64,000 nucleotides of DNA from an uncultured Chloroflexia bacterium. Lineage in GTDB: Bacteria; Chloroflexota; Limnocylindria; Limnocylindrales; CSP1-4. Both the position numbers and the translations under genes were made by a program. The notes beneath the pieces were generated by a model. The model saw only the letters and a list, made by a program, of their open reading frames with translations, was not told where the DNA came from and searched no databases. The first letter of the stretch is position 1. Every line of letters begins with the position of its first letter. Positions 1 to 64,000 of the stretch are shown piece by piece. The stretch spans positions 320,001-384,000 of the forward strand of contig CAVTHS010000008.1 in NCBI GenBank assembly GCA_963734535.1, in the 5' to 3' direction.

Positions 1-2
1 CC

Positions 3-320
3 ACGCCGCCGCCGACGCTGCCGCCGTTCCAGACGAACTTCAACGTGGACCTGCTCTACGCGAACGCGATCTCACCGGGCCTGATGCAGGTGATCTTCAC
101 GACGCCGAGCGGTTCGACGCCCGCGCTCCAGTTCTGGGACTCGAGCTCGCCGACCGGCAAGCTCAGCCTCGCGCCGTCGGTCGAGCCGGCCCTCCTCAAC
201 GGGAAGCTGGTCCAGGTGGCCCAGTTCCCGATCTCGCAGGGCGGCACGTACGACTTCATCGCCTCGGCCGCCGGCACCGGCGTGAAGGCGCTCAGCCTGG
301 TGGGCACGATCGGGCAGTAG
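3..320 (+). CDS. C-terminal part of a hypothetical protein (Pro/Thr linker followed by a beta-rich domain), truncated by the window edge
   Basis: Frame open from base 3 (TPPPTLPPFQTNFNVDLLYAN...) to TAG at 318-320; GC-rich codon usage. Confidence 0.6.
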   Translation, partial: TPPPTLPPFQTNFNVDLLYANAISPGLMQVIFTTPSGSTPALQFWDSSSPTGKLSLAPSVEPALLNGKLVQVAQFPISQGGTYDFIASAAGTGVKALSLVGTIGQ

Positions 321-415
321 CCGCACACGCGATCGCGGCGGTGGTCGCGGCCACGCCGCGGCCGCGAGCGGTCGCGCGCCGTCCGCACCGCACGGCGCCG
401 CGCCGCCGTCCGGCG

Positions 416-3400
416 TCACCCGGCCGTGACGCCGCGCCTCCGCTCGAGCATGCCCTTCCCGCCGTCGACCAGCGAGTACACGACCGGCACGACGATCAGG
501 GTCAGGAACGTCGACGAGAAGAGGCCGCCGATCACGACCGTGCCGAGCTCCGCGGCGATGATCGAGCCCTGGTTGAAGCCCGCCGCGAGCGGGATCAGGG
601 CCAGGATCGTGGCGATCGCCGTCATGAGGATCGGCCGCACGCGGCGTCTTGCCGCCCTCGATGAGCGCGTCGGTCGTGGACAGCCCGCTTCGACGCAACC
701 GCTCCACGAGGTCGAGCAGGACGATCGCGTTCGTGACCACGATCCCGATCAGCATCAGGATCCCGATGAGCGCGCTCACGCCGATCGCCCGGCCCGTCAG
801 GAGCAGCGCCGGGAAGACGCCGATCGCCGCGAGCGGGAGGCTGAACATGATCACGAACGGGGTCACCAGGCTGTTGAACGCCAGGACCATCATCACGTAG
901 ACGAGCAGGACCGCGATCGCCATCGAGTTGAAGAGCCCGCCGAACGCCTGGCCCTGCTGCTGGGTGACGCCGGAGAACCGCACGTCGACGCCCGGCCGGG
1001 ATCGTGCCCGACGTCTTCAGCGCGTCGACTGCGACCTGCGCGGACCGCGAGACGCCGCCGGTGTCCTTGCTCGTGATGTCGGCCGTGATCGAGGCGGACG
1101 GCGCCTGGTCGATCCGGGTGATGCTGCCCTGCGTCGCCACCTCGGCCACGTCCGCCACGGAGCTCAGCGCAACCTTCGCGCCCGTTCCGACCGGGAGCGC
1201 CTGGAGCGCCTCCACGCTGGTGACGCGCGCCGGGTCGAGCCGGACGTAGAGGTCGATCGGGCCGCCGTCGGCGAGCTGGACGCGCGTGACGAGCGAGCCG
1301 ACGAGCGCCGAGCGCACCTGGCCCGCGATCTGCGCCGCGGTCAGGCCGGCATCGAGCGCCTTGTTCGGGTCGACCCGGATGTCGATCTGCGGCGTTGCCT
1401 TGACGAGGTCCGACTTCACGTTGGACCAGGTCCGGGTTGCTCCGGAGCGCCCCGATCACCGCGTCGGTGGCGGCGGCGACGGCCGTCGTGTCCTGCGCGC
1501 TGACGATGATCGAGAGGCCGTTCGAGGTGAAGCCGAACGCCTGGCCGACGGCGACGTCGAAGCCGTTGGTCTTCAGCGGCGCGAGGTCGGTCCCGACCTT
1601 CGTGGTGTAGGCGTCGAGGTCGACGTCGCTCGCGAGGCGCACCACCATCGTGGCGCTGTTGGCGGGTCGGCCGGAGAAGGCCGCCGAGAGCGTGGACGCC
1701 GCCCGTGTCCCCCTCGCCCGGCACTGTCGTCTCCACGAGCTGCACCTTCGGGTCGGCGCGCAGGATCGTCTCCGCCTTCGTCGCCGCGGCGAGGACCGAC
1801 TCCCCGGTGACCCCCGCCGGTGGGACGATGCTCACCTGGAGGACCTTCTCCGATCCGGTCGAGATGAACTGCGTCGGGAGGCGCCCCACGATCGAGACGG
1901 ACCCGAAGAAGAGGAGCGTCGCGAGCCCGAGGACGCCGAGCTTGGTCCGGCGGTCGCGCAGCACGAAACGGATCGTCGGCGCGTAGGCGCGCACCCAGAG
2001 CGAGTTCTTCGGCTCGCCGGTCTCGTCGACCGCGAGCTTCACGCGATCGATGAACAGGTAGGCGAGGATCGGGATGATCGTCAGCGCGCACACCAGCGAG
2101 GCGAGCAGCGCGAACGTCACGGTGAGCGCGAAGGGCAGGAAGAACTCGCTGACGATGCCGCCCACGAACCCGATCGGCAGGAAGACCGCCACGGTCGTGA
2201 GCGTCGAGCTGGTGATCGCGCCGGCCACCTCGCGCGGGCCGTTGAGGACGGCTGTCAGCCGGTCCTCGCCCAGCGCCCGGTGGCGGTAGATGTTCTCGAG
2301 GACGACGATCGCGTCGTCCACCACCCGCCCCACGGCGACGGCGAGACCACCCAGGGTCATGATGTTGAGCGTGATCCCCGTCACCTGCATGACCACGAGC
2401 GCGGTCAGCACGGAGAGCGGGATGCTCACGGCGGCCACGAGCGTCGAGCGGAGGCTGAACAGGAACAGGAAGATCGTGAGCACCGCGAACAGGGCGCCCA
2501 GGCCGCCTTCGCGGAGCAGGCCGTCCCGCGATTCCTTGATGAACGTCGAGAGGTCGGAGACGGTGACGACCGTGAGCTCCGGGTGGAGCGCACCGATCTC
2601 CTTCAGCTTCGCCTGCACCGCGTCGGCGACCTCGACCGTGTTGGCGTTCGCGTTCTTGCTCGACCGTGATCGTCAGCGACGGCTCGCCGTCCGTCCGCGC
2701 GTAGCCGGTCGTCGCGACCTGGGCAACGTCGACCGTGCCGATGTCGGCGATGCGGATCCGGATCGGGGCGGCGGGCGCGGCCGGGATTGCCGACTTCGCC
2801 GCCGCGACCAGGCCGAGGATGTCGGGGACGGTCGTGAAGCCGCCCGACGCCGATCCCGCTGCGGGGGCGCCGCTGCCCGCTCCCGCGGCGGGGGTCGCGC
2901 GCCGCACGCTCACGACGAGATTGCGGACCTGGTCGAGCGTGGTGAACGAGCCCGACGTGGAGACGGGGATCCGGCTTGTGCCGGTCGGGAGCTGGCCGGC
3001 CGGAAGGGTCAGGTTGTTGGCGGTGAGCACGCCCTGGACCTGGTCGATCGAGACGCCGGCGATCGCCATCCTGGTCGGGTCGAGCGTCACCATCAGGCGC
3101 GACGTGAGTCCGCCCGCGAGGTCGACCGACGCGACGCCGTCGAGCGCCTGGAGATCGGGCACGACCTCGGCCGCGGCCACCTTGGCGGCCGCCCGTCTGG
3201 CCGTCCGCGCCGGTACCGAAGATCGAGGCGATGATGACCGGCGATGCGTTGATGTCCAGGGAGTTGACCTGCGGCGTGACGTTCGCGGGCAGCTTCAGCG
3301 CCGTGATGTTCTGGACGATGGCCGCCTTCGTGTCCTTGACGTTCGTCCCGTAGGAGAACTGGGCGACCACGAGGGCGATCGAGTTGGCCGAGGTCGACTG

Positions 3401-3643
3401 GACCCGCTCGAGGCGCGGGATCCCGGAGATCGCTCGTTCGATCGGCTTCGCGATCTGGTCGGCGACGTCGGAGGCGCCTGCCCCCGGGTCCGCCGCGACC
3501 ACCGTGATCACGGGCAGCTCGATGTCCGGGAGCAGCTCCTGCTTGAGGCTGCCCCACGCGGAGATGCCGGCGATGAACAGGGCGATGGCGAGCAGGAGCG
3601 CGACGCTCCGCTTGCTGACGGCAAGCTCGCTGAGTCGACTCAC
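416..3643 (-). CDS. RND efflux permease (AcrB/SwrC-like), split by about 6 frameshifts
   Basis: Consecutive ORF pieces give the N-terminal LKQELLPDIELPVITV, GRVVDDAIVVLENI (TM4), GIVVTNAIVLLD (TM10) and RPILMTAIAT (TM11); breaks near 3190, 2660, 1700, 1425, 990 and 645. Confidence 0.9.
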
Positions 3644-4158
3644 GAGTGGTCTCCCGGAAGCGTGGAACCGTGTGGTTGGCGAGAACCGGCTTGGACACCG
3701 GTGATCGGGAACTCGTCGTCCGCGGCGGCTGCCAGCAGGCGCGTGGCGCGCTCGACGACGTCGAGCTCGGCGTCCTCGAGGCGGGCGAGAAGCCGCCGCA
3801 TCTGGGCCGCGTTGAGCTCGCGGAAGCGCTCGAGGTGGCCGCTCCCGGTGGCGGTGATCGTGACCACCACCTGGCGCCGGTCGGCGGGGTCGTCGTGCCT
3901 GGCGAGAAGCCCGTGGTCGACCAGCCGATCGACGAGCCCGCTCATCGTGGAGATCGACACCCCGAGGTGGACGGCGAGCTCCGACATCCGCATCCCCTGC
4001 CCCGCGGCGACCAGGTACATCACCTTGGCCTGGGACATCGTCACCCCGACCTCCATCAGGTCCGGCGCATGCGATGACGCGATGCGATGCATGAGCAGCT
4101 CGTAGGACACGATGACGCGATCGATCCGCGCGCCGCGGCCGGCGTCGTCGGACGGCAT
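3640..4158 (-). CDS. MarR-family transcriptional regulator
   Basis: Winged helix with SELAVHLGVSISTMSGLVDRLVDHGLLAR..DPADRR; GGAGGG RBS upstream; stop overlaps the RND start. Confidence 0.9.
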   Translation of the reverse strand: MPSDDAGRGARIDRVIVSYELLMHRIASSHAPDLMEVGVTMSQAKVMYLVAAGQGMRMSELAVHLGVSISTMSGLVDRLVDHGLLARHDDPADRRQVVVTITATGSGHLERFRELNAAQMRRLLARLEDAELDVVERATRLLAAAADDEFPITGVQAGSRQPHGSTLPGDHS

Positions 4159-4299
4159 GGTTGCGTGGGTTCCCTCCGTGATCGTTGGCATCGTGCAAAC
4201 TATATCGAAGATGCGAAGGAATTGGATTGGTCCGTTCGCGTGGGCGCGAACCCGGTTCGCGGCGTCGAGTCGCGCCCGGCGACCGGCTACGATCCGCCG

Positions 4300-5670
4300 G
4301 TGACGCAGAACCCCGCCCCAACCCGGTCCGCACAGACGGCGCCGCCCGTGCTCGCGGCTCCGGCACCCGTCGCCGCACCGGCCGGGTCCGGCGTCGAGAT
4401 CCCGCGAACGATCCCGGCCGCGGTCGCGCGGCGCTTTCTCGCCCTCCGCCACCTGCTCGCACCGCCGCGGGCGTTGCCCGCCGGCGAGCAGAGCGTCATG
4501 GACGTGGTCGAACGCCTCGGCTCGCTCCAGTTCGACCCGCTCGAGATCGCCGGTCGAAACCACGACCTGGTGCTCCAGGCGCGGATTGCCGGCTATCGCC
4601 GCGAGATCACGGACACGCTCCTGTACGAGCGGCGGCTCCTGTTCGAGGCGTACAACAAGGGCCTGAGCATCCTGCCGACCGCGGAGCTGCCGCTCTACCG
4701 GCTGACCTGGGATCACGCACGCATCCGGCACGACGGCGCCGCCTTCGACGAGCACGCGCCGCTCGTGGAGGAGCTGCTGGCCCGAATCCGCCGGGACGGT
4801 CGCCTGTCGTCCACGGACATCGAGTCGCGCGCCGCGATCGACTGGTACTGGCGCCCCACGAATCCGGTCCGCGCGATCCTCGAAGCGCTCGCCGAGGCGG
4901 GAATCCTGGCAATCGCTCGCCGGGACGGCAACCGGCGCAGCTACGACCTGGCCGAGCGCCTCTTCCCGGTCGATCTCCTCGCGGAGCGCCCATCCGTCCG
5001 CGAGCAGGCCCGGCACCGGCTGCTCTCGCGGTATCGGGCGAACGGCCTGCTCGGCGCCGCCGGCCAGGCCGAGCTCTGGATCGGCACGGGCCGTGCCGCA
5101 CCCGACCCCGCCCGGCCCGACCTCCCCACGCGAACCGAGCTCCGGGCGGAGCTCCTGGCCGATGGGTCGCTCACCGCGGTCAGCGTGGAGGGGCTGCGCG
5201 GCCCGCGCCTCATCGTCGCGTCCGACGTCGCGTGGCTCGGCCGGGCGATCGACGAGGTGGCTGCCGGTGCCCCTCCCGGCGGCGCGGCGCCTGCCGTGAG
5301 CTTCCTCGCGCCCCTCGACCCGTTCTGCTGGGATCGCGACCTCCTGCGAGGGCTGTTCGGCTTCGACTATGTCTGGGAGGTCTACGTCCCGCAGGCGAAG
5401 CGGCGCTGGGGTTATTACGTCCTGCCGATCCTGTTCGGCGATCGGCTCGTGGGCCGGATCGAGCCGCGCTTCGACCGTGCGGCCCGGGCGGTCCGCCTTC
5501 TCGGCACCTGGTGGGAGGCGGGCTTCGATCCGCTCGCGACCGAGGGATTCGTGCCGGCGTTCACCGCCGCGCTGGACGCCTACCGGGCCTTCGGACGGGC
5601 GACCCGCGTCACCTTTCCGCGCGATCGGGCGAACCGGGCGCTCGCCGGCGCGGTGGCCCGGGCCGGTTGA
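4300..5670 (+). CDS. ycaQ: YcaQ-like (HTH_42) DNA interstrand-crosslink glycosylase
   Basis: LQFDPL (Q-phi-D motif), FLAPLDPFCWDR, LFGFDYVWEVYVPQAKRRWGYYVLPILFGDRLVGRIEP; TACGAT -10 lies 6 nt before the GTG. Confidence 0.85.
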   Translation: MTQNPAPTRSAQTAPPVLAAPAPVAAPAGSGVEIPRTIPAAVARRFLALRHLLAPPRALPAGEQSVMDVVERLGSLQFDPLEIAGRNHDLVLQARIAGYRREITDTLLYERRLLFEAYNKGLSILPTAELPLYRLTWDHARIRHDGAAFDEHAPLVEELLARIRRDGRLSSTDIESRAAIDWYWRPTNPVRAILEALAEAGILAIARRDGNRRSYDLAERLFPVDLLAERPSVREQARHRLLSRYRANGLLGAAGQAELWIGTGRAAPDPARPDLPTRTELRAELLADGSLTAVSVEGLRGPRLIVASDVAWLGRAIDEVAAGAPPGGAAPAVSFLAPLDPFCWDRDLLRGLFGFDYVWEVYVPQAKRRWGYYVLPILFGDRLVGRIEPRFDRAARAVRLLGTWWEAGFDPLATEGFVPAFTAALDAYRAFGRATRVTFPRDRANRALAGAVARAG

Positions 5671-5673
5671 GGA

Positions 5674-6573
5674 TCAGGCCGAGACGCTGACGGGCGACGA
5701 CCAGGTCCCGACGTTGCCCGCCCGGTCGCGTGCCCGGACGCGGATGGCAATGCGGTGGCCGACCGCCACGGAGCTCGACCACGAGTGAGTCGTGGTCGAG
5801 GTTCGGACGAAGGCCCAGGCGCCGCCGTCAACCCGGCGCTGAACGTCGAACGAGCGGAGCCCGGCGGTGAGCGCGGCCAGCGGCCGGTCGTCGCCGACCC
5901 AGCTCCAGGTCACCTGGAGTGCCTGGTGCAGCCCTGCGAGCGTGATCAGCGAGCCCCTCGCCGGCGCGCTCATCTTCGCCCACGGCGGCGTGCGGTCCGG
6001 GCCCCGGAGGAAGATCGCGGTCCAGTAGCGGTCGCCGGTGGCGGTGATGCCCAGGCCGAGGCCGAAGTAGTTGAAGGTGCTGGAGCGGATGATCGCTATG
6101 TGTTCGGGTGACGTCATCCAGCCCTGGTTGACGACACGCATGGAGTCGCCGAGCGTCGGGTAGTTGTTCCAGCCGATCGTCTCGCCAAGTCCATACCAGC
6201 GGATGCCGTTCGCCGTGATCAGGTCGACCATCGTCCGTCCGTCCGACTGGACGTGGCTGAGCTGGCCGGTCGCGGCCATCGAGGCGGAGCGTTCGTGCGC
6301 GATGGCGGAGAGCCGGGCGTCGAGGCGGAGGGCCGGGAGTCCCACGGCCGCGCGATCCGCGTTGATCATGGCCACCAGGGCCATCTCGGCGGTGGCCGGG
6401 CTCATGTCGGCGGCCTCGGCGGTCATCAAGATCGAACTCGTCGCAGCACGCACCGAGGGCGCGGCGATGCCGGCCGGCGCAACCAACGCCCCGAGGGCGA
6501 TGACGAAAGCGAGGGCGAGCGGCGCACGAACAGCCCGGGGTTGGGCCGACCGCGTAAAGCGATTGCAGCGCAA
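5674..6573 (-). CDS. Secreted CAP/SCP-domain protein with C-terminal FN3-like domain (start uncertain)
   Basis: Signal peptide; MINADRAAVGLPAL, GETIG, WMTSPEHIAII; C-terminal RVRARDRAGNVGTWS. Confidence 0.8.
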   Translation of the reverse strand: MRCNRFTRSAQPRAVRAPLALAFVIALGALVAPAGIAAPSVRAATSSILMTAEAADMSPATAEMALVAMINADRAAVGLPALRLDARLSAIAHERSASMAATGQLSHVQSDGRTMVDLITANGIRWYGLGETIGWNNYPTLGDSMRVVNQGWMTSPEHIAIIRSSTFNYFGLGLGITATGDRYWTAIFLRGPDRTPPWAKMSAPARGSLITLAGLHQALQVTWSWVGDDRPLAALTAGLRSFDVQRRVDGGAWAFVRTSTTTHSWSSSVAVGHRIAIRVRARDRAGNVGTWSSPVSVSA

Positions 6574-6700
6574 GGCGCAATGGTACGCCGGACTCCCTGG
6601 TGTCGTGGCCCCGACAGCGCAACTCGTGTCCACGGACGCCCGGGTGACGCCTGTGGGACGATCATCGCGCGACGAAACCCAACCCCACGCGGAGGACCCG

Positions 6701-7145
6701 ATGGCAGCAGTACGACGCGCAGAAGCCTCCTGGACCGGCTCCCTCGCCGAGGGGAGCGGCATGATCAACTACGTGACGAGCGGCTCGATCACGCGGCTAC
6801 CGGTGACATGGGCCTCGCGAACGGAAGAGCCCAATGGACGGACCAGCCCGGAGGAGCTGGTCGCGGCCGCCCATGCAAGCTGCTTCGCGATGGCGTTCTC
6901 CGGGGGCCTCGGCCGCAATGGGACCCCGCCGACATCGCTCGCGGTCAGCGCAACCGTCACGTTCGACAAGCTGGAGGCCGGCTGGCGGATCGTCTCGTCC
7001 GCCCTCACGGTCCGGGGCGTCGTCCCGGGGATCGACGCCGCCACGTTCACGACGCTCGCCGAGGCGGCCAAAGACGGCTGCCCGATCTCCGTCGATGATG
7101 CAAGGGAACGTCGCGCTCTCGGTCGAGGCGACGCTGGAGGGCTGA
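6701..7145 (+). CDS. osmC: OsmC-family peroxiredoxin (frameshift near 7093)
   Basis: TSPEELVAAAHASCFAMA and AKDGCPIS two-Cys motifs; GGAGG RBS; C-terminus (GNVALSVEATLEG) in another frame. Confidence 0.9.
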
Positions 7146-7184
7146 TCGCCCGATCGGGTCAATGGGCCGCTGCGACGGGCCGGA

Positions 7185-8127
7185 TCAGCCGATCGTCAGG
7201 AGGCGGCGCGGGTTCGTCTCGGTCATCTGCCGGATCTCCGTCTCGCCGACCCCCGCAGCGCGCAGGTGCGGCAGGAACGTCTCCTGGACGGTACGTGTAG
7301 CCGTTCCCCCCGTAGTGGCGGAGCTGCTCGTTGTGGCAGACGTCCTGCGAGAGCAGGACGCGGTCGGCCCTGCCGCGGCCGAGCAGGTCGAGCAGGAGCG
7401 GGATGAGCCGCGGCTCGGCGAGGCGCTCCTGGGGCGTGAACAACATGCCCAGGAAGTCGAGCTCGATGTTTGCGCCGCGCTCCAGGATCGCCAGCCAGTA
7501 GTCGAGCCGCGGGTGGGAGTCGGCGTGGCCGATCACCACGCGGCCCGGGTCGACGCCCGCCTCCTCGAGGACGCGCAGCTGGGCGAGGCCCACGTCGCTC
7601 ATCACGGCATGCGTCATCACCGCCAGACCCGTCGCCTGCGATGCGCGCCCGACGGCGCGAAACACGCGCTCCTCCTGGGCCGACAGCCATGGCTTGTCCG
7701 ACCCGATCTCGCCGATGATCCCGGGCCGGACGTCCGTCCCCTCGGCCCCACCGAGGATCTCGTCCACGAGGATGTCGGACAGCTCCGCGACGGAACGGCG
7801 GTCGACGAGCGCATCCGGCGGGTAGTACGCGCCGCGGTACCACCCGCACCCCATCACCAGGTGGAGTCCCGAGGCTTCGGCCAGCCTGCGGAGTCGCAGC
7901 GGGTCGCGCCCGATCGCGGCGAGCGTGACGTCCACGAGGCACGTCCCGCCGAGCTCACCGAACCGGGCGAGCTCCGGCAGGATGAGGTCGTCCTCGCCGG
8001 TCAGCTCCCAGTAGTCCCAGCGGCCGGGTATCTGCCAGAGCACGCAGCGGGTGTGCTCGTGCGGAAGCGTGAATCCGAGCGCGTCCGGCGGGACCGGGCC
8101 CAGGACGGTCTGGACGTGCGGCGTCAT
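7185..8127 (-). CDS. Phosphotriesterase-homology protein (PHP/PTE amidohydrolase; frameshift near 7290)
   Basis: VQTVLGPV, TLPHEH, IIGEIG, MTHA, IGHAD, LLSQDVC; the shifted frame ends QMTETNPRRLLTIG. Confidence 0.88.
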
Positions 8128-8298
8128 CGGCCGATCATAGGCGTGTCACGCGCGCTCCAGCGTGGTTGCGCGCTCCGCGTTGTCCAGCCGGCACATTCGG
8201 CCTATAGTCCGGCGCAGCCACGGGGTGGAGGGGCTCGCGGCCGACAGAGGCTACATGGCTGCCCAAGGCGGGTTGCCCTCGTGGAGGAGGAGGTCGCA

Positions 8299-9251
8299 AT
8301 GCAGACGAAGCGCCAATTCGTGGCGCTCCTGGCCGTGTTCGGGCTCGCGCTCGGCGCGTGCTCGAGCGGTGCCAGCCCAACGCCGGCTCCGAGCGCGGCG
8401 CCGTCGGTGGCGCCCTCGACCGCGGCAAGCGCCGCCGCAAGCACTGCGCCGAGCGCGGCGCCGAGCGTCGCCGCCACCGTCGATCCGAGCTCGCTCCTCG
8501 GCAAGGTCCTGGCAAAGGGCACCATCGTGATGTCGACGGACCCGCAGTACCCGCCCCAGTCGTCCCTGAAGTCCGACGGGACGTACGAGGGCTTCGACAT
8601 CGACGTCGGGACGGAGATCGCAAAGCGGCTCGGCGTCAAGATCCGTTCCAGACTCCAGACTGGAACATCATCACCGCCGGCTCCTGGTCCGGGCGCTGGG
8701 ACTTCAGCGTCGGCTCCATGACGATCACGACGCCGCGCGAGAAGGTTCTTGCCTTCAGCAAGCCGTACTACTACACCCCGGCCCAGATCGCCGCGTCCAA
8801 GGTCTCGGGCATCACGACGCTCGATGGGTTCGCCGGCAAGACGATCTGCGTCGGCGAGGCGACGACCTACTTCGACTGGATGAGCGGGACGCTCGACCTG
8901 GGGTCGTACACCCCGCCGACGAAGCCGCCCACCGGTTCGAAGGTCACCACGCTCTCCACGGACCGGCTCTGCGCCGAGGCGTGGAAGGCCGGCCGCAAGG
9001 ACTTCGAGGGCTGGCTCAGCTCCTCGACGACGGTCGACCAGGCGGTCAAGGACGGCCTGCCGCTCGTGAAGGTCGGCGACCCCGTCTACTACGAGCCGCT
9101 CGGCGTCGCGTTCGACAAGAGCGGGCCCGATCCGACGGGCATGGTCGCCAAGGTCAACGAGATCCTCGACGCCATGCGGGCGGACGGGACCCTCACGGGC
9201 TTCGCCACCAAGTGGTTCGGCATCGACCTGTCCGTCGCGCCGGGCGCCTGA
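8299..9251 (+). CDS. Polar amino-acid ABC transporter substrate-binding lipoprotein (frameshift near 8643)
   Basis: Lipobox LGAC, TDPQYPPQS, GFDIDVGTEIAKRLGV, GSMTITTPRE, FSKPYYY; GGAGGAGG RBS; TATAGT at 8202. Confidence 0.9.
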
Positions 9252-9266
9252 CCACCACGCGCCGAT

Positions 9267-9300
9267 TCGACGGGGCGCCCGATGCCGGGCGCCCCGTCGA
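9267..9300 (+). terminator. 15-bp stem-loop between the binding-protein and permease genes (attenuator or mRNA stabiliser)
   Basis: TCGACGGGGCGCCCG-atgc-CGGGCGCCCCGTCGA perfect inverted repeat. Confidence 0.6.
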
Positions 9301-9332
9301 CGTTTCCGGGACCGAACGGGAGGGAGGACCAG

Positions 9333-10193
9333 GTGAGCAGGGCATCGACCAGCGCGCTTGCGCCTCCGGGGACGCGGCCCCGGCTCGAGCCCCGAACGCG
9401 ATCGTGGCAGCAGATCGCCGCCCAGCGGCGGCGCCAGACGCGCCGGTTCCGGATCACGTTCGTCCTGACGTGGATCGTCCTCGTCGGGGGCTCGTCGGCT
9501 TCCTCGTTCGCCGGCGGGAAGATCGACTTCGGCGTTCCTGTCCAAGTGGGGCGGGTACATCCTCGGGCGGCGTCCAGACCACGATCGTCGTGGCCGTCTG
9601 CTCCATCATCTTCGCGATCTGCTTCGCGGTCGTCGGCGCGCTCGGTCGGCTGAGCTCCAACGCCGTCCTGTTCGCGGTCTCCACCCTCTACGTCTCGCTC
9701 GTCCGCGGCACGCCGCTCCTGGTGCAGATCCTGTTCATCTACCTCGCGCTGCCGCAGGTCATCCCGGCGGTCGCGGAGGTCCCCGGGATCGTGCTGGGCA
9801 TGTTCGCGCTCTCGTTCAACTACGGCGCGTACATGACCGAGATGTTCCGGGCGGGCATCCAGGCCGTGCCGCGCGGCCAGACCGAGGCCGCCCAGGCGCT
9901 CGGCATGCCCGGTCGGACACGGATGCGCCGGATCATCCTGCCCCAGGCCGTCCGGATCATCACCCCGGCGATCGGCAACGACTTCATCTCGATGATCAAG
10001 GACTCGTCGCTCGTGTCGATCATCGCCGTTCCCGGAGCTCCTCTGGCGGGCCCAGCGTGTCGGCCAGTCGAACTTCCGGACGCTCGAGACGCTGATGGTG
10101 GCGGCTGCCGTCTACTGGGGCCTGACGATCGTGCTGTCGCTCTTCCAGGATCGCCTGGAGAAGCGGATGGCCGAGAGCGACCGGCGAATCTGA
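9333..10193 (+). CDS. Amino-acid ABC transporter permease (frameshifted)
   Basis: YVSLVRGTPLLVQI, YMTEMFRAGIQAVPRGQTEAAQALGM (EAA loop), IKDSSL. Confidence 0.88.
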
Positions 10194-10203
10194 GGAGGCC
10201 ACG

Positions 10204-11049
10204 ATGTCCGGCTCGAGCCGCACCCCACTCGCACACGACGTGAGCGACCCCTTCGCCGCCCCGGGTGCGCTGACGCCGTCGAACACGGGGCCGATCGTGC
10301 GCCTTCTCGAGATCGAGAAGTACTTCGGCTCCAACCACGTCCTGCGCGGCTGCACGATGGAGGTCTACCCGAGCGAGACGATCTGCCTCATCGGGCGGTC
10401 GGGATCCGGGAAGAGCACGCTGCTGCGCTGCGCGAACTTCCTGGAGGAGCCGACCGCGGGCGCCGTCGAGATCGACGGCGTGCGCGTGGACGCGGATCCG
10501 CTCCACGCGCGGTCCGGCACACACCGCGAGCAGATCCGGCAGATCCGGATGCGCGCCCAGATGGTCTTCCAGGAGTTCAACCTCTTCCCGCACATGAAGG
10601 TGATCGACAACCTGATCGAGGCGCCCGTCCGGGTGAAGGGCGTCCCGCGCGACCAGGCCATCGCGACGGCGGAGAAGTTCCTCGACAAGGTGGGCCTCTC
10701 GGAGAAGCGCGACGAGTATCCCGCCCGCCTCTCGGGCGGCCAGAAGCAGCGCGTGGCGATCGCCCGCGCGCTGACGATGGAGCCCAAGGTGCTCCTGTTC
10801 GACGAGCCGACCTCCGCGCTCGACCCGGAGCTGGTCGGCGAGGTCCTCGTCGTCATGTCGGAGCTGGCCCACGAGGGTGCCACGATGATCGTGGTCACCC
10901 ACGAGATGCAGTTCGCGCGCGAGGCGGCCGACCGCGTCTACTACATCGACGCGGGCGCCTTCGTGGAGGTCGGGCCGCCCGAGCAGGTGATCGACAAGCC
11001 GCAGGACCCGCGCACGGCCAAGTTCCTCGCGCGCCTGCTCATCAAGTAG
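10204..11049 (+). CDS. Amino-acid ABC transporter ATP-binding protein (GlnQ family)
   Basis: GRSGSGKST, LSGGQKQRVAIARAL, LLFDEPTSALDPE. Confidence 0.95.
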   Translation: MSGSSRTPLAHDVSDPFAAPGALTPSNTGPIVRLLEIEKYFGSNHVLRGCTMEVYPSETICLIGRSGSGKSTLLRCANFLEEPTAGAVEIDGVRVDADPLHARSGTHREQIRQIRMRAQMVFQEFNLFPHMKVIDNLIEAPVRVKGVPRDQAIATAEKFLDKVGLSEKRDEYPARLSGGQKQRVAIARALTMEPKVLLFDEPTSALDPELVGEVLVVMSELAHEGATMIVVTHEMQFAREAADRVYYIDAGAFVEVGPPEQVIDKPQDPRTAKFLARLLIK

Positions 11050-11062
11050 TCTTCGAGGCACC

Positions 11063-13490
11063 ATGTTCCAGCGCTGGGGCGCGTTCGTCTACCGACACCG
11101 CCGAATCGTCGCCCTCGCCGCCCTCGTCGTGGCCCTGGTGGCCCTTCCGTTCGCCAGCCGCGCCTCGGGCAAGCTCAGCTCGGGTGGCTGGCTGGATCCG
11201 CTCTCCGAGTCGTCCCAGGTCGACACGCGCCTCGCGGCGCAGTTCGGCGGCGGCAAGAGCAGCCTCGTCGCGCTCTTCGCCCGGACCGAGCCCGGCGCCG
11301 ACGCGACGTCGGCGGAGTTCCAGGCGGCGATCGCGTCGGCGACCGCGGCGCTCCGCGCGGATCCGAACGTCACCGGGATCGTGGGCTACGCGGAGACCGG
11401 GGACCGGCGCTTCATCAGCACGAAGGGCGACGCGGCGTACATCGTGATCAACCTCGCGGTGACCGACGAGGAATCGGTGCCGCTCTATCCCGCCCTGCGC
11501 GCGACGCTCGCCGCACCGGCCGGCTACACGGTCAACGTCTCCGGCTACGCACCGTTCACGATCGACACCGCGAAGCAGGCCGACGAGGATCTCGTGCGCG
11601 CCGAGCTGGTCAGCCTGCCGGTCGTGGCGGTGGTGCTCCTCCTCGTCTTCACGTCCGCGATCGCGGCCGGCATGCCGCTGCTCGTGGCCGGCCTCGCGAT
11701 CCCGACGTCGCTCGGGCTCGTCTACTGGGTCGCCCAGCTGACGACGATGAGCGTCTTCGTCCTCAACATCGCGTCGATGCTGGGCCTGGCCCTCGCCATC
11801 GACTACTCGCTCTTCATCACCAGCCGCTTCCGCGAGGAGCTGGCGCACGGGCGGGAGGTCGGCGACGCCGTCGCCCGCGCGGTGGCGACGAGCGGCAAGG
11901 CGGTCATGTTCTCGGGCATCGCGGTCGCGATCGGGCTGTCGGGCCTGATGGTCTTCCCGTTCGCGACGATCCGCTCGATCGGGCTCGGAAGCGCGCTCGT
12001 CGTCGGGTGCTCGGTCTTCTTCGCGCTCACCTTCCTGCCCGCCGTCCTCGCCATGCTGGGGCACCGCGTGAATCGCCTGAGCCTGGCCGGCCTGCGACAC
12101 CGGCTGCGCGGCGAGCGCGGGCCGATCGCCGAGACGGAGGTGGTCCTGGAGGTCACCGATCCCGACCACCCGAGTCGCTGGGGGCGCGTGGCACGCCGCG
12201 TGATGGCCCACCCATGGCGCGTCCTCGTCCCGATCGTGATCGTGCTGCTCGTGCTGGGAACGCCGTTCCTGCGCATGGAGCAGGGCGTGCCCGGCGCGGA
12301 GGTCCTGCCCGTGGGCCTCGAGAGCCGCGACACGTTCATCGCGCTCCAGGCGGACTTCGCGCCCGGTGAGACGACCCCGATGACCATCCTCGCCGACCTG
12401 TCCGCGGCGCCGACGAGCCCGGCCGGGATCGCCGCTCTGCAGGCGTACGCGAGCCCGCCTCGCCGCGCTCGACGGCGTCTCGCGGGTCGAGAGCTTCTTC
12501 ACGATCGTCGACCCGCGGACCGGCACGACCGTCCCGCCCGCGCAGGTCCAGGCGCTCTTCTCGCTGCCGGCCGCCCAGCGCCCGGCGGGCGTCGACACGT
12601 TGCTGGCGCGCTACGTCTCGGGGAACACGGTGCGCATCGACGCCATCAGCCCGTACGTGGCCTCGCGCCCGGAGGCGACGTCCCTCGTCCCGCGCGTGCG
12701 CGCGTTGCCCGTCGACGCGCCCATCACGGAGACGGCCCTCGGCGGGACGGCCGCGCTCGGCTCGGACTTCCTGGCCGGCCAGGCCGACCGACTCCCGTTC
12801 GCGGTCGGCTGGACGATGCTGGCCACCGCGCTGATCCTGTTCCTGCTCTTCGGATCGGCCGTGATTCCGCTCAAGGCCGTCGTCATGACGCTCCTCTCGG
12901 CGACCGCGAGCTTCGGCGCCCTCGTCTGGATCTTCCAGGACGGCAACCTGTCCGACGTGCTGGCCTTCCATCCTCCCGGCTTCACCGTGGCCGGGATCCC
13001 GATCATCATGTTCTGCGTCATCTTCGGGCTGTCGATGGACTACGAGGTGCTCCTCCTCTCCCGGATCCAGGAGGCGTGGCGCCGCACGGGCGACAACGCC
13101 GCCTCCGTCATCGAGGGGGTGGTCCGCACGGCCCGGGTCATCACGGGCGCCGCCCTGATCATGGTCAGCGTCTTCTTCGCCTTCGTGCTCGCCGACGAGG
13201 TGACCATCAAGTCCATCGGCGTGGGCATGGCGATCGCTGTCGCGATCGACGCGAGCATCGTGCGCGTGATGCTCGTGCCCGCGGTGATGCGGCTGCTCGG
13301 CCGCTGGAACTGGTGGGCACCCGGTCCGCTCAGCCGGGTCGCGGACCGGGTGGGCTTCTCGCACGTGGATGCCGACGAGCCCGGCCGGATCGCCTCACCC
13401 GGCGGCGAGGCGCCCCTGGCGGGCGTGCCTGGCCCGGACGGCCCGATCGCCGGCGGCGACGGCGCCACGGTCGGCACCGGGCTGCGCTAG
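11063..13490 (+). CDS. MMPL-family transporter (frameshift near 12450)
   Basis: Two repeats: GLALAIDYSLFITSRFREE and FGLSMDYEVLLLSRIQE; C-terminal MRLLGRWNWWAP. Confidence 0.9.
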
Positions 13491-13499
13491 GCTGCCGGC

Positions 13500-14186
13500 G
13501 TGACCGGGTTCCGCTCCTCCGACGACGACCTCGACGAGCGCCTCCGCGCTCTCAAGGGTGAGGTCATCGACGGCCCGGTGTCTCCCGGCGGAGATCGCTC
13601 GGGCGCGGCGGGCACACCCGGAGGGGCGACGGGCCGTCCGGGGAGCGCGAGACGACCGGGAGCCGCCGCCCGCGCCGTCGGCTGGTCGCTGGGACAGGCG
13701 GAAGCCGGGCGGCTGGGTCTCTGGCTCGGCGTTGGGCTCCTGGCGATCGGCACCTACCTCGTCCTCGAGCAGTTCGTCCCCGCGGTGCGAATCCTCGGCT
13801 CGCTCGCGCTGGCGCTCGCCGGCGGGGTCCTGCTGGCGTGGGTCGCGACCGGGCGGGCCGGCGCGTGGGCCCTCAACGTCGGGGCGATCCTGTCCGGCTA
13901 CGGCGCATTCCGGTTCGTGGCCGAGGTCGCGGGCCTGCAGACTGTCGGGTGGGGCACGCTCGGCGCCGGGCTCGGCCTGCTCGTGCTGGCGGCCCTCCGG
14001 ATGCGGCGCGGGGGCCGCGTCGGGTGGCAGGCCTGGGTTGGCGCGTTCTTCGTCGTCTGGGGCGGGTGGGGCGCGGTCGGCAGCGTGATCCCCGGCTTCC
14101 CCTCGCTGGGCGACCTGCTCGTGCCGGGGCTCGTGGTGTTGGCCGGGGTCGTCATCCTGCGCCGGGGGATTGCACCCCGCCGCTGA
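13500..14186 (+). CDS. Hypothetical membrane protein
   Basis: About 6 hydrophobic segments; immediately downstream of MMPL. Confidence 0.65.
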   Translation: MTGFRSSDDDLDERLRALKGEVIDGPVSPGGDRSGAAGTPGGATGRPGSARRPGAAARAVGWSLGQAEAGRLGLWLGVGLLAIGTYLVLEQFVPAVRILGSLALALAGGVLLAWVATGRAGAWALNVGAILSGYGAFRFVAEVAGLQTVGWGTLGAGLGLLVLAALRMRRGGRVGWQAWVGAFFVVWGGWGAVGSVIPGFPSLGDLLVPGLVVLAGVVILRRGIAPRR

Positions 14187-14249
14187 GCCGCAGCGGGTGA
14201 GCTTCCGGCCGGACCCGGCCCACGAGGGGCCATCCCGAGCCCAGCCGGT

Positions 14250-15593
14250 TCAGCCTGCCGCGGCCATCGCCGTTGCCGCAGTCACGGCACCGGCAATCCC
14301 GTCGGCGATCCCGACCAGCTCGTCGTCGGTGACCACGAATGGCGGACCGAGGAGGATCAGGTCGCCGTCGACGCCGTTCGCGTTGCCCGTGCCGGAGTAG
14401 ACCAGCACCCCACGCTCGCGGGCCGCGAGGACGATCGCCTCGGTCCGTCGCTCGGCGCGCGGGAACGGCGCCCGAGTCGCGCGATCGGCCACGATCTCGA
14501 GGCCGACCATGAGGCCGCGACCCCGGATCTCGCCGACGTGTGGGTGGTCGGCGAGTCGCTCGCCGAGGAGCGTGAGCAGCCGCTCGCCCTTCGTCGCGGA
14601 GGCCGCCACGAGGTCCTCGTCTCGCAGGATCCGCAGGACCTCGCGGGCCACGGCGGCACCCGTGATCGAGTGGCTGAAGGTGAAGCCGTGGACGAAGCCG
14701 CTTGCCGCGATCGTCTCGAACACCGGACCGGCCGCGGCGACGAACCCGAACGGCCAGTAGCCCGAGGTGGCGCCCTTGGCGGCCACCAGCAGGTCTGGCC
14801 GGATGCCCCAGTGGTCGACCGCGAACCAGCGCCCGGTGCGGCCGAACCCCGTCATCACCTCGTCGACGACGAGGAGCACGCCGTGGCGGCGGCAGACATC
14901 GGCGATCGCCGGCCAGTAGCCGTCGGGCGGCACGACCGCACCGAGCGTTGCCCCGACGATCGGTTCGGCCACGAACGCGGCGACCGTGCCGGGACCCGCG
15001 GCGAGGATCATCCGTTCCAGCTCGGCGGCCAGCTCCGCCACGTCGCCCAGCGCGTTCGAGCGCGGCTCCCCGGCTCGGTACGGGTACGCGGACGAGACGT
15101 GCCGGAAGCGACCAAGCCACGCCTCGTACGGCCGTCGCAACGGCTGGCGGCCGGACAGGTCCAGCGCCCCGAGGGAGTTGCCGTGGTAGCTCCCCCACCG
15201 CGAGATCACGATCTGCCGGCCGGCCTCGCCGCGCGCGAGGTGATAGGCCCGGGTCATCTTGAGGGCCGTCTCGATCGCCTCGGAACCGCCCGAGACCGGG
15301 TAGATGGCGGGCGAATCGAGCGGGAGGATCGCCCCCAGCTCGGCGGCGTAGGCCTCCAGCGCGGCGCTGGTGAACGCCGTGCCGTGCGCGTAGGCGACAC
15401 GCGCCGTCTGGGCCGCCATGACGTCCGCGACGCTTCGGCGCCCGTGACCGACGTTGACGACGATCGCGCCCCCGGCCGCGTCCAGGTAGGAGCGCCCGTC
15501 GGAGGCGTGGAGCGTCGCGCCCTCGCCGCGCTCGACGATCGGGAGCCTGCGCCCGAAGACACGCGGGAAGACGCGGCCGGCCTGGTCCGGCAT
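14250..15593 (-). CDS. Class-III PLP-dependent aminotransferase
   Basis: SGGSEAIETALK, SYHGNS, VAEPIVGAT, DEVMTGFGRTG, AAKG; true start may be 15615 (TACAAT 7 nt upstream) with a frameshift. Confidence 0.92.
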   Translation of the reverse strand: MPDQAGRVFPRVFGRRLPIVERGEGATLHASDGRSYLDAAGGAIVVNVGHGRRSVADVMAAQTARVAYAHGTAFTSAALEAYAAELGAILPLDSPAIYPVSGGSEAIETALKMTRAYHLARGEAGRQIVISRWGSYHGNSLGALDLSGRQPLRRPYEAWLGRFRHVSSAYPYRAGEPRSNALGDVAELAAELERMILAAGPGTVAAFVAEPIVGATLGAVVPPDGYWPAIADVCRRHGVLLVVDEVMTGFGRTGRWFAVDHWGIRPDLLVAAKGATSGYWPFGFVAAAGPVFETIAASGFVHGFTFSHSITGAAVAREVLRILRDEDLVAASATKGERLLTLLGERLADHPHVGEIRGRGLMVGLEIVADRATRAPFPRAERRTEAIVLAARERGVLVYSGTGNANGVDGDLILLGPPFVVTDDELVGIADGIAGAVTAATAMAAAG

Positions 15594-15742
15594 CGGTGGA
15601 GCGGGGATCCGTCATGGCCGCAATTGTATGGGCGGCCGCGCGCGTCGGCGACCCGAACGGCGATCCGCGGCGGCGATCCGAACGCCGGCGACCCGCGCGA
15701 CGACCCGCAGCGCGCCCGCCTCTGCATGCCCCGAGAGGCGCG

Positions 15743-15778
15743 GCGGTCGGGCCGACCTCAGGGGGTCGGCCCGACCGC
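15743..15778 (-). terminator. 15-bp GC stem-loop downstream of the sqr operon
   Basis: GCGGTCGGGCCGACC-tcaggg-GGTCGGCCCGACCGC perfect inverted repeat. Confidence 0.65.
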
Positions 15779-15864
15779 GAGGTGCCCGGTTCGGCCGGAA
15801 GGGAGGGCCGTCCCGGACGCGTGATGTGCCTGACCCGGCGGCGGCTCGCCGCGACCGGGTCGGA

Positions 15865-17059
15865 TCAGACGCGGCCCTTCGGGACCGTGTGCCAGTACGT
15901 CTTGTTGAAGATGATCTTGCCCAGGTGCCAGAGCTGGTTCGGCTTGGGCGGCTTGGGCGGGTGGTCGTAGTCGAACTGGAGGAGCGTGCCCTTCCCGTCG
16001 CCGACCTCGAAGAAGCACATCACCTTGCCGGTGTAGCTCGCGTGCTTGCCCTCGGGCTCGCGGCCCATCACGCCGCGCGCTCACGCGCTCAGCGACGATC
16101 GGAGCCTCGAAGTGGGCGGTGGAGCCGGCCTTCGAGAGTGGCAGGTCGGTGGCGTCGCCGAGGGCGTAGATGTTCGGGTAGCGCGGGATGTCCGCATCGG
16201 GCGTGTTCGACGCCACCAGGTGCTTGACCTGGAGCGTGTTCCGATCGGTCGGGAGCCAGCCCGACTTCGGGGCGAGCCCCGAGTCGGTGACGACCTGGGC
16301 GCCCTTGTGGGGCGGCACGCAGATCAGGAGGTCGTACGGGTACTCCTCCATCGCGTCGGTGATCACGACCTTGCGCTCGGCATCGATCGAGTCAACGCCG
16401 GCGAGGAGCTGCAGGTCGATCCCCTTCTCCGCGAAGATCGGGGTCGCCATGTCGCTCACGCTCTCGATGGTGAACGCACGGTTGATCGGCGAGAGGAAGG
16501 TCAGCTCGGTCTTCTCGCGCAGGCCCCGCGCCCGGAGCTCGGCCTCGATGAGGAAGGCGACCTCGAGAGGCGCCGGCGGGCACTTGTAGGGGATGCCCGC
16601 GATCCCGATCACGAGCTTGCCGCCCGTGAAGGCATCCAGCGCCTTCCGCAGCCGGGCCGAGGCCTCGGCCGTGTAGAAGTGATACGCCTCCGTCTCGAAG
16701 TCCTTGATCGCCTCTGGGAGGATCCGCGAGCCGGTCGCGATGACGAGCTGATCGAAGTGGATCTTCTCGCCCGACGCCAGCTCCACGAGCGAGGTCTCCG
16801 GGTCGATCCGGACGACGGTGTCGACGACCAGGTCGACGTTGTCGTCGAGCAGCGACCGCTCCGGCCGGTGCAGCTTCTCGGGCCGCTCGTTGCCCATCGC
16901 GATGTACATGTAGCCGGGCTGGTAGGCGTGCTGCCCGGTCTCGTCGACGACCGTGACCTTCGCGTCGCCCGCGGCGATCAGGCGCTTGAGCTTTCGGGCG
17001 ACCAGGTTGGCGGTGAGGGTTCCGCCCACCCCGCCGCCCAGGATGACGACGCGCTGCAC
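15865..17059 (-). CDS. sqr: Sulfide:quinone oxidoreductase-like flavoprotein (type III-like; frameshift near 16080)
   Basis: GGGVGG FAD motif, HAYQPG, YKCPPAPLE, GDATDLPLSKAG, YTGKVMC, amphipathic C-terminal HLGKIIFNKTYW. Confidence 0.82.
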
Positions 17060-17064
17060 GCTGC

Positions 17065-17301
17065 CTACCGAGCCTTCGTGACGACGATCTCGTCGAAGCC
17101 GTCCTTCGACTCGACGCTCACGAGCGTGTGGCCGGCCTTCTCGATCCACTTCGGGATGTCGATCTTGCTGCCCTTGTCGGCCGACCAGACGGCGATCGTG
17201 TCGCCGACGTCGGACTCCTTGATCGCGCGGATGAGCTCCATGAGCGGACCCGGGCAGAAGCTGCCGCGGGCGTCGACGGTTCGGGTGATGGTCGCAGCCA
17301 T
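17065..17301 (-). CDS. tusA: TusA-family sulfur carrier
   Basis: VDARGSFCPGP motif, 78 aa. Confidence 0.9.
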   Translation of the reverse strand: MAATITRTVDARGSFCPGPLMELIRAIKESDVGDTIAVWSADKGSKIDIPKWIEKAGHTLVSVESKDGFDEIVVTKAR

Positions 17302-17390
17302 GCTGAAATCCGTTCCTTCCATGCAGACGATGCGGGTGCGCGGGAGCAGGATGGGGCGCGGCCGTGCCCGTGCCGCGCCCCGGGGTGAGG

Positions 17391-17951
17391 TCAGATGAAG
17401 AGCGGAGCGCTGCCCTCGCTCATGAGGGCGATCACCGTCGCGGCGCCGACCGGCTCGCCCATGCCATCGAGCATGTCCTCGCGCTTGAGGCCGAACATGT
17501 CCATGGTCATCTGGCAGGGCATGAACTCGACGCCCATCTCCATGGCAAGCTCGAGCAGCTCCTTCGGGCTGGCGACCTTGTACTGCTTCGCGAGCTTGCC
17601 CATCATCCAGGGCCCCATGCCCAGGAAGTTCATCTTCGACAGCTTGCGATGCGAGACGCCCGGGCGCTGCATGAAGGACATCATCTTCTGCATCACGTTG
17701 TCGCCCGTGATGCGCTTCTGGTCCTTGACGAACGTCTGGAGGCCCCAGAACGTGAGGAAGACGCGGACCTTGGCGCCCATCGCGGCGCCGGTCGTGGCCA
17801 GGATCATCGTGGCCCAGGTCTTCTCGAGCTCGCCGCTGTAGCAGATGATGAGGATGTCGTGCGGCGTGGCCTCGTGCTCGTGAGCGGGCACGGCGGGCGC
17901 CGTCATCGGCGCCTCGACGATCGGCATGGCCGGCTCGGCAACTGCGGTCAT
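17391..17951 (-). CDS. DsrE2-like (DsrE/DrsH family) sulfurtransferase
   Basis: FLTFWGL, LSKMNFLGMG, PCQMTMDMFG. Confidence 0.88.
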   Translation of the reverse strand: MTAVAEPAMPIVEAPMTAPAVPAHEHEATPHDILIICYSGELEKTWATMILATTGAAMGAKVRVFLTFWGLQTFVKDQKRITGDNVMQKMMSFMQRPGVSHRKLSKMNFLGMGPWMMGKLAKQYKVASPKELLELAMEMGVEFMPCQMTMDMFGLKREDMLDGMGEPVGAATVIALMSEGSAPLFI

Positions 17952-17962
17952 CGGGTCGTCCC

Positions 17963-18196
17963 TCACTTCCGGCGGAGGACGAAGCGATAGACGCCGCCCT
18001 CGACGCTGCTCTCGACGAGCTCGTTGCCCGTCGTCTTGCACCAGGCGGCGAAGTCCTTCGTGGAGCCCGCGTCCGTGGCGAGCACCTCGAGGAGCTGGCC
18101 GCTGACCAGCCCCTTGACGGCCTGGGCCGTCTTGACGATCGGCATCGGGCACGAGAGGCCCTTTGCGTCGACGCGCTGTGCGATCTCGAGAGGCAT
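17963..18196 (-). CDS. tusA: TusA-family sulfur carrier (second copy)
   Basis: VDAKGLSCPMP, DFAAWCKTTGNEL. Confidence 0.9.
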   Translation of the reverse strand: MPLEIAQRVDAKGLSCPMPIVKTAQAVKGLVSGQLLEVLATDAGSTKDFAAWCKTTGNELVESSVEGGVYRFVLRRK

Positions 18197-18255
18197 TCCT
18201 GAACCCTTCCTGTACGTCGGCGGCCGGGCCGCTGCCCGCCGCGCCGGTGGTCCGA

Positions 18256-18669
18256 CTAGATGAAGACGATGTGGCCGTCGCCGGCGTTGATGTAGAAGGC
18301 GGTCACGCCCTCGACCCCGTCCACGAGCGGATCGAGGTCGTCCTCCTCGATCTTGAGGACGTCCATCGAGAGCGAGCAGGCCTGGATGTCGACCTCGCCG
18401 AGCTCCTTCGCCTGGCGCAGGGTCTCGTGCCACGGGGCCTGGCCCGCGACCGCGGCGGCGGCGACCAGGGCCGCTCCCGCCTCGCCGGCCTCCGCGGAGA
18501 GGCCGCGTCCCAGCGCGATCCGGTCCTTGCGGAACGCATCGAGCGCCCAGTACTGCAGGAAGATGTTGACCCGGCGACCGAGCGCTGCCGCGCCGGCGGT
18601 CATCACCGCGGCTGCCTGGAGCTTGTCGTCGGTGCCCGAGAAGAGCACCAGGTTGATCGGTTCGTCCAT
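18256..18669 (-). CDS. DsrE-family protein
   Basis: LVLFSGTDDKL, FLQYWAL, QACSLSMD. Confidence 0.82.
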   Translation of the reverse strand: MDEPINLVLFSGTDDKLQAAAVMTAGAAALGRRVNIFLQYWALDAFRKDRIALGRGLSAEAGEAGAALVAAAAVAGQAPWHETLRQAKELGEVDIQACSLSMDVLKIEEDDLDPLVDGVEGVTAFYINAGDGHIVFI

Positions 18670-18679
18670 CAGGGTCACC

Positions 18680-19045
18680 TCAGCCGGCGCCGGGCACCGA
18701 GGTGGCGGCAAGCGCACGCTCGTTGGTCGGCTGGGGCCGTTCGGAGAGCTCGCCGAGGCGGGCGAGACGGCGCATCAGGACCCCGCGCATGAGGCTGCAC
18801 GCGGCGAGGACTTCCGGATCGGTCAGCCGATACCGGACCTCCCGTCCGTCGCGTTCGGACTCCACGATCCCCGCGGCCCGCATGACTGCGAGATGCTGGG
18901 AGACGTTCGGCTGGCTGATCCCCATCTCCTCTGCAAGGCGGCCGACTTCCTTCGGCTCGTCGGCGAGGAGGTGGAGGATCTCGAGCCGGCGGGGGCTTGC
19001 GAGGATCTTCATGACCTCCGATTGGAGGCTCCAGATCGGGTCCAT
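18680..19045 (-). CDS. ArsR/SmtB-family repressor
   Basis: KILASPRRLEIL, SQPNVSQHLAVMR, RDGREVRYRL; Cys in helix 5 (AACSLM). Confidence 0.9.
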   Translation of the reverse strand: MDPIWSLQSEVMKILASPRRLEILHLLADEPKEVGRLAEEMGISQPNVSQHLAVMRAAGIVESERDGREVRYRLTDPEVLAACSLMRGVLMRRLARLGELSERPQPTNERALAATSVPGAG

Positions 19046-19063
19046 GCGCGGGATCATGTACCC

Positions 19064-19079
19064 ATGCGCATCTGCGCAT
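19064..19079. promoter_or_regulatory. Putative ArsR operator palindrome (ATGC-N8-GCAT)
   Basis: ATGCGCA-tc-TGCGCAT lies between the DosR-like box and the -10 of arsR. Confidence 0.6.
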
Positions 19080-19081
19080 AA

Positions 19082-19095
19082 GGTGCGAATGGCCC
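19082..19095 (-). promoter_or_regulatory. DosR-like box of the arsR-sqr operon (second box at 19125-19138)
   Basis: Minus-strand GGGCC-ATTC-GCACC lies 23 nt from -10 CATGAT; upstream GGGCC-GTTC-GGCAC. Confidence 0.6.
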
Positions 19096-19167
19096 ATCAC
19101 CGGGACCGGCCGGCAGGGGGTCGCGGGCCGTTCGGCACGGGTGGACCGCGGCGGCCGGGCGCGCGGC

Positions 19168-20286
19168 TCAGCAGATCCGGGGCAGCTGCTCCCCGACCAG
19201 CATGTCCACGATCCGCTCGCTCCCGACGATCGTGCGGACCGTGACCATCGCAGGGTGGTCCGCGACCACGGTGCCGATCAGGGCCGCGTCGGCCCCCTCC
19301 GGCACGGCGCGCATCGCGGCCAGGACCGGCTCCGCGAACGCGGCGGGCACGAGCGCCACGAGCTTGCCCTCGTTCGCCACGTGGAGCGGGTCGAGGCCCA
19401 GCATCTCGCAGGCGGCACGTACCGGGCCGGGGATCGGGATGGCAGGCTCGTCGAGCACCATGCCGACGCCGGAGGTCGCCGCGATCTCGTTGAGCGCCGA
19501 CGACAGTCCTCCCCGGGTCGGGTCGCGGAGGACGTGGACGTCCGGGCAGGCGCCGAGGATGGCGGCGACCAGGCCGTTGAGCGCCTGCGTGTCGGAGGCG
19601 ATCTCCACCTCGAACTCGAGGCCCTCGCGGACGCTCATGATCGCGACGCCGTGCAGGCCGATCGGGCCGGACAGGATGATCGCGTCGCCGACGGCCGCGC
19701 GATCCGCGGCGGGGGCCACGCCGTCCGGGATCAGCCCGATCCCCGCCGTGTTCACGAACAGCCGGTCAGCGGCGCCCCGCCCGACGACCTTCGTGTCACC
19801 GGTCACGATCCGCGCGCCGGCCTTCACCGCCGCGCGGGCCGCGGACGCGGTGATCGCGCGGAGCTCCTCGAACGGCAGGCCCTCCTCGATCACGTAGGCG
19901 AGCGAGATCGCGACCGGCTGGGCCCCCATCATCGCGAGGTCGTTGAGGGTGCCGTTGACGGCCAGCTCGCCGATGTCTCCGCCCGGGAACGCGAGCGGGC
20001 TCACGACGAAGGAATCGGTGGTGAACGCCAGGCGCGCGCCGGCAACCTCGACGACGGCGGCGTCGTTGAGCGGGCCGCCCGGCGCGGCGGCCGCAAGCGC
20101 GGGCCCGATCACGTCACGCATGAGCGCGGCGGACAGCTGGCCGCCCGAGCCGTGGCCCAGGATGACGCGCTGGACCTCGGGGATCGGCGCCGGGCAGGCG
20201 AGGCCGTTCGCGTCGAAGAACACGGCATCCGCGGCCGGCGTCCCTGCGGACGCGACACCCGCCGGGAGGTCACGGACGCCGCTCAC
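19168..20286 (-). CDS. hypE: Hydrogenase maturation protein HypE
   Basis: [37 protein letters not shown]-terminal LPRIC. Confidence 0.97.
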
Positions 20287-21464
20287 CGGGCCGCCTCGGT
20301 CCTGTCGGGCTCGCGCGCGGGCGCGATCGGTGCGACCTGCAGCAGCGGCATCGCCGGGGTCAGGGTCCGCAGGCCTCCCAGCCCGCGGCCCGCGGAGAAG
20401 AACGCGGCGCAGGTCCCCTCGGAGCTCACCATCGGCGCGCCGAGCGGCTTCTGCGGGTTGCACAGCGTGCCGTACGCCGTGCAGTCGAGCGGCGTCTTCT
20501 CGCCGGTCAGGATCGCACCCGCGATGCAGGCCGGGTGCTCCTGGGTGTGGATGTCGCCGACCGAGAACCGGCTCTCCGCGTCGAAACGGGCGTACTTCTC
20601 GCGCAGCCGGTAGCCGGAGGCCGGGATCTCCCCGATCCCCCGCCATTTCCGCGTGCCGATCTCGAAGACCTCGAAGATCTGCTCCTGGGCGAGCGGGACG
20701 CCGTCGCGCTTGACGGCGCGGGCGTACTGGTTCTCCACCTCGTGGCGGCCCTCCTCGAGCTGGCGGATCGCCATCAGGATGCCCTCGAGGAGGTCGAGCG
20801 GCTCGAAGCCGGTGACCACGATCGGCACGTGGTACTTCGCGGCGATCGGCTCGTACTCGGTCCAGCCCATGACGGCGCAGACGTGGCCCGCCGCCAGGAA
20901 CGACTGGACCTGGTTGGCGGGCGATTCGAGGAGCGCCACCATCGCCGGCGGCACCAGCACGTGCGAGACAAGCACGCTGAAGTTGTCGATCCCGCGGCGC
21001 GCCGCCTCGGCGACGGCCGTGGCGTTCGCCGGCGCGGTGGTCTCGAAGCCGACCGCGAAGAAGACGACCTGCTTGTCCGGGTTGGCGACCGCGACCTTCA
21101 GGGCGTCGAGCGGCGAGTACACGATCCGGACGTCCGCGCCCCGGGCCTTGAGGGCCAGCAGGTCGGTCGTGGAGCCCGGCACGCGCAGCATGTCGCCGTA
21201 GCTGGTGAAGATGACGTCCGGGCGGGCCGCGATCGCGAGCGCCTTGTCGATCTGCTCGAGCGGCGTGACGCAGACCGGGCAGCCGGGCCCGTGGATCATG
21301 CGGACGCCCGCGGGCAGCGCCTCGTCGATCCCCTGCTTGACGATCGTGTGGGTCTGGCCGCCGCACACCTCCATGAGCGTCCACGGCCGGGTCGTGATCC
21401 GGTGGATCTCGGCGATCAGCTTCCTGGCGAGGACCGGGTCGCGGTACTCGTCGAGGTACTTCAC
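20283..21464 (-). CDS. hypD: Hydrogenase maturation protein HypD
   Basis: [32 protein letters not shown]. Confidence 0.97.
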
Positions 21465-21811
21465 GCGGGGCCTCCGGGCGCTCCCGTCACCGGGGTCGCG
21501 AAGGCACCGGTGGTCGGCGCCCCATCGTCGGAGACCACTGCCGGCGCGTCCATCCCGGGACCCATCGTGGCCAGCTCGGCCTGGACAAGGTCGCCCATCT
21601 GGGCAAGGATCTCGAGCGTCTTGAGCGCCTCGTCCTCGTCGACCCGCGAGATCGCGAAGCCGACGTGGATGATCACGTAGTCGCCGAGCTGCACCTCGGG
21701 GATGTAGGCAAGGCAGGCGTCCTTGCGGACGCCGCCGAAGTCGACCTTGCCCATGGGCAGGCCTCCGTCGTCGCGGATCTCGACGACTCGACCGGGGATC
21801 CCGAGGCACAT
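21461..21811 (-). CDS. hypC: Hydrogenase chaperone HypC
   Basis: [19 protein letters not shown]. Confidence 0.96.
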
Positions 21812-21816
21812 GGCTG

Positions 21817-24277
21817 CTACTTCCCTCCTGGTGCACGGCCGGCGGGGACGCCGGTGTCCGCGGCCGACCGGGCCGCCATGGTCGCGGCGGCGATGGCCGC
21901 CTGACCGTAGCTGATTCCGCCGTCGTTCACCGGGACGCGGCGGTTGATGAAGACGTCGAAGCCATCGCGGGCCAGCCGCCGGAGCAGCGCGCCGGCAAGG
22001 CGGCGGTTCTGGAAGACGCCGCCCGAGAGGCAGACGGTGCGAATCCCGGTGGTCGCGGCTGCGTCCGCGCAGAGCTCCCGGGTCAGCTCCGCGATCGTCT
22101 CGTGGAACGCGGCAGCGAGCGGGGCGACGGCGCCGCCGGCCGCCCGGCCGGCGAGCAGCGCGGCGAGCGTCTGGCGCGGGTCGTAGACGAGCAGGTCCCC
22201 CACGCGCTCCAGGGCGTAGGGCAGCGGCGCCGCCGTGCGATCGCCCGCGGCGATCTCGAGGTCGATCGCGGCCTGGGCCTCGTACTCGGCCACGTCGCGC
22301 AGGCCGAGGAGGCTCGCCGCGGCATCGAAGAGCCGCCCGGCCGACGAGGCGATGGGGGCGTTGAGGCCGCGCGCGACCTGGGTCCGGACCACCGCCACCT
22401 CCCGCGGGTCGAGGCGCCCGAGGAAGCCGGCCACGAGGTCGCCGTCGAAGCTCCCGGCGCCGGCGATCGCTGCCCCTTCGGACGGGCCGAGCGACTCCGC
22501 ACCGAGCAGGTACCCGAGCGCCATCCGATAGGGCCGCTTCACCGCGAGCGCGCCGCCGGGCAGCGGGGCACGGCCGAAGCGGGCAACCCTGCGGTACCCG
22601 ACGAGGTCGGCGACGAAGAGCTCGCCGCCCCAGAGCGTCCCGTCGTCTCCCATCCCAAGCCCGTCGTAGGCGACTCCCAGGAACGGCGTGGTGATGCCGT
22701 GCTCGGCCGCGCACGAGGCGACGTGCGCGTGGTGGTGCTGCACGGCGATCCGGCGATCTGCCGGGAACCGGGACACGGCGTACTTCGTGGAGAGGTACTC
22801 GGGGTGGCGATCGTGCGCCACGACCTCCGGCTCCAGCGCGAGGAGCCGGGAGAGGTGCGCCAGCCCGTCCGTGAAGGCGCGGTGGGTGGCAAGGTCCTCG
22901 AGGTCGCCGTTGTGGGGCGCCACGTGCGCCCGCCCGCCGCGCGCGAGCGTGAAGGTGTGCTTCAGCTCCGCCCCCACCGCGAGGATCGGGCGCATCGCCG
23001 CGACCGGGAGCGGGAGCGCCTCGGGGGCGTGGCCGCGCGCACGGCGGACCAGCGATTCGCGTCCGGCCACCACCCGCGTCACGGAGTCGTCGTAGCGGGC
23101 CCGGATCTCCCGATCGTGCGTCAGGAAGGCATCCGCGAGGCCCGCGAGCCGTGTGGACGCGTCCGCGTCGTCGGTGGCCAGCGGCTCGTCGGTGAGGTTG
23201 CCCGAGGTGAGCACGAGCGGCCGACCGACCGCCTCGAGGAGCAGGTGATGAAGCGGGGTGTACGGCAGGAAGATCCCGAGGCGGCGATTCCCGGCGGCCA
23301 CCGACGGCGCCAGCGCGGGCGTGCCACCCCGGCGCCGCGCGACGAGGAGCACGATGGGCCGCGCCGGCCCCCCCAGGAGCGCGGCCTCCGTCGACGTCAC
23401 GTGGCAGAGCGCGCGGGCGGCATCGAGGTCGCGGACCATGATCGCAAAGGGCTTCGCCCAGCGACGCTTCCGGTCGCGCAGCCGGCCGACGGCCGAAGCG
23501 TCCGTCGCGTCGCAGGCGAGGTGGTAGCCGCCGAGTCCCTTGACCGCGACGACCCTCCCGGCCCGCAGGTCCGCGACCGCGGCGCGCGAGCGCGGCCTCG
23601 TCGCGCGCGGTCGGTGCCGCCGCGTCGGTCCGGCGGTACGCCAGTCGGGGCCCACAGGCCGGGCAGGCCACGGGCTCGGCATGGAACCGGCGGTTCGCCG
23701 GGTCCGCGTACTCCGTCGCGCATGCGTCGCAGAGCGGGAACGCTCGCATCGTCGTCCGGGCGCGGTCGTAGGGCAGCTCGTCGATGATCGTGGCCCGCGG
23801 CCCGCAGTTCGTGCAGTTCGTGAATGGGTAGCGGTACCGCCGGTCGGCAGGATCGGCGACCTCCGCAAGGCATTCGTCGCAGGTCGCGATGTCCGGCGGA
23901 AAGAGCCGGTCCACGGCGGCGGCGTCGACGCTCTCGTCGATCGCGAAGTGCGTCGGGAGGCCGGCCGCGGCGCCCGGGTCGAGCGGCACCCAGGTTACTC
24001 GCTCCACCCGCGCACGAGGCGGCGCATCCGACCGGAGGCGCCGGGCGAAGGCGTCGAGCGCGCCGCCGGATCCGGCGGCCTCGATCTCGACGCGGCCGGC
24101 GGCGTTCCGGACCCGGCCGGTGAGCCCGAGCTCGGTTGCGAGGCGCCACACGAACGGCCGGAACCCGACGCCCTGGACCACGCCCTCGACCGTCAGGGCG
24201 CGGGCGCCGGGACTACCCCCGCGCACGCCCGCGGCGGCGTGCCCGCGCCCCTCGCGGGCGTCGATGGGTGCGCTCAT
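21817..24277 (-). CDS. hypF: Carbamoyltransferase HypF (frameshift near 23590)
   Basis: [11 protein letters not shown], zinc fingers (CDEC, CTNCGPR, CPACGP), [23 protein letters not shown]. Confidence 0.95.
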
Positions 24278-24312
24278 GCGCATAGGATGGCCCCAACGCC
24301 CTCCGACCGGAT

Positions 24313-24326
24313 GTGCCGAAGGTCCC
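24313..24326 (-). promoter_or_regulatory. DosR-like box of hypFCDE
   Basis: Minus-strand GGGAC-CTTC-GGCAC lies 23 nt from -10 CATCCT, which is 6 nt before the hypF ATG. Confidence 0.7.
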
Positions 24327-24333
24327 CCGAACG

Positions 24334-24432
24334 GCGGCCATCGGGCCGCCGGACGCGGCCATCGGGCCGCCGGACGCGGCCATCGGGCCGCCGGACGCGG
24401 CCATCGGGCCGCCGGACGCGGCCATCGGGCCG
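24334..24432. repeat. Perfect 21-bp tandem repeat (4.7 copies) with a palindromic unit
   Basis: (GCGGCCATCGGGCCGCCGGAC)n; each unit contains GCGGCC-atcg-GGCCGC. Confidence 0.95.
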
Positions 24433-24489
24433 TGAAGGGCCGGCTCCCGGGCGTGCGGCACGAGGAGGGCGCACCCCTGACAGCGCCTC

Positions 24490-24560
24490 GGGACGTTCGG
24501 CCCTTCCCGGCCCGAGGGACGATGGGGCCGTTTCGGTACCTGATCGCAACCCTTCGGCCC
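24490..24560 (+). promoter_or_regulatory. DosR-like boxes of the 2-oxoacid oxidoreductase operon
   Basis: GGGAC-GTTC-GGCCC at 24490-24503; CAACC-CTTC-GGCCC at 24547-24560 lies 23 nt from candidate -10 GAGGCT. Confidence 0.65.
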
Positions 24561-24624
24561 TATCCCCCCGGTCGCCGCGGGCGGAGGCTCGGGCCAACAG
24601 AGCCAGGCAGGAGGTTCCAACCGC

Positions 24625-24939
24625 ATGATCGCCGTGGCACAGGGCTCCCTCTCGTTACCGGGCGCGGAGTCGCCGGCCCTCGCCGGCCCCGCGCCCGGGA
24701 CCTGGAGCCCACTCCGCATCGAAACCGACCGCTGCAAGGGTTGCTCGCTCTGCATCGGCGCCTGCGCGCACGGTGCTCTCGCCCTCGACGAGACGCGCGT
24801 GAACGCCCTTGGCTACCACCCCATCCGGCTCGTCGACCCCGCCGCGTGCACGAGCTGCGCGCTCTGTGCGCGGGTCTGCCCGGACTGCGTCCTGACTGTC
24901 TTCGCGGCGCCCAAGCCGCGCCGTGGGGCCGTGCGATGA
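24625..24939 (+). CDS. 2[4Fe-4S] ferredoxin-like delta subunit
   Basis: [11 protein letters not shown] and [13 protein letters not shown]; AGGAGG RBS. Confidence 0.92.
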
Positions 24940-26094
24940 CCATCGCGACCATTCCGCCGACTCCGCTCCATCACGGCCACCGCGTCCTCATGAAGGGCAA
25001 CGAGGCGATGGCGGAGGCTGCCATCCGGGCCGGCTGCGATGCCTATTTCGGCTACCCGATCACGCCCCAGGCCGAGCTCCTGGAGTGGATGGCCCGCCGG
25101 ATGCCCGAGGAGGGCCGCCCGTTCGTGCAGGCCGAGTCCGAGCTCGGCGCGATCAACATGGCCCTCGGCGCGGCTGCCACGGGCGCCCGGGTCCTCGTCT
25201 CGTCGTCGTCCCCCGGCATCAGCCTCATGGCCGAGGCGATGAGCTACATGGCCGGCGCCGAGATCCCGATGGTCCTCGTCAACGTCATGCGCGGCGGCCC
25301 GGGCCTCGGCGGCATCGGGCCCAGCCAGGCGGACTACTTCCAGGCGACGAAGGGCCATGGCCACGGCGACTACCGCGTCCCCGTCCTGGCGCCGTCCTCG
25401 ATCGGCGAGGCGATGGCGCTCATGGCGGACGCGTTCGAGCTCGCCGAGAGGTACCGGACGCCGGTCTTCGTCCTGGCGGACGGCACGCTTGGGCCAGGCG
25501 ATGGAGCCGGTCGAGCTGACGTTCCGCGAGCCGCCCCGGCTCGCGGGCGAATGGGCGGTCACCGGGGCGGATGGTCGCCCGCCGCGGGTCGTGAAGTCGA
25601 TGCACCTCGAGCCCGAGGACCTCGAGCTGCACAACCAGCACCTCCAGGCCAAGTTCGCCGAGATCGCCGCCCGCGAGGTCCGCTGGGCCGGCGAGAACCT
25701 CGACGGCGCGGAGCTGGTGATCGTCGCCTACGGGACCGCCGCGCGGGTGGCGCGGACCGCGATCTCCCGGGCCCGCGCTGACGCACTGCGAGTCGGGCTC
25801 TTCCGACCGATCACCCTGTGGCCGTTCCCGTCGGAAGCCCTCGCGGAGGTCGCCGTGAACGCGCGTGGCGTCCTCGTGGTGGAGCTGTCGGCAGGACAGA
25901 TGGTGGAGGACGTGCGCCTCGCCATCGAGGGACGACGACCCGTCGCCTTCGAGGGCCGAACGGGCGGCATGGTCCCGACACCGGGCCAGGTCCTGGACGC
26001 GCTGCGCCGGCTCCGCGGGGCGACGGCCGGGGCCACGACGTCCGTCGCCCCAGCGACGCCTGGCGATGCGGCGAGCCAGGAGACCCGGCCATGA
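24936..26094 (+). CDS. 2-oxoacid:ferredoxin oxidoreductase alpha subunit (VorB-type; frameshift near 25490)
   Basis: [49 protein letters not shown]. Confidence 0.9.
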
Positions 26095-26861
26095 CGACCG
26101 AGATCCCGGCGGGCGCTCGCGTCATCTTCGAGCGACCGGAGCTGCTCGCCGATCGCAGCACCCACTACTGCCCCGGGTGCGGGCACGGCGTCGTCCACCG
26201 GCTCATCGCGGAGGTCCTCGGCGAGCTCGGGCTCGGCGCGAAGACCATCGCGGTGGCGCCGGTCGGGTGCGCCGTCTTCGCCTACGACTACATCGGCGTC
26301 GACTTCGTGGAGGCGCCCCACGGACGTGCGCCGGCGGTCGCGACCGGCATCCGGCGCGTCCGGCCGGACGCCTTCGTGCTCACCTACCAGGGCGACGGAG
26401 ACCTGGCGGCCATCGGGACGGCGGAGATCATCCACGCGGCCGGCCGCGGAGAGCTGCTGACGGCCGTCTTCGTCAACAACGGGATCTACGGGATGACCGG
26501 CGGCCAGATGGCCCCGACCACGCTGCTCGGCCAGCGGTCCACGTCGTCGCCCGGCGGGCGGGAGGCCGCGTTCCACGGCTACCCGATCCCGATGACGGAG
26601 ATGCTCGCGATCATGCCGGGCGTGGCCTACGCTGCCCGCGGCTCGGTCGCCGACGCGCCGTCGATCGGCCGGACGAAGCAGTACCTGCGCCGCGCGTGCG
26701 AGATCCAGCTCGAGGGACGCGGGTTCGCGATCGTCGAGGTGATCAGCAACTGCCCGGTCGGCTGGGGCATGACGCCCACGGAGTCGATCGAGCGGCTCCG
26801 CGACGTGGTGGCGAAGGAATACCGCCCCGGCGTCATCGTGGACCGGACGAAGGAGGCCTGA
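26091..26861 (+). CDS. 2-oxoacid:ferredoxin oxidoreductase beta (TPP-binding) subunit
   Basis: YCPGCGHG, YQGDGD...NNGIYGMTGGQMAPTT. Confidence 0.93.
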   Translation: MTTEIPAGARVIFERPELLADRSTHYCPGCGHGVVHRLIAEVLGELGLGAKTIAVAPVGCAVFAYDYIGVDFVEAPHGRAPAVATGIRRVRPDAFVLTYQGDGDLAAIGTAEIIHAAGRGELLTAVFVNNGIYGMTGGQMAPTTLLGQRSTSSPGGREAAFHGYPIPMTEMLAIMPGVAYAARGSVADAPSIGRTKQYLRRACEIQLEGRGFAIVEVISNCPVGWGMTPTESIERLRDVVAKEYRPGVIVDRTKEA

Positions 26862-26864
26862 CCG

Positions 26865-27437
26865 ATGGAACGATCGGTGATCTTCGCCGGCTTCGGCGGC
26901 CAGGGGCTCCTCTTCGCCGGGCAGGTCCTGGCGCGCGCGGCGATGGACGAGGATCGCGAGGTCCTCTGGATCCCGACCTACGGGCCCGAGATGCGGGGCG
27001 GAACGGCCGCCTGCACCGTGATCGTGGGTGACGAGCCGATCGGCTCGCCGGTGGTCGACGCGGCCTGGGCTGCCGTCGTGCTGAACCCGCCGTCGCTGGC
27101 GAAGTTCGCACCGCTCGTGGCGCCGGGTGGCACGCTCGTCGTCAACGCCACGCTCATCGAGGCCGAATCCGGCCGCCACGACGTGGACGAGCTGCGCGTC
27201 CCGTGCACGCGCCTTGCGCGCGAGGCCGGCGACGACCGGCTCGTGAGCGTGGCAGCCCTCGGGGCGCTCGTCGGACGGACCGGCATCGTGGGCGCGGACG
27301 CGATTGCCAACGCGCTGCGGGAGATTCTCGGTCGCAAGCATCCCGAGGCGCTGGAAGCCGACCTGGCGGTCTTCGAAGGCGGACTCTCGTTCGGGCAGGC
27401 CGCGCTGGCGACCGCACCGGCGCCTGCGGCCGGCTGA
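26865..27437 (+). CDS. 2-oxoacid:ferredoxin oxidoreductase gamma subunit
   Basis: AGFGGQG, YGPEMRGG. Confidence 0.93.
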   Translation: MERSVIFAGFGGQGLLFAGQVLARAAMDEDREVLWIPTYGPEMRGGTAACTVIVGDEPIGSPVVDAAWAAVVLNPPSLAKFAPLVAPGGTLVVNATLIEAESGRHDVDELRVPCTRLAREAGDDRLVSVAALGALVGRTGIVGADAIANALREILGRKHPEALEADLAVFEGGLSFGQAALATAPAPAAG

Positions 27438-27530
27438 GCGCGCGCGAGCACTGGACCGCCGCCCGGCTGGGCGGCGGTCTGGAGGCTGAACGGCCGAAGC
27501 GCCGGGCGTGGACCGCCCGGCCCGGGCCCG

Positions 27531-28557
27531 TCAGGCGGGGGTGAGGTCGCGGCGGGGTGGACCAGGAACGCAGCGTCCGCATGTAGTTGGCGCGCTCGAA
27601 CGCCGACGGATCCTCGACCGCCGTCGAGCTCGCGCTGCCCCGGAGCTGGCTGACCGACTCGTACTCGTTCTCGGCCATCCAGGTTCGAAGCGCCGCCTCG
27701 ACGGTGCGGATCTTGTCCGGGCCGTGGCGGAGGATCGCGGACGTCATCATCGCAACGTCGGCGCCGACCATGAGCGCCTTGACGACGTCGGTCGCGGAGC
27801 CGATCCCGGAGGTGGCGGCCAGGGATGCGTCCGGGCCGAGCTGGGGTCGCAGGATCGCGATCCAGCGCATTGGCAGGCGCAGCTCCCAGGGCTGGCTCAG
27901 GTCGAGCCGGGCGACGACCTCGAGCGTGTCGAGATCGAGGTCCGGCTGGTAGAAACGGTTGAACAGGACCAGCCCGTCCGCCCCGGCATCGATGACGTGG
28001 CGCGCGACGTTCGCCATCGAGGAGTAGTAGGGACTGAGCTTGACCGCCAGCGGGATGCTGACGGACGACCTGACCGCGGCGATCAGCGCCAGGTCCGCCG
28101 TCTCGACGTCGGCCGCCGACCTGGCCGGGTCCGCGGCCACGTGGTAGAGGTTGAGCTCGAGCGCGTCCGCGCCGGCGTCCTCCATGAGCTTTGCGTAGCG
28201 GACCCAGCCACCGGTGCTGGTGGCGTTGAGGCTGGCGATGACCGGGACGGCCGACTGGGCCTTGATCTGTCGAAGCCTGGCCAGGTAGCGGTCCCCGGCT
28301 CCGGCGAACGCCTGGATGTTCGGGAAGTAGTCGAGCGCCTCGGCGAAGCTGTCCGTGCCGGCCTCGAGCGACCGGTTGATCTCGATCTCCTCGAAGACGA
28401 CCTCCTCCTCGAAGAGCGATGGCAGGACGATCGCCGCCGCCCCCGCCTGCTCGAGCAGGCGGGCGGATGCGGGCTCGCCGGTCAGCGGCGACGCCGAGGC
28501 GACGATCGGCGAACGGAGGTCGAGACCCAGGTACCGGGTGCGCAGATCGACGGTCAC
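27531..28557 (-). CDS. Dihydroorotate-dehydrogenase-like flavoprotein (nifJ-associated); probable end near 27531 after a homopolymer slip (ORF track runs on to 27154)
   Basis: LRSPIVASASP, PSLFEE, ALELNLY, VKLSPY, LFNRFYQPD, FERANYM. Confidence 0.85.
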
Positions 28558-31500
28558 TCGACATCTCCCTTCGCAGCGGCAGCGGAGTCAGCCATCATCG
28601 GCTCCGCCGTCACGTCGTCCGGCGTGCCTCCCGCGATCGTGGTCGCGGAGTCGGCGTCCGGTGGGAGCTCCGCCTGGGTGCCGGGTTCCATCGGGGGCAG
28701 GTGCGGCACGCTGCGGTGCATCGCCGCGAGCTGCTCGTAGTAGCGCCAGCGCTCGTCGACGTCCGCCTGCGCGAGCTTCGCGAGGTCGGCCGCCCGCTCG
28801 GGCTGGGTGCGGGCGAGGATCGCGAACCGGGTCTCGCCCGCGACGAAGTCGCTGACCGGCATCGAGGGCCTGGTCGAGTCGAGCTTGAACGGCTGGCCGG
28901 ACTCGGTGTCGCTGGGATGGAACCGGTAGAGCGGCCAGTAGCCGCTCTTGACGGCGTCCTTCTGGTGGGACATGGACTTCGACATGTCGATGCCGTGGGC
29001 GATGCAGGTGCTGTAGGCGATGACCAGGGACGGCCCCGGCCAGGCATCCGCTTCGAGCAGCGCCTTGGCGGCCTGCGCGTCGTTGGCGCCCATCGAGATC
29101 TGGGCAACGTAGACGTCACCGTAGGCCCGGGCGACCGCGCCGAGGTCCTTCTTGCCGCGGGACTTGCCGGCCGCCGCGAACTTGGCGACCGCGCCGCGCG
29201 GGGTGGCCTTCGACGCCTGGCCCCCGGTGTTGGAGTAGACCTCCGTGTCGAGGACCAGGACGTTGACGTTGCGGCCGGAGCCCAGGACGTGGTCGAGCCC
29301 GCCGTACCCGATGTCGTAGGCCCATCCGTCGCCGCCCACGATCCACACGCCCTTGCGGACGAGGTCGTTGGCGAGGGCGAGCAGGTGCCGTGCGTCGGAA
29401 CCGGAGTCGCCGTCCATGGCGCCGAGGATCTCGCGGAGGCGCACGATGCGCGCGCGCTGGGCGTCGATGCCCGTCTCGGTGTCCTGGTCCGCTTCGAGGA
29501 TGTCCCGGACGAGGTCCGGTCCGATTGCCGGCGCGAGCTTCGTGACCAGCCGTCGGGCCTGGTCGTTCTGGGCGTCGAGCCCGAGGCGCATGCCCAGGCC
29601 GAACTCGGCGTTGTCCTCGAAGAGCGAGTTGTTCCAGGCCGGGCCGCGGCCCTGGGCGTTCACCGTCCACGGGGTCGTGGGCAGGTTGGCGCCATAGATC
29701 GACGAGCAGCCCGTGGCGTTGGCCACGATCATCCGGTCGCCGAAGAGCTGCGAGACCAGCTTGAGGTACGGAGTCTCGCCGCAGCCGTTGCAGGCCAGCG
29801 AGAACTCGAAGAGCGGCTCCAGCACCTGGGCGCCCTTGACGGTGTCGTGGGCGATCAGGCTCCGGTCGAGCGGCGCGATCGACTGGAAGAACTCCCAGTG
29901 CGGCCGCTCGACATCGCGATGAGCGGCAGCGGGCTCGAGGTTGATGGACTTGTGCTTGACCTCGCTCTTGCTCTTGGCCGGGCAGACGTCCACGCAGACA
30001 CCGCAGCCGGTGCAGTCGTCCGGGGCCACCTGGATCGTGATGCGGTGGTCCAGCAGGTCGCGGGACTTGAACTCCTTGGACTGGAAGCCCGCGGGCGCGC
30101 CCTCGACGGCCGCGGCCGGGTAGACCTTCATCCGGATCGCGGCGTGCGGGCAGACCATGGCGCACTTGCCGCAGTCGATGCAGATCGACGGATCCCAGAT
30201 CGGGAGCTCCAGGGCGATGGCCCGCTTCTCGAACCGGGTGGTGCCGGACGGGAACGTCCCGTCGACCGGGAAGGCCGAGACCGGGAGCCGATCGCCGTCG
30301 CCGGCCATCAGGGTCGCCGTGACCGTCTTGACGAAGTCCGGCGCGTCGGCGGGCACGACGGGGGGAAGGGCGTGGCCGGTCGTGGCCGGGCCGAGCGTCA
30401 CGTGACCGAGGCGGGCGATCGACGCGTCGATGGCCGCGAAGTTCTGGTCCACGACCGCCTGGCCGCGCTTGGCGTAGGTCTTCTCCACGAAGGCCTTGAT
30501 CCGCTCGATCGCCTCTGCCGACGGCAGCACGCCCGAGAGGTGGAAGAAGCAGGGCTGCATGATCGTGTTGATGCGCGTGCCCATGCCCGTCTCGGCGGCC
30601 ACGGCGAGCGCGTCGATGACCCAGAAGTCGATCTTCTTGTTGACCAGGTGCCGCTGGACATCGACCGGCAGCCGATCCCAGATCTCGTCCGGCCCGTACG
30701 GCGAGTTGAGGAGGAACGTCGCGCCGGGCTTGGCGAAGTCGAGGATCTTGATCTTGTCGAGAAGCCCGAACTGGTGGCAGGCGACGAAGTCCGCCGAGTC
30801 GATGAGGTAGGCCGACTTCGTCTGGACAGGCCCGAAGCGGAGGTGCGAGACCGTGGTCCCGCCGGACTTCTTCGAGTCGTAGACGAAGAAGCCCTGCGCG
30901 AAGAGGTCGGTGCCCTCGCCGATGATCTTCACGGAGGCATGGTTCGCCCCGACGGTGCCGTCGGAGCCGAGGCCGAAGAAGAGCGCCTGCACTTCGCCCG
31001 CGGGGCGCGGGGTGCGGTAGTCCACGTCGATCGGCAGGCTCAGGTGCGTGACGTCGTCGTAGATGCCAACCGTGAAGTGGCGCTTGGGCCGGTCCGCCGA
31101 CAGCTCGTCGAACACGGGCCGGATCATGCCGGGTGTCACTTCCTTGGACGAAAGGCCGTATCGGCCGCCGATGACGCGGGGCATCGTCGTGAACGGGGGC
31201 TCCTCGGAGTCCATCTGCTCGGTGAGCGCGGCCACGACGGCCTGGTAGAGGGGCTCCCCGACCGCGCCGGGCTCCTTGGTCCGGTCCAGGACAGCGATCG
31301 CCTTGACCGTCGAGGGGAGGGCGGCCATGAGCGCATCCGACGGGAACGGCTGGAAGAGCCGGACCACGACGACGCCGACCTTCTGGCCGGTGGCGTTGAG
31401 GGCGTCGACGGTCTCCTGCACGGCGCCGGCGGCGGAGCCGATGATCACGATGACCCGGTCCGCGTCCGGAGCGCCGTGGTAGTCCACGATGCCGTAGCGG

Positions 31501-32342
31501 CGGCCGGTCTGCTCGGCGAGCTCGGCCATGACCTCGGTCACGATGCCCGGTACGTTGTCGTAGAACCGGTTCGCGGCCTCGCGAGCCTGGAAGAACGAGT
31601 CCGGGTTCTGGGCCGTGCCGCGGATGAAGGGCGCGTCGGGGGTCATGCCGCGGGCCCGGAAGGCAAGCACGTCATCGTCGCGGATCAGGGACCGGATGAC
31701 ATCGTCCCCCATGATCGCGATCTTGTTGATCTCGTGCGAGGTGCGGAACCCGTCGAAGAAGTGCAGGAACGGGATCCGCGAGCGGAGCGTGGCGGCGTGC
31801 GCGACGAGCGCGAAGTCGTGCGCTTCCTGGACGGAGCCCGCGGCGAGCATCGCCCATCCCGTTGCCCGCGCGTGCATGACGTCGCTGTGGTCGCCGTAGA
31901 TCGAGAGCGCATGCGTCGCGAGCGTGCGGGCCGCGACGTGGATCACCGTCGGCGTCAGCTCGCCCGCGATCTTGAACATGTTCGGGATCATGAGGAGCAG
32001 GCCCTGGGACGCCGTGAACGTCGTGGCCAGCGCGCCCTTCTGGAGCGCACCGTGGAGGGCGCCGGCCGCGCCGCCCTCGGACTGCAGCTCGACGACGTCG
32101 GGGACCTTGCCCCACAGGTTCGGCTTCCCGGCCGCCGACCAGTCGTCGGCGTGCTCCGCCATCGGCGACGCGGGCGTGATCGGGAAGATCGAGATCACCT
32201 CGCTCAGGGCATAGGCGATGCGGGCCGCGGCCTCGTTGCCGTCCATGCACACGAAGACCTTGTCGCGGCTCCGGGCGTCTGGTGTGGCGGGGGCGGCGCC
32301 CGGTGCGGCAACGGGCCGCTCCAGGGGCGTCTGCAGGGTCAT
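28554..32342 (-). CDS. nifJ: Pyruvate:ferredoxin (flavodoxin) oxidoreductase
   Basis: 1262 aa; DGNEAAA, FPITPAS, GLGSDGTV, two ferredoxin motifs, GGDGWAYDIG, YSNTGGQ. Confidence 0.96.
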   Translation of the reverse strand: MTLQTPLERPVAAPGAAPATPDARSRDKVFVCMDGNEAAARIAYALSEVISIFPITPASPMAEHADDWSAAGKPNLWGKVPDVVELQSEGGAAGALHGALQKGALATTFTASQGLLLMIPNMFKIAGELTPTVIHVAARTLATHALSIYGDHSDVMHARATGWAMLAAGSVQEAHDFALVAHAATLRSRIPFLHFFDGFRTSHEINKIAIMGDDVIRSLIRDDDVLAFRARGMTPDAPFIRGTAQNPDSFFQAREAANRFYDNVPGIVTEVMAELAEQTGRRYGIVDYHGAPDADRVIVIIGSAAGAVQETVDALNATGQKVGVVVVRLFQPFPSDALMAALPSTVKAIAVLDRTKEPGAVGEPLYQAVVAALTEQMDSEEPPFTTMPRVIGGRYGLSSKEVTPGMIRPVFDELSADRPKRHFTVGIYDDVTHLSLPIDVDYRTPRPAGEVQALFFGLGSDGTVGANHASVKIIGEGTDLFAQGFFVYDSKKSGGTTVSHLRFGPVQTKSAYLIDSADFVACHQFGLLDKIKILDFAKPGATFLLNSPYGPDEIWDRLPVDVQRHLVNKKIDFWVIDALAVAAETGMGTRINTIMQPCFFHLSGVLPSAEAIERIKAFVEKTYAKRGQAVVDQNFAAIDASIARLGHVTLGPATTGHALPPVVPADAPDFVKTVTATLMAGDGDRLPVSAFPVDGTFPSGTTRFEKRAIALELPIWDPSICIDCGKCAMVCPHAAIRMKVYPAAAVEGAPAGFQSKEFKSRDLLDHRITIQVAPDDCTGCGVCVDVCPAKSKSEVKHKSINLEPAAAHRDVERPHWEFFQSIAPLDRSLIAHDTVKGAQVLEPLFEFSLACNGCGETPYLKLVSQLFGDRMIVANATGCSSIYGANLPTTPWTVNAQGRGPAWNNSLFEDNAEFGLGMRLGLDAQNDQARRLVTKLAPAIGPDLVRDILEADQDTETGIDAQRARIVRLREILGAMDGDSGSDARHLLALANDLVRKGVWIVGGDGWAYDIGYGGLDHVLGSGRNVNVLVLDTEVYSNTGGQASKATPRGAVAKFAAAGKSRGKKDLGAVARAYGDVYVAQISMGANDAQAAKALLEADAWPGPSLVIAYSTCIAHGIDMSKSMSHQKDAVKSGYWPLYRFHPSDTESGQPFKLDSTRPSMPVSDFVAGETRFAILARTQPERAADLAKLAQADVDERWRYYEQLAAMHRSVPHLPPMEPGTQAELPPDADSATTIAGGTPDDVTAEPMMADSAAAAKGDVE

Positions 32343-32725
32343 GCTGGACCTCCGATTGCGCGAAGACGGCTGGCGAGACTGCCGCCTTCAACGTGTTTGA
32401 GGATTGTGGCGCCGATGCCCGCGTCCCGGGCCTCCCGGGCTTCGTCTGCACCCAGGTACGCGGCGAGAACGACGATGTGATCGCGGGGCGTGACGCCGTC
32501 GAGAGCGTCCGCCACCGCACGCCAGCCGCCCCGGAGCGCGCCATCGACGAGGACGAGATCGGGCGCGCAGGTCCGCGCCGCGAGGGCCGCGGAGCCGGCC
32601 GAGCGGACCTCGCCGACGACGGCGAAGCCGTGCCGGTTCAGGTGCGCGGCGAGGGCATCGGAAGCGCCGAGGTGGTCGCTCACGATGAGGAGCCGGCGCA
32701 CCGGCTGGGGATAGGACGGGAACAT
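32339..32725 (-). CDS. Stand-alone degenerate receiver-domain protein (NarL-like)
   Basis: LLIVSDH..PDLVLVD..VVLAAY..ILK; no HTH; stop overlaps the nifJ start (ATGA). Confidence 0.7.
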   Translation of the reverse strand: MFPSYPQPVRRLLIVSDHLGASDALAAHLNRHGFAVVGEVRSAGSAALAARTCAPDLVLVDGALRGGWRAVADALDGVTPRDHIVVLAAYLGADEAREARDAGIGATILKHVEGGSLASRLRAIGGPA

Positions 32726-32761
32726 GCCGGTAGCGTCGCCCCGAGCCTCCGGACCGGGCAC

Positions 32762-32797
32762 CCGCGCACCGGCCCCAAGAAGGGGGCCATTCGGCCC
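32762..32797. promoter_or_regulatory. Tandem DosR-like boxes at a divergent promoter
   Basis: GGGCC-ATTC-GGCCC at 32784-32797 lies 24 nt from -10 CACACT (rightward); a half-site box at 32762-32775 lies 24 nt from GACGCT before the receiver ATG (leftward). Confidence 0.65.
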
Positions 32798-32860
32798 TGC
32801 CAAGGGTCGCGATCTGCGCGGCACACTGCGGAGCGTGGTGGACGTCGCAGGGGACGCGCG

Positions 32861-32926
32861 ATGTCCACCACTACTCATGTTCGGGGCGGGCTGACGCGGC
32901 TTCGGGGCAGGCTGACGCGGCGTTGA
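32861..32926 (+). CDS. Putative 21-aa Arg-rich small ORF
   Basis: MSTTTHVRGGLTRLRGRLTRR; AGGGG RBS-like element; candidate promoter with DosR-like box. Confidence 0.3.
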   Translation: MSTTTHVRGGLTRLRGRLTRR

Positions 32927-33073
32927 CACGCCGTCCGCGCGGGGCGCGCCCAGCTCGGGGTCGCCCGAGGGCGGATACCCGCGGATCCCCGACGCGCAAC
33001 CCGGCCGATGGCGACGCTCGGCGGTCCCGTGGGACCCGACCCGCCGGATCGGGCTCGTACCCGACGCGCCCGC

Positions 33074-34345
33074 CTACAGGTAGTGCGTTCGACGCGCCTG
33101 GATGGTCAGCTCGTCGCGGAAGTCCGGGTGCGCGATCGCGATCAGCGCGGCCGCACGCTCGCGGATCGACTTCCCGAAGAGCTCCGCGACCCCCCACTCC
33201 GTGACCACCGTCCGGACGTGGGCGCGCGTGGTCACGACGCCCGCACCCTCGGCGAGGAACGGGGTGATCCGCGAGACGGTGCCGCCGGCAGCGGTGGACG
33301 GGAGCGCGATGATCGGGCGCCCGTTCGTTGCGAGGGCCGCGCCGCGGATGAAGTCCATCTGCCCGCCGACCCCGCTGTAGAGGCGCCAACCGATCGAGTC
33401 GGCGCAGACCTGGCCGGTCAGGTCGATCGCGATCGCCGAGTTGATCGCGGTCATCCGGCTGAAGCTCCGGATGACGTGGGTGTCGTTCGTGAAGTCGGTG
33501 GCCCGCATCTCGACCATCGGGTTGTCATGGACGAAGCGGTACAGCTTCCGGGTCCCCATCATGAACGTGGCCACGATCTTGCCGCGGTTGCGCTCCTTGG
33601 CGAGCCCGGTCACGGCGCCAGCCTCCACGAGGTCGACGATGGCGTCGGTCATCAGCTCGGTGTGGATGCCCAGATCGTGCTTGTCCCGGAGGCAGTTGGC
33701 CACGGCGGTCGGGATCGCCCCGATCCCCATCTGGAGCGTGGCGCCGTCCGGGACCAGCTCCGCGACGAACTCACCGATCCGCCGTTCGACGGGGTTGATC
33801 TCGCCGTCCGGCCGTGGATAGGGCGCGATGTCCACCTCGACCGCGTAGTCGATCCGCGAGACGTGGACGAAGCTCTCGCCGAGAGTCCGTGGCATGGCCG
33901 CGTTGACCTGGGCGATGACCGTCTTCGCGGCACGGATCGCGGCCTGCATCGCCTCGACCGACGTGCCGAGCGAGCAGTACCCGTGTGCATCCGGCGGGGA
34001 GACGTTGCACAGCACCGCGTCGAGCGGGAGCAGCCCGGCGTCGAAGAGGTGCGGCACGTCGGACAGGAAGACGGGCACGTAGTCGGCACGGCCCTCGTTC
34101 ACGGCGGCGCGGGCGTTCGGGCCGATGAAGAGCGCGGTGTGGCGGAAGTGACCGGCCATCTCGGGCGCGAGATGCGGGCCAGGCCCCTCGATGTGGAGGT
34201 GGACGATGTCCACGTCCCGCAGCTCCGGGGCGCGCGCGACGAGGGCGTCGAGCAGGGCGGACGGCGCGGCGGACGCGCACTGGACGTAGACCCTGTCGCC
34301 GGAGCGGATCCCGGCGACGGCCTCTTCCGGCGAGACGATCTTCAT
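33074..34345 (-). CDS. Acetyl-CoA hydrolase/transferase (4-hydroxybutyrate CoA-transferase family)
   Basis: GRADYVP, TLQMGIGAIP, LGIHTE, SGVGGQMDFIRGA, VVTEWG. Confidence 0.93.
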   Translation of the reverse strand: MKIVSPEEAVAGIRSGDRVYVQCASAAPSALLDALVARAPELRDVDIVHLHIEGPGPHLAPEMAGHFRHTALFIGPNARAAVNEGRADYVPVFLSDVPHLFDAGLLPLDAVLCNVSPPDAHGYCSLGTSVEAMQAAIRAAKTVIAQVNAAMPRTLGESFVHVSRIDYAVEVDIAPYPRPDGEINPVERRIGEFVAELVPDGATLQMGIGAIPTAVANCLRDKHDLGIHTELMTDAIVDLVEAGAVTGLAKERNRGKIVATFMMGTRKLYRFVHDNPMVEMRATDFTNDTHVIRSFSRMTAINSAIAIDLTGQVCADSIGWRLYSGVGGQMDFIRGAALATNGRPIIALPSTAAGGTVSRITPFLAEGAGVVTTRAHVRTVVTEWGVAELFGKSIRERAAALIAIAHPDFRDELTIQARRTHYL

Positions 34346-34381
34346 GGCCGCAGTCTGGGAGGGCCGCTCCGGACTGCAACT

Positions 34382-34395
34382 GTGCCGACCGGCCC
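34382..34395 (-). promoter_or_regulatory. DosR-like box of the CoA-transferase gene
   Basis: Minus-strand GGGCC-GGTC-GGCAC lies 24 nt from -10 CAGACT, which is 6 nt before the ATG. Confidence 0.7.
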
Positions 34396-34663
34396 CATTG
34401 GCCGAGCCCATCGGGCCCGAAGGGACGCCATGGTCGGGACGGCTCCAGCGCGGGATTCGATCACGGGACCGCCTGCCGAATGCGGACGCAGGTTGCGAAA
34501 CGTCCATCGAGTCTTCGCCGATCCTCGCCCGTCCTCCGGGTATGCTGCGCCGTCGGTTGGTCTTCGGCGCTCGTCGCCGTGGGCCGTCTCGCCCCGACCC
34601 GCGAGAGGCGGGCCGGCATTGCGCTCCCAGCCCCGGTGCTCGGACCGGCTGCACGGAGGATCC

Positions 34664-35869
34664 ATGGACCACGCCACGAACCACCGGCTGCGCGCCGGGC
34701 TGCTCGCCACCCTGCTCCCGCTCGGGCTCGCCCTCTTCCTGCCCGCCGCCGCGCTCGTCCCGACCGTCGCGGCAGCGGATCCCCTGAGCGTGACGACTCC
34801 ATATCCCAGCGTGGCCGCCCAGCCGGGCGCCAGCGTCTCGTTCCCGATCACGATCACGACGGACGCGACCCGGACCGTCGGGCTCACCGTCGACGGCGTC
34901 CCGCAGGGCGGGTCCGCCCGGCTGACCGGCGGCGGGTTCACGGTCGACGCCGTCCAGGCAGAGTCGGGCAAGCCGGCGACCGTCAGCCTCGACGTCACGC
35001 TGCCCCCGGACGCGAACGGGATCATCACGATGACGGTCCACGCGAAGTCGGGAGGCCTCGCCGCCGATCTCCCCGTGCGGCTCCGGATCGAGGGCGGCGC
35101 GGGCGGCAGCGTGACGATCGATCCGCCGACCGGCCAGAAGGTCGCGGCGGGCGGATCGCTCACGTTCACCCTGACGCTCCACAACAACACCCCGCGCGAC
35201 ACGACGTTCACGTTCTCCACCCAGCAGCCCGACGGCTGGCAGGTCAACGCCCAGCCCGGGGGCTCGAGCCAGGCGACCAGCCTCAAGGTCGCCGCGGCCA
35301 GCACCGGGAGCGTCACCGTCAGCGTCGCCTCGCCCGCCACGGCGACTGCAGGCGACTACAAGGTGGAGCTCGACACGGCAAGCGACGGCGACGTCCAGCC
35401 CGACCCGGTCATCCTCCCGGTGACGATCACCGGGAGCTACTCGGTTGCGTTGACCCAGACCCCCGACGAGACGCTCCAGACGTCCGCCCAGCCCGGTGCA
35501 GGGAAGGCCTACATCTGGGTGGTCCAGAACACCGGATCGGGGCCGCTCGGGAACATCACCGTCAGCGCCACGCCGCCGACGGGCTGGACGGTGACCTTCG
35601 ATTCAGCCACGATCCCCAGCCTGGCGCCCGGCAAGACACAGGACGTGACCGCGACGATCACGCCGTCCGGCAACGCGGTCGCCGGCGACTACACGATCCC
35701 GTTCACCGCCACCGTCCCCAGCAGCGGGAGCGTCCCGGGGGCCACGGCCAGCCAGACCGTCAGGGTGACGGTCCAGGTCGGGCTCAACTGGCTGGTCGTC
35801 GGTGGAGCGCTCATCCTGCTCGTGCTGGTCGGCCTGAGCTGGGTCTTCGGGCGGTTCGGGCGCCGCTGA
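34664..35869 (+). CDS. Membrane-anchored NEW3 (NPCBM-associated) Ig-like domain protein
   Basis: Signal peptide, three Ig-like repeats (PDGW, PTGW, AGDY), C-terminal TM ending FGRR; GGAGG RBS. Confidence 0.82.
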   Translation: MDHATNHRLRAGLLATLLPLGLALFLPAAALVPTVAAADPLSVTTPYPSVAAQPGASVSFPITITTDATRTVGLTVDGVPQGGSARLTGGGFTVDAVQAESGKPATVSLDVTLPPDANGIITMTVHAKSGGLAADLPVRLRIEGGAGGSVTIDPPTGQKVAAGGSLTFTLTLHNNTPRDTTFTFSTQQPDGWQVNAQPGGSSQATSLKVAAASTGSVTVSVASPATATAGDYKVELDTASDGDVQPDPVILPVTITGSYSVALTQTPDETLQTSAQPGAGKAYIWVVQNTGSGPLGNITVSATPPTGWTVTFDSATIPSLAPGKTQDVTATITPSGNAVAGDYTIPFTATVPSSGSVPGATASQTVRVTVQVGLNWLVVGGALILLVLVGLSWVFGRFGRR

Positions 35870-35872
35870 CCG

Positions 35873-37078
35873 ATGGTCATGCAGGCATCCCCGCTCGCGG
35901 CGCGCGGGCGCGACTCGGCTCTCGAGCCGGTCATCGAGGCCCGGAGCCTGACGAAGCGGTACGGCGACCGGGTGGCCGTGGATGACCTCAGCTTCGAGGT
36001 TCGTCCGGGCGAGGTCTTCGGCCTGCTCGGACCCAACGGGGCCGGCAAGACCACAACGGTGCTCATGCTGCTGGGCCTCACCGAACCGACGTCCGGCGAG
36101 GCGCGCGTGGTCGGTGTCGACCCGATGCGCGACCCGCTGGAGGTGAAACGACACGTCGGCTACATGCCCGACACCGTCGGGTTCTACGACGGGCTGAGCG
36201 CGAGCGAGAACCTGGCCTATACGGCGCGCCTGAACCGTATCCCGCGCGCCGTCGCCGCAGAGAGGATCTCGGATCTGCTGGTCCAGGTGGGTCTCGCCGA
36301 GGTCGCCGCGCAGAAGGTCGACACGTTCTCCCGCGGCATGCGCCAGCGCCTCGGCGTGGCGGACGCGCTGCTCAAGGACCCGTCCGTCCTGATCCTCGAC
36401 GAGCCGACGGCGTCCCTCGACCCGGAGGGCGTCGTCGAGCTGCTCGCCCTCATCGAGCGAATCGCCCTCGAGCGGCGGATCGCCGTGCTCCTCTCGTCCC
36501 ACCTGCTCGACCAGGTCCAGGCGATCTGCCAGCGTGTCGGGATCTTCTACCGGGGCCGCCTCATCGCCCAAGGGTCCGTCCGCGACCTCGCGAGCGAGGG
36601 GTCGCGAACCCAGGATGTCGTCGAGGTGGGGGCCCAGGTCTCCGACGGCCGCCCGGCGGGCGTCGACCTCGTGACGGCCGCGCTGCGCGGCATGCCGGGC
36701 GTCGCCTCCGTGGCACCGGACCCCGGCGCGCCGGGCCGCGTCCTCGTCAGGGGCGCGCCCGGGATCGCCGGCGCGCTGGCCACGGGGCTCGCCGCGACGG
36801 GTCTCCACGCGGTCCACCTCCGGACGCACGAGGAGCGGCTGGACGCGATCTACGCGCGGCTGGTGCACGCCGCGGCCGAGGCCCCGCCTGCCGCGCCCGA
36901 ACGCCGCGCGGTCGGCCGGGCGCCCGCACCGCGACGATCGATCCGCCGGGCCCCCGGGCGCGCCGGTCACCCGCGGTCCGGAGGCAGCGACCAGGACCGT
37001 GGCGACCAGGACCATGGCGACCAGGACCGTGGCGACGGCCACGACCATCGTGCCGACGACGCCGGGGGACCCCGATGA
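35873..37078 (+). CDS. ABC transporter ATP-binding protein with low-complexity Asp/His tail
   Basis: [24 protein letters not shown]. Confidence 0.9.
36987..37036 (+). repeat. 15-bp coding tandem repeat (about 3 copies) encoding GDQD(R/H)
   Basis: GGCGACCAGGACC(G/A)T repeated. Confidence 0.8.
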
Positions 37079-38133
37079 GCGCGTCCGCGGCGGCTCCGAC
37101 GGGCCCCGCGACGGCGCATCCCCGGCCGGCGACGCGCCCTCCGTCGGGCGGGTGGCGGATCGTCGCGGCGAAGGAGCTCGCGGACCACCTCGGGAGCACC
37201 CGTTTCGTGGTCCTGTTCGTGGTGCTCGGCCTCGCGGGCGCGTCCGCCGTCTACTCGGTCTCGCAGCAGATCGTGAGCGTTGCCGCCGGCGTCAGTTCGA
37301 CCGAGAGTCTCTTCCCGCTGCTCTTCACCCTGAGCGCCTCGGACGTCGCCGCCGCGACGCAGCAATCGGCCAACACGCCACTCCCGTCGTTCGTGGCCCT
37401 GATCTCGCTCCTGGCACCGCTCCTGGGCATCGCCTTCGGGTTCGACGCGGTGAACCGCGAACGGTCCGAGCGAACGCTGCCCCGGCTCCTCGCGCAGCCG
37501 ATCTATCGCGACGACGTCATCAACGGCAAGTTTGCGGCCGGCCTCGCCGCCATCGGGATCGCGCTCGGGGCGGTGCTCGTCGTCATCGCCGCGTGGGGCG
37601 TCATCCAGCTGGGAGTGATTCCCACGGCGGAGGACGTGGCCCGCATCGTGGTCTGGTACGTGGTGGCGATCGTCTACATCGGCTTCTGGCTGGCGCTCGC
37701 CACCCTGTGCTCGGTCGTCATGCGTCGGGCCGCGTCGTCGGCGCTGGTCGCGATCTCCGCCTGGCTGATCGTGTCCCTCTTCGGCGGCCTGCTGATCTCG
37801 ACCGTCGTCGGGTTGCTGGCGCCCGTGAGCGCATCTCCGACGACCGCCGAGGTGATCGCGAACGGCCACCTGCAGGACGCGCTGACGCGGATCAGCCCGG
37901 ATGGCATGTTCCAGATCGCCACCCAGGCCATCCTGGACCCGCACGTGACGGCAGGGATCCTCACGATCGACCAGCGCGTCGCGGTCGCGCAGCAGGGCGC
38001 GGCGGGGTCGATCCTCTCGCTCGACCAGAGCCTGCTGGTGGTCGGCCCGCAGGTGCTGGCCATTGTCGCCCTCAGCGTCGTGTGCTTCGCGCTCGCCTAC
38101 ATCGCGTTCATGCGCCAGGAGGTCCGGGCCTGA
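37075..38133 (+). CDS. ABC-2 type permease
   Basis: [42 protein letters not shown]. Confidence 0.9.
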
Positions 38134-38147
38134 CGGGCGCTGAGACA

Positions 38148-38243
38148 CAGCTGGATTTCGGGCGCTCTGCCGGCTGGCCCCTCGGCGAGATCGCCCGAGT
38201 CGACATCACGTACCTGGCGTGGCTGGACCGGATGTCGATTCGG
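38148..38243 (+). pseudogene. Fragment resembling a DUF3820/QSregVF-type FG-x-x-G...YL-x-W domain
   Basis: QLDFGRSAGWPLGEIARVDITYLAWLDRMSI; no proper start or stop. Confidence 0.4.
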
Positions 38244-38342
38244 GCGGCGCACCCGCGAGGAGGTGGAAGCCGCCCGGTCGCGGCGGGGCGATCAGGGGCG
38301 GCGCCGAGCGTCGCCGGACGCCGAGGCCGGGCCGAGTCGGGG

Positions 38343-39017
38343 CTACGTTCCCGAGCCGGGGAGCCGGTGCTTCGCGACGAACGCCGCGGCCTGTGCCCGG
38401 CGCTGGAGGTTCAGCTTCGAGAGGATCGAGCTGACGTAGTTCTTGACCGTCTTGTCGGAGAGAAAGACCTCCGATGCGATCTCCTTGTTGGTCTTCCCCT
38501 CGGCGACGAGCTGGAGGATCTTCTGTTCCTGGGCCGTGAGCTGGGCGAGCTCGTCGGTGTAGGTTCCCGACGCGATCCGCCGGACGCGCTCCAGGACCTT
38601 CTCCGTGACGGCCGGGTCGAGGAGCGACTCGCCACGTCCAACCGCCTCCAGGGCGGTGACGAGGTCGCGGGCGCGAACCTGCTTGAGGAGGTAGCCGGAC
38701 GCACCCGCGATGATCGCGGAGAGCACGGCCTCCTCGTCGGGGTAGCTCGTGAGCATCACCACGCGTGTCCCGGGCAGCTCGGCCCGGATCTCGCGACAGG
38801 CCTCGATGCCCGATCCGTCCGGGAGGCGGACGTCCATGATCACGAGGTCGGGCTGGAACCTTCGCGCGGCCTCGAGCGCCTCTTCGACCGTGCCCGCTTC
38901 GGCGACGACCTGGAACTTCTCGCGGCGATCGATCAGCGCGACCAGACCCTGTCGCACGACCTCGTGGTCGTCCACGACGAGCAGGCGAAGGGGACGCGGT
39001 TCGGACTGCTCGGTCAT
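38343..39017 (-). CDS. dosR: DosR/DevR-like NarL-family response regulator
   Basis: VDDHEVVR, DVRLPDGSGIE, LTSY, GASGY, SLLD, GKTNKEIA..FLSDKTVKNYVS..RAQAA; recognition helix matches mycobacterial DosR as recalled. Confidence 0.88.
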   Translation of the reverse strand: MTEQSEPRPLRLLVVDDHEVVRQGLVALIDRREKFQVVAEAGTVEEALEAARRFQPDLVIMDVRLPDGSGIEACREIRAELPGTRVVMLTSYPDEEAVLSAIIAGASGYLLKQVRARDLVTALEAVGRGESLLDPAVTEKVLERVRRIASGTYTDELAQLTAQEQKILQLVAEGKTNKEIASEVFLSDKTVKNYVSSILSKLNLQRRAQAAAFVAKHRLPGSGT

Positions 39018-39042
39018 GGTCGGGATGGGCCTCCGTCGCGGT

Positions 39043-40407
39043 TCACGCCTCGGCACCCTCGTCGGTCTCATCGACCGAGGGTTCACCGGGTATCCGCACG
39101 ATGATACGCGTCCCGCCATCCGGCGAGCTTTCGATGGCCAGCGTGCCGCCGATGCCGGCGATCCGGGCGTCCATGTTGGCAAGACCCAGGTGACCGAGCC
39201 CGCGCGGCGCGCGCGGATCGAACCCCATGCCGTTGTCGATGATCGTGAGCGTGATCCCCGGCCCTTCCCCGGTCATCCCGACCACGATCTCCGCGCGCGA
39301 CGCCTTCGCATGGCGCGCGATGTTGCTGAGCGCCTCCCGGGCGACGGAGAGGACCTCCAGCGTGCGCTCGGGGCTCAAGGGAACCCCGTCGACGTCCGGG
39401 CCCGCGCGCAGCTCCACGTCGACCATCGTGTTCACCCGGAACTCGTCTGCGAGCGCCGCCAGGCCTTCGACGAGCTCGATGCCGTCGATGAGCTGGGGCC
39501 GGAGACCGAAGATGAAGTTGCGGATGTCGCGGATGGTCTGGTCCAGGCTCTCGATCGCGTGCTCGACCCGCCGGCTCGCCTCCGCAGGCTCCTCCACCAT
39601 GAGGTCCGGCACGTCCTCCAGCGTGAGGCCGACGGCGTAGATCGACTGGATCACGCCATCGTGGAGGTCGCGACCGATGCGCTCTCGCTCCTCGACGATC
39701 GCCAGCCGTTGGACCTGGTCGTGCAGGCGGGCGTTCTCCATGGCGATCGCGGCGTGGCCGGCGAAGAGCTCGACGAGCTGCTGGTCCGTCTCGCTGAAGC
39801 CGCCCTCCTTCTCCGTCAGGTAGAGGTTCCCGATGGTGCGGCCGCGGATCGTGACCGGGACGCCGAGGAACGCGTGCATCTCCGGGTGGTTCGGCGGAAA
39901 GCCAACGCGCCGGGGATCGACCATCAGGTCGGCAAGCCGGTAGGAACGGTTCTCGCGGATGATCAACCCCAGGATGCCGTGGCCGCGCGGCGGCGCGCCG
40001 ATCCGGGCCCGCTCCTGGCGCGGCATCCCCGATGTGATGAACTGCTCGATGACCCCCTCGCTGTCGACGATACCGAGGGCGGCATAGCCGGCTCCGACCA
40101 GGTCGCGCACGCGGTCGACGATCACCTGGAGCACCCGGTCCACGGCCAGGACACCCGCCATTGCCCGGATCGAGGCGTCGAAGGCAGCGAGCCGCTCATC
40201 GGCGAAGGCAATCGCCGCCAGCGCCGTTGCCAAATCGGCATCGGCCGCGAGGCGTTCACCGGCGGGGCGTTCGTCGTCGGCGAGGCGCTCACCGGCCGCG
40301 GGGCGTTCGTCGGCCGCGGGAGGTGCTGCCGACTCGACCCCGCCGGCGCGCTGGCCGGGCAGAGGCCCGTCGGGATCGGCGGCGCGGGGCGCGGCGGCGT
40401 CGGTCAC
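39043..40407 (-). CDS. dosS: DosS/DosT-like cytoplasmic heme-GAF histidine kinase (single GAF)
   Basis: GFPPNHPEMHAFLGVP..GNLYLT (heme GAF-A signature), ERERIGRDLHD (HisKA_3), EALSNIARHA, DNGMGF; TACCCT -10 7 nt before the GTG. Confidence 0.85.
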   Translation of the reverse strand: MTDAAAPRAADPDGPLPGQRAGGVESAAPPAADERPAAGERLADDERPAGERLAADADLATALAAIAFADERLAAFDASIRAMAGVLAVDRVLQVIVDRVRDLVGAGYAALGIVDSEGVIEQFITSGMPRQERARIGAPPRGHGILGLIIRENRSYRLADLMVDPRRVGFPPNHPEMHAFLGVPVTIRGRTIGNLYLTEKEGGFSETDQQLVELFAGHAAIAMENARLHDQVQRLAIVEERERIGRDLHDGVIQSIYAVGLTLEDVPDLMVEEPAEASRRVEHAIESLDQTIRDIRNFIFGLRPQLIDGIELVEGLAALADEFRVNTMVDVELRAGPDVDGVPLSPERTLEVLSVAREALSNIARHAKASRAEIVVGMTGEGPGITLTIIDNGMGFDPRAPRGLGHLGLANMDARIAGIGGTLAIESSPDGGTRIIVRIPGEPSVDETDEGAEA

Positions 40408-40881
40408 AGCGGCGAGGGTAGCAGGCCGCGACCGCAAGAGCCGGACATGTGCGCGGCCGCCGCGCCGACCGCCGACGCGTACGGCAGGGGCCCCAGTGAC
40501 GGAGCCAAGCGCCCTTCGCCTGCGATCGTGGCGCCGTCCGGCGGGCCGCGCTCCGGAGCACGGCATCGCGGGAAGCGCTGGATCGTGGGGAGCACAGGAC
40601 CGCGGGGAGCACAGCACCGCGAGTATCGGATCTGCCGATGGGATCGCGCGGGTCACGCGTGGAGGTGCGGGCCAAGCCGGGTCTGGCTGCAACGCCCACG
40701 CTCATTCGACCCGAGATGATCGTCAGGGCCGATATTGCCGGCGGGTTCTGTCTCGACCGATCTCGCGCGAAGCGATGGCAGAGCGGAGGTGCCCGGCCGC
40801 CGTGACAATCCTTGGGGCGCCCGGACCCTGGCTCGGCGTGCGCGCATGCGCATGTGTTTTGCCCCTCGGACCCGCCTGATT

Positions 40882-40895
40882 GTGACAAAGGTCCC
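40882..40895 (+). promoter_or_regulatory. DosR-like box of the multicopper oxidase-USP genes
   Basis: GTGAC-AAAG-GTCCC lies 23 nt from -10 TACCAT. Confidence 0.72.
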
Positions 40896-40932
40896 ATCGG
40901 GGCCACGTTCGCGACGCGTACCATGCCGCCCC

Positions 40933-42360
40933 ATGAAGACGGTCACGCTGCAGGATTTCCAGCCCACGCCCGAGCAGGGCGCTGACGGCGACGCGCACAG
41001 GAGCACGCCGGGCGGCCCGCCCGCAGGGCTGATCGATGCCGCCGTGACCCGCCGCGGATTCCTCCGGGGCGCCGCGCTCGCGGGCACGGGTCTCGTCGCT
41101 GCCACCGTGGCTGCCTGTGCGCCCGCAGCGGGCCAGGCCTGGCAGTACGCCACCTCCAAGCCGCTGGCCAGCGGCAGCCCGGCGCCGGTTGCCTCGGCCG
41201 CGGCCAGCGCGGCGCCGGTTGCCTCGGCCGCGGCCAGCGCCGCCGCGTCGGCGGCGCCGAGCATGAGCATGCCTCCGACGGCGGCCCCCACCGCCGTGCC
41301 GTCCGCGTCGGCGATCGCGAACCTCCCGCCGGGGTGGAGCGAGCACGACATCAACGCCCGCCAGGTGATCCGCCGCTACCTCGGCAAGATCGCTCCGGCC
41401 CTCAAGGGCATCTACGGCGAGGCGGCGTTCGCCAAGCTTGCCGACATGCTGGCGGCCGGCGACAACTACCCCGAGCTCACCGCGATCCCAGAGTTCGCCC
41501 AGGTCACCCAGGGCAACGAGCAAATCGCGCCGAAGATCGTCAACGGCGTGAAGGTCTTCGAGCTGACCATCGACGAGATCGACCACAAGATCGACGCTAC
41601 GAAGGCGCCGCTCAAGGCCCTGGGCTACAACAGGATCTGGCCCGGCCCCCAGCTGCGCGCGACCGAGGGCGACAAGGTCAAGGCGGTCTTCACGAACAAT
41701 CTGAAGGAGACCACCAGCGTCCACTTCCACGGCATCGAGTTCGAGGACTTCTTCCAGGACGGCGTCCCGTTCGTCACGCAGAAGCCGATCGCGCCAGGTG
41801 AGACGTTCACCTACGAGTTCACCGCCACGCCGCACGGCTCGATGATGTACCACTCCCACCACAACGCGACCGACCAGGTCGGGCGGGGGCTCCTCGCCGC
41901 GTTCATCGTCGACCCGAAGGATCCGGCCGAGAGCTACGCCAGGAAATACGGGGTCACCCAGGAGTACACCTGGATCTCGAATGACACCGTCGGCGGCTTC
42001 ACGATCAACGGGCACGGGTTCCCGGCCGTGGCGCCGATCGTCGCCGCGAAGGGCGAGAAGGTTCTCGTCCGCTTCATGAACGAGGGAATCATGATGCACC
42101 CGTGGCACCTACACGGGTACCGGATGCGGGTCGTCGCGCGCGACGGCGCTCGGCTTGGCACTGCCGAGTTCTTCGCCGACACGCTAGGCGTCAACCCCGG
42201 CGAGCGCTACGACGTCATCGTCGATGTCGACCGTCCGGGAGTGTGGGCCTTCCACTGCCACATCCTGCCGCACGTCGAAGGGACCGAGGGAATGTTCGGG
42301 ATGGTCAACACCCTCATCGTCACGCCGACCAAGGTGGACCTGGCGCCGCTCCTGGCGTAG
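40933..42360 (+). CDS. Tat-exported two-domain multicopper oxidase (small-laccase-like lipoprotein)
   Basis: TRRGFL, lipobox VAAC, HFHG, YHSH, HPWHLH, HCHILPH...M. Confidence 0.88.
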   Translation: MKTVTLQDFQPTPEQGADGDAHRSTPGGPPAGLIDAAVTRRGFLRGAALAGTGLVAATVAACAPAAGQAWQYATSKPLASGSPAPVASAAASAAPVASAAASAAASAAPSMSMPPTAAPTAVPSASAIANLPPGWSEHDINARQVIRRYLGKIAPALKGIYGEAAFAKLADMLAAGDNYPELTAIPEFAQVTQGNEQIAPKIVNGVKVFELTIDEIDHKIDATKAPLKALGYNRIWPGPQLRATEGDKVKAVFTNNLKETTSVHFHGIEFEDFFQDGVPFVTQKPIAPGETFTYEFTATPHGSMMYHSHHNATDQVGRGLLAAFIVDPKDPAESYARKYGVTQEYTWISNDTVGGFTINGHGFPAVAPIVAAKGEKVLVRFMNEGIMMHPWHLHGYRMRVVARDGARLGTAEFFADTLGVNPGERYDVIVDVDRPGVWAFHCHILPHVEGTEGMFGMVNTLIVTPTKVDLAPLLA

Positions 42361-42404
42361 GCGTCCGCTCCGCGCCGCAGCACCGAAGACGGGACAACCT
42401 GACC

Positions 42405-42821
42405 ATGGCGCACATCGAGACGATCCTCCTCGCCACCGACGCCTCACGCGCGTCGGAAGCCGCCGAGGAGCAGGCCATCGACCTGGCCGCCCGGCTGGGC
42501 AGCCGACTCGTCGTCGTCTCCGCGGTCTCCGGCTCGCCGGAAGTCCGATCGGGCCGCCTGGTCGCGGTGGAGGGCGTCGTCCAGCGGGCGCGCGCCGGCG
42601 GTGCGAGCGCCGAGGGCCTGACCTGGGACGGTGACGCCGGCGAGTCGATCGTCGAGGCGGCTGCGGCGGAGCATGCCGACCTGATCGTCGTGGGGACGCA
42701 CGAGCGCGGCACTGTCGGGCGCCTCTTCCTGGGCAGCGTCTCGGATCACGTGGTCCGCCATGCCAGGTGCCCGGTCATGGTGGTTCGGCCGACGCACGTG
42801 CTGTCCAGCTCGTCAAGCTGA
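42405..42821 (+). CDS. Universal stress protein
   Basis: ILLATDAS, ADLIVVGTH, LFLGSVSDHVVRHARCPVMVV. Confidence 0.93.
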   Translation: MAHIETILLATDASRASEAAEEQAIDLAARLGSRLVVVSAVSGSPEVRSGRLVAVEGVVQRARAGGASAEGLTWDGDAGESIVEAAAAEHADLIVVGTHERGTVGRLFLGSVSDHVVRHARCPVMVVRPTHVLSSSSS

Positions 42822-42861
42822 ACGCGGGGCCGGCAGGGGCAGAGCCTTCGGGTGCGCGCGG

Positions 42862-43004
42862 GCGGGGGCCGGCCCGGGTCGCGTGCGTGCGTGCGTGCGG
42901 CGGCCGGCCCGGGTCGGAGCCGGCGGCGGGGGCCGGCCCGGGTCGGAGCCGGCGGGCGGGGGCCGGCCCGGGTCGCGGCGGCGGGCGGGGGCCGGCCCGG
43001 GTCG
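42862..43004. repeat. Five copies of a ~20-bp GC motif plus a (GCGT)n tract
   Basis: GCGGGGGCCGGCCCGGGTCG repeated at about 30-bp spacing. Confidence 0.85.
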
Positions 43005-43078
43005 CGTGCGGGCGCGCCGGGCGGCCGTTGCGTCTGCAACGCTCGAACCGCGGCCCCTTGGTCTCGCCGGCGCGGGTT

Positions 43079-43208
43079 TGGCCTGCACGTCCCAGCACCC
43101 TGGGTGCTGATATCGCAGCCGCGGTGTCTGGCCTGCACGTCCCAGCACCCCGGGTGCTGATATCGCAGCCGCGGTGTCTGGCCTGCACGTCCCAGCACCC
43201 CGGGTGCT
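43079..43208. repeat. 50-bp tandem repeat (2.6 copies) with an internal palindrome
   Basis: TGGCCTGCACGTCCCAGCACCC(T/C)GGGTGCTGATATCGCAGCCGCGGTGTC. Confidence 0.92.
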
Positions 43209-43452
43209 CGTATGCGCGCGTCGCGATGCCTCGGGGCCGGCCGGACTCGGGTCGATCCGCGAATCGTGCTCGCGATCGTCCGGATCGGCGGCCCGAGTTG
43301 CGCGAACCGGGTGCAGCCCGGACTTACCAGCACGCTCGTGGCTACCGCGTGCAACCCGACGAGGGACGACCATGACGACGACGCCGCCGTCCGGCGACCC
43401 CGGCCCGCGAGCCCACCCCGGGCTGGGCACGCTGGGATTGGCGCCGCGTCCC

Positions 43453-43690
43453 GTGTGCGATCCCGACCCTTGACCCGCCCGGCGGCAGCGGCCCGCGAGC
43501 ACCCGGCGGAACCAGCGATCCCGACCCCGTCGCCGGCGGAACCAGCGGTCCGGGAGCCGCGTCGCGTCCGGTGTGCGATCCCGACCCCGTCGCCCGGCGG
43601 ATCCAGCGGTCCGGGAGCCACCGGACCGAACGACGCCCGTCGCCCGGCGGAACCAGCGGTCCGGGAGCTATCGGCCCGAACGACGCCACG
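43453..43690. repeat. Mosaic imperfect repeats
   Basis: Interleaved modules GCGATCCCGACCCC and CCGGCGGA(A/T)CCAGCGGTCCGGGAGC. Confidence 0.8.
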
Positions 43691-43702
43691 CGGTGCAGCA
43701 CC

Positions 43703-44524
43703 CTACCTGGTGTACATCCCCTCCGGATCGAGCTCCTCGCGGATGAGCCGGAGCTCCTCCGGTGTCGGCGCGGGCGTCGGAGCGAGCGACGGGGAGACGT
43801 GCGGCTCCCAGCCGAGCGTCGCGCGAACCTCGTCGAGCGTCGCCCCGGGGTGGAGGAAGTCCAGGCGCATCTCGCCGGTCTCGTCGAAGTGCCAGATCCC
43901 GAGGTCCGTGACCACGACGGATGGGCCGCTGCCCAGCCAGCCCTGCTCGCGCCGGATCCGTTCCGACTTCTCGGCGCCGCCCAGGTTCCCGGGCGAGGTC
44001 CGGAAGTCGATCCGTTCCACGAAAGAGCGGGCCGACTGGCGCATGATCACGAAGATCTGGCGCGCGTTGATCGCGATCTCGCAGGCACCGCCCGACCCGG
44101 GGAGCCGCGTCTTCGGGTGCGCGTACTCCCCGATGACGGTCGTGTTGATGTTCCCGAAGCGGTCGATCTGGGCCGCGCCCAGGAAGCCGACGTCGATGAG
44201 GCCGCCCTGCAGGTAGTAGGCGAAGAGCTCCCACATGCTCGTGACCGCCGTCGCGCCGGTGACGATCGTCGGGTCGCCGATCGACAGCGGGAGTCGCGCC
44301 GGGCGCGCGCCGAACACGCCTGCCTCGTAGACGAGCTCCATGTCGGGCGCGATCGTGCGCTTGGCAAGGTTCACGGCGATGTTCGGGAGGCCGACGCCGA
44401 CGAAACAGACCCGCTGCCCGGCGAGCTCGCGGGCAGCTGCCACGATCATCATCTCGGACTTCGAGAATTGAGCCGGGCCGGTGGCCGCGGGCGCGTGACC
44501 GTCTCCGGGGCGCTCGGCAGCCAT
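43703..44524 (-). CDS. Family-I CoA-transferase beta subunit (GctB-like)
   Basis: FVGVGLP, VYEAG (catalytic Glu position), GAAQIDRFGNIN, LPGSGGA. Confidence 0.9.
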   Translation of the reverse strand: MAAERPGDGHAPAATGPAQFSKSEMMIVAAARELAGQRVCFVGVGLPNIAVNLAKRTIAPDMELVYEAGVFGARPARLPLSIGDPTIVTGATAVTSMWELFAYYLQGGLIDVGFLGAAQIDRFGNINTTVIGEYAHPKTRLPGSGGACEIAINARQIFVIMRQSARSFVERIDFRTSPGNLGGAEKSERIRREQGWLGSGPSVVVTDLGIWHFDETGEMRLDFLHPGATLDEVRATLGWEPHVSPSLAPTPAPTPEELRLIREELDPEGMYTR

Positions 44525-45444
44525 CAGCGGTACTCCCCGTAGTCGACCACGCCGGACGGGGCGGAGCCGCTCGGCAGGAGTGAGCGCAGTCGCTCCGGGC
44601 CGAGCTTCTCGGCGTATGCCGCGCGGCCATCGAGGTCGTAGACCCAGTCCCGCAGCCACTGCTCGGTGGCAGCGGGATCCCGGCTGATGGGGTCCCAATC
44701 GCGGTAGAAGCGGTTGTCGCGGTCGTAGCGGCCCTGGACGTACGAGGGATGTGCGCCCCAGGGCTCGACCACCACCGCGTCCACGACGATCCCGGGCACG
44801 ATCGTCCGGTTCGGGTCGGCCCGGATGACATCCTCGTCGACGAGCTCCTCCACGACCACGATCACTCGGTCGGCCGCGAAGGCCGCCTCCTTCTGGCAGC
44901 CGAGGAGGCCCCAGACCTGCGTGTTGCCGGCCGCGTCGGAGCGCTGCGCGTGGATCACGGTGACGTCCGGCTTGAGGGGCGGCACCGCGTAGACCATCCC
45001 GTCGCCGTACGGGCTCTCGATCGGCCGGATGAGCGGGTTCGCGACGGGCAGGTCCGTCTCGAAGTACGAGCGGAGCGGCATGAAGGGGAGGTTCGCCGCC
45101 CCGGCCGCGTATCGCGCAACCATCCCGAAGTGGCTGTACTCCTCGAGCTCGAGCGACGTGTCGGCGCCTTCCGTGACACGCCGGATCGCGTTCAGGCCGC
45201 CGACCCCGGGATTGCCGAGCCAGCTGAAGATGAGCTTGCGCGCGACGCCTGCCGCGACCATCTGGTCGTAGATGACGTCGGGCGTCATCCGCGCCAGCAC
45301 CAGGTCGCGCCGGCCCTGCCGGATGATCTCGTGCCCGGCCGCGAAGCTGATGAGGTGGGTGAAGCCCTCGATCGCGACGGTGTCGCCGTCGCGCACGAGG
45401 TCGGCGACGGCGTCGCGCATCGTGGCGACCTTCGAGCCGGACAT
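44524..45444 (-). CDS. Family-I CoA-transferase alpha subunit (GctA-like)
   Basis: EGFTHLI, RMTPD, EEYSH, HAQRSDAAGN, GAHPS. Confidence 0.9.
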   Translation of the reverse strand: MSGSKVATMRDAVADLVRDGDTVAIEGFTHLISFAAGHEIIRQGRRDLVLARMTPDVIYDQMVAAGVARKLIFSWLGNPGVGGLNAIRRVTEGADTSLELEEYSHFGMVARYAAGAANLPFMPLRSYFETDLPVANPLIRPIESPYGDGMVYAVPPLKPDVTVIHAQRSDAAGNTQVWGLLGCQKEAAFAADRVIVVVEELVDEDVIRADPNRTIVPGIVVDAVVVEPWGAHPSYVQGRYDRDNRFYRDWDPISRDPAATEQWLRDWVYDLDGRAAYAEKLGPERLRSLLPSGSAPSGVVDYGEYR

Positions 45445-45452
45445 GACTGGCC

Positions 45453-46778
45453 TCAGCGGCCGGCGACCGCGGCGACGGCCTCCGCGAAGACGCGACAGCC
45501 GGTGGCGATCTCCCGCTCCGTCACCACGAGCGGCGGGGACATCCGGATGACGTCGTCCCCGGCGGTGAGGACCATCAGGCCGCGTTGGAAGGCCGCGTGC
45601 TCGACGGCGGCGGCCGTGGCACCCGAATCGAACTGGACGCCGATGAGGAGGCCCTTGCCCCGGACCTCCCGGACGTGGCCCGGGTAGGCGGCCACCAGCG
45701 GCCCGAGCGCCGCCTGCATCTGCTCGCCGCGGGTCGCCGCGTTGTCGATCAGGCCCCCCTCGAGCAGGCCGATCGTGGCGAGCGCTGCCGCGCAGCTGAC
45801 CGGGTTCCCGCCGAACGTCGAGCCGTGCGCGCCGGCCGCCCACGTCATCAGGTGCTCCTTGGCGATCATGGCGCCGATCGGCATCCCGGAGGCGAGGCCC
45901 TTGGCAGTCAGGACCACGTCCGGCTCCACGTCCCAGTGCTGGGTGGCCCACATCCGGCCGGTCCGGCCCATGCCGCTCTGCACCTCGTCCGCGACGAGAA
46001 GAATGCCATGCTGGTCGCAGATCCTGCGCAGTCGCGGGAGGAACTCGGCGTCGGGGACCTGGATTCCGCCCTCGCCCTGGATCGGCTCGACGACGATCGC
46101 CGCGACCTCGTTCGCCGGTACCAGGCGGTGGAAGACGCGCTGCTCCAGCTCGTCGAGGCCGGCTGACCCGAACGGCACGTGATAGATGCCCGGCAGCATC
46201 GGGCCGAAATGCGCGTGGTACTTCGCCTTGGAGGCGGTGAGGCTGACGCTCCCGAACGTGCGTCCGTGGAAGCCGCCCAGGAACCCCACGACGTACTGGC
46301 GCCCGGTGGCGTAGCGGGCCAGCTTGAGGGCTGCCTCCACGACCTCGGTTCCGGAGTTCCCCAGGAAGACGCGGGTGGGGCCGTGCATCGGGGCGATCCG
46401 CTCCAGCTCGGCGGCGAGGTGGGCGTAGACCGGCAGGTAGAAGTCCGAGGCGCTGTAATGGAGGAGCTGCGTTGCCTGCTCCTGGATCGCCGCCACGACC
46501 CGGGGGTGGCAATGCCCGGTCACGTTGACCGCGATTCCCGCGCAGAAGTCCAGGAACCGGTTCCCGTCGATGTCCTCGATCGTCGACCCGAGGCCGCGGA
46601 CGGGCACGATCGGGTAGGCGCGCGGCAGCGACGGCGAGGTGTAGCGCTCGTCGAACGCGATGTGCTCGCGCGCCTTCGGACCGGGAAGCTCGGTCACGAG
46701 GTGCGGCGCGTCGAAGCCGGAGGCCGCGTCGGTTGGGACGCCGGTCTTCGCGACATCGCGGACTGCCGCGTGGCTCAT
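45453..46778 (-). CDS. Class-III aminotransferase (GABA/ornithine-type)
   Basis: LPGPKA, DIDGNRFLDF, GFHGRT, EPIQGEGG, DEVQSGMGRTG, TAKG, GSTFGGNP. Confidence 0.92.
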   Translation of the reverse strand: MSHAAVRDVAKTGVPTDAASGFDAPHLVTELPGPKAREHIAFDERYTSPSLPRAYPIVPVRGLGSTIEDIDGNRFLDFCAGIAVNVTGHCHPRVVAAIQEQATQLLHYSASDFYLPVYAHLAAELERIAPMHGPTRVFLGNSGTEVVEAALKLARYATGRQYVVGFLGGFHGRTFGSVSLTASKAKYHAHFGPMLPGIYHVPFGSAGLDELEQRVFHRLVPANEVAAIVVEPIQGEGGIQVPDAEFLPRLRRICDQHGILLVADEVQSGMGRTGRMWATQHWDVEPDVVLTAKGLASGMPIGAMIAKEHLMTWAAGAHGSTFGGNPVSCAAALATIGLLEGGLIDNAATRGEQMQAALGPLVAAYPGHVREVRGKGLLIGVQFDSGATAAAVEHAAFQRGLMVLTAGDDVIRMSPPLVVTEREIATGCRVFAEAVAAVAGR

Positions 46779-47005
46779 GGAGCACCTCCCTGGAAACGAG
46801 CGAGCTGCGACGCGTGGGCACGCGGCGAGGCCGGAACGCATAGAAACTATGCAGACTGGATATGGCGAGTATAGCCGGGCACGGTCCGCGAATCGCGGCC
46901 GCACGGCGCACCGGGGGCCATCCCCGCCGCCGGCAGCCAGGGGCGCCCTGCTCCGGTCACGACGACGTGACCGGAGTCAGCGACACGGACTCCGGCGGCG
47001 CGGCG

Positions 47006-48571
47006 TCAGTCGACGACGGTGTGGCTCTGCTCGCGCATGAACTGGACCGGGTAGTACATCGACAGGCCGGCCTTGCCGGTGCTCCCCGAGCCCTTCCAGC
47101 CACCGAACGCCTGGACGCCCGGCCATGCGCCGGTCGTCGCGCCGGCCTGCCGGTTCACGTACAGCACCCCGGCCTCGATCCCCTCGAGGAACTGCGCGAC
47201 CTCCGCGGGGTCCTGGCTGTAGACGCCCGCAGTCAGCCCGAACGCGCTCTCGTTCGCCAGGCCGATCGCCTCGCCAAGGGAGTCCACGGCGGCGACCGCC
47301 GTCAGGGGCACGAACAGCTCGTCCCGGAAGAGCCGGTGGCTCGGCGGCACCTCGACGACGGTCGGCTCGACGTAGAAGCCGTGGCGGAGCGCCCCGTCGT
47401 TGAGGTGCTCGCCGCCGATGTGAACGAGCCCGTCGCGGCGGGCCTCCGTCGCGGCCCGTCCGTAGCGCTCGACCGCGTGCGCATCGATCACCGGGCCGAG
47501 CCAGTTCTCGCGCAGGAGCGGATCCCCGATCGTGAGCTTCTCGGTCTTCTGCACGAGCAGCCGGACCAGCTCGTCCCGGGCGGATCGCTCCACGTAGACG
47601 CGGCTGTTGGCGGAGCACTTCTGGCCACCGAAGCCGAACGCCGAGCGGACGATCCCCTCCGCGGCCTCGTCCAGGTCGGCCCGGGCCGTCACGATCGCCG
47701 GGTTCTTGCCTCCCATCTCGACGATGCAGGGCCTGGGAAACCGCGTCGAGAATCGGCGGAAGAGCTCGAAGCCCACGTCGAAGGAGCCGGTGAAGACGAT
47801 CCCGTCGATCCCAGGATTCGCCTGCAGCTCTTCCCCGACGGTCGCCCCCGGCCCCATCACCAGGTTGAAGACGCCGGCCGGGATGCCGGCGTCGGTGAGG
47901 GCCTCTGCCAGCAGGACGCCCGTCATGGCGCCGGCCGAGGCGGGCTTGAAGATCACCGTGTTGCCGCCCGCGAGGGCCCCGGCTGACGGGCCGGCCGCGA
48001 GGGCCATCGGGAAGTTGAACGGGGAGATGACCGCGAAGACGCCGTACGGGCGAAGGATCGACCGCGTGTGGACGGCCTCGTCGCCGAGGTTGTCCATCGG
48101 GTGGTCGTACCCGTCGTTGTCCTCGAAGATGTCCGCGTAATAGCGCAGCAGGTCGGCTGCCTCCTCGACCTCGCCCAGCGCCTCGAGGCGGTTCTTGCCC
48201 ACCTCGATCGCCATCACCGCGGCGTATTCCATCTGCCGCTCGGAGATCAGCTCGGCGGCCCGCCGCAGGATGGCCAGCCGGTCGCGCCATGGCATCGCTC
48301 GCCAGGCCGGCTGGGCGGCCCGCGCCGCGGCGATCGCGTCGCGGACGTCGTCCGCGGTCCCTTTCGCGAAGGTGCCGACGAGCACGCGCTCGTCGATGGG
48401 CGAGCGGAGCTCGAACGCGCCATCGCCGTCCCGGCCGACGCCGTTCACGAGGTTCTGGTGATACGCGCCGAGGCGCGTTCGCGCCCGGGCGAGGCCCGCC
48501 TCGTACAGCTGGTGGAGCTCCTCGTTGTCGTTGCGGAGCGTTGCGTACGTGATCTTGATCCGCTCGGCCAT
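47006..48571 (-). CDS. Aldehyde dehydrogenase (1-pyrroline-5-carboxylate dehydrogenase-like)
   Basis: SPFNFP, FTGS, EMGGKN, GQKCSA, ELFVP, FGGWKGSG. Confidence 0.9.
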   Translation of the reverse strand: MAERIKITYATLRNDNEELHQLYEAGLARARTRLGAYHQNLVNGVGRDGDGAFELRSPIDERVLVGTFAKGTADDVRDAIAAARAAQPAWRAMPWRDRLAILRRAAELISERQMEYAAVMAIEVGKNRLEALGEVEEAADLLRYYADIFEDNDGYDHPMDNLGDEAVHTRSILRPYGVFAVISPFNFPMALAAGPSAGALAGGNTVIFKPASAGAMTGVLLAEALTDAGIPAGVFNLVMGPGATVGEELQANPGIDGIVFTGSFDVGFELFRRFSTRFPRPCIVEMGGKNPAIVTARADLDEAAEGIVRSAFGFGGQKCSANSRVYVERSARDELVRLLVQKTEKLTIGDPLLRENWLGPVIDAHAVERYGRAATEARRDGLVHIGGEHLNDGALRHGFYVEPTVVEVPPSHRLFRDELFVPLTAVAAVDSLGEAIGLANESAFGLTAGVYSQDPAEVAQFLEGIEAGVLYVNRQAGATTGAWPGVQAFGGWKGSGSTGKAGLSMYYPVQFMREQSHTVVD

Positions 48572-48687
48572 TGGCGATCCCCTCGTGCGCGTCGTCGGCG
48601 AATCGGGCGCGGGCGGACCGGTCGCGGAGGACCCGCGAGCGTGGTCGGGACGGCGCCCGGACGCCGGATGGTGCGGTCCGGTGGCCT

Positions 48688-49602
48688 TCAGTCTAGCGCG
48701 GCGACGACCTCGGCCAGCGAGGGCGCCACCGAGTCCGGGACGGCCCGCGATCGCCGGACGGCGGCCGTCCCGGTCCGCGCAACGTCGAGCAGCGTTGCTG
48801 CCTCGGCGGCGCTCGTCTTGCCGGTCAGCAGCAGCACGCTGCGCATGCCCAGCCGGCGGGCGCCGGCGATGTCCTGGGCAGGATCGTCCCCGACCATCGC
48901 GACGTCGCGCACCGGCACGCGCCGCCCGAGATCCGCGGCCAGGCCGGCGAGCGCGGTCCGGAACATGATCGGGCCGGGCTTGCCGCACAGCACCGCGTGC
49001 GCGCCGGTGGCGAACTCGAGCGCGACGACGAAGGCGCCACTGTCGAGCGTCGGGCCCCGTGGCGTGAACCACCACGGGTTCCGGTGCATCGCGAGGAGCG
49101 CGGCGCCGCCGCGGACGAGCCGGAAGGCGCGGTCGAGATTCGCGAAGCTCAGGTCCTCGGCGCCATCCCCGATCACCACCGCGGCGGCCCGTGCGCCCGG
49201 CGCGTCGGCCTCCTCGTAGGGCATCAGGTGCTGCCCGTCGAACTCGCGCCGACCGTCCGGCTTCGTGATCACGAAGAGCGGCTGGCCGGGAAAGGTTGCC
49301 GCGGTGTGCGCGGCCGTTGCGCTGGCCGCGGTCACGATCCGCTCCCACGGGACCCGCAGGCCGTCCCCCTGGAACCGCGCCGCGAGCGTCGCCCGGTGGG
49401 CCCCCGAGAAGTTGGTGGCGATCCGGAAGGGAATGCCCTTCGCCTCGAGCGCGCCGAGGGCCTCGACCGCCCCGGGAAGGGCCCTGCCCTTCAGGACGAT
49501 CACGCCGTCCGCGTCGAGCACGAGCGCACGGACGCCCGCCAGGGCCTCGCGGAGACTCGGGTGGGTGGCGGGCTTGCCGGCGGCCGGCATGGTCGCGTCC
49601 AT
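48688..49602 (-). CDS. HAD-IIA (NagD-like) hydrolase
   Basis: LDADGV, ATN, GKPG, MVGDDPAQDI, TGK; TACTGT -10 7 nt before the ATG. Confidence 0.88.
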   Translation of the reverse strand: MDATMPAAGKPATHPSLREALAGVRALVLDADGVIVLKGRALPGAVEALGALEAKGIPFRIATNFSGAHRATLAARFQGDGLRVPWERIVTAASATAAHTAATFPGQPLFVITKPDGRREFDGQHLMPYEEADAPGARAAAVVIGDGAEDLSFANLDRAFRLVRGGAALLAMHRNPWWFTPRGPTLDSGAFVVALEFATGAHAVLCGKPGPIMFRTALAGLAADLGRRVPVRDVAMVGDDPAQDIAGARRLGMRSVLLLTGKTSAAEAATLLDVARTGTAAVRRSRAVPDSVAPSLAEVVAALD

Positions 49603-49802
49603 CGGCGCGACAGTACCAAGGCCCGCGGTGTCCGTCATCGGCGGATCGTCGGCCGCCGTGCGCGGCCCGCTCGCGGTCGAGGCGCCCGTCCGCCGTCCGC
49701 GACCGTGACGCCTGCCCGCGGCCGAGGCGCGAGGCCGCGCCCCGGGTAGGATGTCGCGACACGCGCCAGACCGGCGTGCAGCGCTGCAGGAGATGGCGAC
49801 CG

Positions 49803-50591
<789 letters not shown>

Positions 50592-50632
50592 CGGCGGCGT
50601 CCACCCGCCCCTCCGCCAGCGCGCCGGCGCGC

Positions 50633-51100
50633 TCAGCGGCAGGATCGACAGCGCCCCACGATCGTCACGTGGGAGAGGTCGACAGCGAACCCTCGAGCGG
50701 CTTCGAGGGACGCCACGATCGTGGCGCCCTCATCCTTCGTGATCTCCCAGGCAGCGCCGCATGCCCGGCAGTGCAGGTGCCCGTGCTCGGCATCCGGGAG
50801 GACGTGGTACTCCTCGCGACCGTCCGGGCCGTGGCCATGGCGCACGATGCCCAGGTCCTCGAGGACGTCCAGCGTCCGGTAGACGGTGGACGGGATCGTC
50901 GACGGGTCCTGCTCGCGGCAGCGCTCGATCAGGTCCGCACCGGTCACGTGGCCGCGGGTCTGCGAGAGCACCGCGACCAGCGCCCTCCGCTGGGGAGTCC
51001 AGCGCAGGCCGCGCGCGCGGAGTCGATCCCGAACCGATTCCCAGGCGGCGACGTCGTCCGCCCGGGATTCGCTGCGGGGGTGCGATCCGGCGGGCTGCAT
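50633..51100 (-). CDS. Fur-family regulator, Nur-like
   Basis: TPQR, STVYRTL, RHGH, HGHLHCRAC, DLSH, CRSC; TATACT -10 7 nt before the ATG. Confidence 0.88.
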   Translation of the reverse strand: MQPAGSHPRSESRADDVAAWESVRDRLRARGLRWTPQRRALVAVLSQTRGHVTGADLIERCREQDPSTIPSTVYRTLDVLEDLGIVRHGHGPDGREEYHVLPDAEHGHLHCRACGAAWEITKDEGATIVASLEAARGFAVDLSHVTIVGRCRSCR

Positions 51101-51137
51101 CGCGCGAAGTATAGGTGGGATGGGCGCCCGCGACCGT

Positions 51138-51157
51138 TGTTGCAACTGATTGCAGCA
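51138..51157. promoter_or_regulatory. Putative Fur/Nur operator
   Basis: TGTTGCAACTGATTGCAGCA, an AT-rich near-palindrome between the divergent fur and nikM genes. Confidence 0.65.
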
Positions 51158-51245
51158 AGCGGCCTTCTCGCCTAGACTTCGGCAGGTCCGCCGCGCGCGT
51201 GGCCGATTTGCCTGCCAGCTTGTCCGAGGTCGACCGGAGCGCTCC

Positions 51246-53426
51246 ATGCACATCCCGGATGGCTACCTGAGCCCAATCGTCTCCGTCGGCCTGGGTGCCG
51301 CGACGCTCCCCGCCTGGGGAATCGCGTCCCAGAAGGTCAAGGCGATCCTCGACAACCGGACCATCCCGCTCCTCGCCATCTTCGCCGCGCTCAGCTTCAC
51401 GATCATGATGTTCAACATCCCGGTACCGGGGGGCACGACGGCCCACGGGGTCGGCGGGACGCTGATCGCGATCGTGCTGGGTCCCTGGGCGGCGGTGATC
51501 GCGGTGAGCGTCGCGCTGGTCATCCAGGCGCTCTTCTTCGGGGACGGCGGGGTCCTGGCGATCTTCGCGAACTGCCTGAACATGGGCGTCCTCCTGCCGT
51601 TCGTCGGCTACGCCGTCTACCGGCTTCTTGCCGGGGGCTCGCCGCTGCTCTCGTCGCGGCGTGCCGTCGCGGCCGGAATTGCGGCGTATGTCGCGATCAC
51701 CGCGTCCGCGCTCGCCGTCGGGATCGAGCTGGGAATCCAGCCGCTCCTCTTCAGCGACGCGTCGGGACGGCCGCTCTACTCCCCCTACGACCTCAACGCG
51801 GCGATCCCGGCGATGCTCCTCGCGCACACCCTGGGGGCCTCGATCGTGGAGGGACTCATCACCTACCTCGGGGTCGCCTACCTCCAGAAGCGCCATCCGG
51901 CCTACCTGACGTCGCTCCGCGGCGTCTACGCGCCGGGCGTGGACGACGACGGCGTCGCTCCATCGCGGCCCTTCCGGCAGGTGTTGGCCGCGACCGCGGG
52001 CGGCGCGCTGATCGTGCTCGTGGCGGTCGGGCTGGTCCTCGGGGGCGGCGATCCCGGGAGGCTCTTCGGCGCGAACTGGTCCAGCGTCAACTGGGCCGAC
52101 GTCGCGACGATGCTCCTCGTCACCGGGGTCATCGGGGCCGTGGGCGTGCCGCTCGCCTATCTCGTGCTGCCGTCGCGACTCAAACGGGTGGGGGCCGCGT
52201 TCACGCTCGGGGCCGTGATCGCGCCGCTCGGCCTGATCGCGCCCGGCTTCGCGTACGGGGAGGGCGGCACGGCGGACGTGCAGGCCGCGTTCGGCTACAT
52301 CCCGCAGGGCCTCCAGCACCTGTCCGGCTTCTTCAGCGCGCCGCTGTCCGGGTACACGATCCCCCTGCCGTTCTTCGAAGGGGCGAACGCGACGCTGTGG
52401 CATGCGGCCGTCGGCTACCAGGCGGCCGGGATCATCGGGATCCTGCTCTGTGGCGGGGTCGTGCTGGCTGTCACGCGGCTGGTCGGCCGGCGCGGCGCGG
52501 CGCCCGGGAGCGCCGCCCCGGCTCCCGATCCCGGAGCCGCCGAGGCCGCTGCGACGGCACCCCGATCCGCGGCCGAGGTCGCCGGGCGCCGCGAGGGCCG
52601 AGTGGGCTGGCTCGAGCAGACGCTCGGCGGGATCACGACGTCCATCGAGCACGCCATCTTCACGGAGCAGCATGCCCGCACGGACGGGTGGCTGCAGCGG
52701 CGCGATCCGCGGGCCAAGCTCGGGATGTTCCTGGTGCTGGTGCTCGCGGCCAGCCTCACGTCCTCCGTCGCGGTCCTCGCCGCGCTCTACGCGCTCACGC
52801 TGGCGGCGGCGCGTGCCAGCCACGTGCCATTCTCGTTCTTCGTGAGGCGGGTCTGGCTGGGAATCCCCCTGTTCGCGGGGATCGTGGTCATCCCGGCCCT
52901 GTTCATCGTCCCCGGGCCGCGCCTCTTCGACCTTGCGTTCGGGCCGTTGCACCTCGCGCTCTCCGCGCCCGGCTGCGCCGGCGCGGTCCTCTTCCTCGCC
53001 CGGGTCGGCGTATCGGTCTCGGTCGCGGTGCTCCTCGTGATGACGACGCCGTGGGCGGACATCCTCAAGAGCCTGCGCGCCCTGCGCGTGCCCCAGGTGT
53101 TCGTGCTCGTCCTCTCGATGACCTACCGCTACATCTTCCTCTTCCTCCATACCGCGAACGGGATCCTGCTCGCCCGCAAGAGCCGGGTCGTTGCCCGGAC
53201 GACCGGAGGCGAGCAGCGCCGCTGGATCAGCGGGACCATGGGGAACCTGATGAGCCGGGCCTTCAAGATGAGCAACGACGTCTATGCCGCGATGCTGGCG
53301 CGCGGCTTCTCCGGGGAGATGCGGGCCCGATCGGTGCGCCGGATGCGGACCGCGGACTGGGCGGCGCTCGGGGGCGTGGTCGCGGTCGCGGCGGTCACGC
53401 TCGTCGGCGGTCGGATGCTGCCGTGA
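51246..53426 (+). CDS. ECF Ni/Co transporter: NikM/CbiM + NikN-like + CbiQ/NikQ in a single ORF
   Basis: N-terminal MHIPDGYL; APLGLIAPG..GE..GYIPQGL..AP; DPRAKL, LRALRVP, MTYRYIF, AMLARGF. Confidence 0.85.
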   Translation: MHIPDGYLSPIVSVGLGAATLPAWGIASQKVKAILDNRTIPLLAIFAALSFTIMMFNIPVPGGTTAHGVGGTLIAIVLGPWAAVIAVSVALVIQALFFGDGGVLAIFANCLNMGVLLPFVGYAVYRLLAGGSPLLSSRRAVAAGIAAYVAITASALAVGIELGIQPLLFSDASGRPLYSPYDLNAAIPAMLLAHTLGASIVEGLITYLGVAYLQKRHPAYLTSLRGVYAPGVDDDGVAPSRPFRQVLAATAGGALIVLVAVGLVLGGGDPGRLFGANWSSVNWADVATMLLVTGVIGAVGVPLAYLVLPSRLKRVGAAFTLGAVIAPLGLIAPGFAYGEGGTADVQAAFGYIPQGLQHLSGFFSAPLSGYTIPLPFFEGANATLWHAAVGYQAAGIIGILLCGGVVLAVTRLVGRRGAAPGSAAPAPDPGAAEAAATAPRSAAEVAGRREGRVGWLEQTLGGITTSIEHAIFTEQHARTDGWLQRRDPRAKLGMFLVLVLAASLTSSVAVLAALYALTLAAARASHVPFSFFVRRVWLGIPLFAGIVVIPALFIVPGPRLFDLAFGPLHLALSAPGCAGAVLFLARVGVSVSVAVLLVMTTPWADILKSLRALRVPQVFVLVLSMTYRYIFLFLHTANGILLARKSRVVARTTGGEQRRWISGTMGNLMSRAFKMSNDVYAAMLARGFSGEMRARSVRRMRTADWAALGGVVAVAAVTLVGGRMLP

Positions 53427-54325
53427 TCGAACCCGTCGTCGAACCGCACGGCGAGCCGGTCTTCGAGCTCGCCGGCGTCCGCTACGTCTACAACGACCGC
53501 CAGGTGGCGCTCGACGGCATCGACCTGGTCGTGCGTCCGGGCGAGCAGGTCGTCCTGCTCGGCGCGAACGGGTCCGGCAAGTCCACGCTCCTCAAGCTCC
53601 TCGACGGGATCATCGCGCCCTCGAGCGGTCGCATGCGGGCGATGGGCCTGGAGATCGCGTCGGTCGTCGATGGCATCGGCGCGTTCCGGTTCCATCGCCA
53701 GGTGGGCCTCGTCTTCCAGGACCCGGACATCCAGCTGTTCAGCGCCACCGTGCTCGACGACGTGGCCTTCGGGCCGCTCCAGCTGGGCCTCCCGGCAGCG
53801 GAGGTCGAGGCGCGCTGCGACGAGGCGCTGGGCATGATGGAGATCGGGCACCTGGCCAACCGGGCGCCCTTCGAGCTCTCGGGCGGCGAGAAGAAGCGGG
53901 CGGCGATCGCCTCCGTCCTGTCACTGCGACCTGACGTGATCCTTCTCGACGAGCCGACGGCGGCGCTCGATCCCCGCACGAAATGGGTCCTCGTGAACCT
54001 CATCCGGCGCCTCGGCGAGGCCGGCCGGACCGTGATCACGGCCACCCACGAGCTGGACATCGTCCCCGTCATCGCGGACCGGGTGGTGGTCCTCGGCGAG
54101 GACCGGCGCGTCCACGCCGACGGCACGCCCGCCGCCGTCCTGGGCAACCGCGACCTGCTCATCGCCGCCAACCTGATCCACGAGCACCTGCACGAGCATG
54201 GCGGGGTCCGCCACTCGCACCCGCACGCGACCGACGAATCGCACGACGGGCCGGACGCGGACGAGGACGGGGTCCCCGGGATCAGGCCGGATGGCGTCGC
54301 CTGGACGGCAGGCCCGGCCCGCTGA
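53423..54325 (+). CDS. ECF ATPase CbiO/NikO with His-rich tail
   Basis: GANGSGKST, FQDPDIQLF, LSGGEKKR, HEHLHEHGGVRHSHPH. Confidence 0.92.
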   Translation: MIEPVVEPHGEPVFELAGVRYVYNDRQVALDGIDLVVRPGEQVVLLGANGSGKSTLLKLLDGIIAPSSGRMRAMGLEIASVVDGIGAFRFHRQVGLVFQDPDIQLFSATVLDDVAFGPLQLGLPAAEVEARCDEALGMMEIGHLANRAPFELSGGEKKRAAIASVLSLRPDVILLDEPTAALDPRTKWVLVNLIRRLGEAGRTVITATHELDIVPVIADRVVVLGEDRRVHADGTPAAVLGNRDLLIAANLIHEHLHEHGGVRHSHPHATDESHDGPDADEDGVPGIRPDGVAWTAGPAR

Positions 54326-54432
54326 TCGCGCCCCGCGCCACCTCCGGGGACCGGGCGCCGGGTCGAGCCGCACGCGGTGCCGGCCGCACGCGGGCCTGGG
54401 ACGGGCGTTCCCGGGCGGCACCGGCCCTCGAG

Positions 54433-55458
54433 CTAGGGTGCGGCGCTCGCGGAGGCGCTCGCGGAGGCGCCCGGGGACGCTGACGGCGGCGGGATCACGA
54501 GCTTCTGGCCGACGAAGATCAGGTTCGGGTTGGCAATCCCGTTCGCGGCCTGGAGCGCCTGGAGGGTGATCCCGAACAACGCCGCGATCCGGCCGAGCTG
54601 GTCGCCCCTGACGACGACATAGATGCGGGCCGTCGCGGTCGGTGTCGGGGCCGCACTCGGGGGAGCCGACGGGGACGCGGCCGGCGCCGGTGAGGTGGCC
54701 ACGCTCGGGACAGGTGTCGCGGACGGCACGGCGCCGCTGGGGGCGGGCGAGACGATGGGCGTGTCGCCGGTCGGAAGCGGCATGAGCAGGGGAAGGGCCA
54801 TCCCGATGACGAAACCGCCGACGCCGACGACCACGAGAATCAGCAGCCCGAGGAGGACCGAGACGACAGGCGACCGGCGGCGTGGCCGGGGTGCAGCATC
54901 CTCGGGAAGCGGCGGGACCGTCCGGTAGATCGTCCCGGGCTGCGGGGTCGGCTCGAGATCGCCGCCCTCGGCGGACTCGGCAGGCGCATCGGCCGCATCG
55001 GCCGTCTCGGCCGCATCGGCCGTCTCGGCCGCATCGACCGTCTCGGCCGTCTCGGCCGGAGCGATCGCCGCGGGAGTGACCGGGACCGGCGCGACTGCCG
55101 CCGGAGGGATCGCGACCGGAATGACCTGCGCGGCGAGGGGTGCCGTCGTCGCGGGGCCTGCACTCCCGTCCACGACGGTCGTCGCCGGAACGGTCGCGGC
55201 ATCCGCCCCATCGCCGAGCGCCTCGTCGCGGAACCAGCCGGGCGGTTCGTCCAGGGGGCCTGGCAGCAGGTCGCCGCCCGGACGACCCGGCGACCCGGGC
55301 CACGAAGCGGCCTCCGCCTCCGCGGCTGCCTCGGCAGCGGCCTCGGCCGCGGCGGCTGCCTCGGCTCCCAGGCCCTCGCCGGCCGCGGGCGTGCCGGGGG
55401 TCCCGGCCATATCCGCGGAACGGGAGCGCCTGGGTCGGTATGGGTGTGGCTTCGGCAC
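54433..55458 (-). CDS. Membrane-anchored LysM-domain protein
   Basis: Low-complexity N-terminus, single TM, YVVVRGDQLGRIA..ANGIANPNLIFVGQKLVIP; TACAAT 7 nt before the GTG. Confidence 0.85.
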   Translation of the reverse strand: MPKPHPYRPRRSRSADMAGTPGTPAAGEGLGAEAAAAAEAAAEAAAEAEAASWPGSPGRPGGDLLPGPLDEPPGWFRDEALGDGADAATVPATTVVDGSAGPATTAPLAAQVIPVAIPPAAVAPVPVTPAAIAPAETAETVDAAETADAAETADAADAPAESAEGGDLEPTPQPGTIYRTVPPLPEDAAPRPRRRSPVVSVLLGLLILVVVGVGGFVIGMALPLLMPLPTGDTPIVSPAPSGAVPSATPVPSVATSPAPAASPSAPPSAAPTPTATARIYVVVRGDQLGRIAALFGITLQALQAANGIANPNLIFVGQKLVIPPPSASPGASASASASAAP

Positions 55459-55529
55459 GGGCCGGATTGTACGGGCCGGAGGCTCCGGCCGTGGGCGGGA
55501 TGCCGCGGGCGCGTATCTACCCGGCGCCT

Positions 55530-56375
55530 CTACCCAGCGTCCGAGACCTCGAACCGCGCAAGGCGCCGCGCCCCGAGCCAGAACGCGACGACCGTCACGA
55601 CGGCCGCCAGGGCCAACCCGGTCACCGCCGTGACGTCACGGCTGAGCGTGCCAGCCTCCGAGCCGGCGATCCCGGCGGCAACGGCCAGCCCGTACTCGCG
55701 GATCGAGAGGAGCCGCGTGCCGGAGAAGAACGTGGCGACCAGGCCCTCCCAGAGAAGGACGTACGCGAGCCCGGCAATGAGCGCCCGGCCCGTCCACACG
55801 GACAGCGTGACGAAGACGGCCGTGTAGGCCATCACGGAGACAACGACGCCCGCCAGCATGCCCAGGAGCAGCCCGGGCAAATCGAGGCGCACGAGCAGCA
55901 GGCCCGTGAGCAGGATCGAGGTCCCGCACAGGATGACGCCGGCACTCCCGGCAACGAGCATCTTGGCCAGGATGATCCAGCCGCGCCCAACCGGCTTGGA
56001 GAGGAGATGGACCACCGTCCCATCGTCGATCTCGGCCCCGATCGCGGTCGTCCCGAGGATGAGCGCCACGAGCGGGACCACCGTGGTCATGACCAGCGAG
56101 TCGTAGAGCTGGCGGGTGATCTGTGCCGTCGTGCCGAGGCCCCCGCCGACGACGAGGATGGCCGCGACCCCGACGGGCGCGACCGCGAGGAGGCCGACGA
56201 GCAGGATCCGCCGCCTGCCCAGGAGCCCCCGCATCGTGACGTCGACGAGCGGACCGAGGACCGACGCGCCGAGCACGGGCGCGGATGGGCGACGCGGAAT
56301 GGGCGGCGGTGACGGCGCCGCCGCGGGCCAGCCTGGCACGGGGTCGCGACGGGATGGAGGGGCCCCGCTGCTCAT
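55530..56375 (-). CDS. ABC-2 permease
   Basis: EIDDGTVVHLLSKPVGR; multiple TM helices. Confidence 0.88.
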   Translation of the reverse strand: MSSGAPPSRRDPVPGWPAAAPSPPPIPRRPSAPVLGASVLGPLVDVTMRGLLGRRRILLVGLLAVAPVGVAAILVVGGGLGTTAQITRQLYDSLVMTTVVPLVALILGTTAIGAEIDDGTVVHLLSKPVGRGWIILAKMLVAGSAGVILCGTSILLTGLLLVRLDLPGLLLGMLAGVVVSVMAYTAVFVTLSVWTGRALIAGLAYVLLWEGLVATFFSGTRLLSIREYGLAVAAGIAGSEAGTLSRDVTAVTGLALAAVVTVVAFWLGARRLARFEVSDAG

Positions 56376-57301
56376 CGGCGCACCAGGTAGTCGAAGACCG
56401 ACTCGAGCGACTCGTCGGCGGGGGCCAGCTCGAAGATCGAGACGCCGGCGTCGCGTGCCATGACCGGGAGCTCCCGGGTGAACGTCGCGAAGTCCGCCGT
56501 TCGCACGTCGAGCCTGCCGTCCTCGAAGGTGAGCCCGGAGACCGTGGGCCGGCCCGCCAGGCGCCCCGCCAGCGCGCGATCGTCGGACGTGCGGAGCGTG
56601 AAGGAGTGCGGGCGATCGGTCATCAACCGCCGGATCTCGCGAAAGTCGCCCGACGCCGCCAGTCGCCCCGACACGACCACGAGGACGCGCTCGGCGACAC
56701 GCTCCACCTCCTCGAGGATGTGCGACGAGAAGAGGATCACGCGGCCCTCGTTGGCCAGCGTCCGGAGGAGCGACATCATGTGGAGGCGCTGGCGCGGATC
56801 CATCCCGTTGAACGGCTCGTCCAGGATCAGCACGGCCGGGTCATGGACCAGGGCGGCCGCGACCTTCGCCCGCTGGCGCATCCCCTTCGAGTAGGTCGCG
56901 AGCTCGCGGTCGGCTGCCGCTGCGAGCTCCACCGTACCAAGCGCCCGGTCGACGGCGCCGGTTCCGACGGGCAGACCCTGGAGCTGCGCGCTGAGCCGGA
57001 CGAACTCGCGGGCGGTCAGGTACGGGAAGACGGCCTCGCGCTCCGGGACGAGGCCAACGCGCCGGTAGACGGCCGGGTCGCCGAACGTCGGCCGCCCGTC
57101 CACGCTGACGTTCCCGGCCGAGGGACGCAGGAGCCCCGCGACGAGGTGGAGGAGGGTGCTCTTGCCGGCCCCGTTCGGCCCCAGGAGGCCCGTCACGCCC
57201 GGCTCGAGGGTGAAGGTGATGTCGTTCACGGCCACGACGTTGCCGTACCACTTCGCGACCGCGCTGACCTCGACGCTCGGGGTCGCTGCGAGCAGGCTCA
57301 C
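56372..57301 (-). CDS. ABC transporter ATP-binding protein
   Basis: GPNGAGKST, YSKGMRQR, LDEPFNG. Confidence 0.93.
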   Translation of the reverse strand: MSLLAATPSVEVSAVAKWYGNVVAVNDITFTLEPGVTGLLGPNGAGKSTLLHLVAGLLRPSAGNVSVDGRPTFGDPAVYRRVGLVPEREAVFPYLTAREFVRLSAQLQGLPVGTGAVDRALGTVELAAAADRELATYSKGMRQRAKVAAALVHDPAVLILDEPFNGMDPRQRLHMMSLLRTLANEGRVILFSSHILEEVERVAERVLVVVSGRLAASGDFREIRRLMTDRPHSFTLRTSDDRALAGRLAGRPTVSGLTFEDGRLDVRTADFATFTRELPVMARDAGVSIFELAPADESLESVFDYLVRR

Positions 57302-58212
57302 GCCTCGATCCGGCGGTATCGCATGACCAGAACGACGAGCGTCACGACGGCGACCACCACCGCACCGGCCGCGAAGACGGCCGGGTCGATCCCGGAGCGC
57401 GTGACGGTCACGTTTCGCCCGACGCCACCGAACATCGTCGTGGCGAGCCCGTCGAGAAGCGCGTACGGGTCCAGCAGCGCGACGTAGCGGAACGGGTCCC
57501 GCAGGCGGCCCTGGACGACGAGGACCTGCACCACGCCGCTCAGCACGAGGAACGTGGCCACGATCGCGCCCGCCGAGAAGGCGCGCCGGGGAACGAACGC
57601 GGCGATCACGAGGCCTACGCCGGAGAAGAACGCCGCGGCGACGAGCGTGCTCGCGAGGATCGGCCAGACGAGCGGCAGGGCCTCGGCGAAGCCGGCACCC
57701 AGGTCGATCGAGGCGAACACGATCCCGAGCAGGAGGATCAGCTGCGGCACGAAGAGGACGATGGCCAGCGCCGAGACAAGCGCCCCGTACTTGGCCAGGG
57801 CATAGTCCGTGCGCTCCAGGGCGCGGCTGAAGTAGAGGGTCAGGACGTGGTGGCGCTGGTCACGCCCCAGCAGCTCGGGCGCCTGCGCGGTCACGAAGAA
57901 GGCGATGAAGGTCTGCACGAAGGTGAGGTAGTTCTCCGGCGTGATCGGCGACACTCGTTCCGTTGCCTGCCCGGCGAGCGCCCGGAAGCCGACGGCGAGG
58001 ATCGCGGGAAGCAGGGTCAGCCCCGCCAGCGCGAAGGGCGCGATCTTGGCGCGACCACCCCGGCCGATCCCGAACGTCCACTTCAGCGATTGGGTGAAAA
58101 GCGTGGTGATCGCGTGCCGGCGGCCCAGGCGGGGACCGTCGTAGCCGCGGTAGCCCAGGTCGAAGATGGAGCCCGTCGCGCTTCCCGCCACGAGGTCAGG
58201 CGGCTGAGCCAT
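57298..58212 (-). CDS. ABC-2 permease
   Basis: IFDLGYRGYDG, LYFSRALERTDYALAK. Confidence 0.88.
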   Translation of the reverse strand: MAQPPDLVAGSATGSIFDLGYRGYDGPRLGRRHAITTLFTQSLKWTFGIGRGGRAKIAPFALAGLTLLPAILAVGFRALAGQATERVSPITPENYLTFVQTFIAFFVTAQAPELLGRDQRHHVLTLYFSRALERTDYALAKYGALVSALAIVLFVPQLILLLGIVFASIDLGAGFAEALPLVWPILASTLVAAAFFSGVGLVIAAFVPRRAFSAGAIVATFLVLSGVVQVLVVQGRLRDPFRYVALLDPYALLDGLATTMFGGVGRNVTVTRSGIDPAVFAAGAVVVAVVTLVVLVMRYRRIEA

Positions 58213-59140
58213 CGGCGCCCTCCTCATCGGGATCGTCGCGGAACAGGTCCTCCACCCGGTGTCGTGCCGCCTCGATGCGGATCAGCGCGAGCCCGCGGGA
58301 CGCGGCCGCGTCCCGGATGACGTCGTAGGGGCGCACGTCGCCGGGGGCGACCAGGACCCGTCTTGGCCCGTCCACCTTGGCGCGGAAGCCGGCCGCCACG
58401 AGATCGGCGGCCAGGTCGTCGGCCCCTTCGTCCACCTCGACGATGAGCGTCCCGGTCCGGCCCGTGAAGCTGGCCAGCGGCGCAGACCGCAGGAGCCGCC
58501 CGCCATCGATCGCCACGACATGGTCGCAGACGCGCTCGATCTCGCCGAGCAGGTGCGAGCAGACGAGGACGGCGATCCCGAACTCGGTCCCGGTTCGGCG
58601 GATCAGGTCCAGCATCTCGTCGCGCCCGGCGGGATCGAGGCCGTTGGTCGGCTCGTCGAGAAGGAGGAGCCGCGGGTCGTGGACGAGCGCCTGGGCAAGC
58701 TTCACGCGCTGCCGCATCCCGGTCGAGTAGCCGCCGATCGGCCTGTAGCGCTCCTCGAAGAGCCCCACGTGGCGAAGGACGTCTGCTGTCCGCTCGCGGG
58801 CAGCGGTCCGGGGGAGACCGCTCATCTCCGCGAGGTGCGCCACGAGATCGGTGGCGGTCAGGTCGGGCGGCAGCACGTCGTGCTCGGGCATGTACCCGAC
58901 CCGCTCGCGGATGCGGCCGCCATGCGTCGCGGTGTCGAGACCCAGGACCGATGCCCGCCCGCTGGTCGGCGCCAGGAGCCCCAGCAGGATCCGCAGGAAC
59001 GTGCTCTTGCCGGCCCCGTTCGCCCCGACCAGGCCCACGATCCCGGGCTCGATCTCGACCGTCAGCGCGTCGAGCGCAAGGACGCCGCCGGCCGGCCCCG
59101 GGTAGCGCTTGGTGAGGTTCTCCGTCGCGATCAGCGGCAC
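58196..59140 (-). CDS. ABC transporter ATP-binding protein
   Basis: GANGAGKST, YSTGMRQR, LDEPTNG; TACACT 6 nt before the GTG. Confidence 0.93.
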   Translation of the reverse strand: MPLIATENLTKRYPGPAGGVLALDALTVEIEPGIVGLVGANGAGKSTFLRILLGLLAPTSGRASVLGLDTATHGGRIRERVGYMPEHDVLPPDLTATDLVAHLAEMSGLPRTAARERTADVLRHVGLFEERYRPIGGYSTGMRQRVKLAQALVHDPRLLLLDEPTNGLDPAGRDEMLDLIRRTGTEFGIAVLVCSHLLGEIERVCDHVVAIDGGRLLRSAPLASFTGRTGTLIVEVDEGADDLAADLVAAGFRAKVDGPRRVLVAPGDVRPYDVIRDAAASRGLALIRIEAARHRVEDLFRDDPDEEGADGSAA

Positions 59141-59152
59141 CCGGGCAGTGTA

Positions 59153-59250
59153 CCGGTGCCCCGGTGCCCCGGTGCCGCGGCCGGGACGGGCTCGACGCTC
59201 CCGGGCCGGGCTCGACGCTGCCGGGCGGGGCTGGGCTCGACGCTCCCGGG
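59153..59250. repeat. Intergenic short repeats
   Basis: CCGGTGCC x3, then GGGCTCGACGCT(C/G)CCGGG x3 at 59188, 59208 and 59233. Confidence 0.8.
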
Positions 59251-59276
59251 ACGGCGGCGGACGCCATGCGCCGCCG

Positions 59277-60716
59277 TCACACGGCCGGCTTGACCGCCAC
59301 GATCGACTGGCCCAGCGACCAGAGCGTGGTCGCGGTCAGCGCGACCATGAAGACCGCCAGCGGCAGCTGGCGCAGTCGCAGCGACCGAAGCGTCCCCGGG
59401 GAGTCGGCGTCGAGGTCCCGCGCGGCCGCGGCATGGCCGGCCACCGCTCCGAGCATGTGGCCGCCGACGACGACGCCGAGCTGGACCGCCCAGACGATGC
59501 CGGGCGGGAGCCATCCGCTGCTCGGCGTGAAGAACGCGAGGCCACCGAGGTTCCAGCCCTGCAGGAACGGGTCGCCCAGGGCGATCAGGATCTTCTGGCC
59601 ATCGATGAGCACGAAGGTGAGGTAGTGGCCCGCGATATACCCCGCCGCGATCGGGACGAGACCGGCGCCGACCGCCGCGACGCCGACGGCAGCGCCGGAC
59701 GATCCGGCGACCACGCGCGCCACGCCGAGCGCGAGGATGACGGCGATGCCGAGGAAGACCGACAGCGTGAGCGTCCCACCCGCGATCCCGGTCAGCCCCA
59801 CCGTGTTGTACCAGAGCTGCGTCTGCGAGAGACCGTCGTAGAGGACGCCGGCCACCCCGAGGGCGCCAAGGGCGACGTCGGCGCGCCCCCAGCCAGGCTC
59901 GAGGAGCCCGGCACCGAACGATCGACGGCGGACGACGCCGGCCACCGGCGGGCCGGCCAGGGCGATCGGGGCGATCCGCCCCAGCAGCCCGAACCAGACG
60001 CTGAACACCTCTGCTCGAGCCCGCCACTCGTCCCGGCCGAACTGCACCATCCCGAGGAGCGTGATCGCCAGGTAGGCCAGGAACGCCCCCACGAGAATCC
60101 GGCCACCGCCACCGCCGGTCACGATCAGCTCCAGCCAGACGAAGACGGCGTAGCCGGCCGCGGCGGGCGCGCGGCCGAGCCGTCTCGGATAGGGCGCCGG
60201 CTCCCACGGGGCGACGCCGAGACGCCGCACGATCCACGCGCCGGCGTCGAAGAGGGTCGTGAACGGGTCGAGCCACGCCCAGACCGGGCCCACGAGCGCG
60301 GAGATGAGCGCCAGGCCGACCCAGCCGTAGATCCAGAGGAACAGGACGCCCACGTCGCCGTCGCTTGCCCCGCCGACGACGCCCTGCGCCACGATCCAGC
60401 CGACGGCGATGACGCCCGCCAGCCGCAACGCAGTCCGGAGCCACCCGGGCACGGTCCGCGGCCGGTCGTCGCCGGCCCCGAACGGGCGCACGTCCCGCAC
60501 GAAGACGATCGCGAACGAGAGTCCCACCGCCGCGGCCGCCCCGGCCAGGTAGACGGGGAGCGGGATCGGCGATTCGAAGAGCCCCACCAGCTGATGGCCG
60601 AGCGCCGCTCCGGGGAACGCGAGCAGCGCGAGCGTCACCGCCCCGCTGATCCCCGCGAGGCGCGCCGCCGCGCGACGCACACGCGTGTCCGGTCGCCTCA
60701 CGTCGGCTGCGCCCAT
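59277..60716 (-). CDS. Polytopic membrane protein ('fenitrothion hydrolase' FedB-like family)
   Basis: Signal peptide then H..PIPL; WVG..GPVW..LDPF; FVWLEL; PIAAGYIAGHY; GDPF; GHMLG; QLP. Confidence 0.65.
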   Translation of the reverse strand: MGAADVRRPDTRVRRAAARLAGISGAVTLALLAFPGAALGHQLVGLFESPIPLPVYLAGAAAAVGLSFAIVFVRDVRPFGAGDDRPRTVPGWLRTALRLAGVIAVGWIVAQGVVGGASDGDVGVLFLWIYGWVGLALISALVGPVWAWLDPFTTLFDAGAWIVRRLGVAPWEPAPYPRRLGRAPAAAGYAVFVWLELIVTGGGGGRILVGAFLAYLAITLLGMVQFGRDEWRARAEVFSVWFGLLGRIAPIALAGPPVAGVVRRRSFGAGLLEPGWGRADVALGALGVAGVLYDGLSQTQLWYNTVGLTGIAGGTLTLSVFLGIAVILALGVARVVAGSSGAAVGVAAVGAGLVPIAAGYIAGHYLTFVLIDGQKILIALGDPFLQGWNLGGLAFFTPSSGWLPPGIVWAVQLGVVVGGHMLGAVAGHAAAARDLDADSPGTLRSLRLRQLPLAVFMVALTATTLWSLGQSIVAVKPAV

Positions 60717-61072
60717 GGCGCGTCCACCATTCGATACACCACGTTTCGGCCGCCTTCCTCGCGGTAGGCCACCGCGATGGGCCCGAGCGTTGCGGCATGC
60801 ACCGCCAGGTGCGAGGCGGGGAAGGCCGCCCCGTCGGTTTCCAGCGTGCCCACCGCGAACGGGATGACCTGGCCGTCGGTCGTCCGCAGCGTGAAGCTGG
60901 TCACCTGTCCGCCCGTCGCATCGATCGCGAGCACCACTCCCGCGGCGGTCTTCCCGGAAGCGCCACAGCCGACCAGCGCGACCGCCATCGCAACCGCGAG
61001 CGCCAGCGGCGCGCGACGACGCGCCCGTGATCGCTCGGGCGTGGCGGCGCGGATACCGCGAACCTGTTCCAC
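60698..61072 (-). CDS. Small hypothetical lipoprotein (OB-fold-like)
   Basis: Lipobox LVGC; FTLRTTDG; SHLAVH. Confidence 0.65.
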   Translation of the reverse strand: MEQVRGIRAATPERSRARRRAPLALAVAMAVALVGCGASGKTAAGVVLAIDATGGQVTSFTLRTTDGQVIPFAVGTLETDGAAFPASHLAVHAATLGPIAVAYREEGGRNVVYRMVDAPWAQPT

Positions 61073-61076
61073 CTGA

Positions 61077-61655
61077 TCAGCGCGACCGGCGCAGGAACCA
61101 GGCCAGTCCTGCAATGACCAGGGAAGCCAGGACCACGAGCGCCACTGCGATATCTCCGGACCCGCCCGAGCTGCCGCCAGCCGCAGCGCCCGGAGACGCG
61201 ATGGGGGTGGCGGCCGTGCCGGGCGATGCAGACCCCGCCTGGACGGATCCTTCCGCGGGAGCCGCAATCGTGAACCTGAACGTTCCCCGCTCGATCCCGT
61301 TGTCGTCCGGCGTGATCGTGGTCCAGCGAACGCTGTAGACCCCGGGCGCGAGCGTGCCGTAGCCGGAGATCGTCATGGATTCGGCAGTCGCCGAGGTCAC
61401 GGCGGCGTTCGCCGCAAGCGTCGAACCATCGGGACCGAGCAGCTCCATCGAGCTCCTGCCCGTGTCGAATGCCTCGGCGAAGGTCGCGCTGATCGATGCC
61501 GGGGAGGCCGTGAGCGTCGTGCCGTCCGCCGGATCGGAGCTGGCCAGCGACGCGTGCGCCAGCGCGGCGGCGACCGGCGTGAGGATCAGGAGGGCAAGCG
61601 CGAACGCCGATGCCCAGAGCCACGGGCGCGCGAGTCGAGCCGATCGAGGGATCAT
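61077..61655 (-). CDS. copC: CopC-like copper-binding protein with C-terminal TM anchor
   Basis: AHASLASSDPADG, LAPGVYSVRW, GTFRFTI. Confidence 0.8.
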   Translation of the reverse strand: MIPRSARLARPWLWASAFALALLILTPVAAALAHASLASSDPADGTTLTASPASISATFAEAFDTGRSSMELLGPDGSTLAANAAVTSATAESMTISGYGTLAPGVYSVRWTTITPDDNGIERGTFRFTIAAPAEGSVQAGSASPGTAATPIASPGAAAGGSSGGSGDIAVALVVLASLVIAGLAWFLRRSR

Positions 61656-61749
61656 CGCGCGGCACGGTAGCAGGAACCGCGCCGGCGGACGTTTGTGCGC
61701 CCGCGGCACGGGACGACCGTCCATCGGCCGCACTCGAAGCGCAGCCGAG

Positions 61750-62667
61750 TCAGCGAATCCCGGTGTCGTAGGAGAGATCGACGCGAACCCAGGCGCCGGC
61801 GCCGGGCGGCACGACCACTTCGATCGGCGCGGGCGCATGCATCAGCCCGGCCGCAGGGGCCGCCTCGACGCGCACGCTGCCGGCGGGGACGGCCATGCGG
61901 TACGAGCCATCCGGGGCCGTTGTCGTGCTGGCGATCTGGCCTCCCCCGGCGTCGCGAACGATGATCGTCGCCCCGCCGACGGGCTTCGGGGCGCAGCCGG
62001 GAAGGGGCGGGTTGCTCTCGACAGGGCATGTGGGGCCGGCGGTCGCCACGCCGACGATCCACGGCCCGCCGCTCGATGGGATCCCGACCGAGGGGGTGCT
62101 GGAAGCTCGTGGGGTCGGCACGAGTGTCGGGCGTGGCGTGGGTTGCCGGGTGAACGTCGGGGGCACTGTCGGAGAGAGCATCGGCGACACCGTCGGAGCG
62201 GGCGTCGGGCTGGCCTGCGCCAGCGCGCTCGGGGCGGGCTGGGCGCTCGCGATCGGGCCGCTCGCCGCGGGAAGCGCATCACCGGCCTCGCTCACCTTCG
62301 AGGCAACCCCATCGGACGTCACGGCGTACACCCACGTGTGGTGGGAGATGCAGCCGGCCGGACAATCGCCCCAGCCCACCTGGACCGTGACGCTCCAGGC
62401 GGGCGCGGCCGGCATGACCTCGTACCACGAACCCTGGCCGACCATGCCCGCGTCGCGCGGGCCGATCCCGGCGAAGCGGGCGTCCAGCGCGACGACGATT
62501 GCGGCGGCTTCGGATGCGGTGATCGCGCTGGCGCGAGCCGTCGGCGTGACGGCCGGCGTCGAGGTCGGAGCGCCGGGGCTCCCGGCGGCCGGGGCGCTGC
62601 ACGCCGCGACCACAAGCCCCACGATGAGCAGGCTGGCGAGTACGGCAGGTCGGGATGGGACGCGCAC
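61750..62667 (-). CDS. Two-domain Cys-containing lipoprotein (C-terminal carboxypeptidase-regulatory-like fold)
   Basis: Lipobox VAAC; GWGDCPAGC; Pro/Thr linker; GPTCPVE..C; YDTGIR. Confidence 0.75.
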   Translation of the reverse strand: MRVPSRPAVLASLLIVGLVVAACSAPAAGSPGAPTSTPAVTPTARASAITASEAAAIVVALDARFAGIGPRDAGMVGQGSWYEVMPAAPAWSVTVQVGWGDCPAGCISHHTWVYAVTSDGVASKVSEAGDALPAASGPIASAQPAPSALAQASPTPAPTVSPMLSPTVPPTFTRQPTPRPTLVPTPRASSTPSVGIPSSGGPWIVGVATAGPTCPVESNPPLPGCAPKPVGGATIIVRDAGGGQIASTTTAPDGSYRMAVPAGSVRVEAAPAAGLMHAPAPIEVVVPPGAGAWVRVDLSYDTGIR

Positions 62668-62727
62668 GGTTCGATGACGGTAACGCCGTCGGCGCGGTTC
62701 CGCACGCGGCGCGGTTCCGCACGCGGC

Positions 62728-62763
62728 GTGCCGTTCGGCGACCGGTTCGGATCCGAACGGCCG
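62728..62763 (+). promoter_or_regulatory. Tandem degenerate DosR-like boxes
   Basis: GTGCC-GTTC-GGCGA and GATCC-GAAC-GGCCG, 22 bp apart; the proximal one lies 23 nt from -10 TACCGT. Confidence 0.45.
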
Positions 62764-62813
62764 TCTCGCGGGTCACCACGGCGACGTACCGTCGGGGCGC
62801 TGGAGGTACGCAC

Positions 62814-63335
62814 ATGCACGGACGATCGCGCCGCCCCGGGCCGCCGCTTCTCAGCGTGCCCGCACCGGCGCCGGCGCCGCCGATCCCTGCCGGGCCGGCG
62901 AGCACGGCGATCCCACGGCGATGGCCTTCCGTCGAACCTCCCCGTGCCCCCGGCCAGCGGACCACGAGTCCAGGAGCGACGGGCGCGACCGTGGCCACGC
63001 TGCCCCATCGCCCATCCGGCGGCGCGGTGGTGCATCTCGGCGGATCGGGAGCGCGGGTGGCCCGCGATCGGGTGGCCGGCGGCGCCGAGATCGTGTCCGT
63101 CCCGCGGCGGTCGCGAGCGCGCAGCCCGGAGCCCTACCTGGTCCGGATCCTCCACGCGGTCGGCGACCGCTCACCCGTCGTGATCGCCGGAATCCCGGAC
63201 GAACGGACCGCTCTCGAGCGTGAGTACGTCCGGATCGGCCATCACCCCGAACGATTCGTCGAGGACCCGCACCTCGATGCAGCCGACGGCGCGCTCCGCG
63301 CGCGCCTCCGGGCGCTTCGCTCGCACCCCGGCTGA
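62814..63335 (+). CDS. Hypothetical protein, possibly eRF1/baeRF middle-domain-like
   Basis: GGAGGT RBS; YLVRILHAVGDRSPVVIAGIPDERTALEREYV. Confidence 0.55.
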   Translation: MHGRSRRPGPPLLSVPAPAPAPPIPAGPASTAIPRRWPSVEPPRAPGQRTTSPGATGATVATLPHRPSGGAVVHLGGSGARVARDRVAGGAEIVSVPRRSRARSPEPYLVRILHAVGDRSPVVIAGIPDERTALEREYVRIGHHPERFVEDPHLDAADGALRARLRALRSHPG

Positions 63336-63424
63336 CACGGCGTCGCCGGCCGGCGACGCTCGAATCGGGATCCGAACCACCCGCTTGATTCCGGGGCTGG
63401 ACCGGCGCGTCCCGCGCGGCCACA

Positions 63425-64000
63425 ATGGCGTCTCGCACCGGCGCTCGACCGGTGGGCTGGGGGGCCGGCATCACCTGACATGGGGATGGGACCGCAGTCC
63501 ACGCGGCCAGCTGCAGGGAACGGTCACGCCGGCGGCGCGGTCGTCCCCGCGAAGGTTCGGGCGCCACGCGTTCGGTGGCTGCCTCGCGAGCGCCTCGACA
63601 AGCTCCTGCCGCAGCTGTGGGCGCATCGCCTGGCGCTCGTCGTGGCTCCGGCCGGGTCGGGGAAGACCACCCTCCTGGCCGGCTGGGCCGCGATGTCCGA
63701 TCAACCGGTGGCGTGGTATCGGGCCGAGAGCACCGACGGGAGCGAGGCGGAGCTGGTCGCCTGCCTCGAGGCGGCCTTCGCACCGGCGATCGTCGACCTG
63801 CCGCGCGGGTGGACGAGCGTCGAGGACGCCGTGGCCGCGCTCGAAGCCGCCGCGACGACGAACGTCCTGCTGATCGTCGACGACCTCCACACGCTGACGG
63901 GGTCCCCCGCCGAGACTGCATTCGAGCGCTTCATCGACTACGCACCGCCGACGCTCGCGGTCCTCGCCGGCTCCCGGACATTCCCGCCCTTCAACCTCTC
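63425..64000 (+). CDS. MalT-like STAND NTPase regulator, N-terminal part (runs off the window; not in the ORF track)
   Basis: Manual translation: AKVRAP..RERL..LVVAPAGSGKTTLL..VAWY..LLIVDDLH..LAGSR. Confidence 0.88.

Follow-up and report, generated by a model that had tools for sequence, protein, structure and literature searches.

A putative DosR/DevR-type two-component regulon in an uncultured soil bacterium of the phylum Chloroflexota

The sensor kinases DosS (DevS) and DosT of Mycobacterium tuberculosis each have two GAF domains, and CBS-domain and P-type ATPase genes reportedly belong to the DosR (DevR) regulon of this species. In Mycobacterium smegmatis, a DosR-type regulator is said to turn on [NiFe] hydrogenase and fermentative hydrogen production in hypoxia. 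At class II CRP/FNR promoters, a dimeric activator site lies over the -35 region, with its centre about 41-43 nt upstream of the start, and the -35 hexamer is lacking. According to the accessible part of one study, DevR binds GGGACT half-sites, always in two to four tandem boxes, and its P and S boxes at the tgs1 promoter lie at -42.5 and -63.5 (PMC3177182). In the accessible part of another, the OsdR consensus is AGGGCCGATCGGCCCT and the sites are found at many distances, -62 to -334, from their genes (PMC5069765).

The window analysed here, i.e. the whole stretch of 64,000 nucleotides, comes from an uncultured soil bacterium of the class Limnocylindria, phylum Chloroflexota. The first-pass annotation had guessed a non-actinobacterial host, rightly, as orthologous loci come from Chloroflexota or Candidatus Limnocylindrales/Limnocylindria MAGs, not from Actinomycetota; 80 related Limnocylindria loci are the main comparison sample. 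We put at about 0.8 the probability that the window holds a DosR/DevR-type two-component regulon, including putative binding of its boxes by the regulator and a putative hypoxia signal. What is new is the phylum carrying such a regulon; the mechanism itself is already known, and the promoter design copies the published DevR architecture. A Chloroflexota bacterium would possess the type of switch that sends the tuberculosis bacterium into dormancy, with hydrogen and fermentation genes as its predicted outputs. The motif, its fixed position, the tandem phasing, the cross-genus conservation and the family membership of both regulator and kinase are established by the comparisons below.

The response regulator (38343-39014, minus strand) carries REC and GerE HTH domains (Pfam) and the DosR recognition helix KTVKNYVS noticed in the first reading. 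Its top PDB match is M. tuberculosis DevR/DosR (3c3w), over the full length (E 3.4e-57; runner-up VraR, 5.6e-46), with an identical helix and about 47% identical positions by hand count of the alignment. As this value barely exceeds the 44% of the closest paralogue among 51 matches to the regulator in the genome, the case for orthology with DevR has to be built on the helix, on the GAF domain of the kinase, on the neighbouring universal stress protein (USP) gene and on the motif. KTVKNYVS occurs only once in the host genome, and close relatives of the regulator are named 'response regulator DevR' by JGI. The DosS/DosT-like sensor kinase (39043-40263, minus strand) has one GAF, a HisKA_3 and a HATPase domain (Pfam); its 5' end is uncertain, its relatives aligning only from ~40200 downward (query residue ~141). 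Its GAF domain matches DosT 2vzw (E 5.5e-31) and DevS 2w3d (E 1.9e-29), which we take to be the haem-binding GAF-A domains of these kinases, and the alignment keeps the His and Tyr that we take to be haem ligand and distal residue, respectively; residues 181-393 match DesK. The USP gene is located in an operon divergent from the regulator-kinase genes (Pfam), and a box adjoins the latter in 35 of the 80 related loci. Among 18 loci from other Chloroflexota classes, six regulators keep EKTVKNYV(S/T), five of them with boxes scoring at least 11 nearby, and eight have GEGTVRNYVS, with a single box among all eight.

The strong form of the box is a 14-bp palindrome, GGGMC-N4-GKCMC, whose central four positions are usually RWWC. 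It is found at 19082, 19125, 24313, 24490, 32784, 34382 and 40882. Six of the nine boxes listed earlier (19082, 24313, 24490, 32784, 34382 and 40882) are thus strong sites; 24547 and 32762 are degenerate yet conserved in the genus, 62750 is a weak candidate, and 19125 is an additional site absent from that list. The boxes were scored with a matrix from other genomes, tail fractions being taken among 565,926 non-coding 14-mers of the host genome, as delimited by a crude GC3-based gene caller. The box at 32784 scores highest (17.1), followed by 19125 (16.6, tail 1e-5), 24490 (16.4), 40882 (16.3), 24313 (15.3), 34382 (12.1) and 19082 (9.5, tail 1.6e-4); the degenerate ones reach 1.9 (62750, tail 0.2%), -2.5 (24547, 0.8%) and -7.1 (32762, 2.8%). 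The window itself provided the seed of a first matrix, whereas a second was built from sites picked by spacing, so that scans with the second are partly circular. The usual half-site is GGGCC or GGGAC, position 2 being G in 52/62 sites and T in 10/62. The earlier caution that so GC-rich a motif matches easily was justified: the window contains 12 strand matches to the exact pattern GGGMCN4GKCMC, whereas 100 shuffles give 5.8 +/- 3.0 and two of them reach 12; this roughly 2-fold excess is weak by itself.

The boxes keep a fixed position. As read from the sequence, the proximal box is followed by 23 nt, CATGAT, 7 nt and ATG (19045) at arsR; 23 nt, CATCCT, 6 nt and ATG (24277) at hypF; 24 nt, GACGCT, 6 nt and ATG (32725) at the receiver-nifJ operon; 24 nt, CAGACT, 6 nt and ATG (34345) at the CoA transferase gene; 23 nt, TACCAT, 8 nt and ATG (40933) at the laccase gene; and 24 nt, CACACT, 7 nt and GTG (32835) rightward of 32784, on the plus strand. 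At these promoters, a start codon lacking a Shine-Dalgarno sequence stands 6-8 nt past an xAxxxT hexamer, which suggests leaderless mRNAs with predicted transcription starts at the start codon; from these spacings, box centres lie 42.5-44.5 nt upstream of the starts, as had been proposed. The -10 hexamers had been picked by eye, a worry answered by the related loci, where the spacing recurs: past the 121 boxes found in 64 of the 80, xAxxxT occurs 37 times at 23 nt and 28 times at 24 nt (other spacings: mean 4.9, maximum 13); when a start codon 5-8 nt beyond the hexamer is also required, the counts are 21 and 15, respectively, against a mean of 1.0. For the strong boxes 24490 (window), C2:39813, C5:35170, C10:128375 and C10:297061, xAxxxT was not found at 23-24 nt. 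The secondary boxes reported 22 bp further out at two promoters proved to be general, as weaker boxes at 22-23 bp: upstream of 62 sites, the mean matrix score is -10.5 at -22 and -14.8 at -23, against about -20 to -30 elsewhere between -60 and -14. The proximal box near -42.5/-43.5 relative to predicted starts and the upstream tandem box match the published DevR promoter architecture.

The gene content named in the first-pass annotation agrees with Pfam for all these operons. The first one (15758-19045, minus strand) encodes ArsR, DsrE-like, TusA, DsrE-like and TusA proteins and a sulfide:quinone oxidoreductase (SQR)-like flavoprotein. Its earlier label, arsR-sqr, holds in that sqr belongs to the arsR operon, as its last gene (15758-17059), and misleads as to adjacency, the gene next to arsR being hypE. 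The proximal box (19082-19095; -10 at 19053-19058) is preceded by the strong distal one (19125-19138), 43 bp away and thus in the third register. In 27/30 family loci the best box lies at -49/-50, -71/-73 or -93/-96 from the ATG, i.e. in three 22-bp registers; the ArsR orthologues of all 30 align from residue 1-2 onward. A palindrome, ATGCGCA-N2-TGCGCAT (19064-19079), lies between box and -10; discernible in most of the 30 loci, it is probably the ArsR-family repressor's own operator. The hypF, hypC, hypD and hypE genes (19168-24277, minus strand; hypF with a frameshift near 23584 according to the frame plot and tblastn) follow a box at 24313-24326 (-10 at 24284-24289), an architecture kept in 6/6 loci of genera g1 and g8; in 23 of 29 hypF loci, no box was found within 450 bp upstream of hypF. 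Regulon membership differs between related loci.

The ferredoxin and 2-oxoacid:ferredoxin oxidoreductase (OFOR) subunit genes (24625-27437, plus strand) have a degenerate box at 24547-24560 and a -10, GAGGCT, at 24584-24589; AGGAGG follows, then ATG at 24625, and the transcript is predicted to have a leader. In 3/3 same-genus loci, CAA(C/T)CCTTCGGC(A/C)C, the 23/24 nt and GA(C/G)GCT are preserved. The strong palindrome at 24490-24503, in the hypF/OFOR intergenic region, had been listed together with 24547 for the 2-oxoacid oxidoreductase; lying 57 bp from 24547, it is out of the 22-bp register, and no -10 was found at 23-24 nt in either direction. The operon encoding a receiver-only protein, pyruvate:ferredoxin oxidoreductase (PFOR, nifJ) and a DHOD-like protein (27154-32725, minus strand) has a proximal box at 32762-32775 with only the GGGMC half-site (-10 at 32732-32737), half-site and 23/24 spacing being maintained in four same-genus loci. 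Its distal box (32784-32797), proximal for the plus-strand start, is preserved in 4/4 same-genus loci; a strong nifJ box is found in 4/30 orthologous promoters, confined to the genus. On the plus strand, the -10 (32822-32827) is followed, at the predicted start, by a conserved hairpin of 37 nt (32835-32871), where the ORF has only 19 codons; no Rfam match was found for this hairpin, a candidate small RNA.

The CoA transferase (acetyl-CoA hydrolase/transferase) gene (33074-34345, minus strand) has its box at 34382-34395 and its -10 at 34352-34357. Among 30 orthologous loci, in all of which the proteins align from residue 1-2, 17 have their best box in the proximal register and four have it 22 bp farther upstream. 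The multicopper oxidase with a TAT signal (40933-42360, by Pfam and translation) and the USP (42405-42821) form a plus-strand operon (40933-42821) behind the strong proximal box at 40882-40895 (-10 at 40919-40924); boxes at this position occur in 35/80 related loci, most of them 23/24 nt before (T/C)AnnAT and a leaderless start codon. The weak candidate at 62750-62763 has a second weak box (score 4.3) 22 bp upstream at 62728, TACCGT 23 nt on, then GGAGG and ATG (62814); relatives of the gene starting there were not found in the related loci examined. Globally, the box recurs upstream of arsR, CoA transferase, hypF, nifJ, OFOR and USP orthologues, and its position stays while spacer sequences diverge.

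In the whole genome, 18 of the 31 sites scoring at least 15 fall in crudely called non-coding DNA, which makes up 18.5% of the genome (P = 1e-6), the other 13 sitting in crudely called coding DNA, and five of the 31 lie between 19000 and 41000, a 22-kb span covering 0.7% of the genome (P = 2e-6). Past 77 non-coding boxes outside the window, xAxxxT occurs 8 times at 23 nt and 10 times at 24 nt (other spacings: mean 3.7, sd 1.7, maximum 8). A composition-matched decoy matrix yields 40 sites against 231 for the real one, and its sites lack the 23/24 peak. Likely targets elsewhere in the genome are a [NiFe] hydrogenase operon and genes for a CBS-domain protein, a P-type ATPase and a flavodoxin-like protein.

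According to the mechanism that we propose, the kinase (39043-~40263) would use its DosS/DosT-like haem GAF domain to sense low oxygen or else a related signal, gaseous or redox, and would phosphorylate the NarL-family regulator (38343-39014), dimers of which would occupy the GGGMC-RWWC-GKCMC boxes. With its centre ~42.5-43.5 nt ahead of the transcription start, the proximal box would cover the -35 region. Cooperative binding would fill one or two weaker boxes that lie farther upstream by 22-23 bp, or two helical turns. Once bound, the regulator would recruit RNA polymerase to promoters whose sole element is a -10 hexamer (xAxxxT), the majority of them yielding leaderless mRNAs. Its targets in the window would be hypFCDE, ferredoxin-OFOR, receiver-PFOR, CoA transferase, multicopper oxidase-USP and the ArsR-controlled sulfur-relay/SQR operon.

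Activation and hypoxia are both deduced from sequence, and DosR-type sites could instead mediate repression or respond to nitric oxide, carbon monoxide, redox state or sulfide, which we consider unlikely. A site covering the -35 region could indeed block polymerase too, but the promoters themselves show no -35 hexamer, and the box position equals that of DevR-activated promoters in the accessible part of the DevR study. Likewise, one target operon handles sulfide and has a second operator, and the PDB entries matched by the kinase GAF domain title DosS a redox sensor; however, this domain matches DosT/DevS at E about 1e-30 with His and Tyr kept, and PFOR, OFOR and hydrogenase maturation belong to anaerobic metabolism.

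Real sites with another binder, either a CRP/FNR-family protein in a class II position or one of the ~50 other NarL-type regulators, appear slightly less probable still. Class II CRP/FNR sites centre near -41.5, the variant GTGAC-N4-GTCAC contains the CRP-type core GTGA-N6-TCAC, a gene for a cNMP-binding-domain protein heads a box-preceded hydrogenase operon (C2:19382), and the genome offers 51 matches to the regulator. Yet the common half-site is GGGCC/GGGAC, not GTGA, with G prevailing at position 2; the 22-bp-phased arrays are a hallmark of DevR, as described in the accessible text; KTVKNYVS is unique in the genome; and the box accompanies the regulator-kinase genes both throughout the class and outside it. 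It is very improbable that the motif arises by chance at 72% G+C, or as a repeat element, with wishful -10 picks: the loose pattern is only about 2-fold above shuffles and three of nine listed boxes are degenerate, but the enrichment, the clustering, the sharp 23/24 peak in independent genomes but not with the decoy, and the orthologous registers held despite diverging spacers contradict it.

The DosR-type regulon that we favour can be set against four known systems. The box shares its 5-4-5 geometry with the DevR and OsdR sites, as far as the accessible texts describe them, and nearly equals the consensus of Streptomyces coelicolor OsdR/OsdK, near which USP genes also cluster; OsdR is, however, actinobacterial, and neither a fixed -42.5 architecture nor a tandem rule was found in the accessible part of its description (PMC5069765). 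Class II CRP/FNR promoters resemble the present ones in site position and in lacking a -35 hexamer, but differ in half-site, in regulator family and by the tandem 22-bp arrays found here. M. tuberculosis DevR/DosR has the same domain order and recognition helix, palindromic boxes made of GGGAC-type half-sites, helically phased tandem boxes with the proximal one at ~-42.5 (in the text accessible) and USP genes alongside; the GAF domains of DevS/DosS and DosT are matched by that of the Chloroflexota kinase, and the likely CBS-domain and P-type ATPase targets resemble those attributed to its regulon. The Chloroflexota system differs from it by host phylum, by a kinase with a single GAF, by a half-site in which GGGCC prevails over GGGAC, with a RWWC centre, by a USP gene divergent from the regulator genes instead of in their operon, by targets centred on hyp, PFOR/OFOR, CoA transferase and the sulfide operon, and by mostly leaderless predicted target mRNAs. 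The DosR control of hydrogenase in M. smegmatis has its counterpart in the boxes ahead of hypFCDE and of a hydrogenase operon (C2:19419), whereas here PFOR, OFOR and CoA transferase are predicted to be co-regulated as well, in an uncultured member of the Chloroflexota.

When searched in its loose form, the 14-bp palindrome GGGMC-N4-GKCMC (hereafter the box), put forward by the first-pass annotation as the site of a DosR-type hypoxia regulator, is too weak to serve as evidence, since its 12 matches in the window compare with 5.8 ± 3.0 in shuffled sequences, an excess of only about twofold. The stricter pattern GGGMCNTTCGKCMC has 12 genomic matches; 9 fall in crudely delimited non-coding DNA and 4 in the window. 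Sites were then scored with a matrix derived from sites of other genomes. Five boxes of the window (19125, 24313, 24490, 32784 and 40882) reach at least 15.3 and two other strong boxes reach 12.1 (34382) and 9.5 (19082). Hence, of the boxes initially listed, those at 19082, 24313, 24490, 32784, 34382 and 40882 are strong and those at 24547, 32762 and 62750 are degenerate by matrix score; the list was also incomplete, as it lacked the strong box at 19125. Genome-wide, 31 sites score at least 15, of which 18 lie in non-coding DNA (P = 1e-6; such counts are rough, because our own GC3-based gene caller is crude, marking 18.5% of the genome as non-coding, mis-setting several starts and flagging 34382 as 'coding') and 5 fall in 22 kb of the window (P = 2e-6). 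The strong scores, the enrichment in non-coding DNA and the 22-kb cluster indicate that the motif is real and clustered.

The main evidence had been sought in a fixed spacing between the box and a candidate -10 hexamer. Indeed, the order box, 23 or 24 nt, xAxxxT, 6–8 nt and start codon can be read upstream of arsR, hypF, the receiver-nifJ genes, the CoA transferase gene and the laccase gene, and on the + strand at 32784. The box centres lie 42.5–44.5 nt from conserved start codons, exactly as proposed, the transcription starts themselves being predicted. Outside the window, the genome's boxes scoring at least 11 are followed by xAxxxT and a start codon 10 times at a spacing of 24, versus a mean of 1.4 (maximum 5) at other spacings, and the 77 non-coding boxes outside the window have xAxxxT 8 times at 23 and 10 times at 24, versus 3.7 ± 1.7 elsewhere. 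The strongest test is the comparison across 80 loci surrounding orthologous regulators, which carry 121 boxes spread over 64 loci: xAxxxT is found 37 times at 23 and 28 times at 24 versus 4.9 at other spacings, and together with a start codon 21 and 15 times, respectively, versus 1.0. A composition-matched decoy matrix, which retrieved 40 sites versus 231, gave no peak in spacing. The box and its fixed spacing are therefore confirmed.

The genes concerned were assigned by Pfam. The - strand carries an operon encoding an ArsR protein, two alternating pairs of DsrE-like and TusA proteins and an SQR-like flavoprotein (15758-19045), then hypF, hypC, hypD and hypE (19168-24277), genes for a receiver-only protein, PFOR (nifJ) and a DHOD-like protein (27154-32725), an acetyl-CoA hydrolase/transferase gene (33074-34345), a NarL-type regulator gene (38343-39014) and a GAF-HisKA_3 kinase gene (39043-~40263). 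The + strand carries genes for a ferredoxin and a 2-oxoacid:ferredoxin oxidoreductase (OFOR; 24625-27437), and for a multicopper oxidase and a USP (40933-42821). Further on in the window, a Fur-family regulator gene is divergent from genes for a fused CbiM-CbiQ and a CbiO transporter (50633-54325), which is likely a nickel or cobalt supply system close to the hydrogenase maturation genes. The reading frame of hypF switches at 23583-23585, through an assembly error or because the gene is broken: a relative's HypF matches 24292-23585 with its residues 47-280, then 23583-22081 in a different frame with residues 281-774. In the hypF/OFOR intergenic region, a 21-bp unit is repeated in tandem about five times (24330-24430), and shorter tandem duplications are found at 62690-62725 and 32876-32920.

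The position of the box recurs upstream of orthologues of all six of the transcription units compared. For arsR, the best box lies at -49/-50, -71/-73 or -93/-96 from the conserved ATG in 27 of 30 family loci, i.e. in three registers (fixed positions upstream of the ATG) 22 bp apart. For the CoA transferase gene, it occupies the proximal register in 17 of 30 loci and lies 22 bp further out in 4, and all loci with a box in register have, 6-7 nt ahead of the ATG, a hexamer of the type (T/C)A..CT. The hypF box is found in 6 of 29 loci, all belonging to two genera (g1 and g8) and all with the full architecture, and no box scoring at least 11 is found within 450 bp upstream of hypF in the 23 other family loci. 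Among the 30 loci examined for nifJ, the strong box and the proximal GGGMC half-site are kept in all four genus members; in other genera, boxes lie at -77 to -214, mostly without a -10 hexamer at 23-24 nt, one locus (L149) having CACGCT at 23. The degenerate box and the -10 hexamer of OFOR are retained in 3/3 genus members, and in 35 of the 80 loci a box lies upstream of the kinase gene and faces the divergent USP/laccase gene. As spacers diverge throughout, it is the position of the box that is conserved and not the surrounding sequence. Furthermore, alignments of the ArsR and CoA-transferase orthologues begin at residue 1 or 2, which supports the start codons and, with them, predicted mRNAs without leaders.

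The proposed secondary boxes 22 bp further out also hold beyond these promoters: besides the three arsR registers, averaging the matrix score over the sequences upstream of 62 distinct sites gives a sharp rise at -22 and -23, and pairs occur outside the window at C2:19419/19441 and C6:26688/26710 (C2, C6 and the like being contigs of the same genome). Tandem boxes in helical phase, two or more per promoter with a conserved one beside a weak one, are thus present, as in promoters of the DevR type, which respond to hypoxia, NO or CO. In another Chloroflexota class, one locus (L239, 4837-4897) carries three boxes 23-24 bp apart directly upstream of a DosR-like gene, which suggests autoregulation of this gene.

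The boxes do not fit the class II consensus of CRP/FNR regulators, TGTGA-N6-TCACA or TTGAT-N4-ATCAA: of 62 boxes, 52 have a G at position 2 and 44 have a C at position 4. The DosR-type reading has a candidate regulator within the cluster. The product of 38343-39014 consists of a receiver domain (PF00072, 7.8e-29) followed by a GerE/LuxR helix-turn-helix (PF00196, 5.4e-19). Its closest solved relative is DevR (3c3w, E 3.4e-57, residues 10-222), followed by VraR (5.6e-46), and its close relatives are named 'response regulator DevR' by JGI. The recognition helix KTVKNYVS noticed in the first pass is indeed identical to that of DevR in the alignment and occurs once in the genome; its base-contacting residues would be Lys-x-x-Lys-Asn in KTVKN. 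In the alignment, the D of DVRLPDG is shared with DevR and, by our reading, would correspond to Asp54, the phospho-acceptor that the abstract of PMC3029386 names for DevR. Among 18 loci of other Chloroflexota classes, 6 regulators carry EKTVKNYV(S/T), with boxes near 5 of them, and 8 carry GEGTVRNYVS, with a single box in all, these latter loci being also lower in G+C.

The GAF domain of the adjacent kinase matches that of DosT/DevS (2vzw, 2w3d) at about 1e-30, presumably the haem-binding GAF-A, and is followed by HisKA_3 and HATPase (DesK-like) domains. Both the HP(P/E)M histidine and the LYLT tyrosine are conserved. DosS/DosT-type sensor kinases have two tandem GAF domains. A second one was not found in the 406 residues searched, in which a single GAF spans residues 41-184 and HisKA_3 begins at about 181; relatives align from the same point. 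The frame plot shifts near 40200-40560, where these relatives do not align. More broadly, the 40200-40620 segment upstream of the conserved core, with 80% G+C, a different codon-phase signal and no conservation in relatives, may code for an extended N-terminus or for a small gene of its own, or may be non-coding.

Two promoters of the cluster have additional features. Between the proximal box (the box nearest the -10 hexamer) and the -10 hexamer of arsR lies a 16-bp palindrome, ATGCGCA-N2-TGCGCAT (19064-19079), also seen in the majority of the 30 orthologous promoters. Its probable role is that of operator for the ArsR-family repressor itself, which we take to be SqrR/BigR-like, and the sulfide operon would then be under dual control. 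The strongest box also faces a -10 hexamer, CACACT, on the + strand, and the region 32822-32871 possibly encodes a regulated small RNA. The predicted transcript begins with a hairpin (32835-32871) with a 13-bp stem, kept with compensatory change in four genus genomes, and the ORF at this start has only 19 codons. Rfam gave no match in the window, and the fold of 32837-32960 as a whole is not significant (z = -1.8). In M. tuberculosis, DosR drives the small RNA DrrS. Six RNA-library rows contained 0.09-0.20 of the sampled words and four were compared with the window; the matches are contigs mostly 90-95% alike and therefore say nothing on start, strand or level. One such contig (X16) ends at 32723, beside the predicted start at 32725, and, being a single contig, is not counted as evidence.

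Candidate members of a wider regulon include, at C2:19419/19441, genes for a cNMP-binding protein followed by Fe-S/NAD, small and large [NiFe] hydrogenase subunits; a CBS-CBS-BON protein gene, with a leader (C8:130421); genes for a P-type ATPase with a hemerythrin domain (C14:150118), a flavodoxin-like protein (C2:264523, where a 19-mer is triplicated after the box) and a PCu(A)C copper chaperone (C9:30074); and C6:26710, with TAGAAT at 24 nt and GAPDH downstream. The site at C2:251438, upstream of a receiver and group-4-like hydrogenase operon, is without a usable -10 hexamer and has an uncertain start, and was left uncounted. At C5:30877 and C5:31221, inside a duplicated segment, lie two boxes with very high scores (17.5 and 17.8), with CACAAT 25 nt from each and identical sequence downstream of both.

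The host (3.2 Mb, 72% G+C, 14 contigs, the window being C8:320001-384000) is non-actinobacterial, as had been supposed: the orthologous regulator loci belong to Chloroflexota, Candidatus Limnocylindrales/Limnocylindria. The orthologue is present at E <= 3.4e-129 in 23 of 24 same-genus genomes, the missing one being 56% complete, and in none of 16 genomes of a small-genome sister family. Of 251 Chloroflexota genomes sampled, 85 have homologues at E <= 1e-60, which indicates that the DosR design (tandem boxes at -42.5/-64.5) extends well beyond Actinomycetota.

Globally, these data support a DosR-type regulon, whose binding, signal and starts are predicted. A broader joint reading, to which we give a tentative probability of roughly 0.4, is that DosRS is old and widespread in Chloroflexota, perhaps in Terrabacteria, and that in Limnocylindria it acts as the master switch for fermentative hydrogen metabolism, with a small RNA and a sulfide connection. 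DosRS would then not be an actinobacterial speciality, and would operate in abundant uncultured soil bacteria; no cultured model is known to us for Limnocylindria (formerly Ellin6529). The targets of DosRS would include a small RNA whose 5' end forms the hairpin at 32835-32871, a parallel to DrrS under DosR, and DosRS would join a persulfide-type ArsR repressor at the arsR-sqr promoter, so that low oxygen and sulfide would be read together. The predicted circuit is legible from sequence, complete and testable, from sensor, regulator and binding site to promoter rule and target list. It predicts a shift to ferredoxin-based fermentation and to hydrogen cycling as oxygen declines, which bears on gas fluxes in waterlogged or thawing soils. 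The fixed box-to-start rule also offers a practical annotation of leaderless starts and regulon members in Limnocylindria MAGs.

The mechanism of the regulon is not new: the system is known in kind, and the phylum is new by the literature found, which holds no description of a DosR-type regulon in Chloroflexota or Limnocylindria, although this is not proof of absence. According to the excerpted text of PMC3177182, DevR contacts GGGACT in each half-site, its promoters carry 2-4 tandem boxes each, a conserved box nucleates binding to weak neighbours, and the boxes of tgs1 lie at -42.5 and -63.5 with an essential helical phase; the OsdR consensus is given as AGGGCCGATCGGCCCT in the excerpt of PMC5069765. 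The Limnocylindria system copies this DevR/OsdR design. However, it differs by its host phylum, Chloroflexota, by the single GAF domain of its kinase, by half-sites rich in GGGCC, by target mRNAs predicted to be mostly without leaders, and by its targets, namely hydrogenase maturation, PFOR/OFOR, CoA transferase and the sulfide operon.
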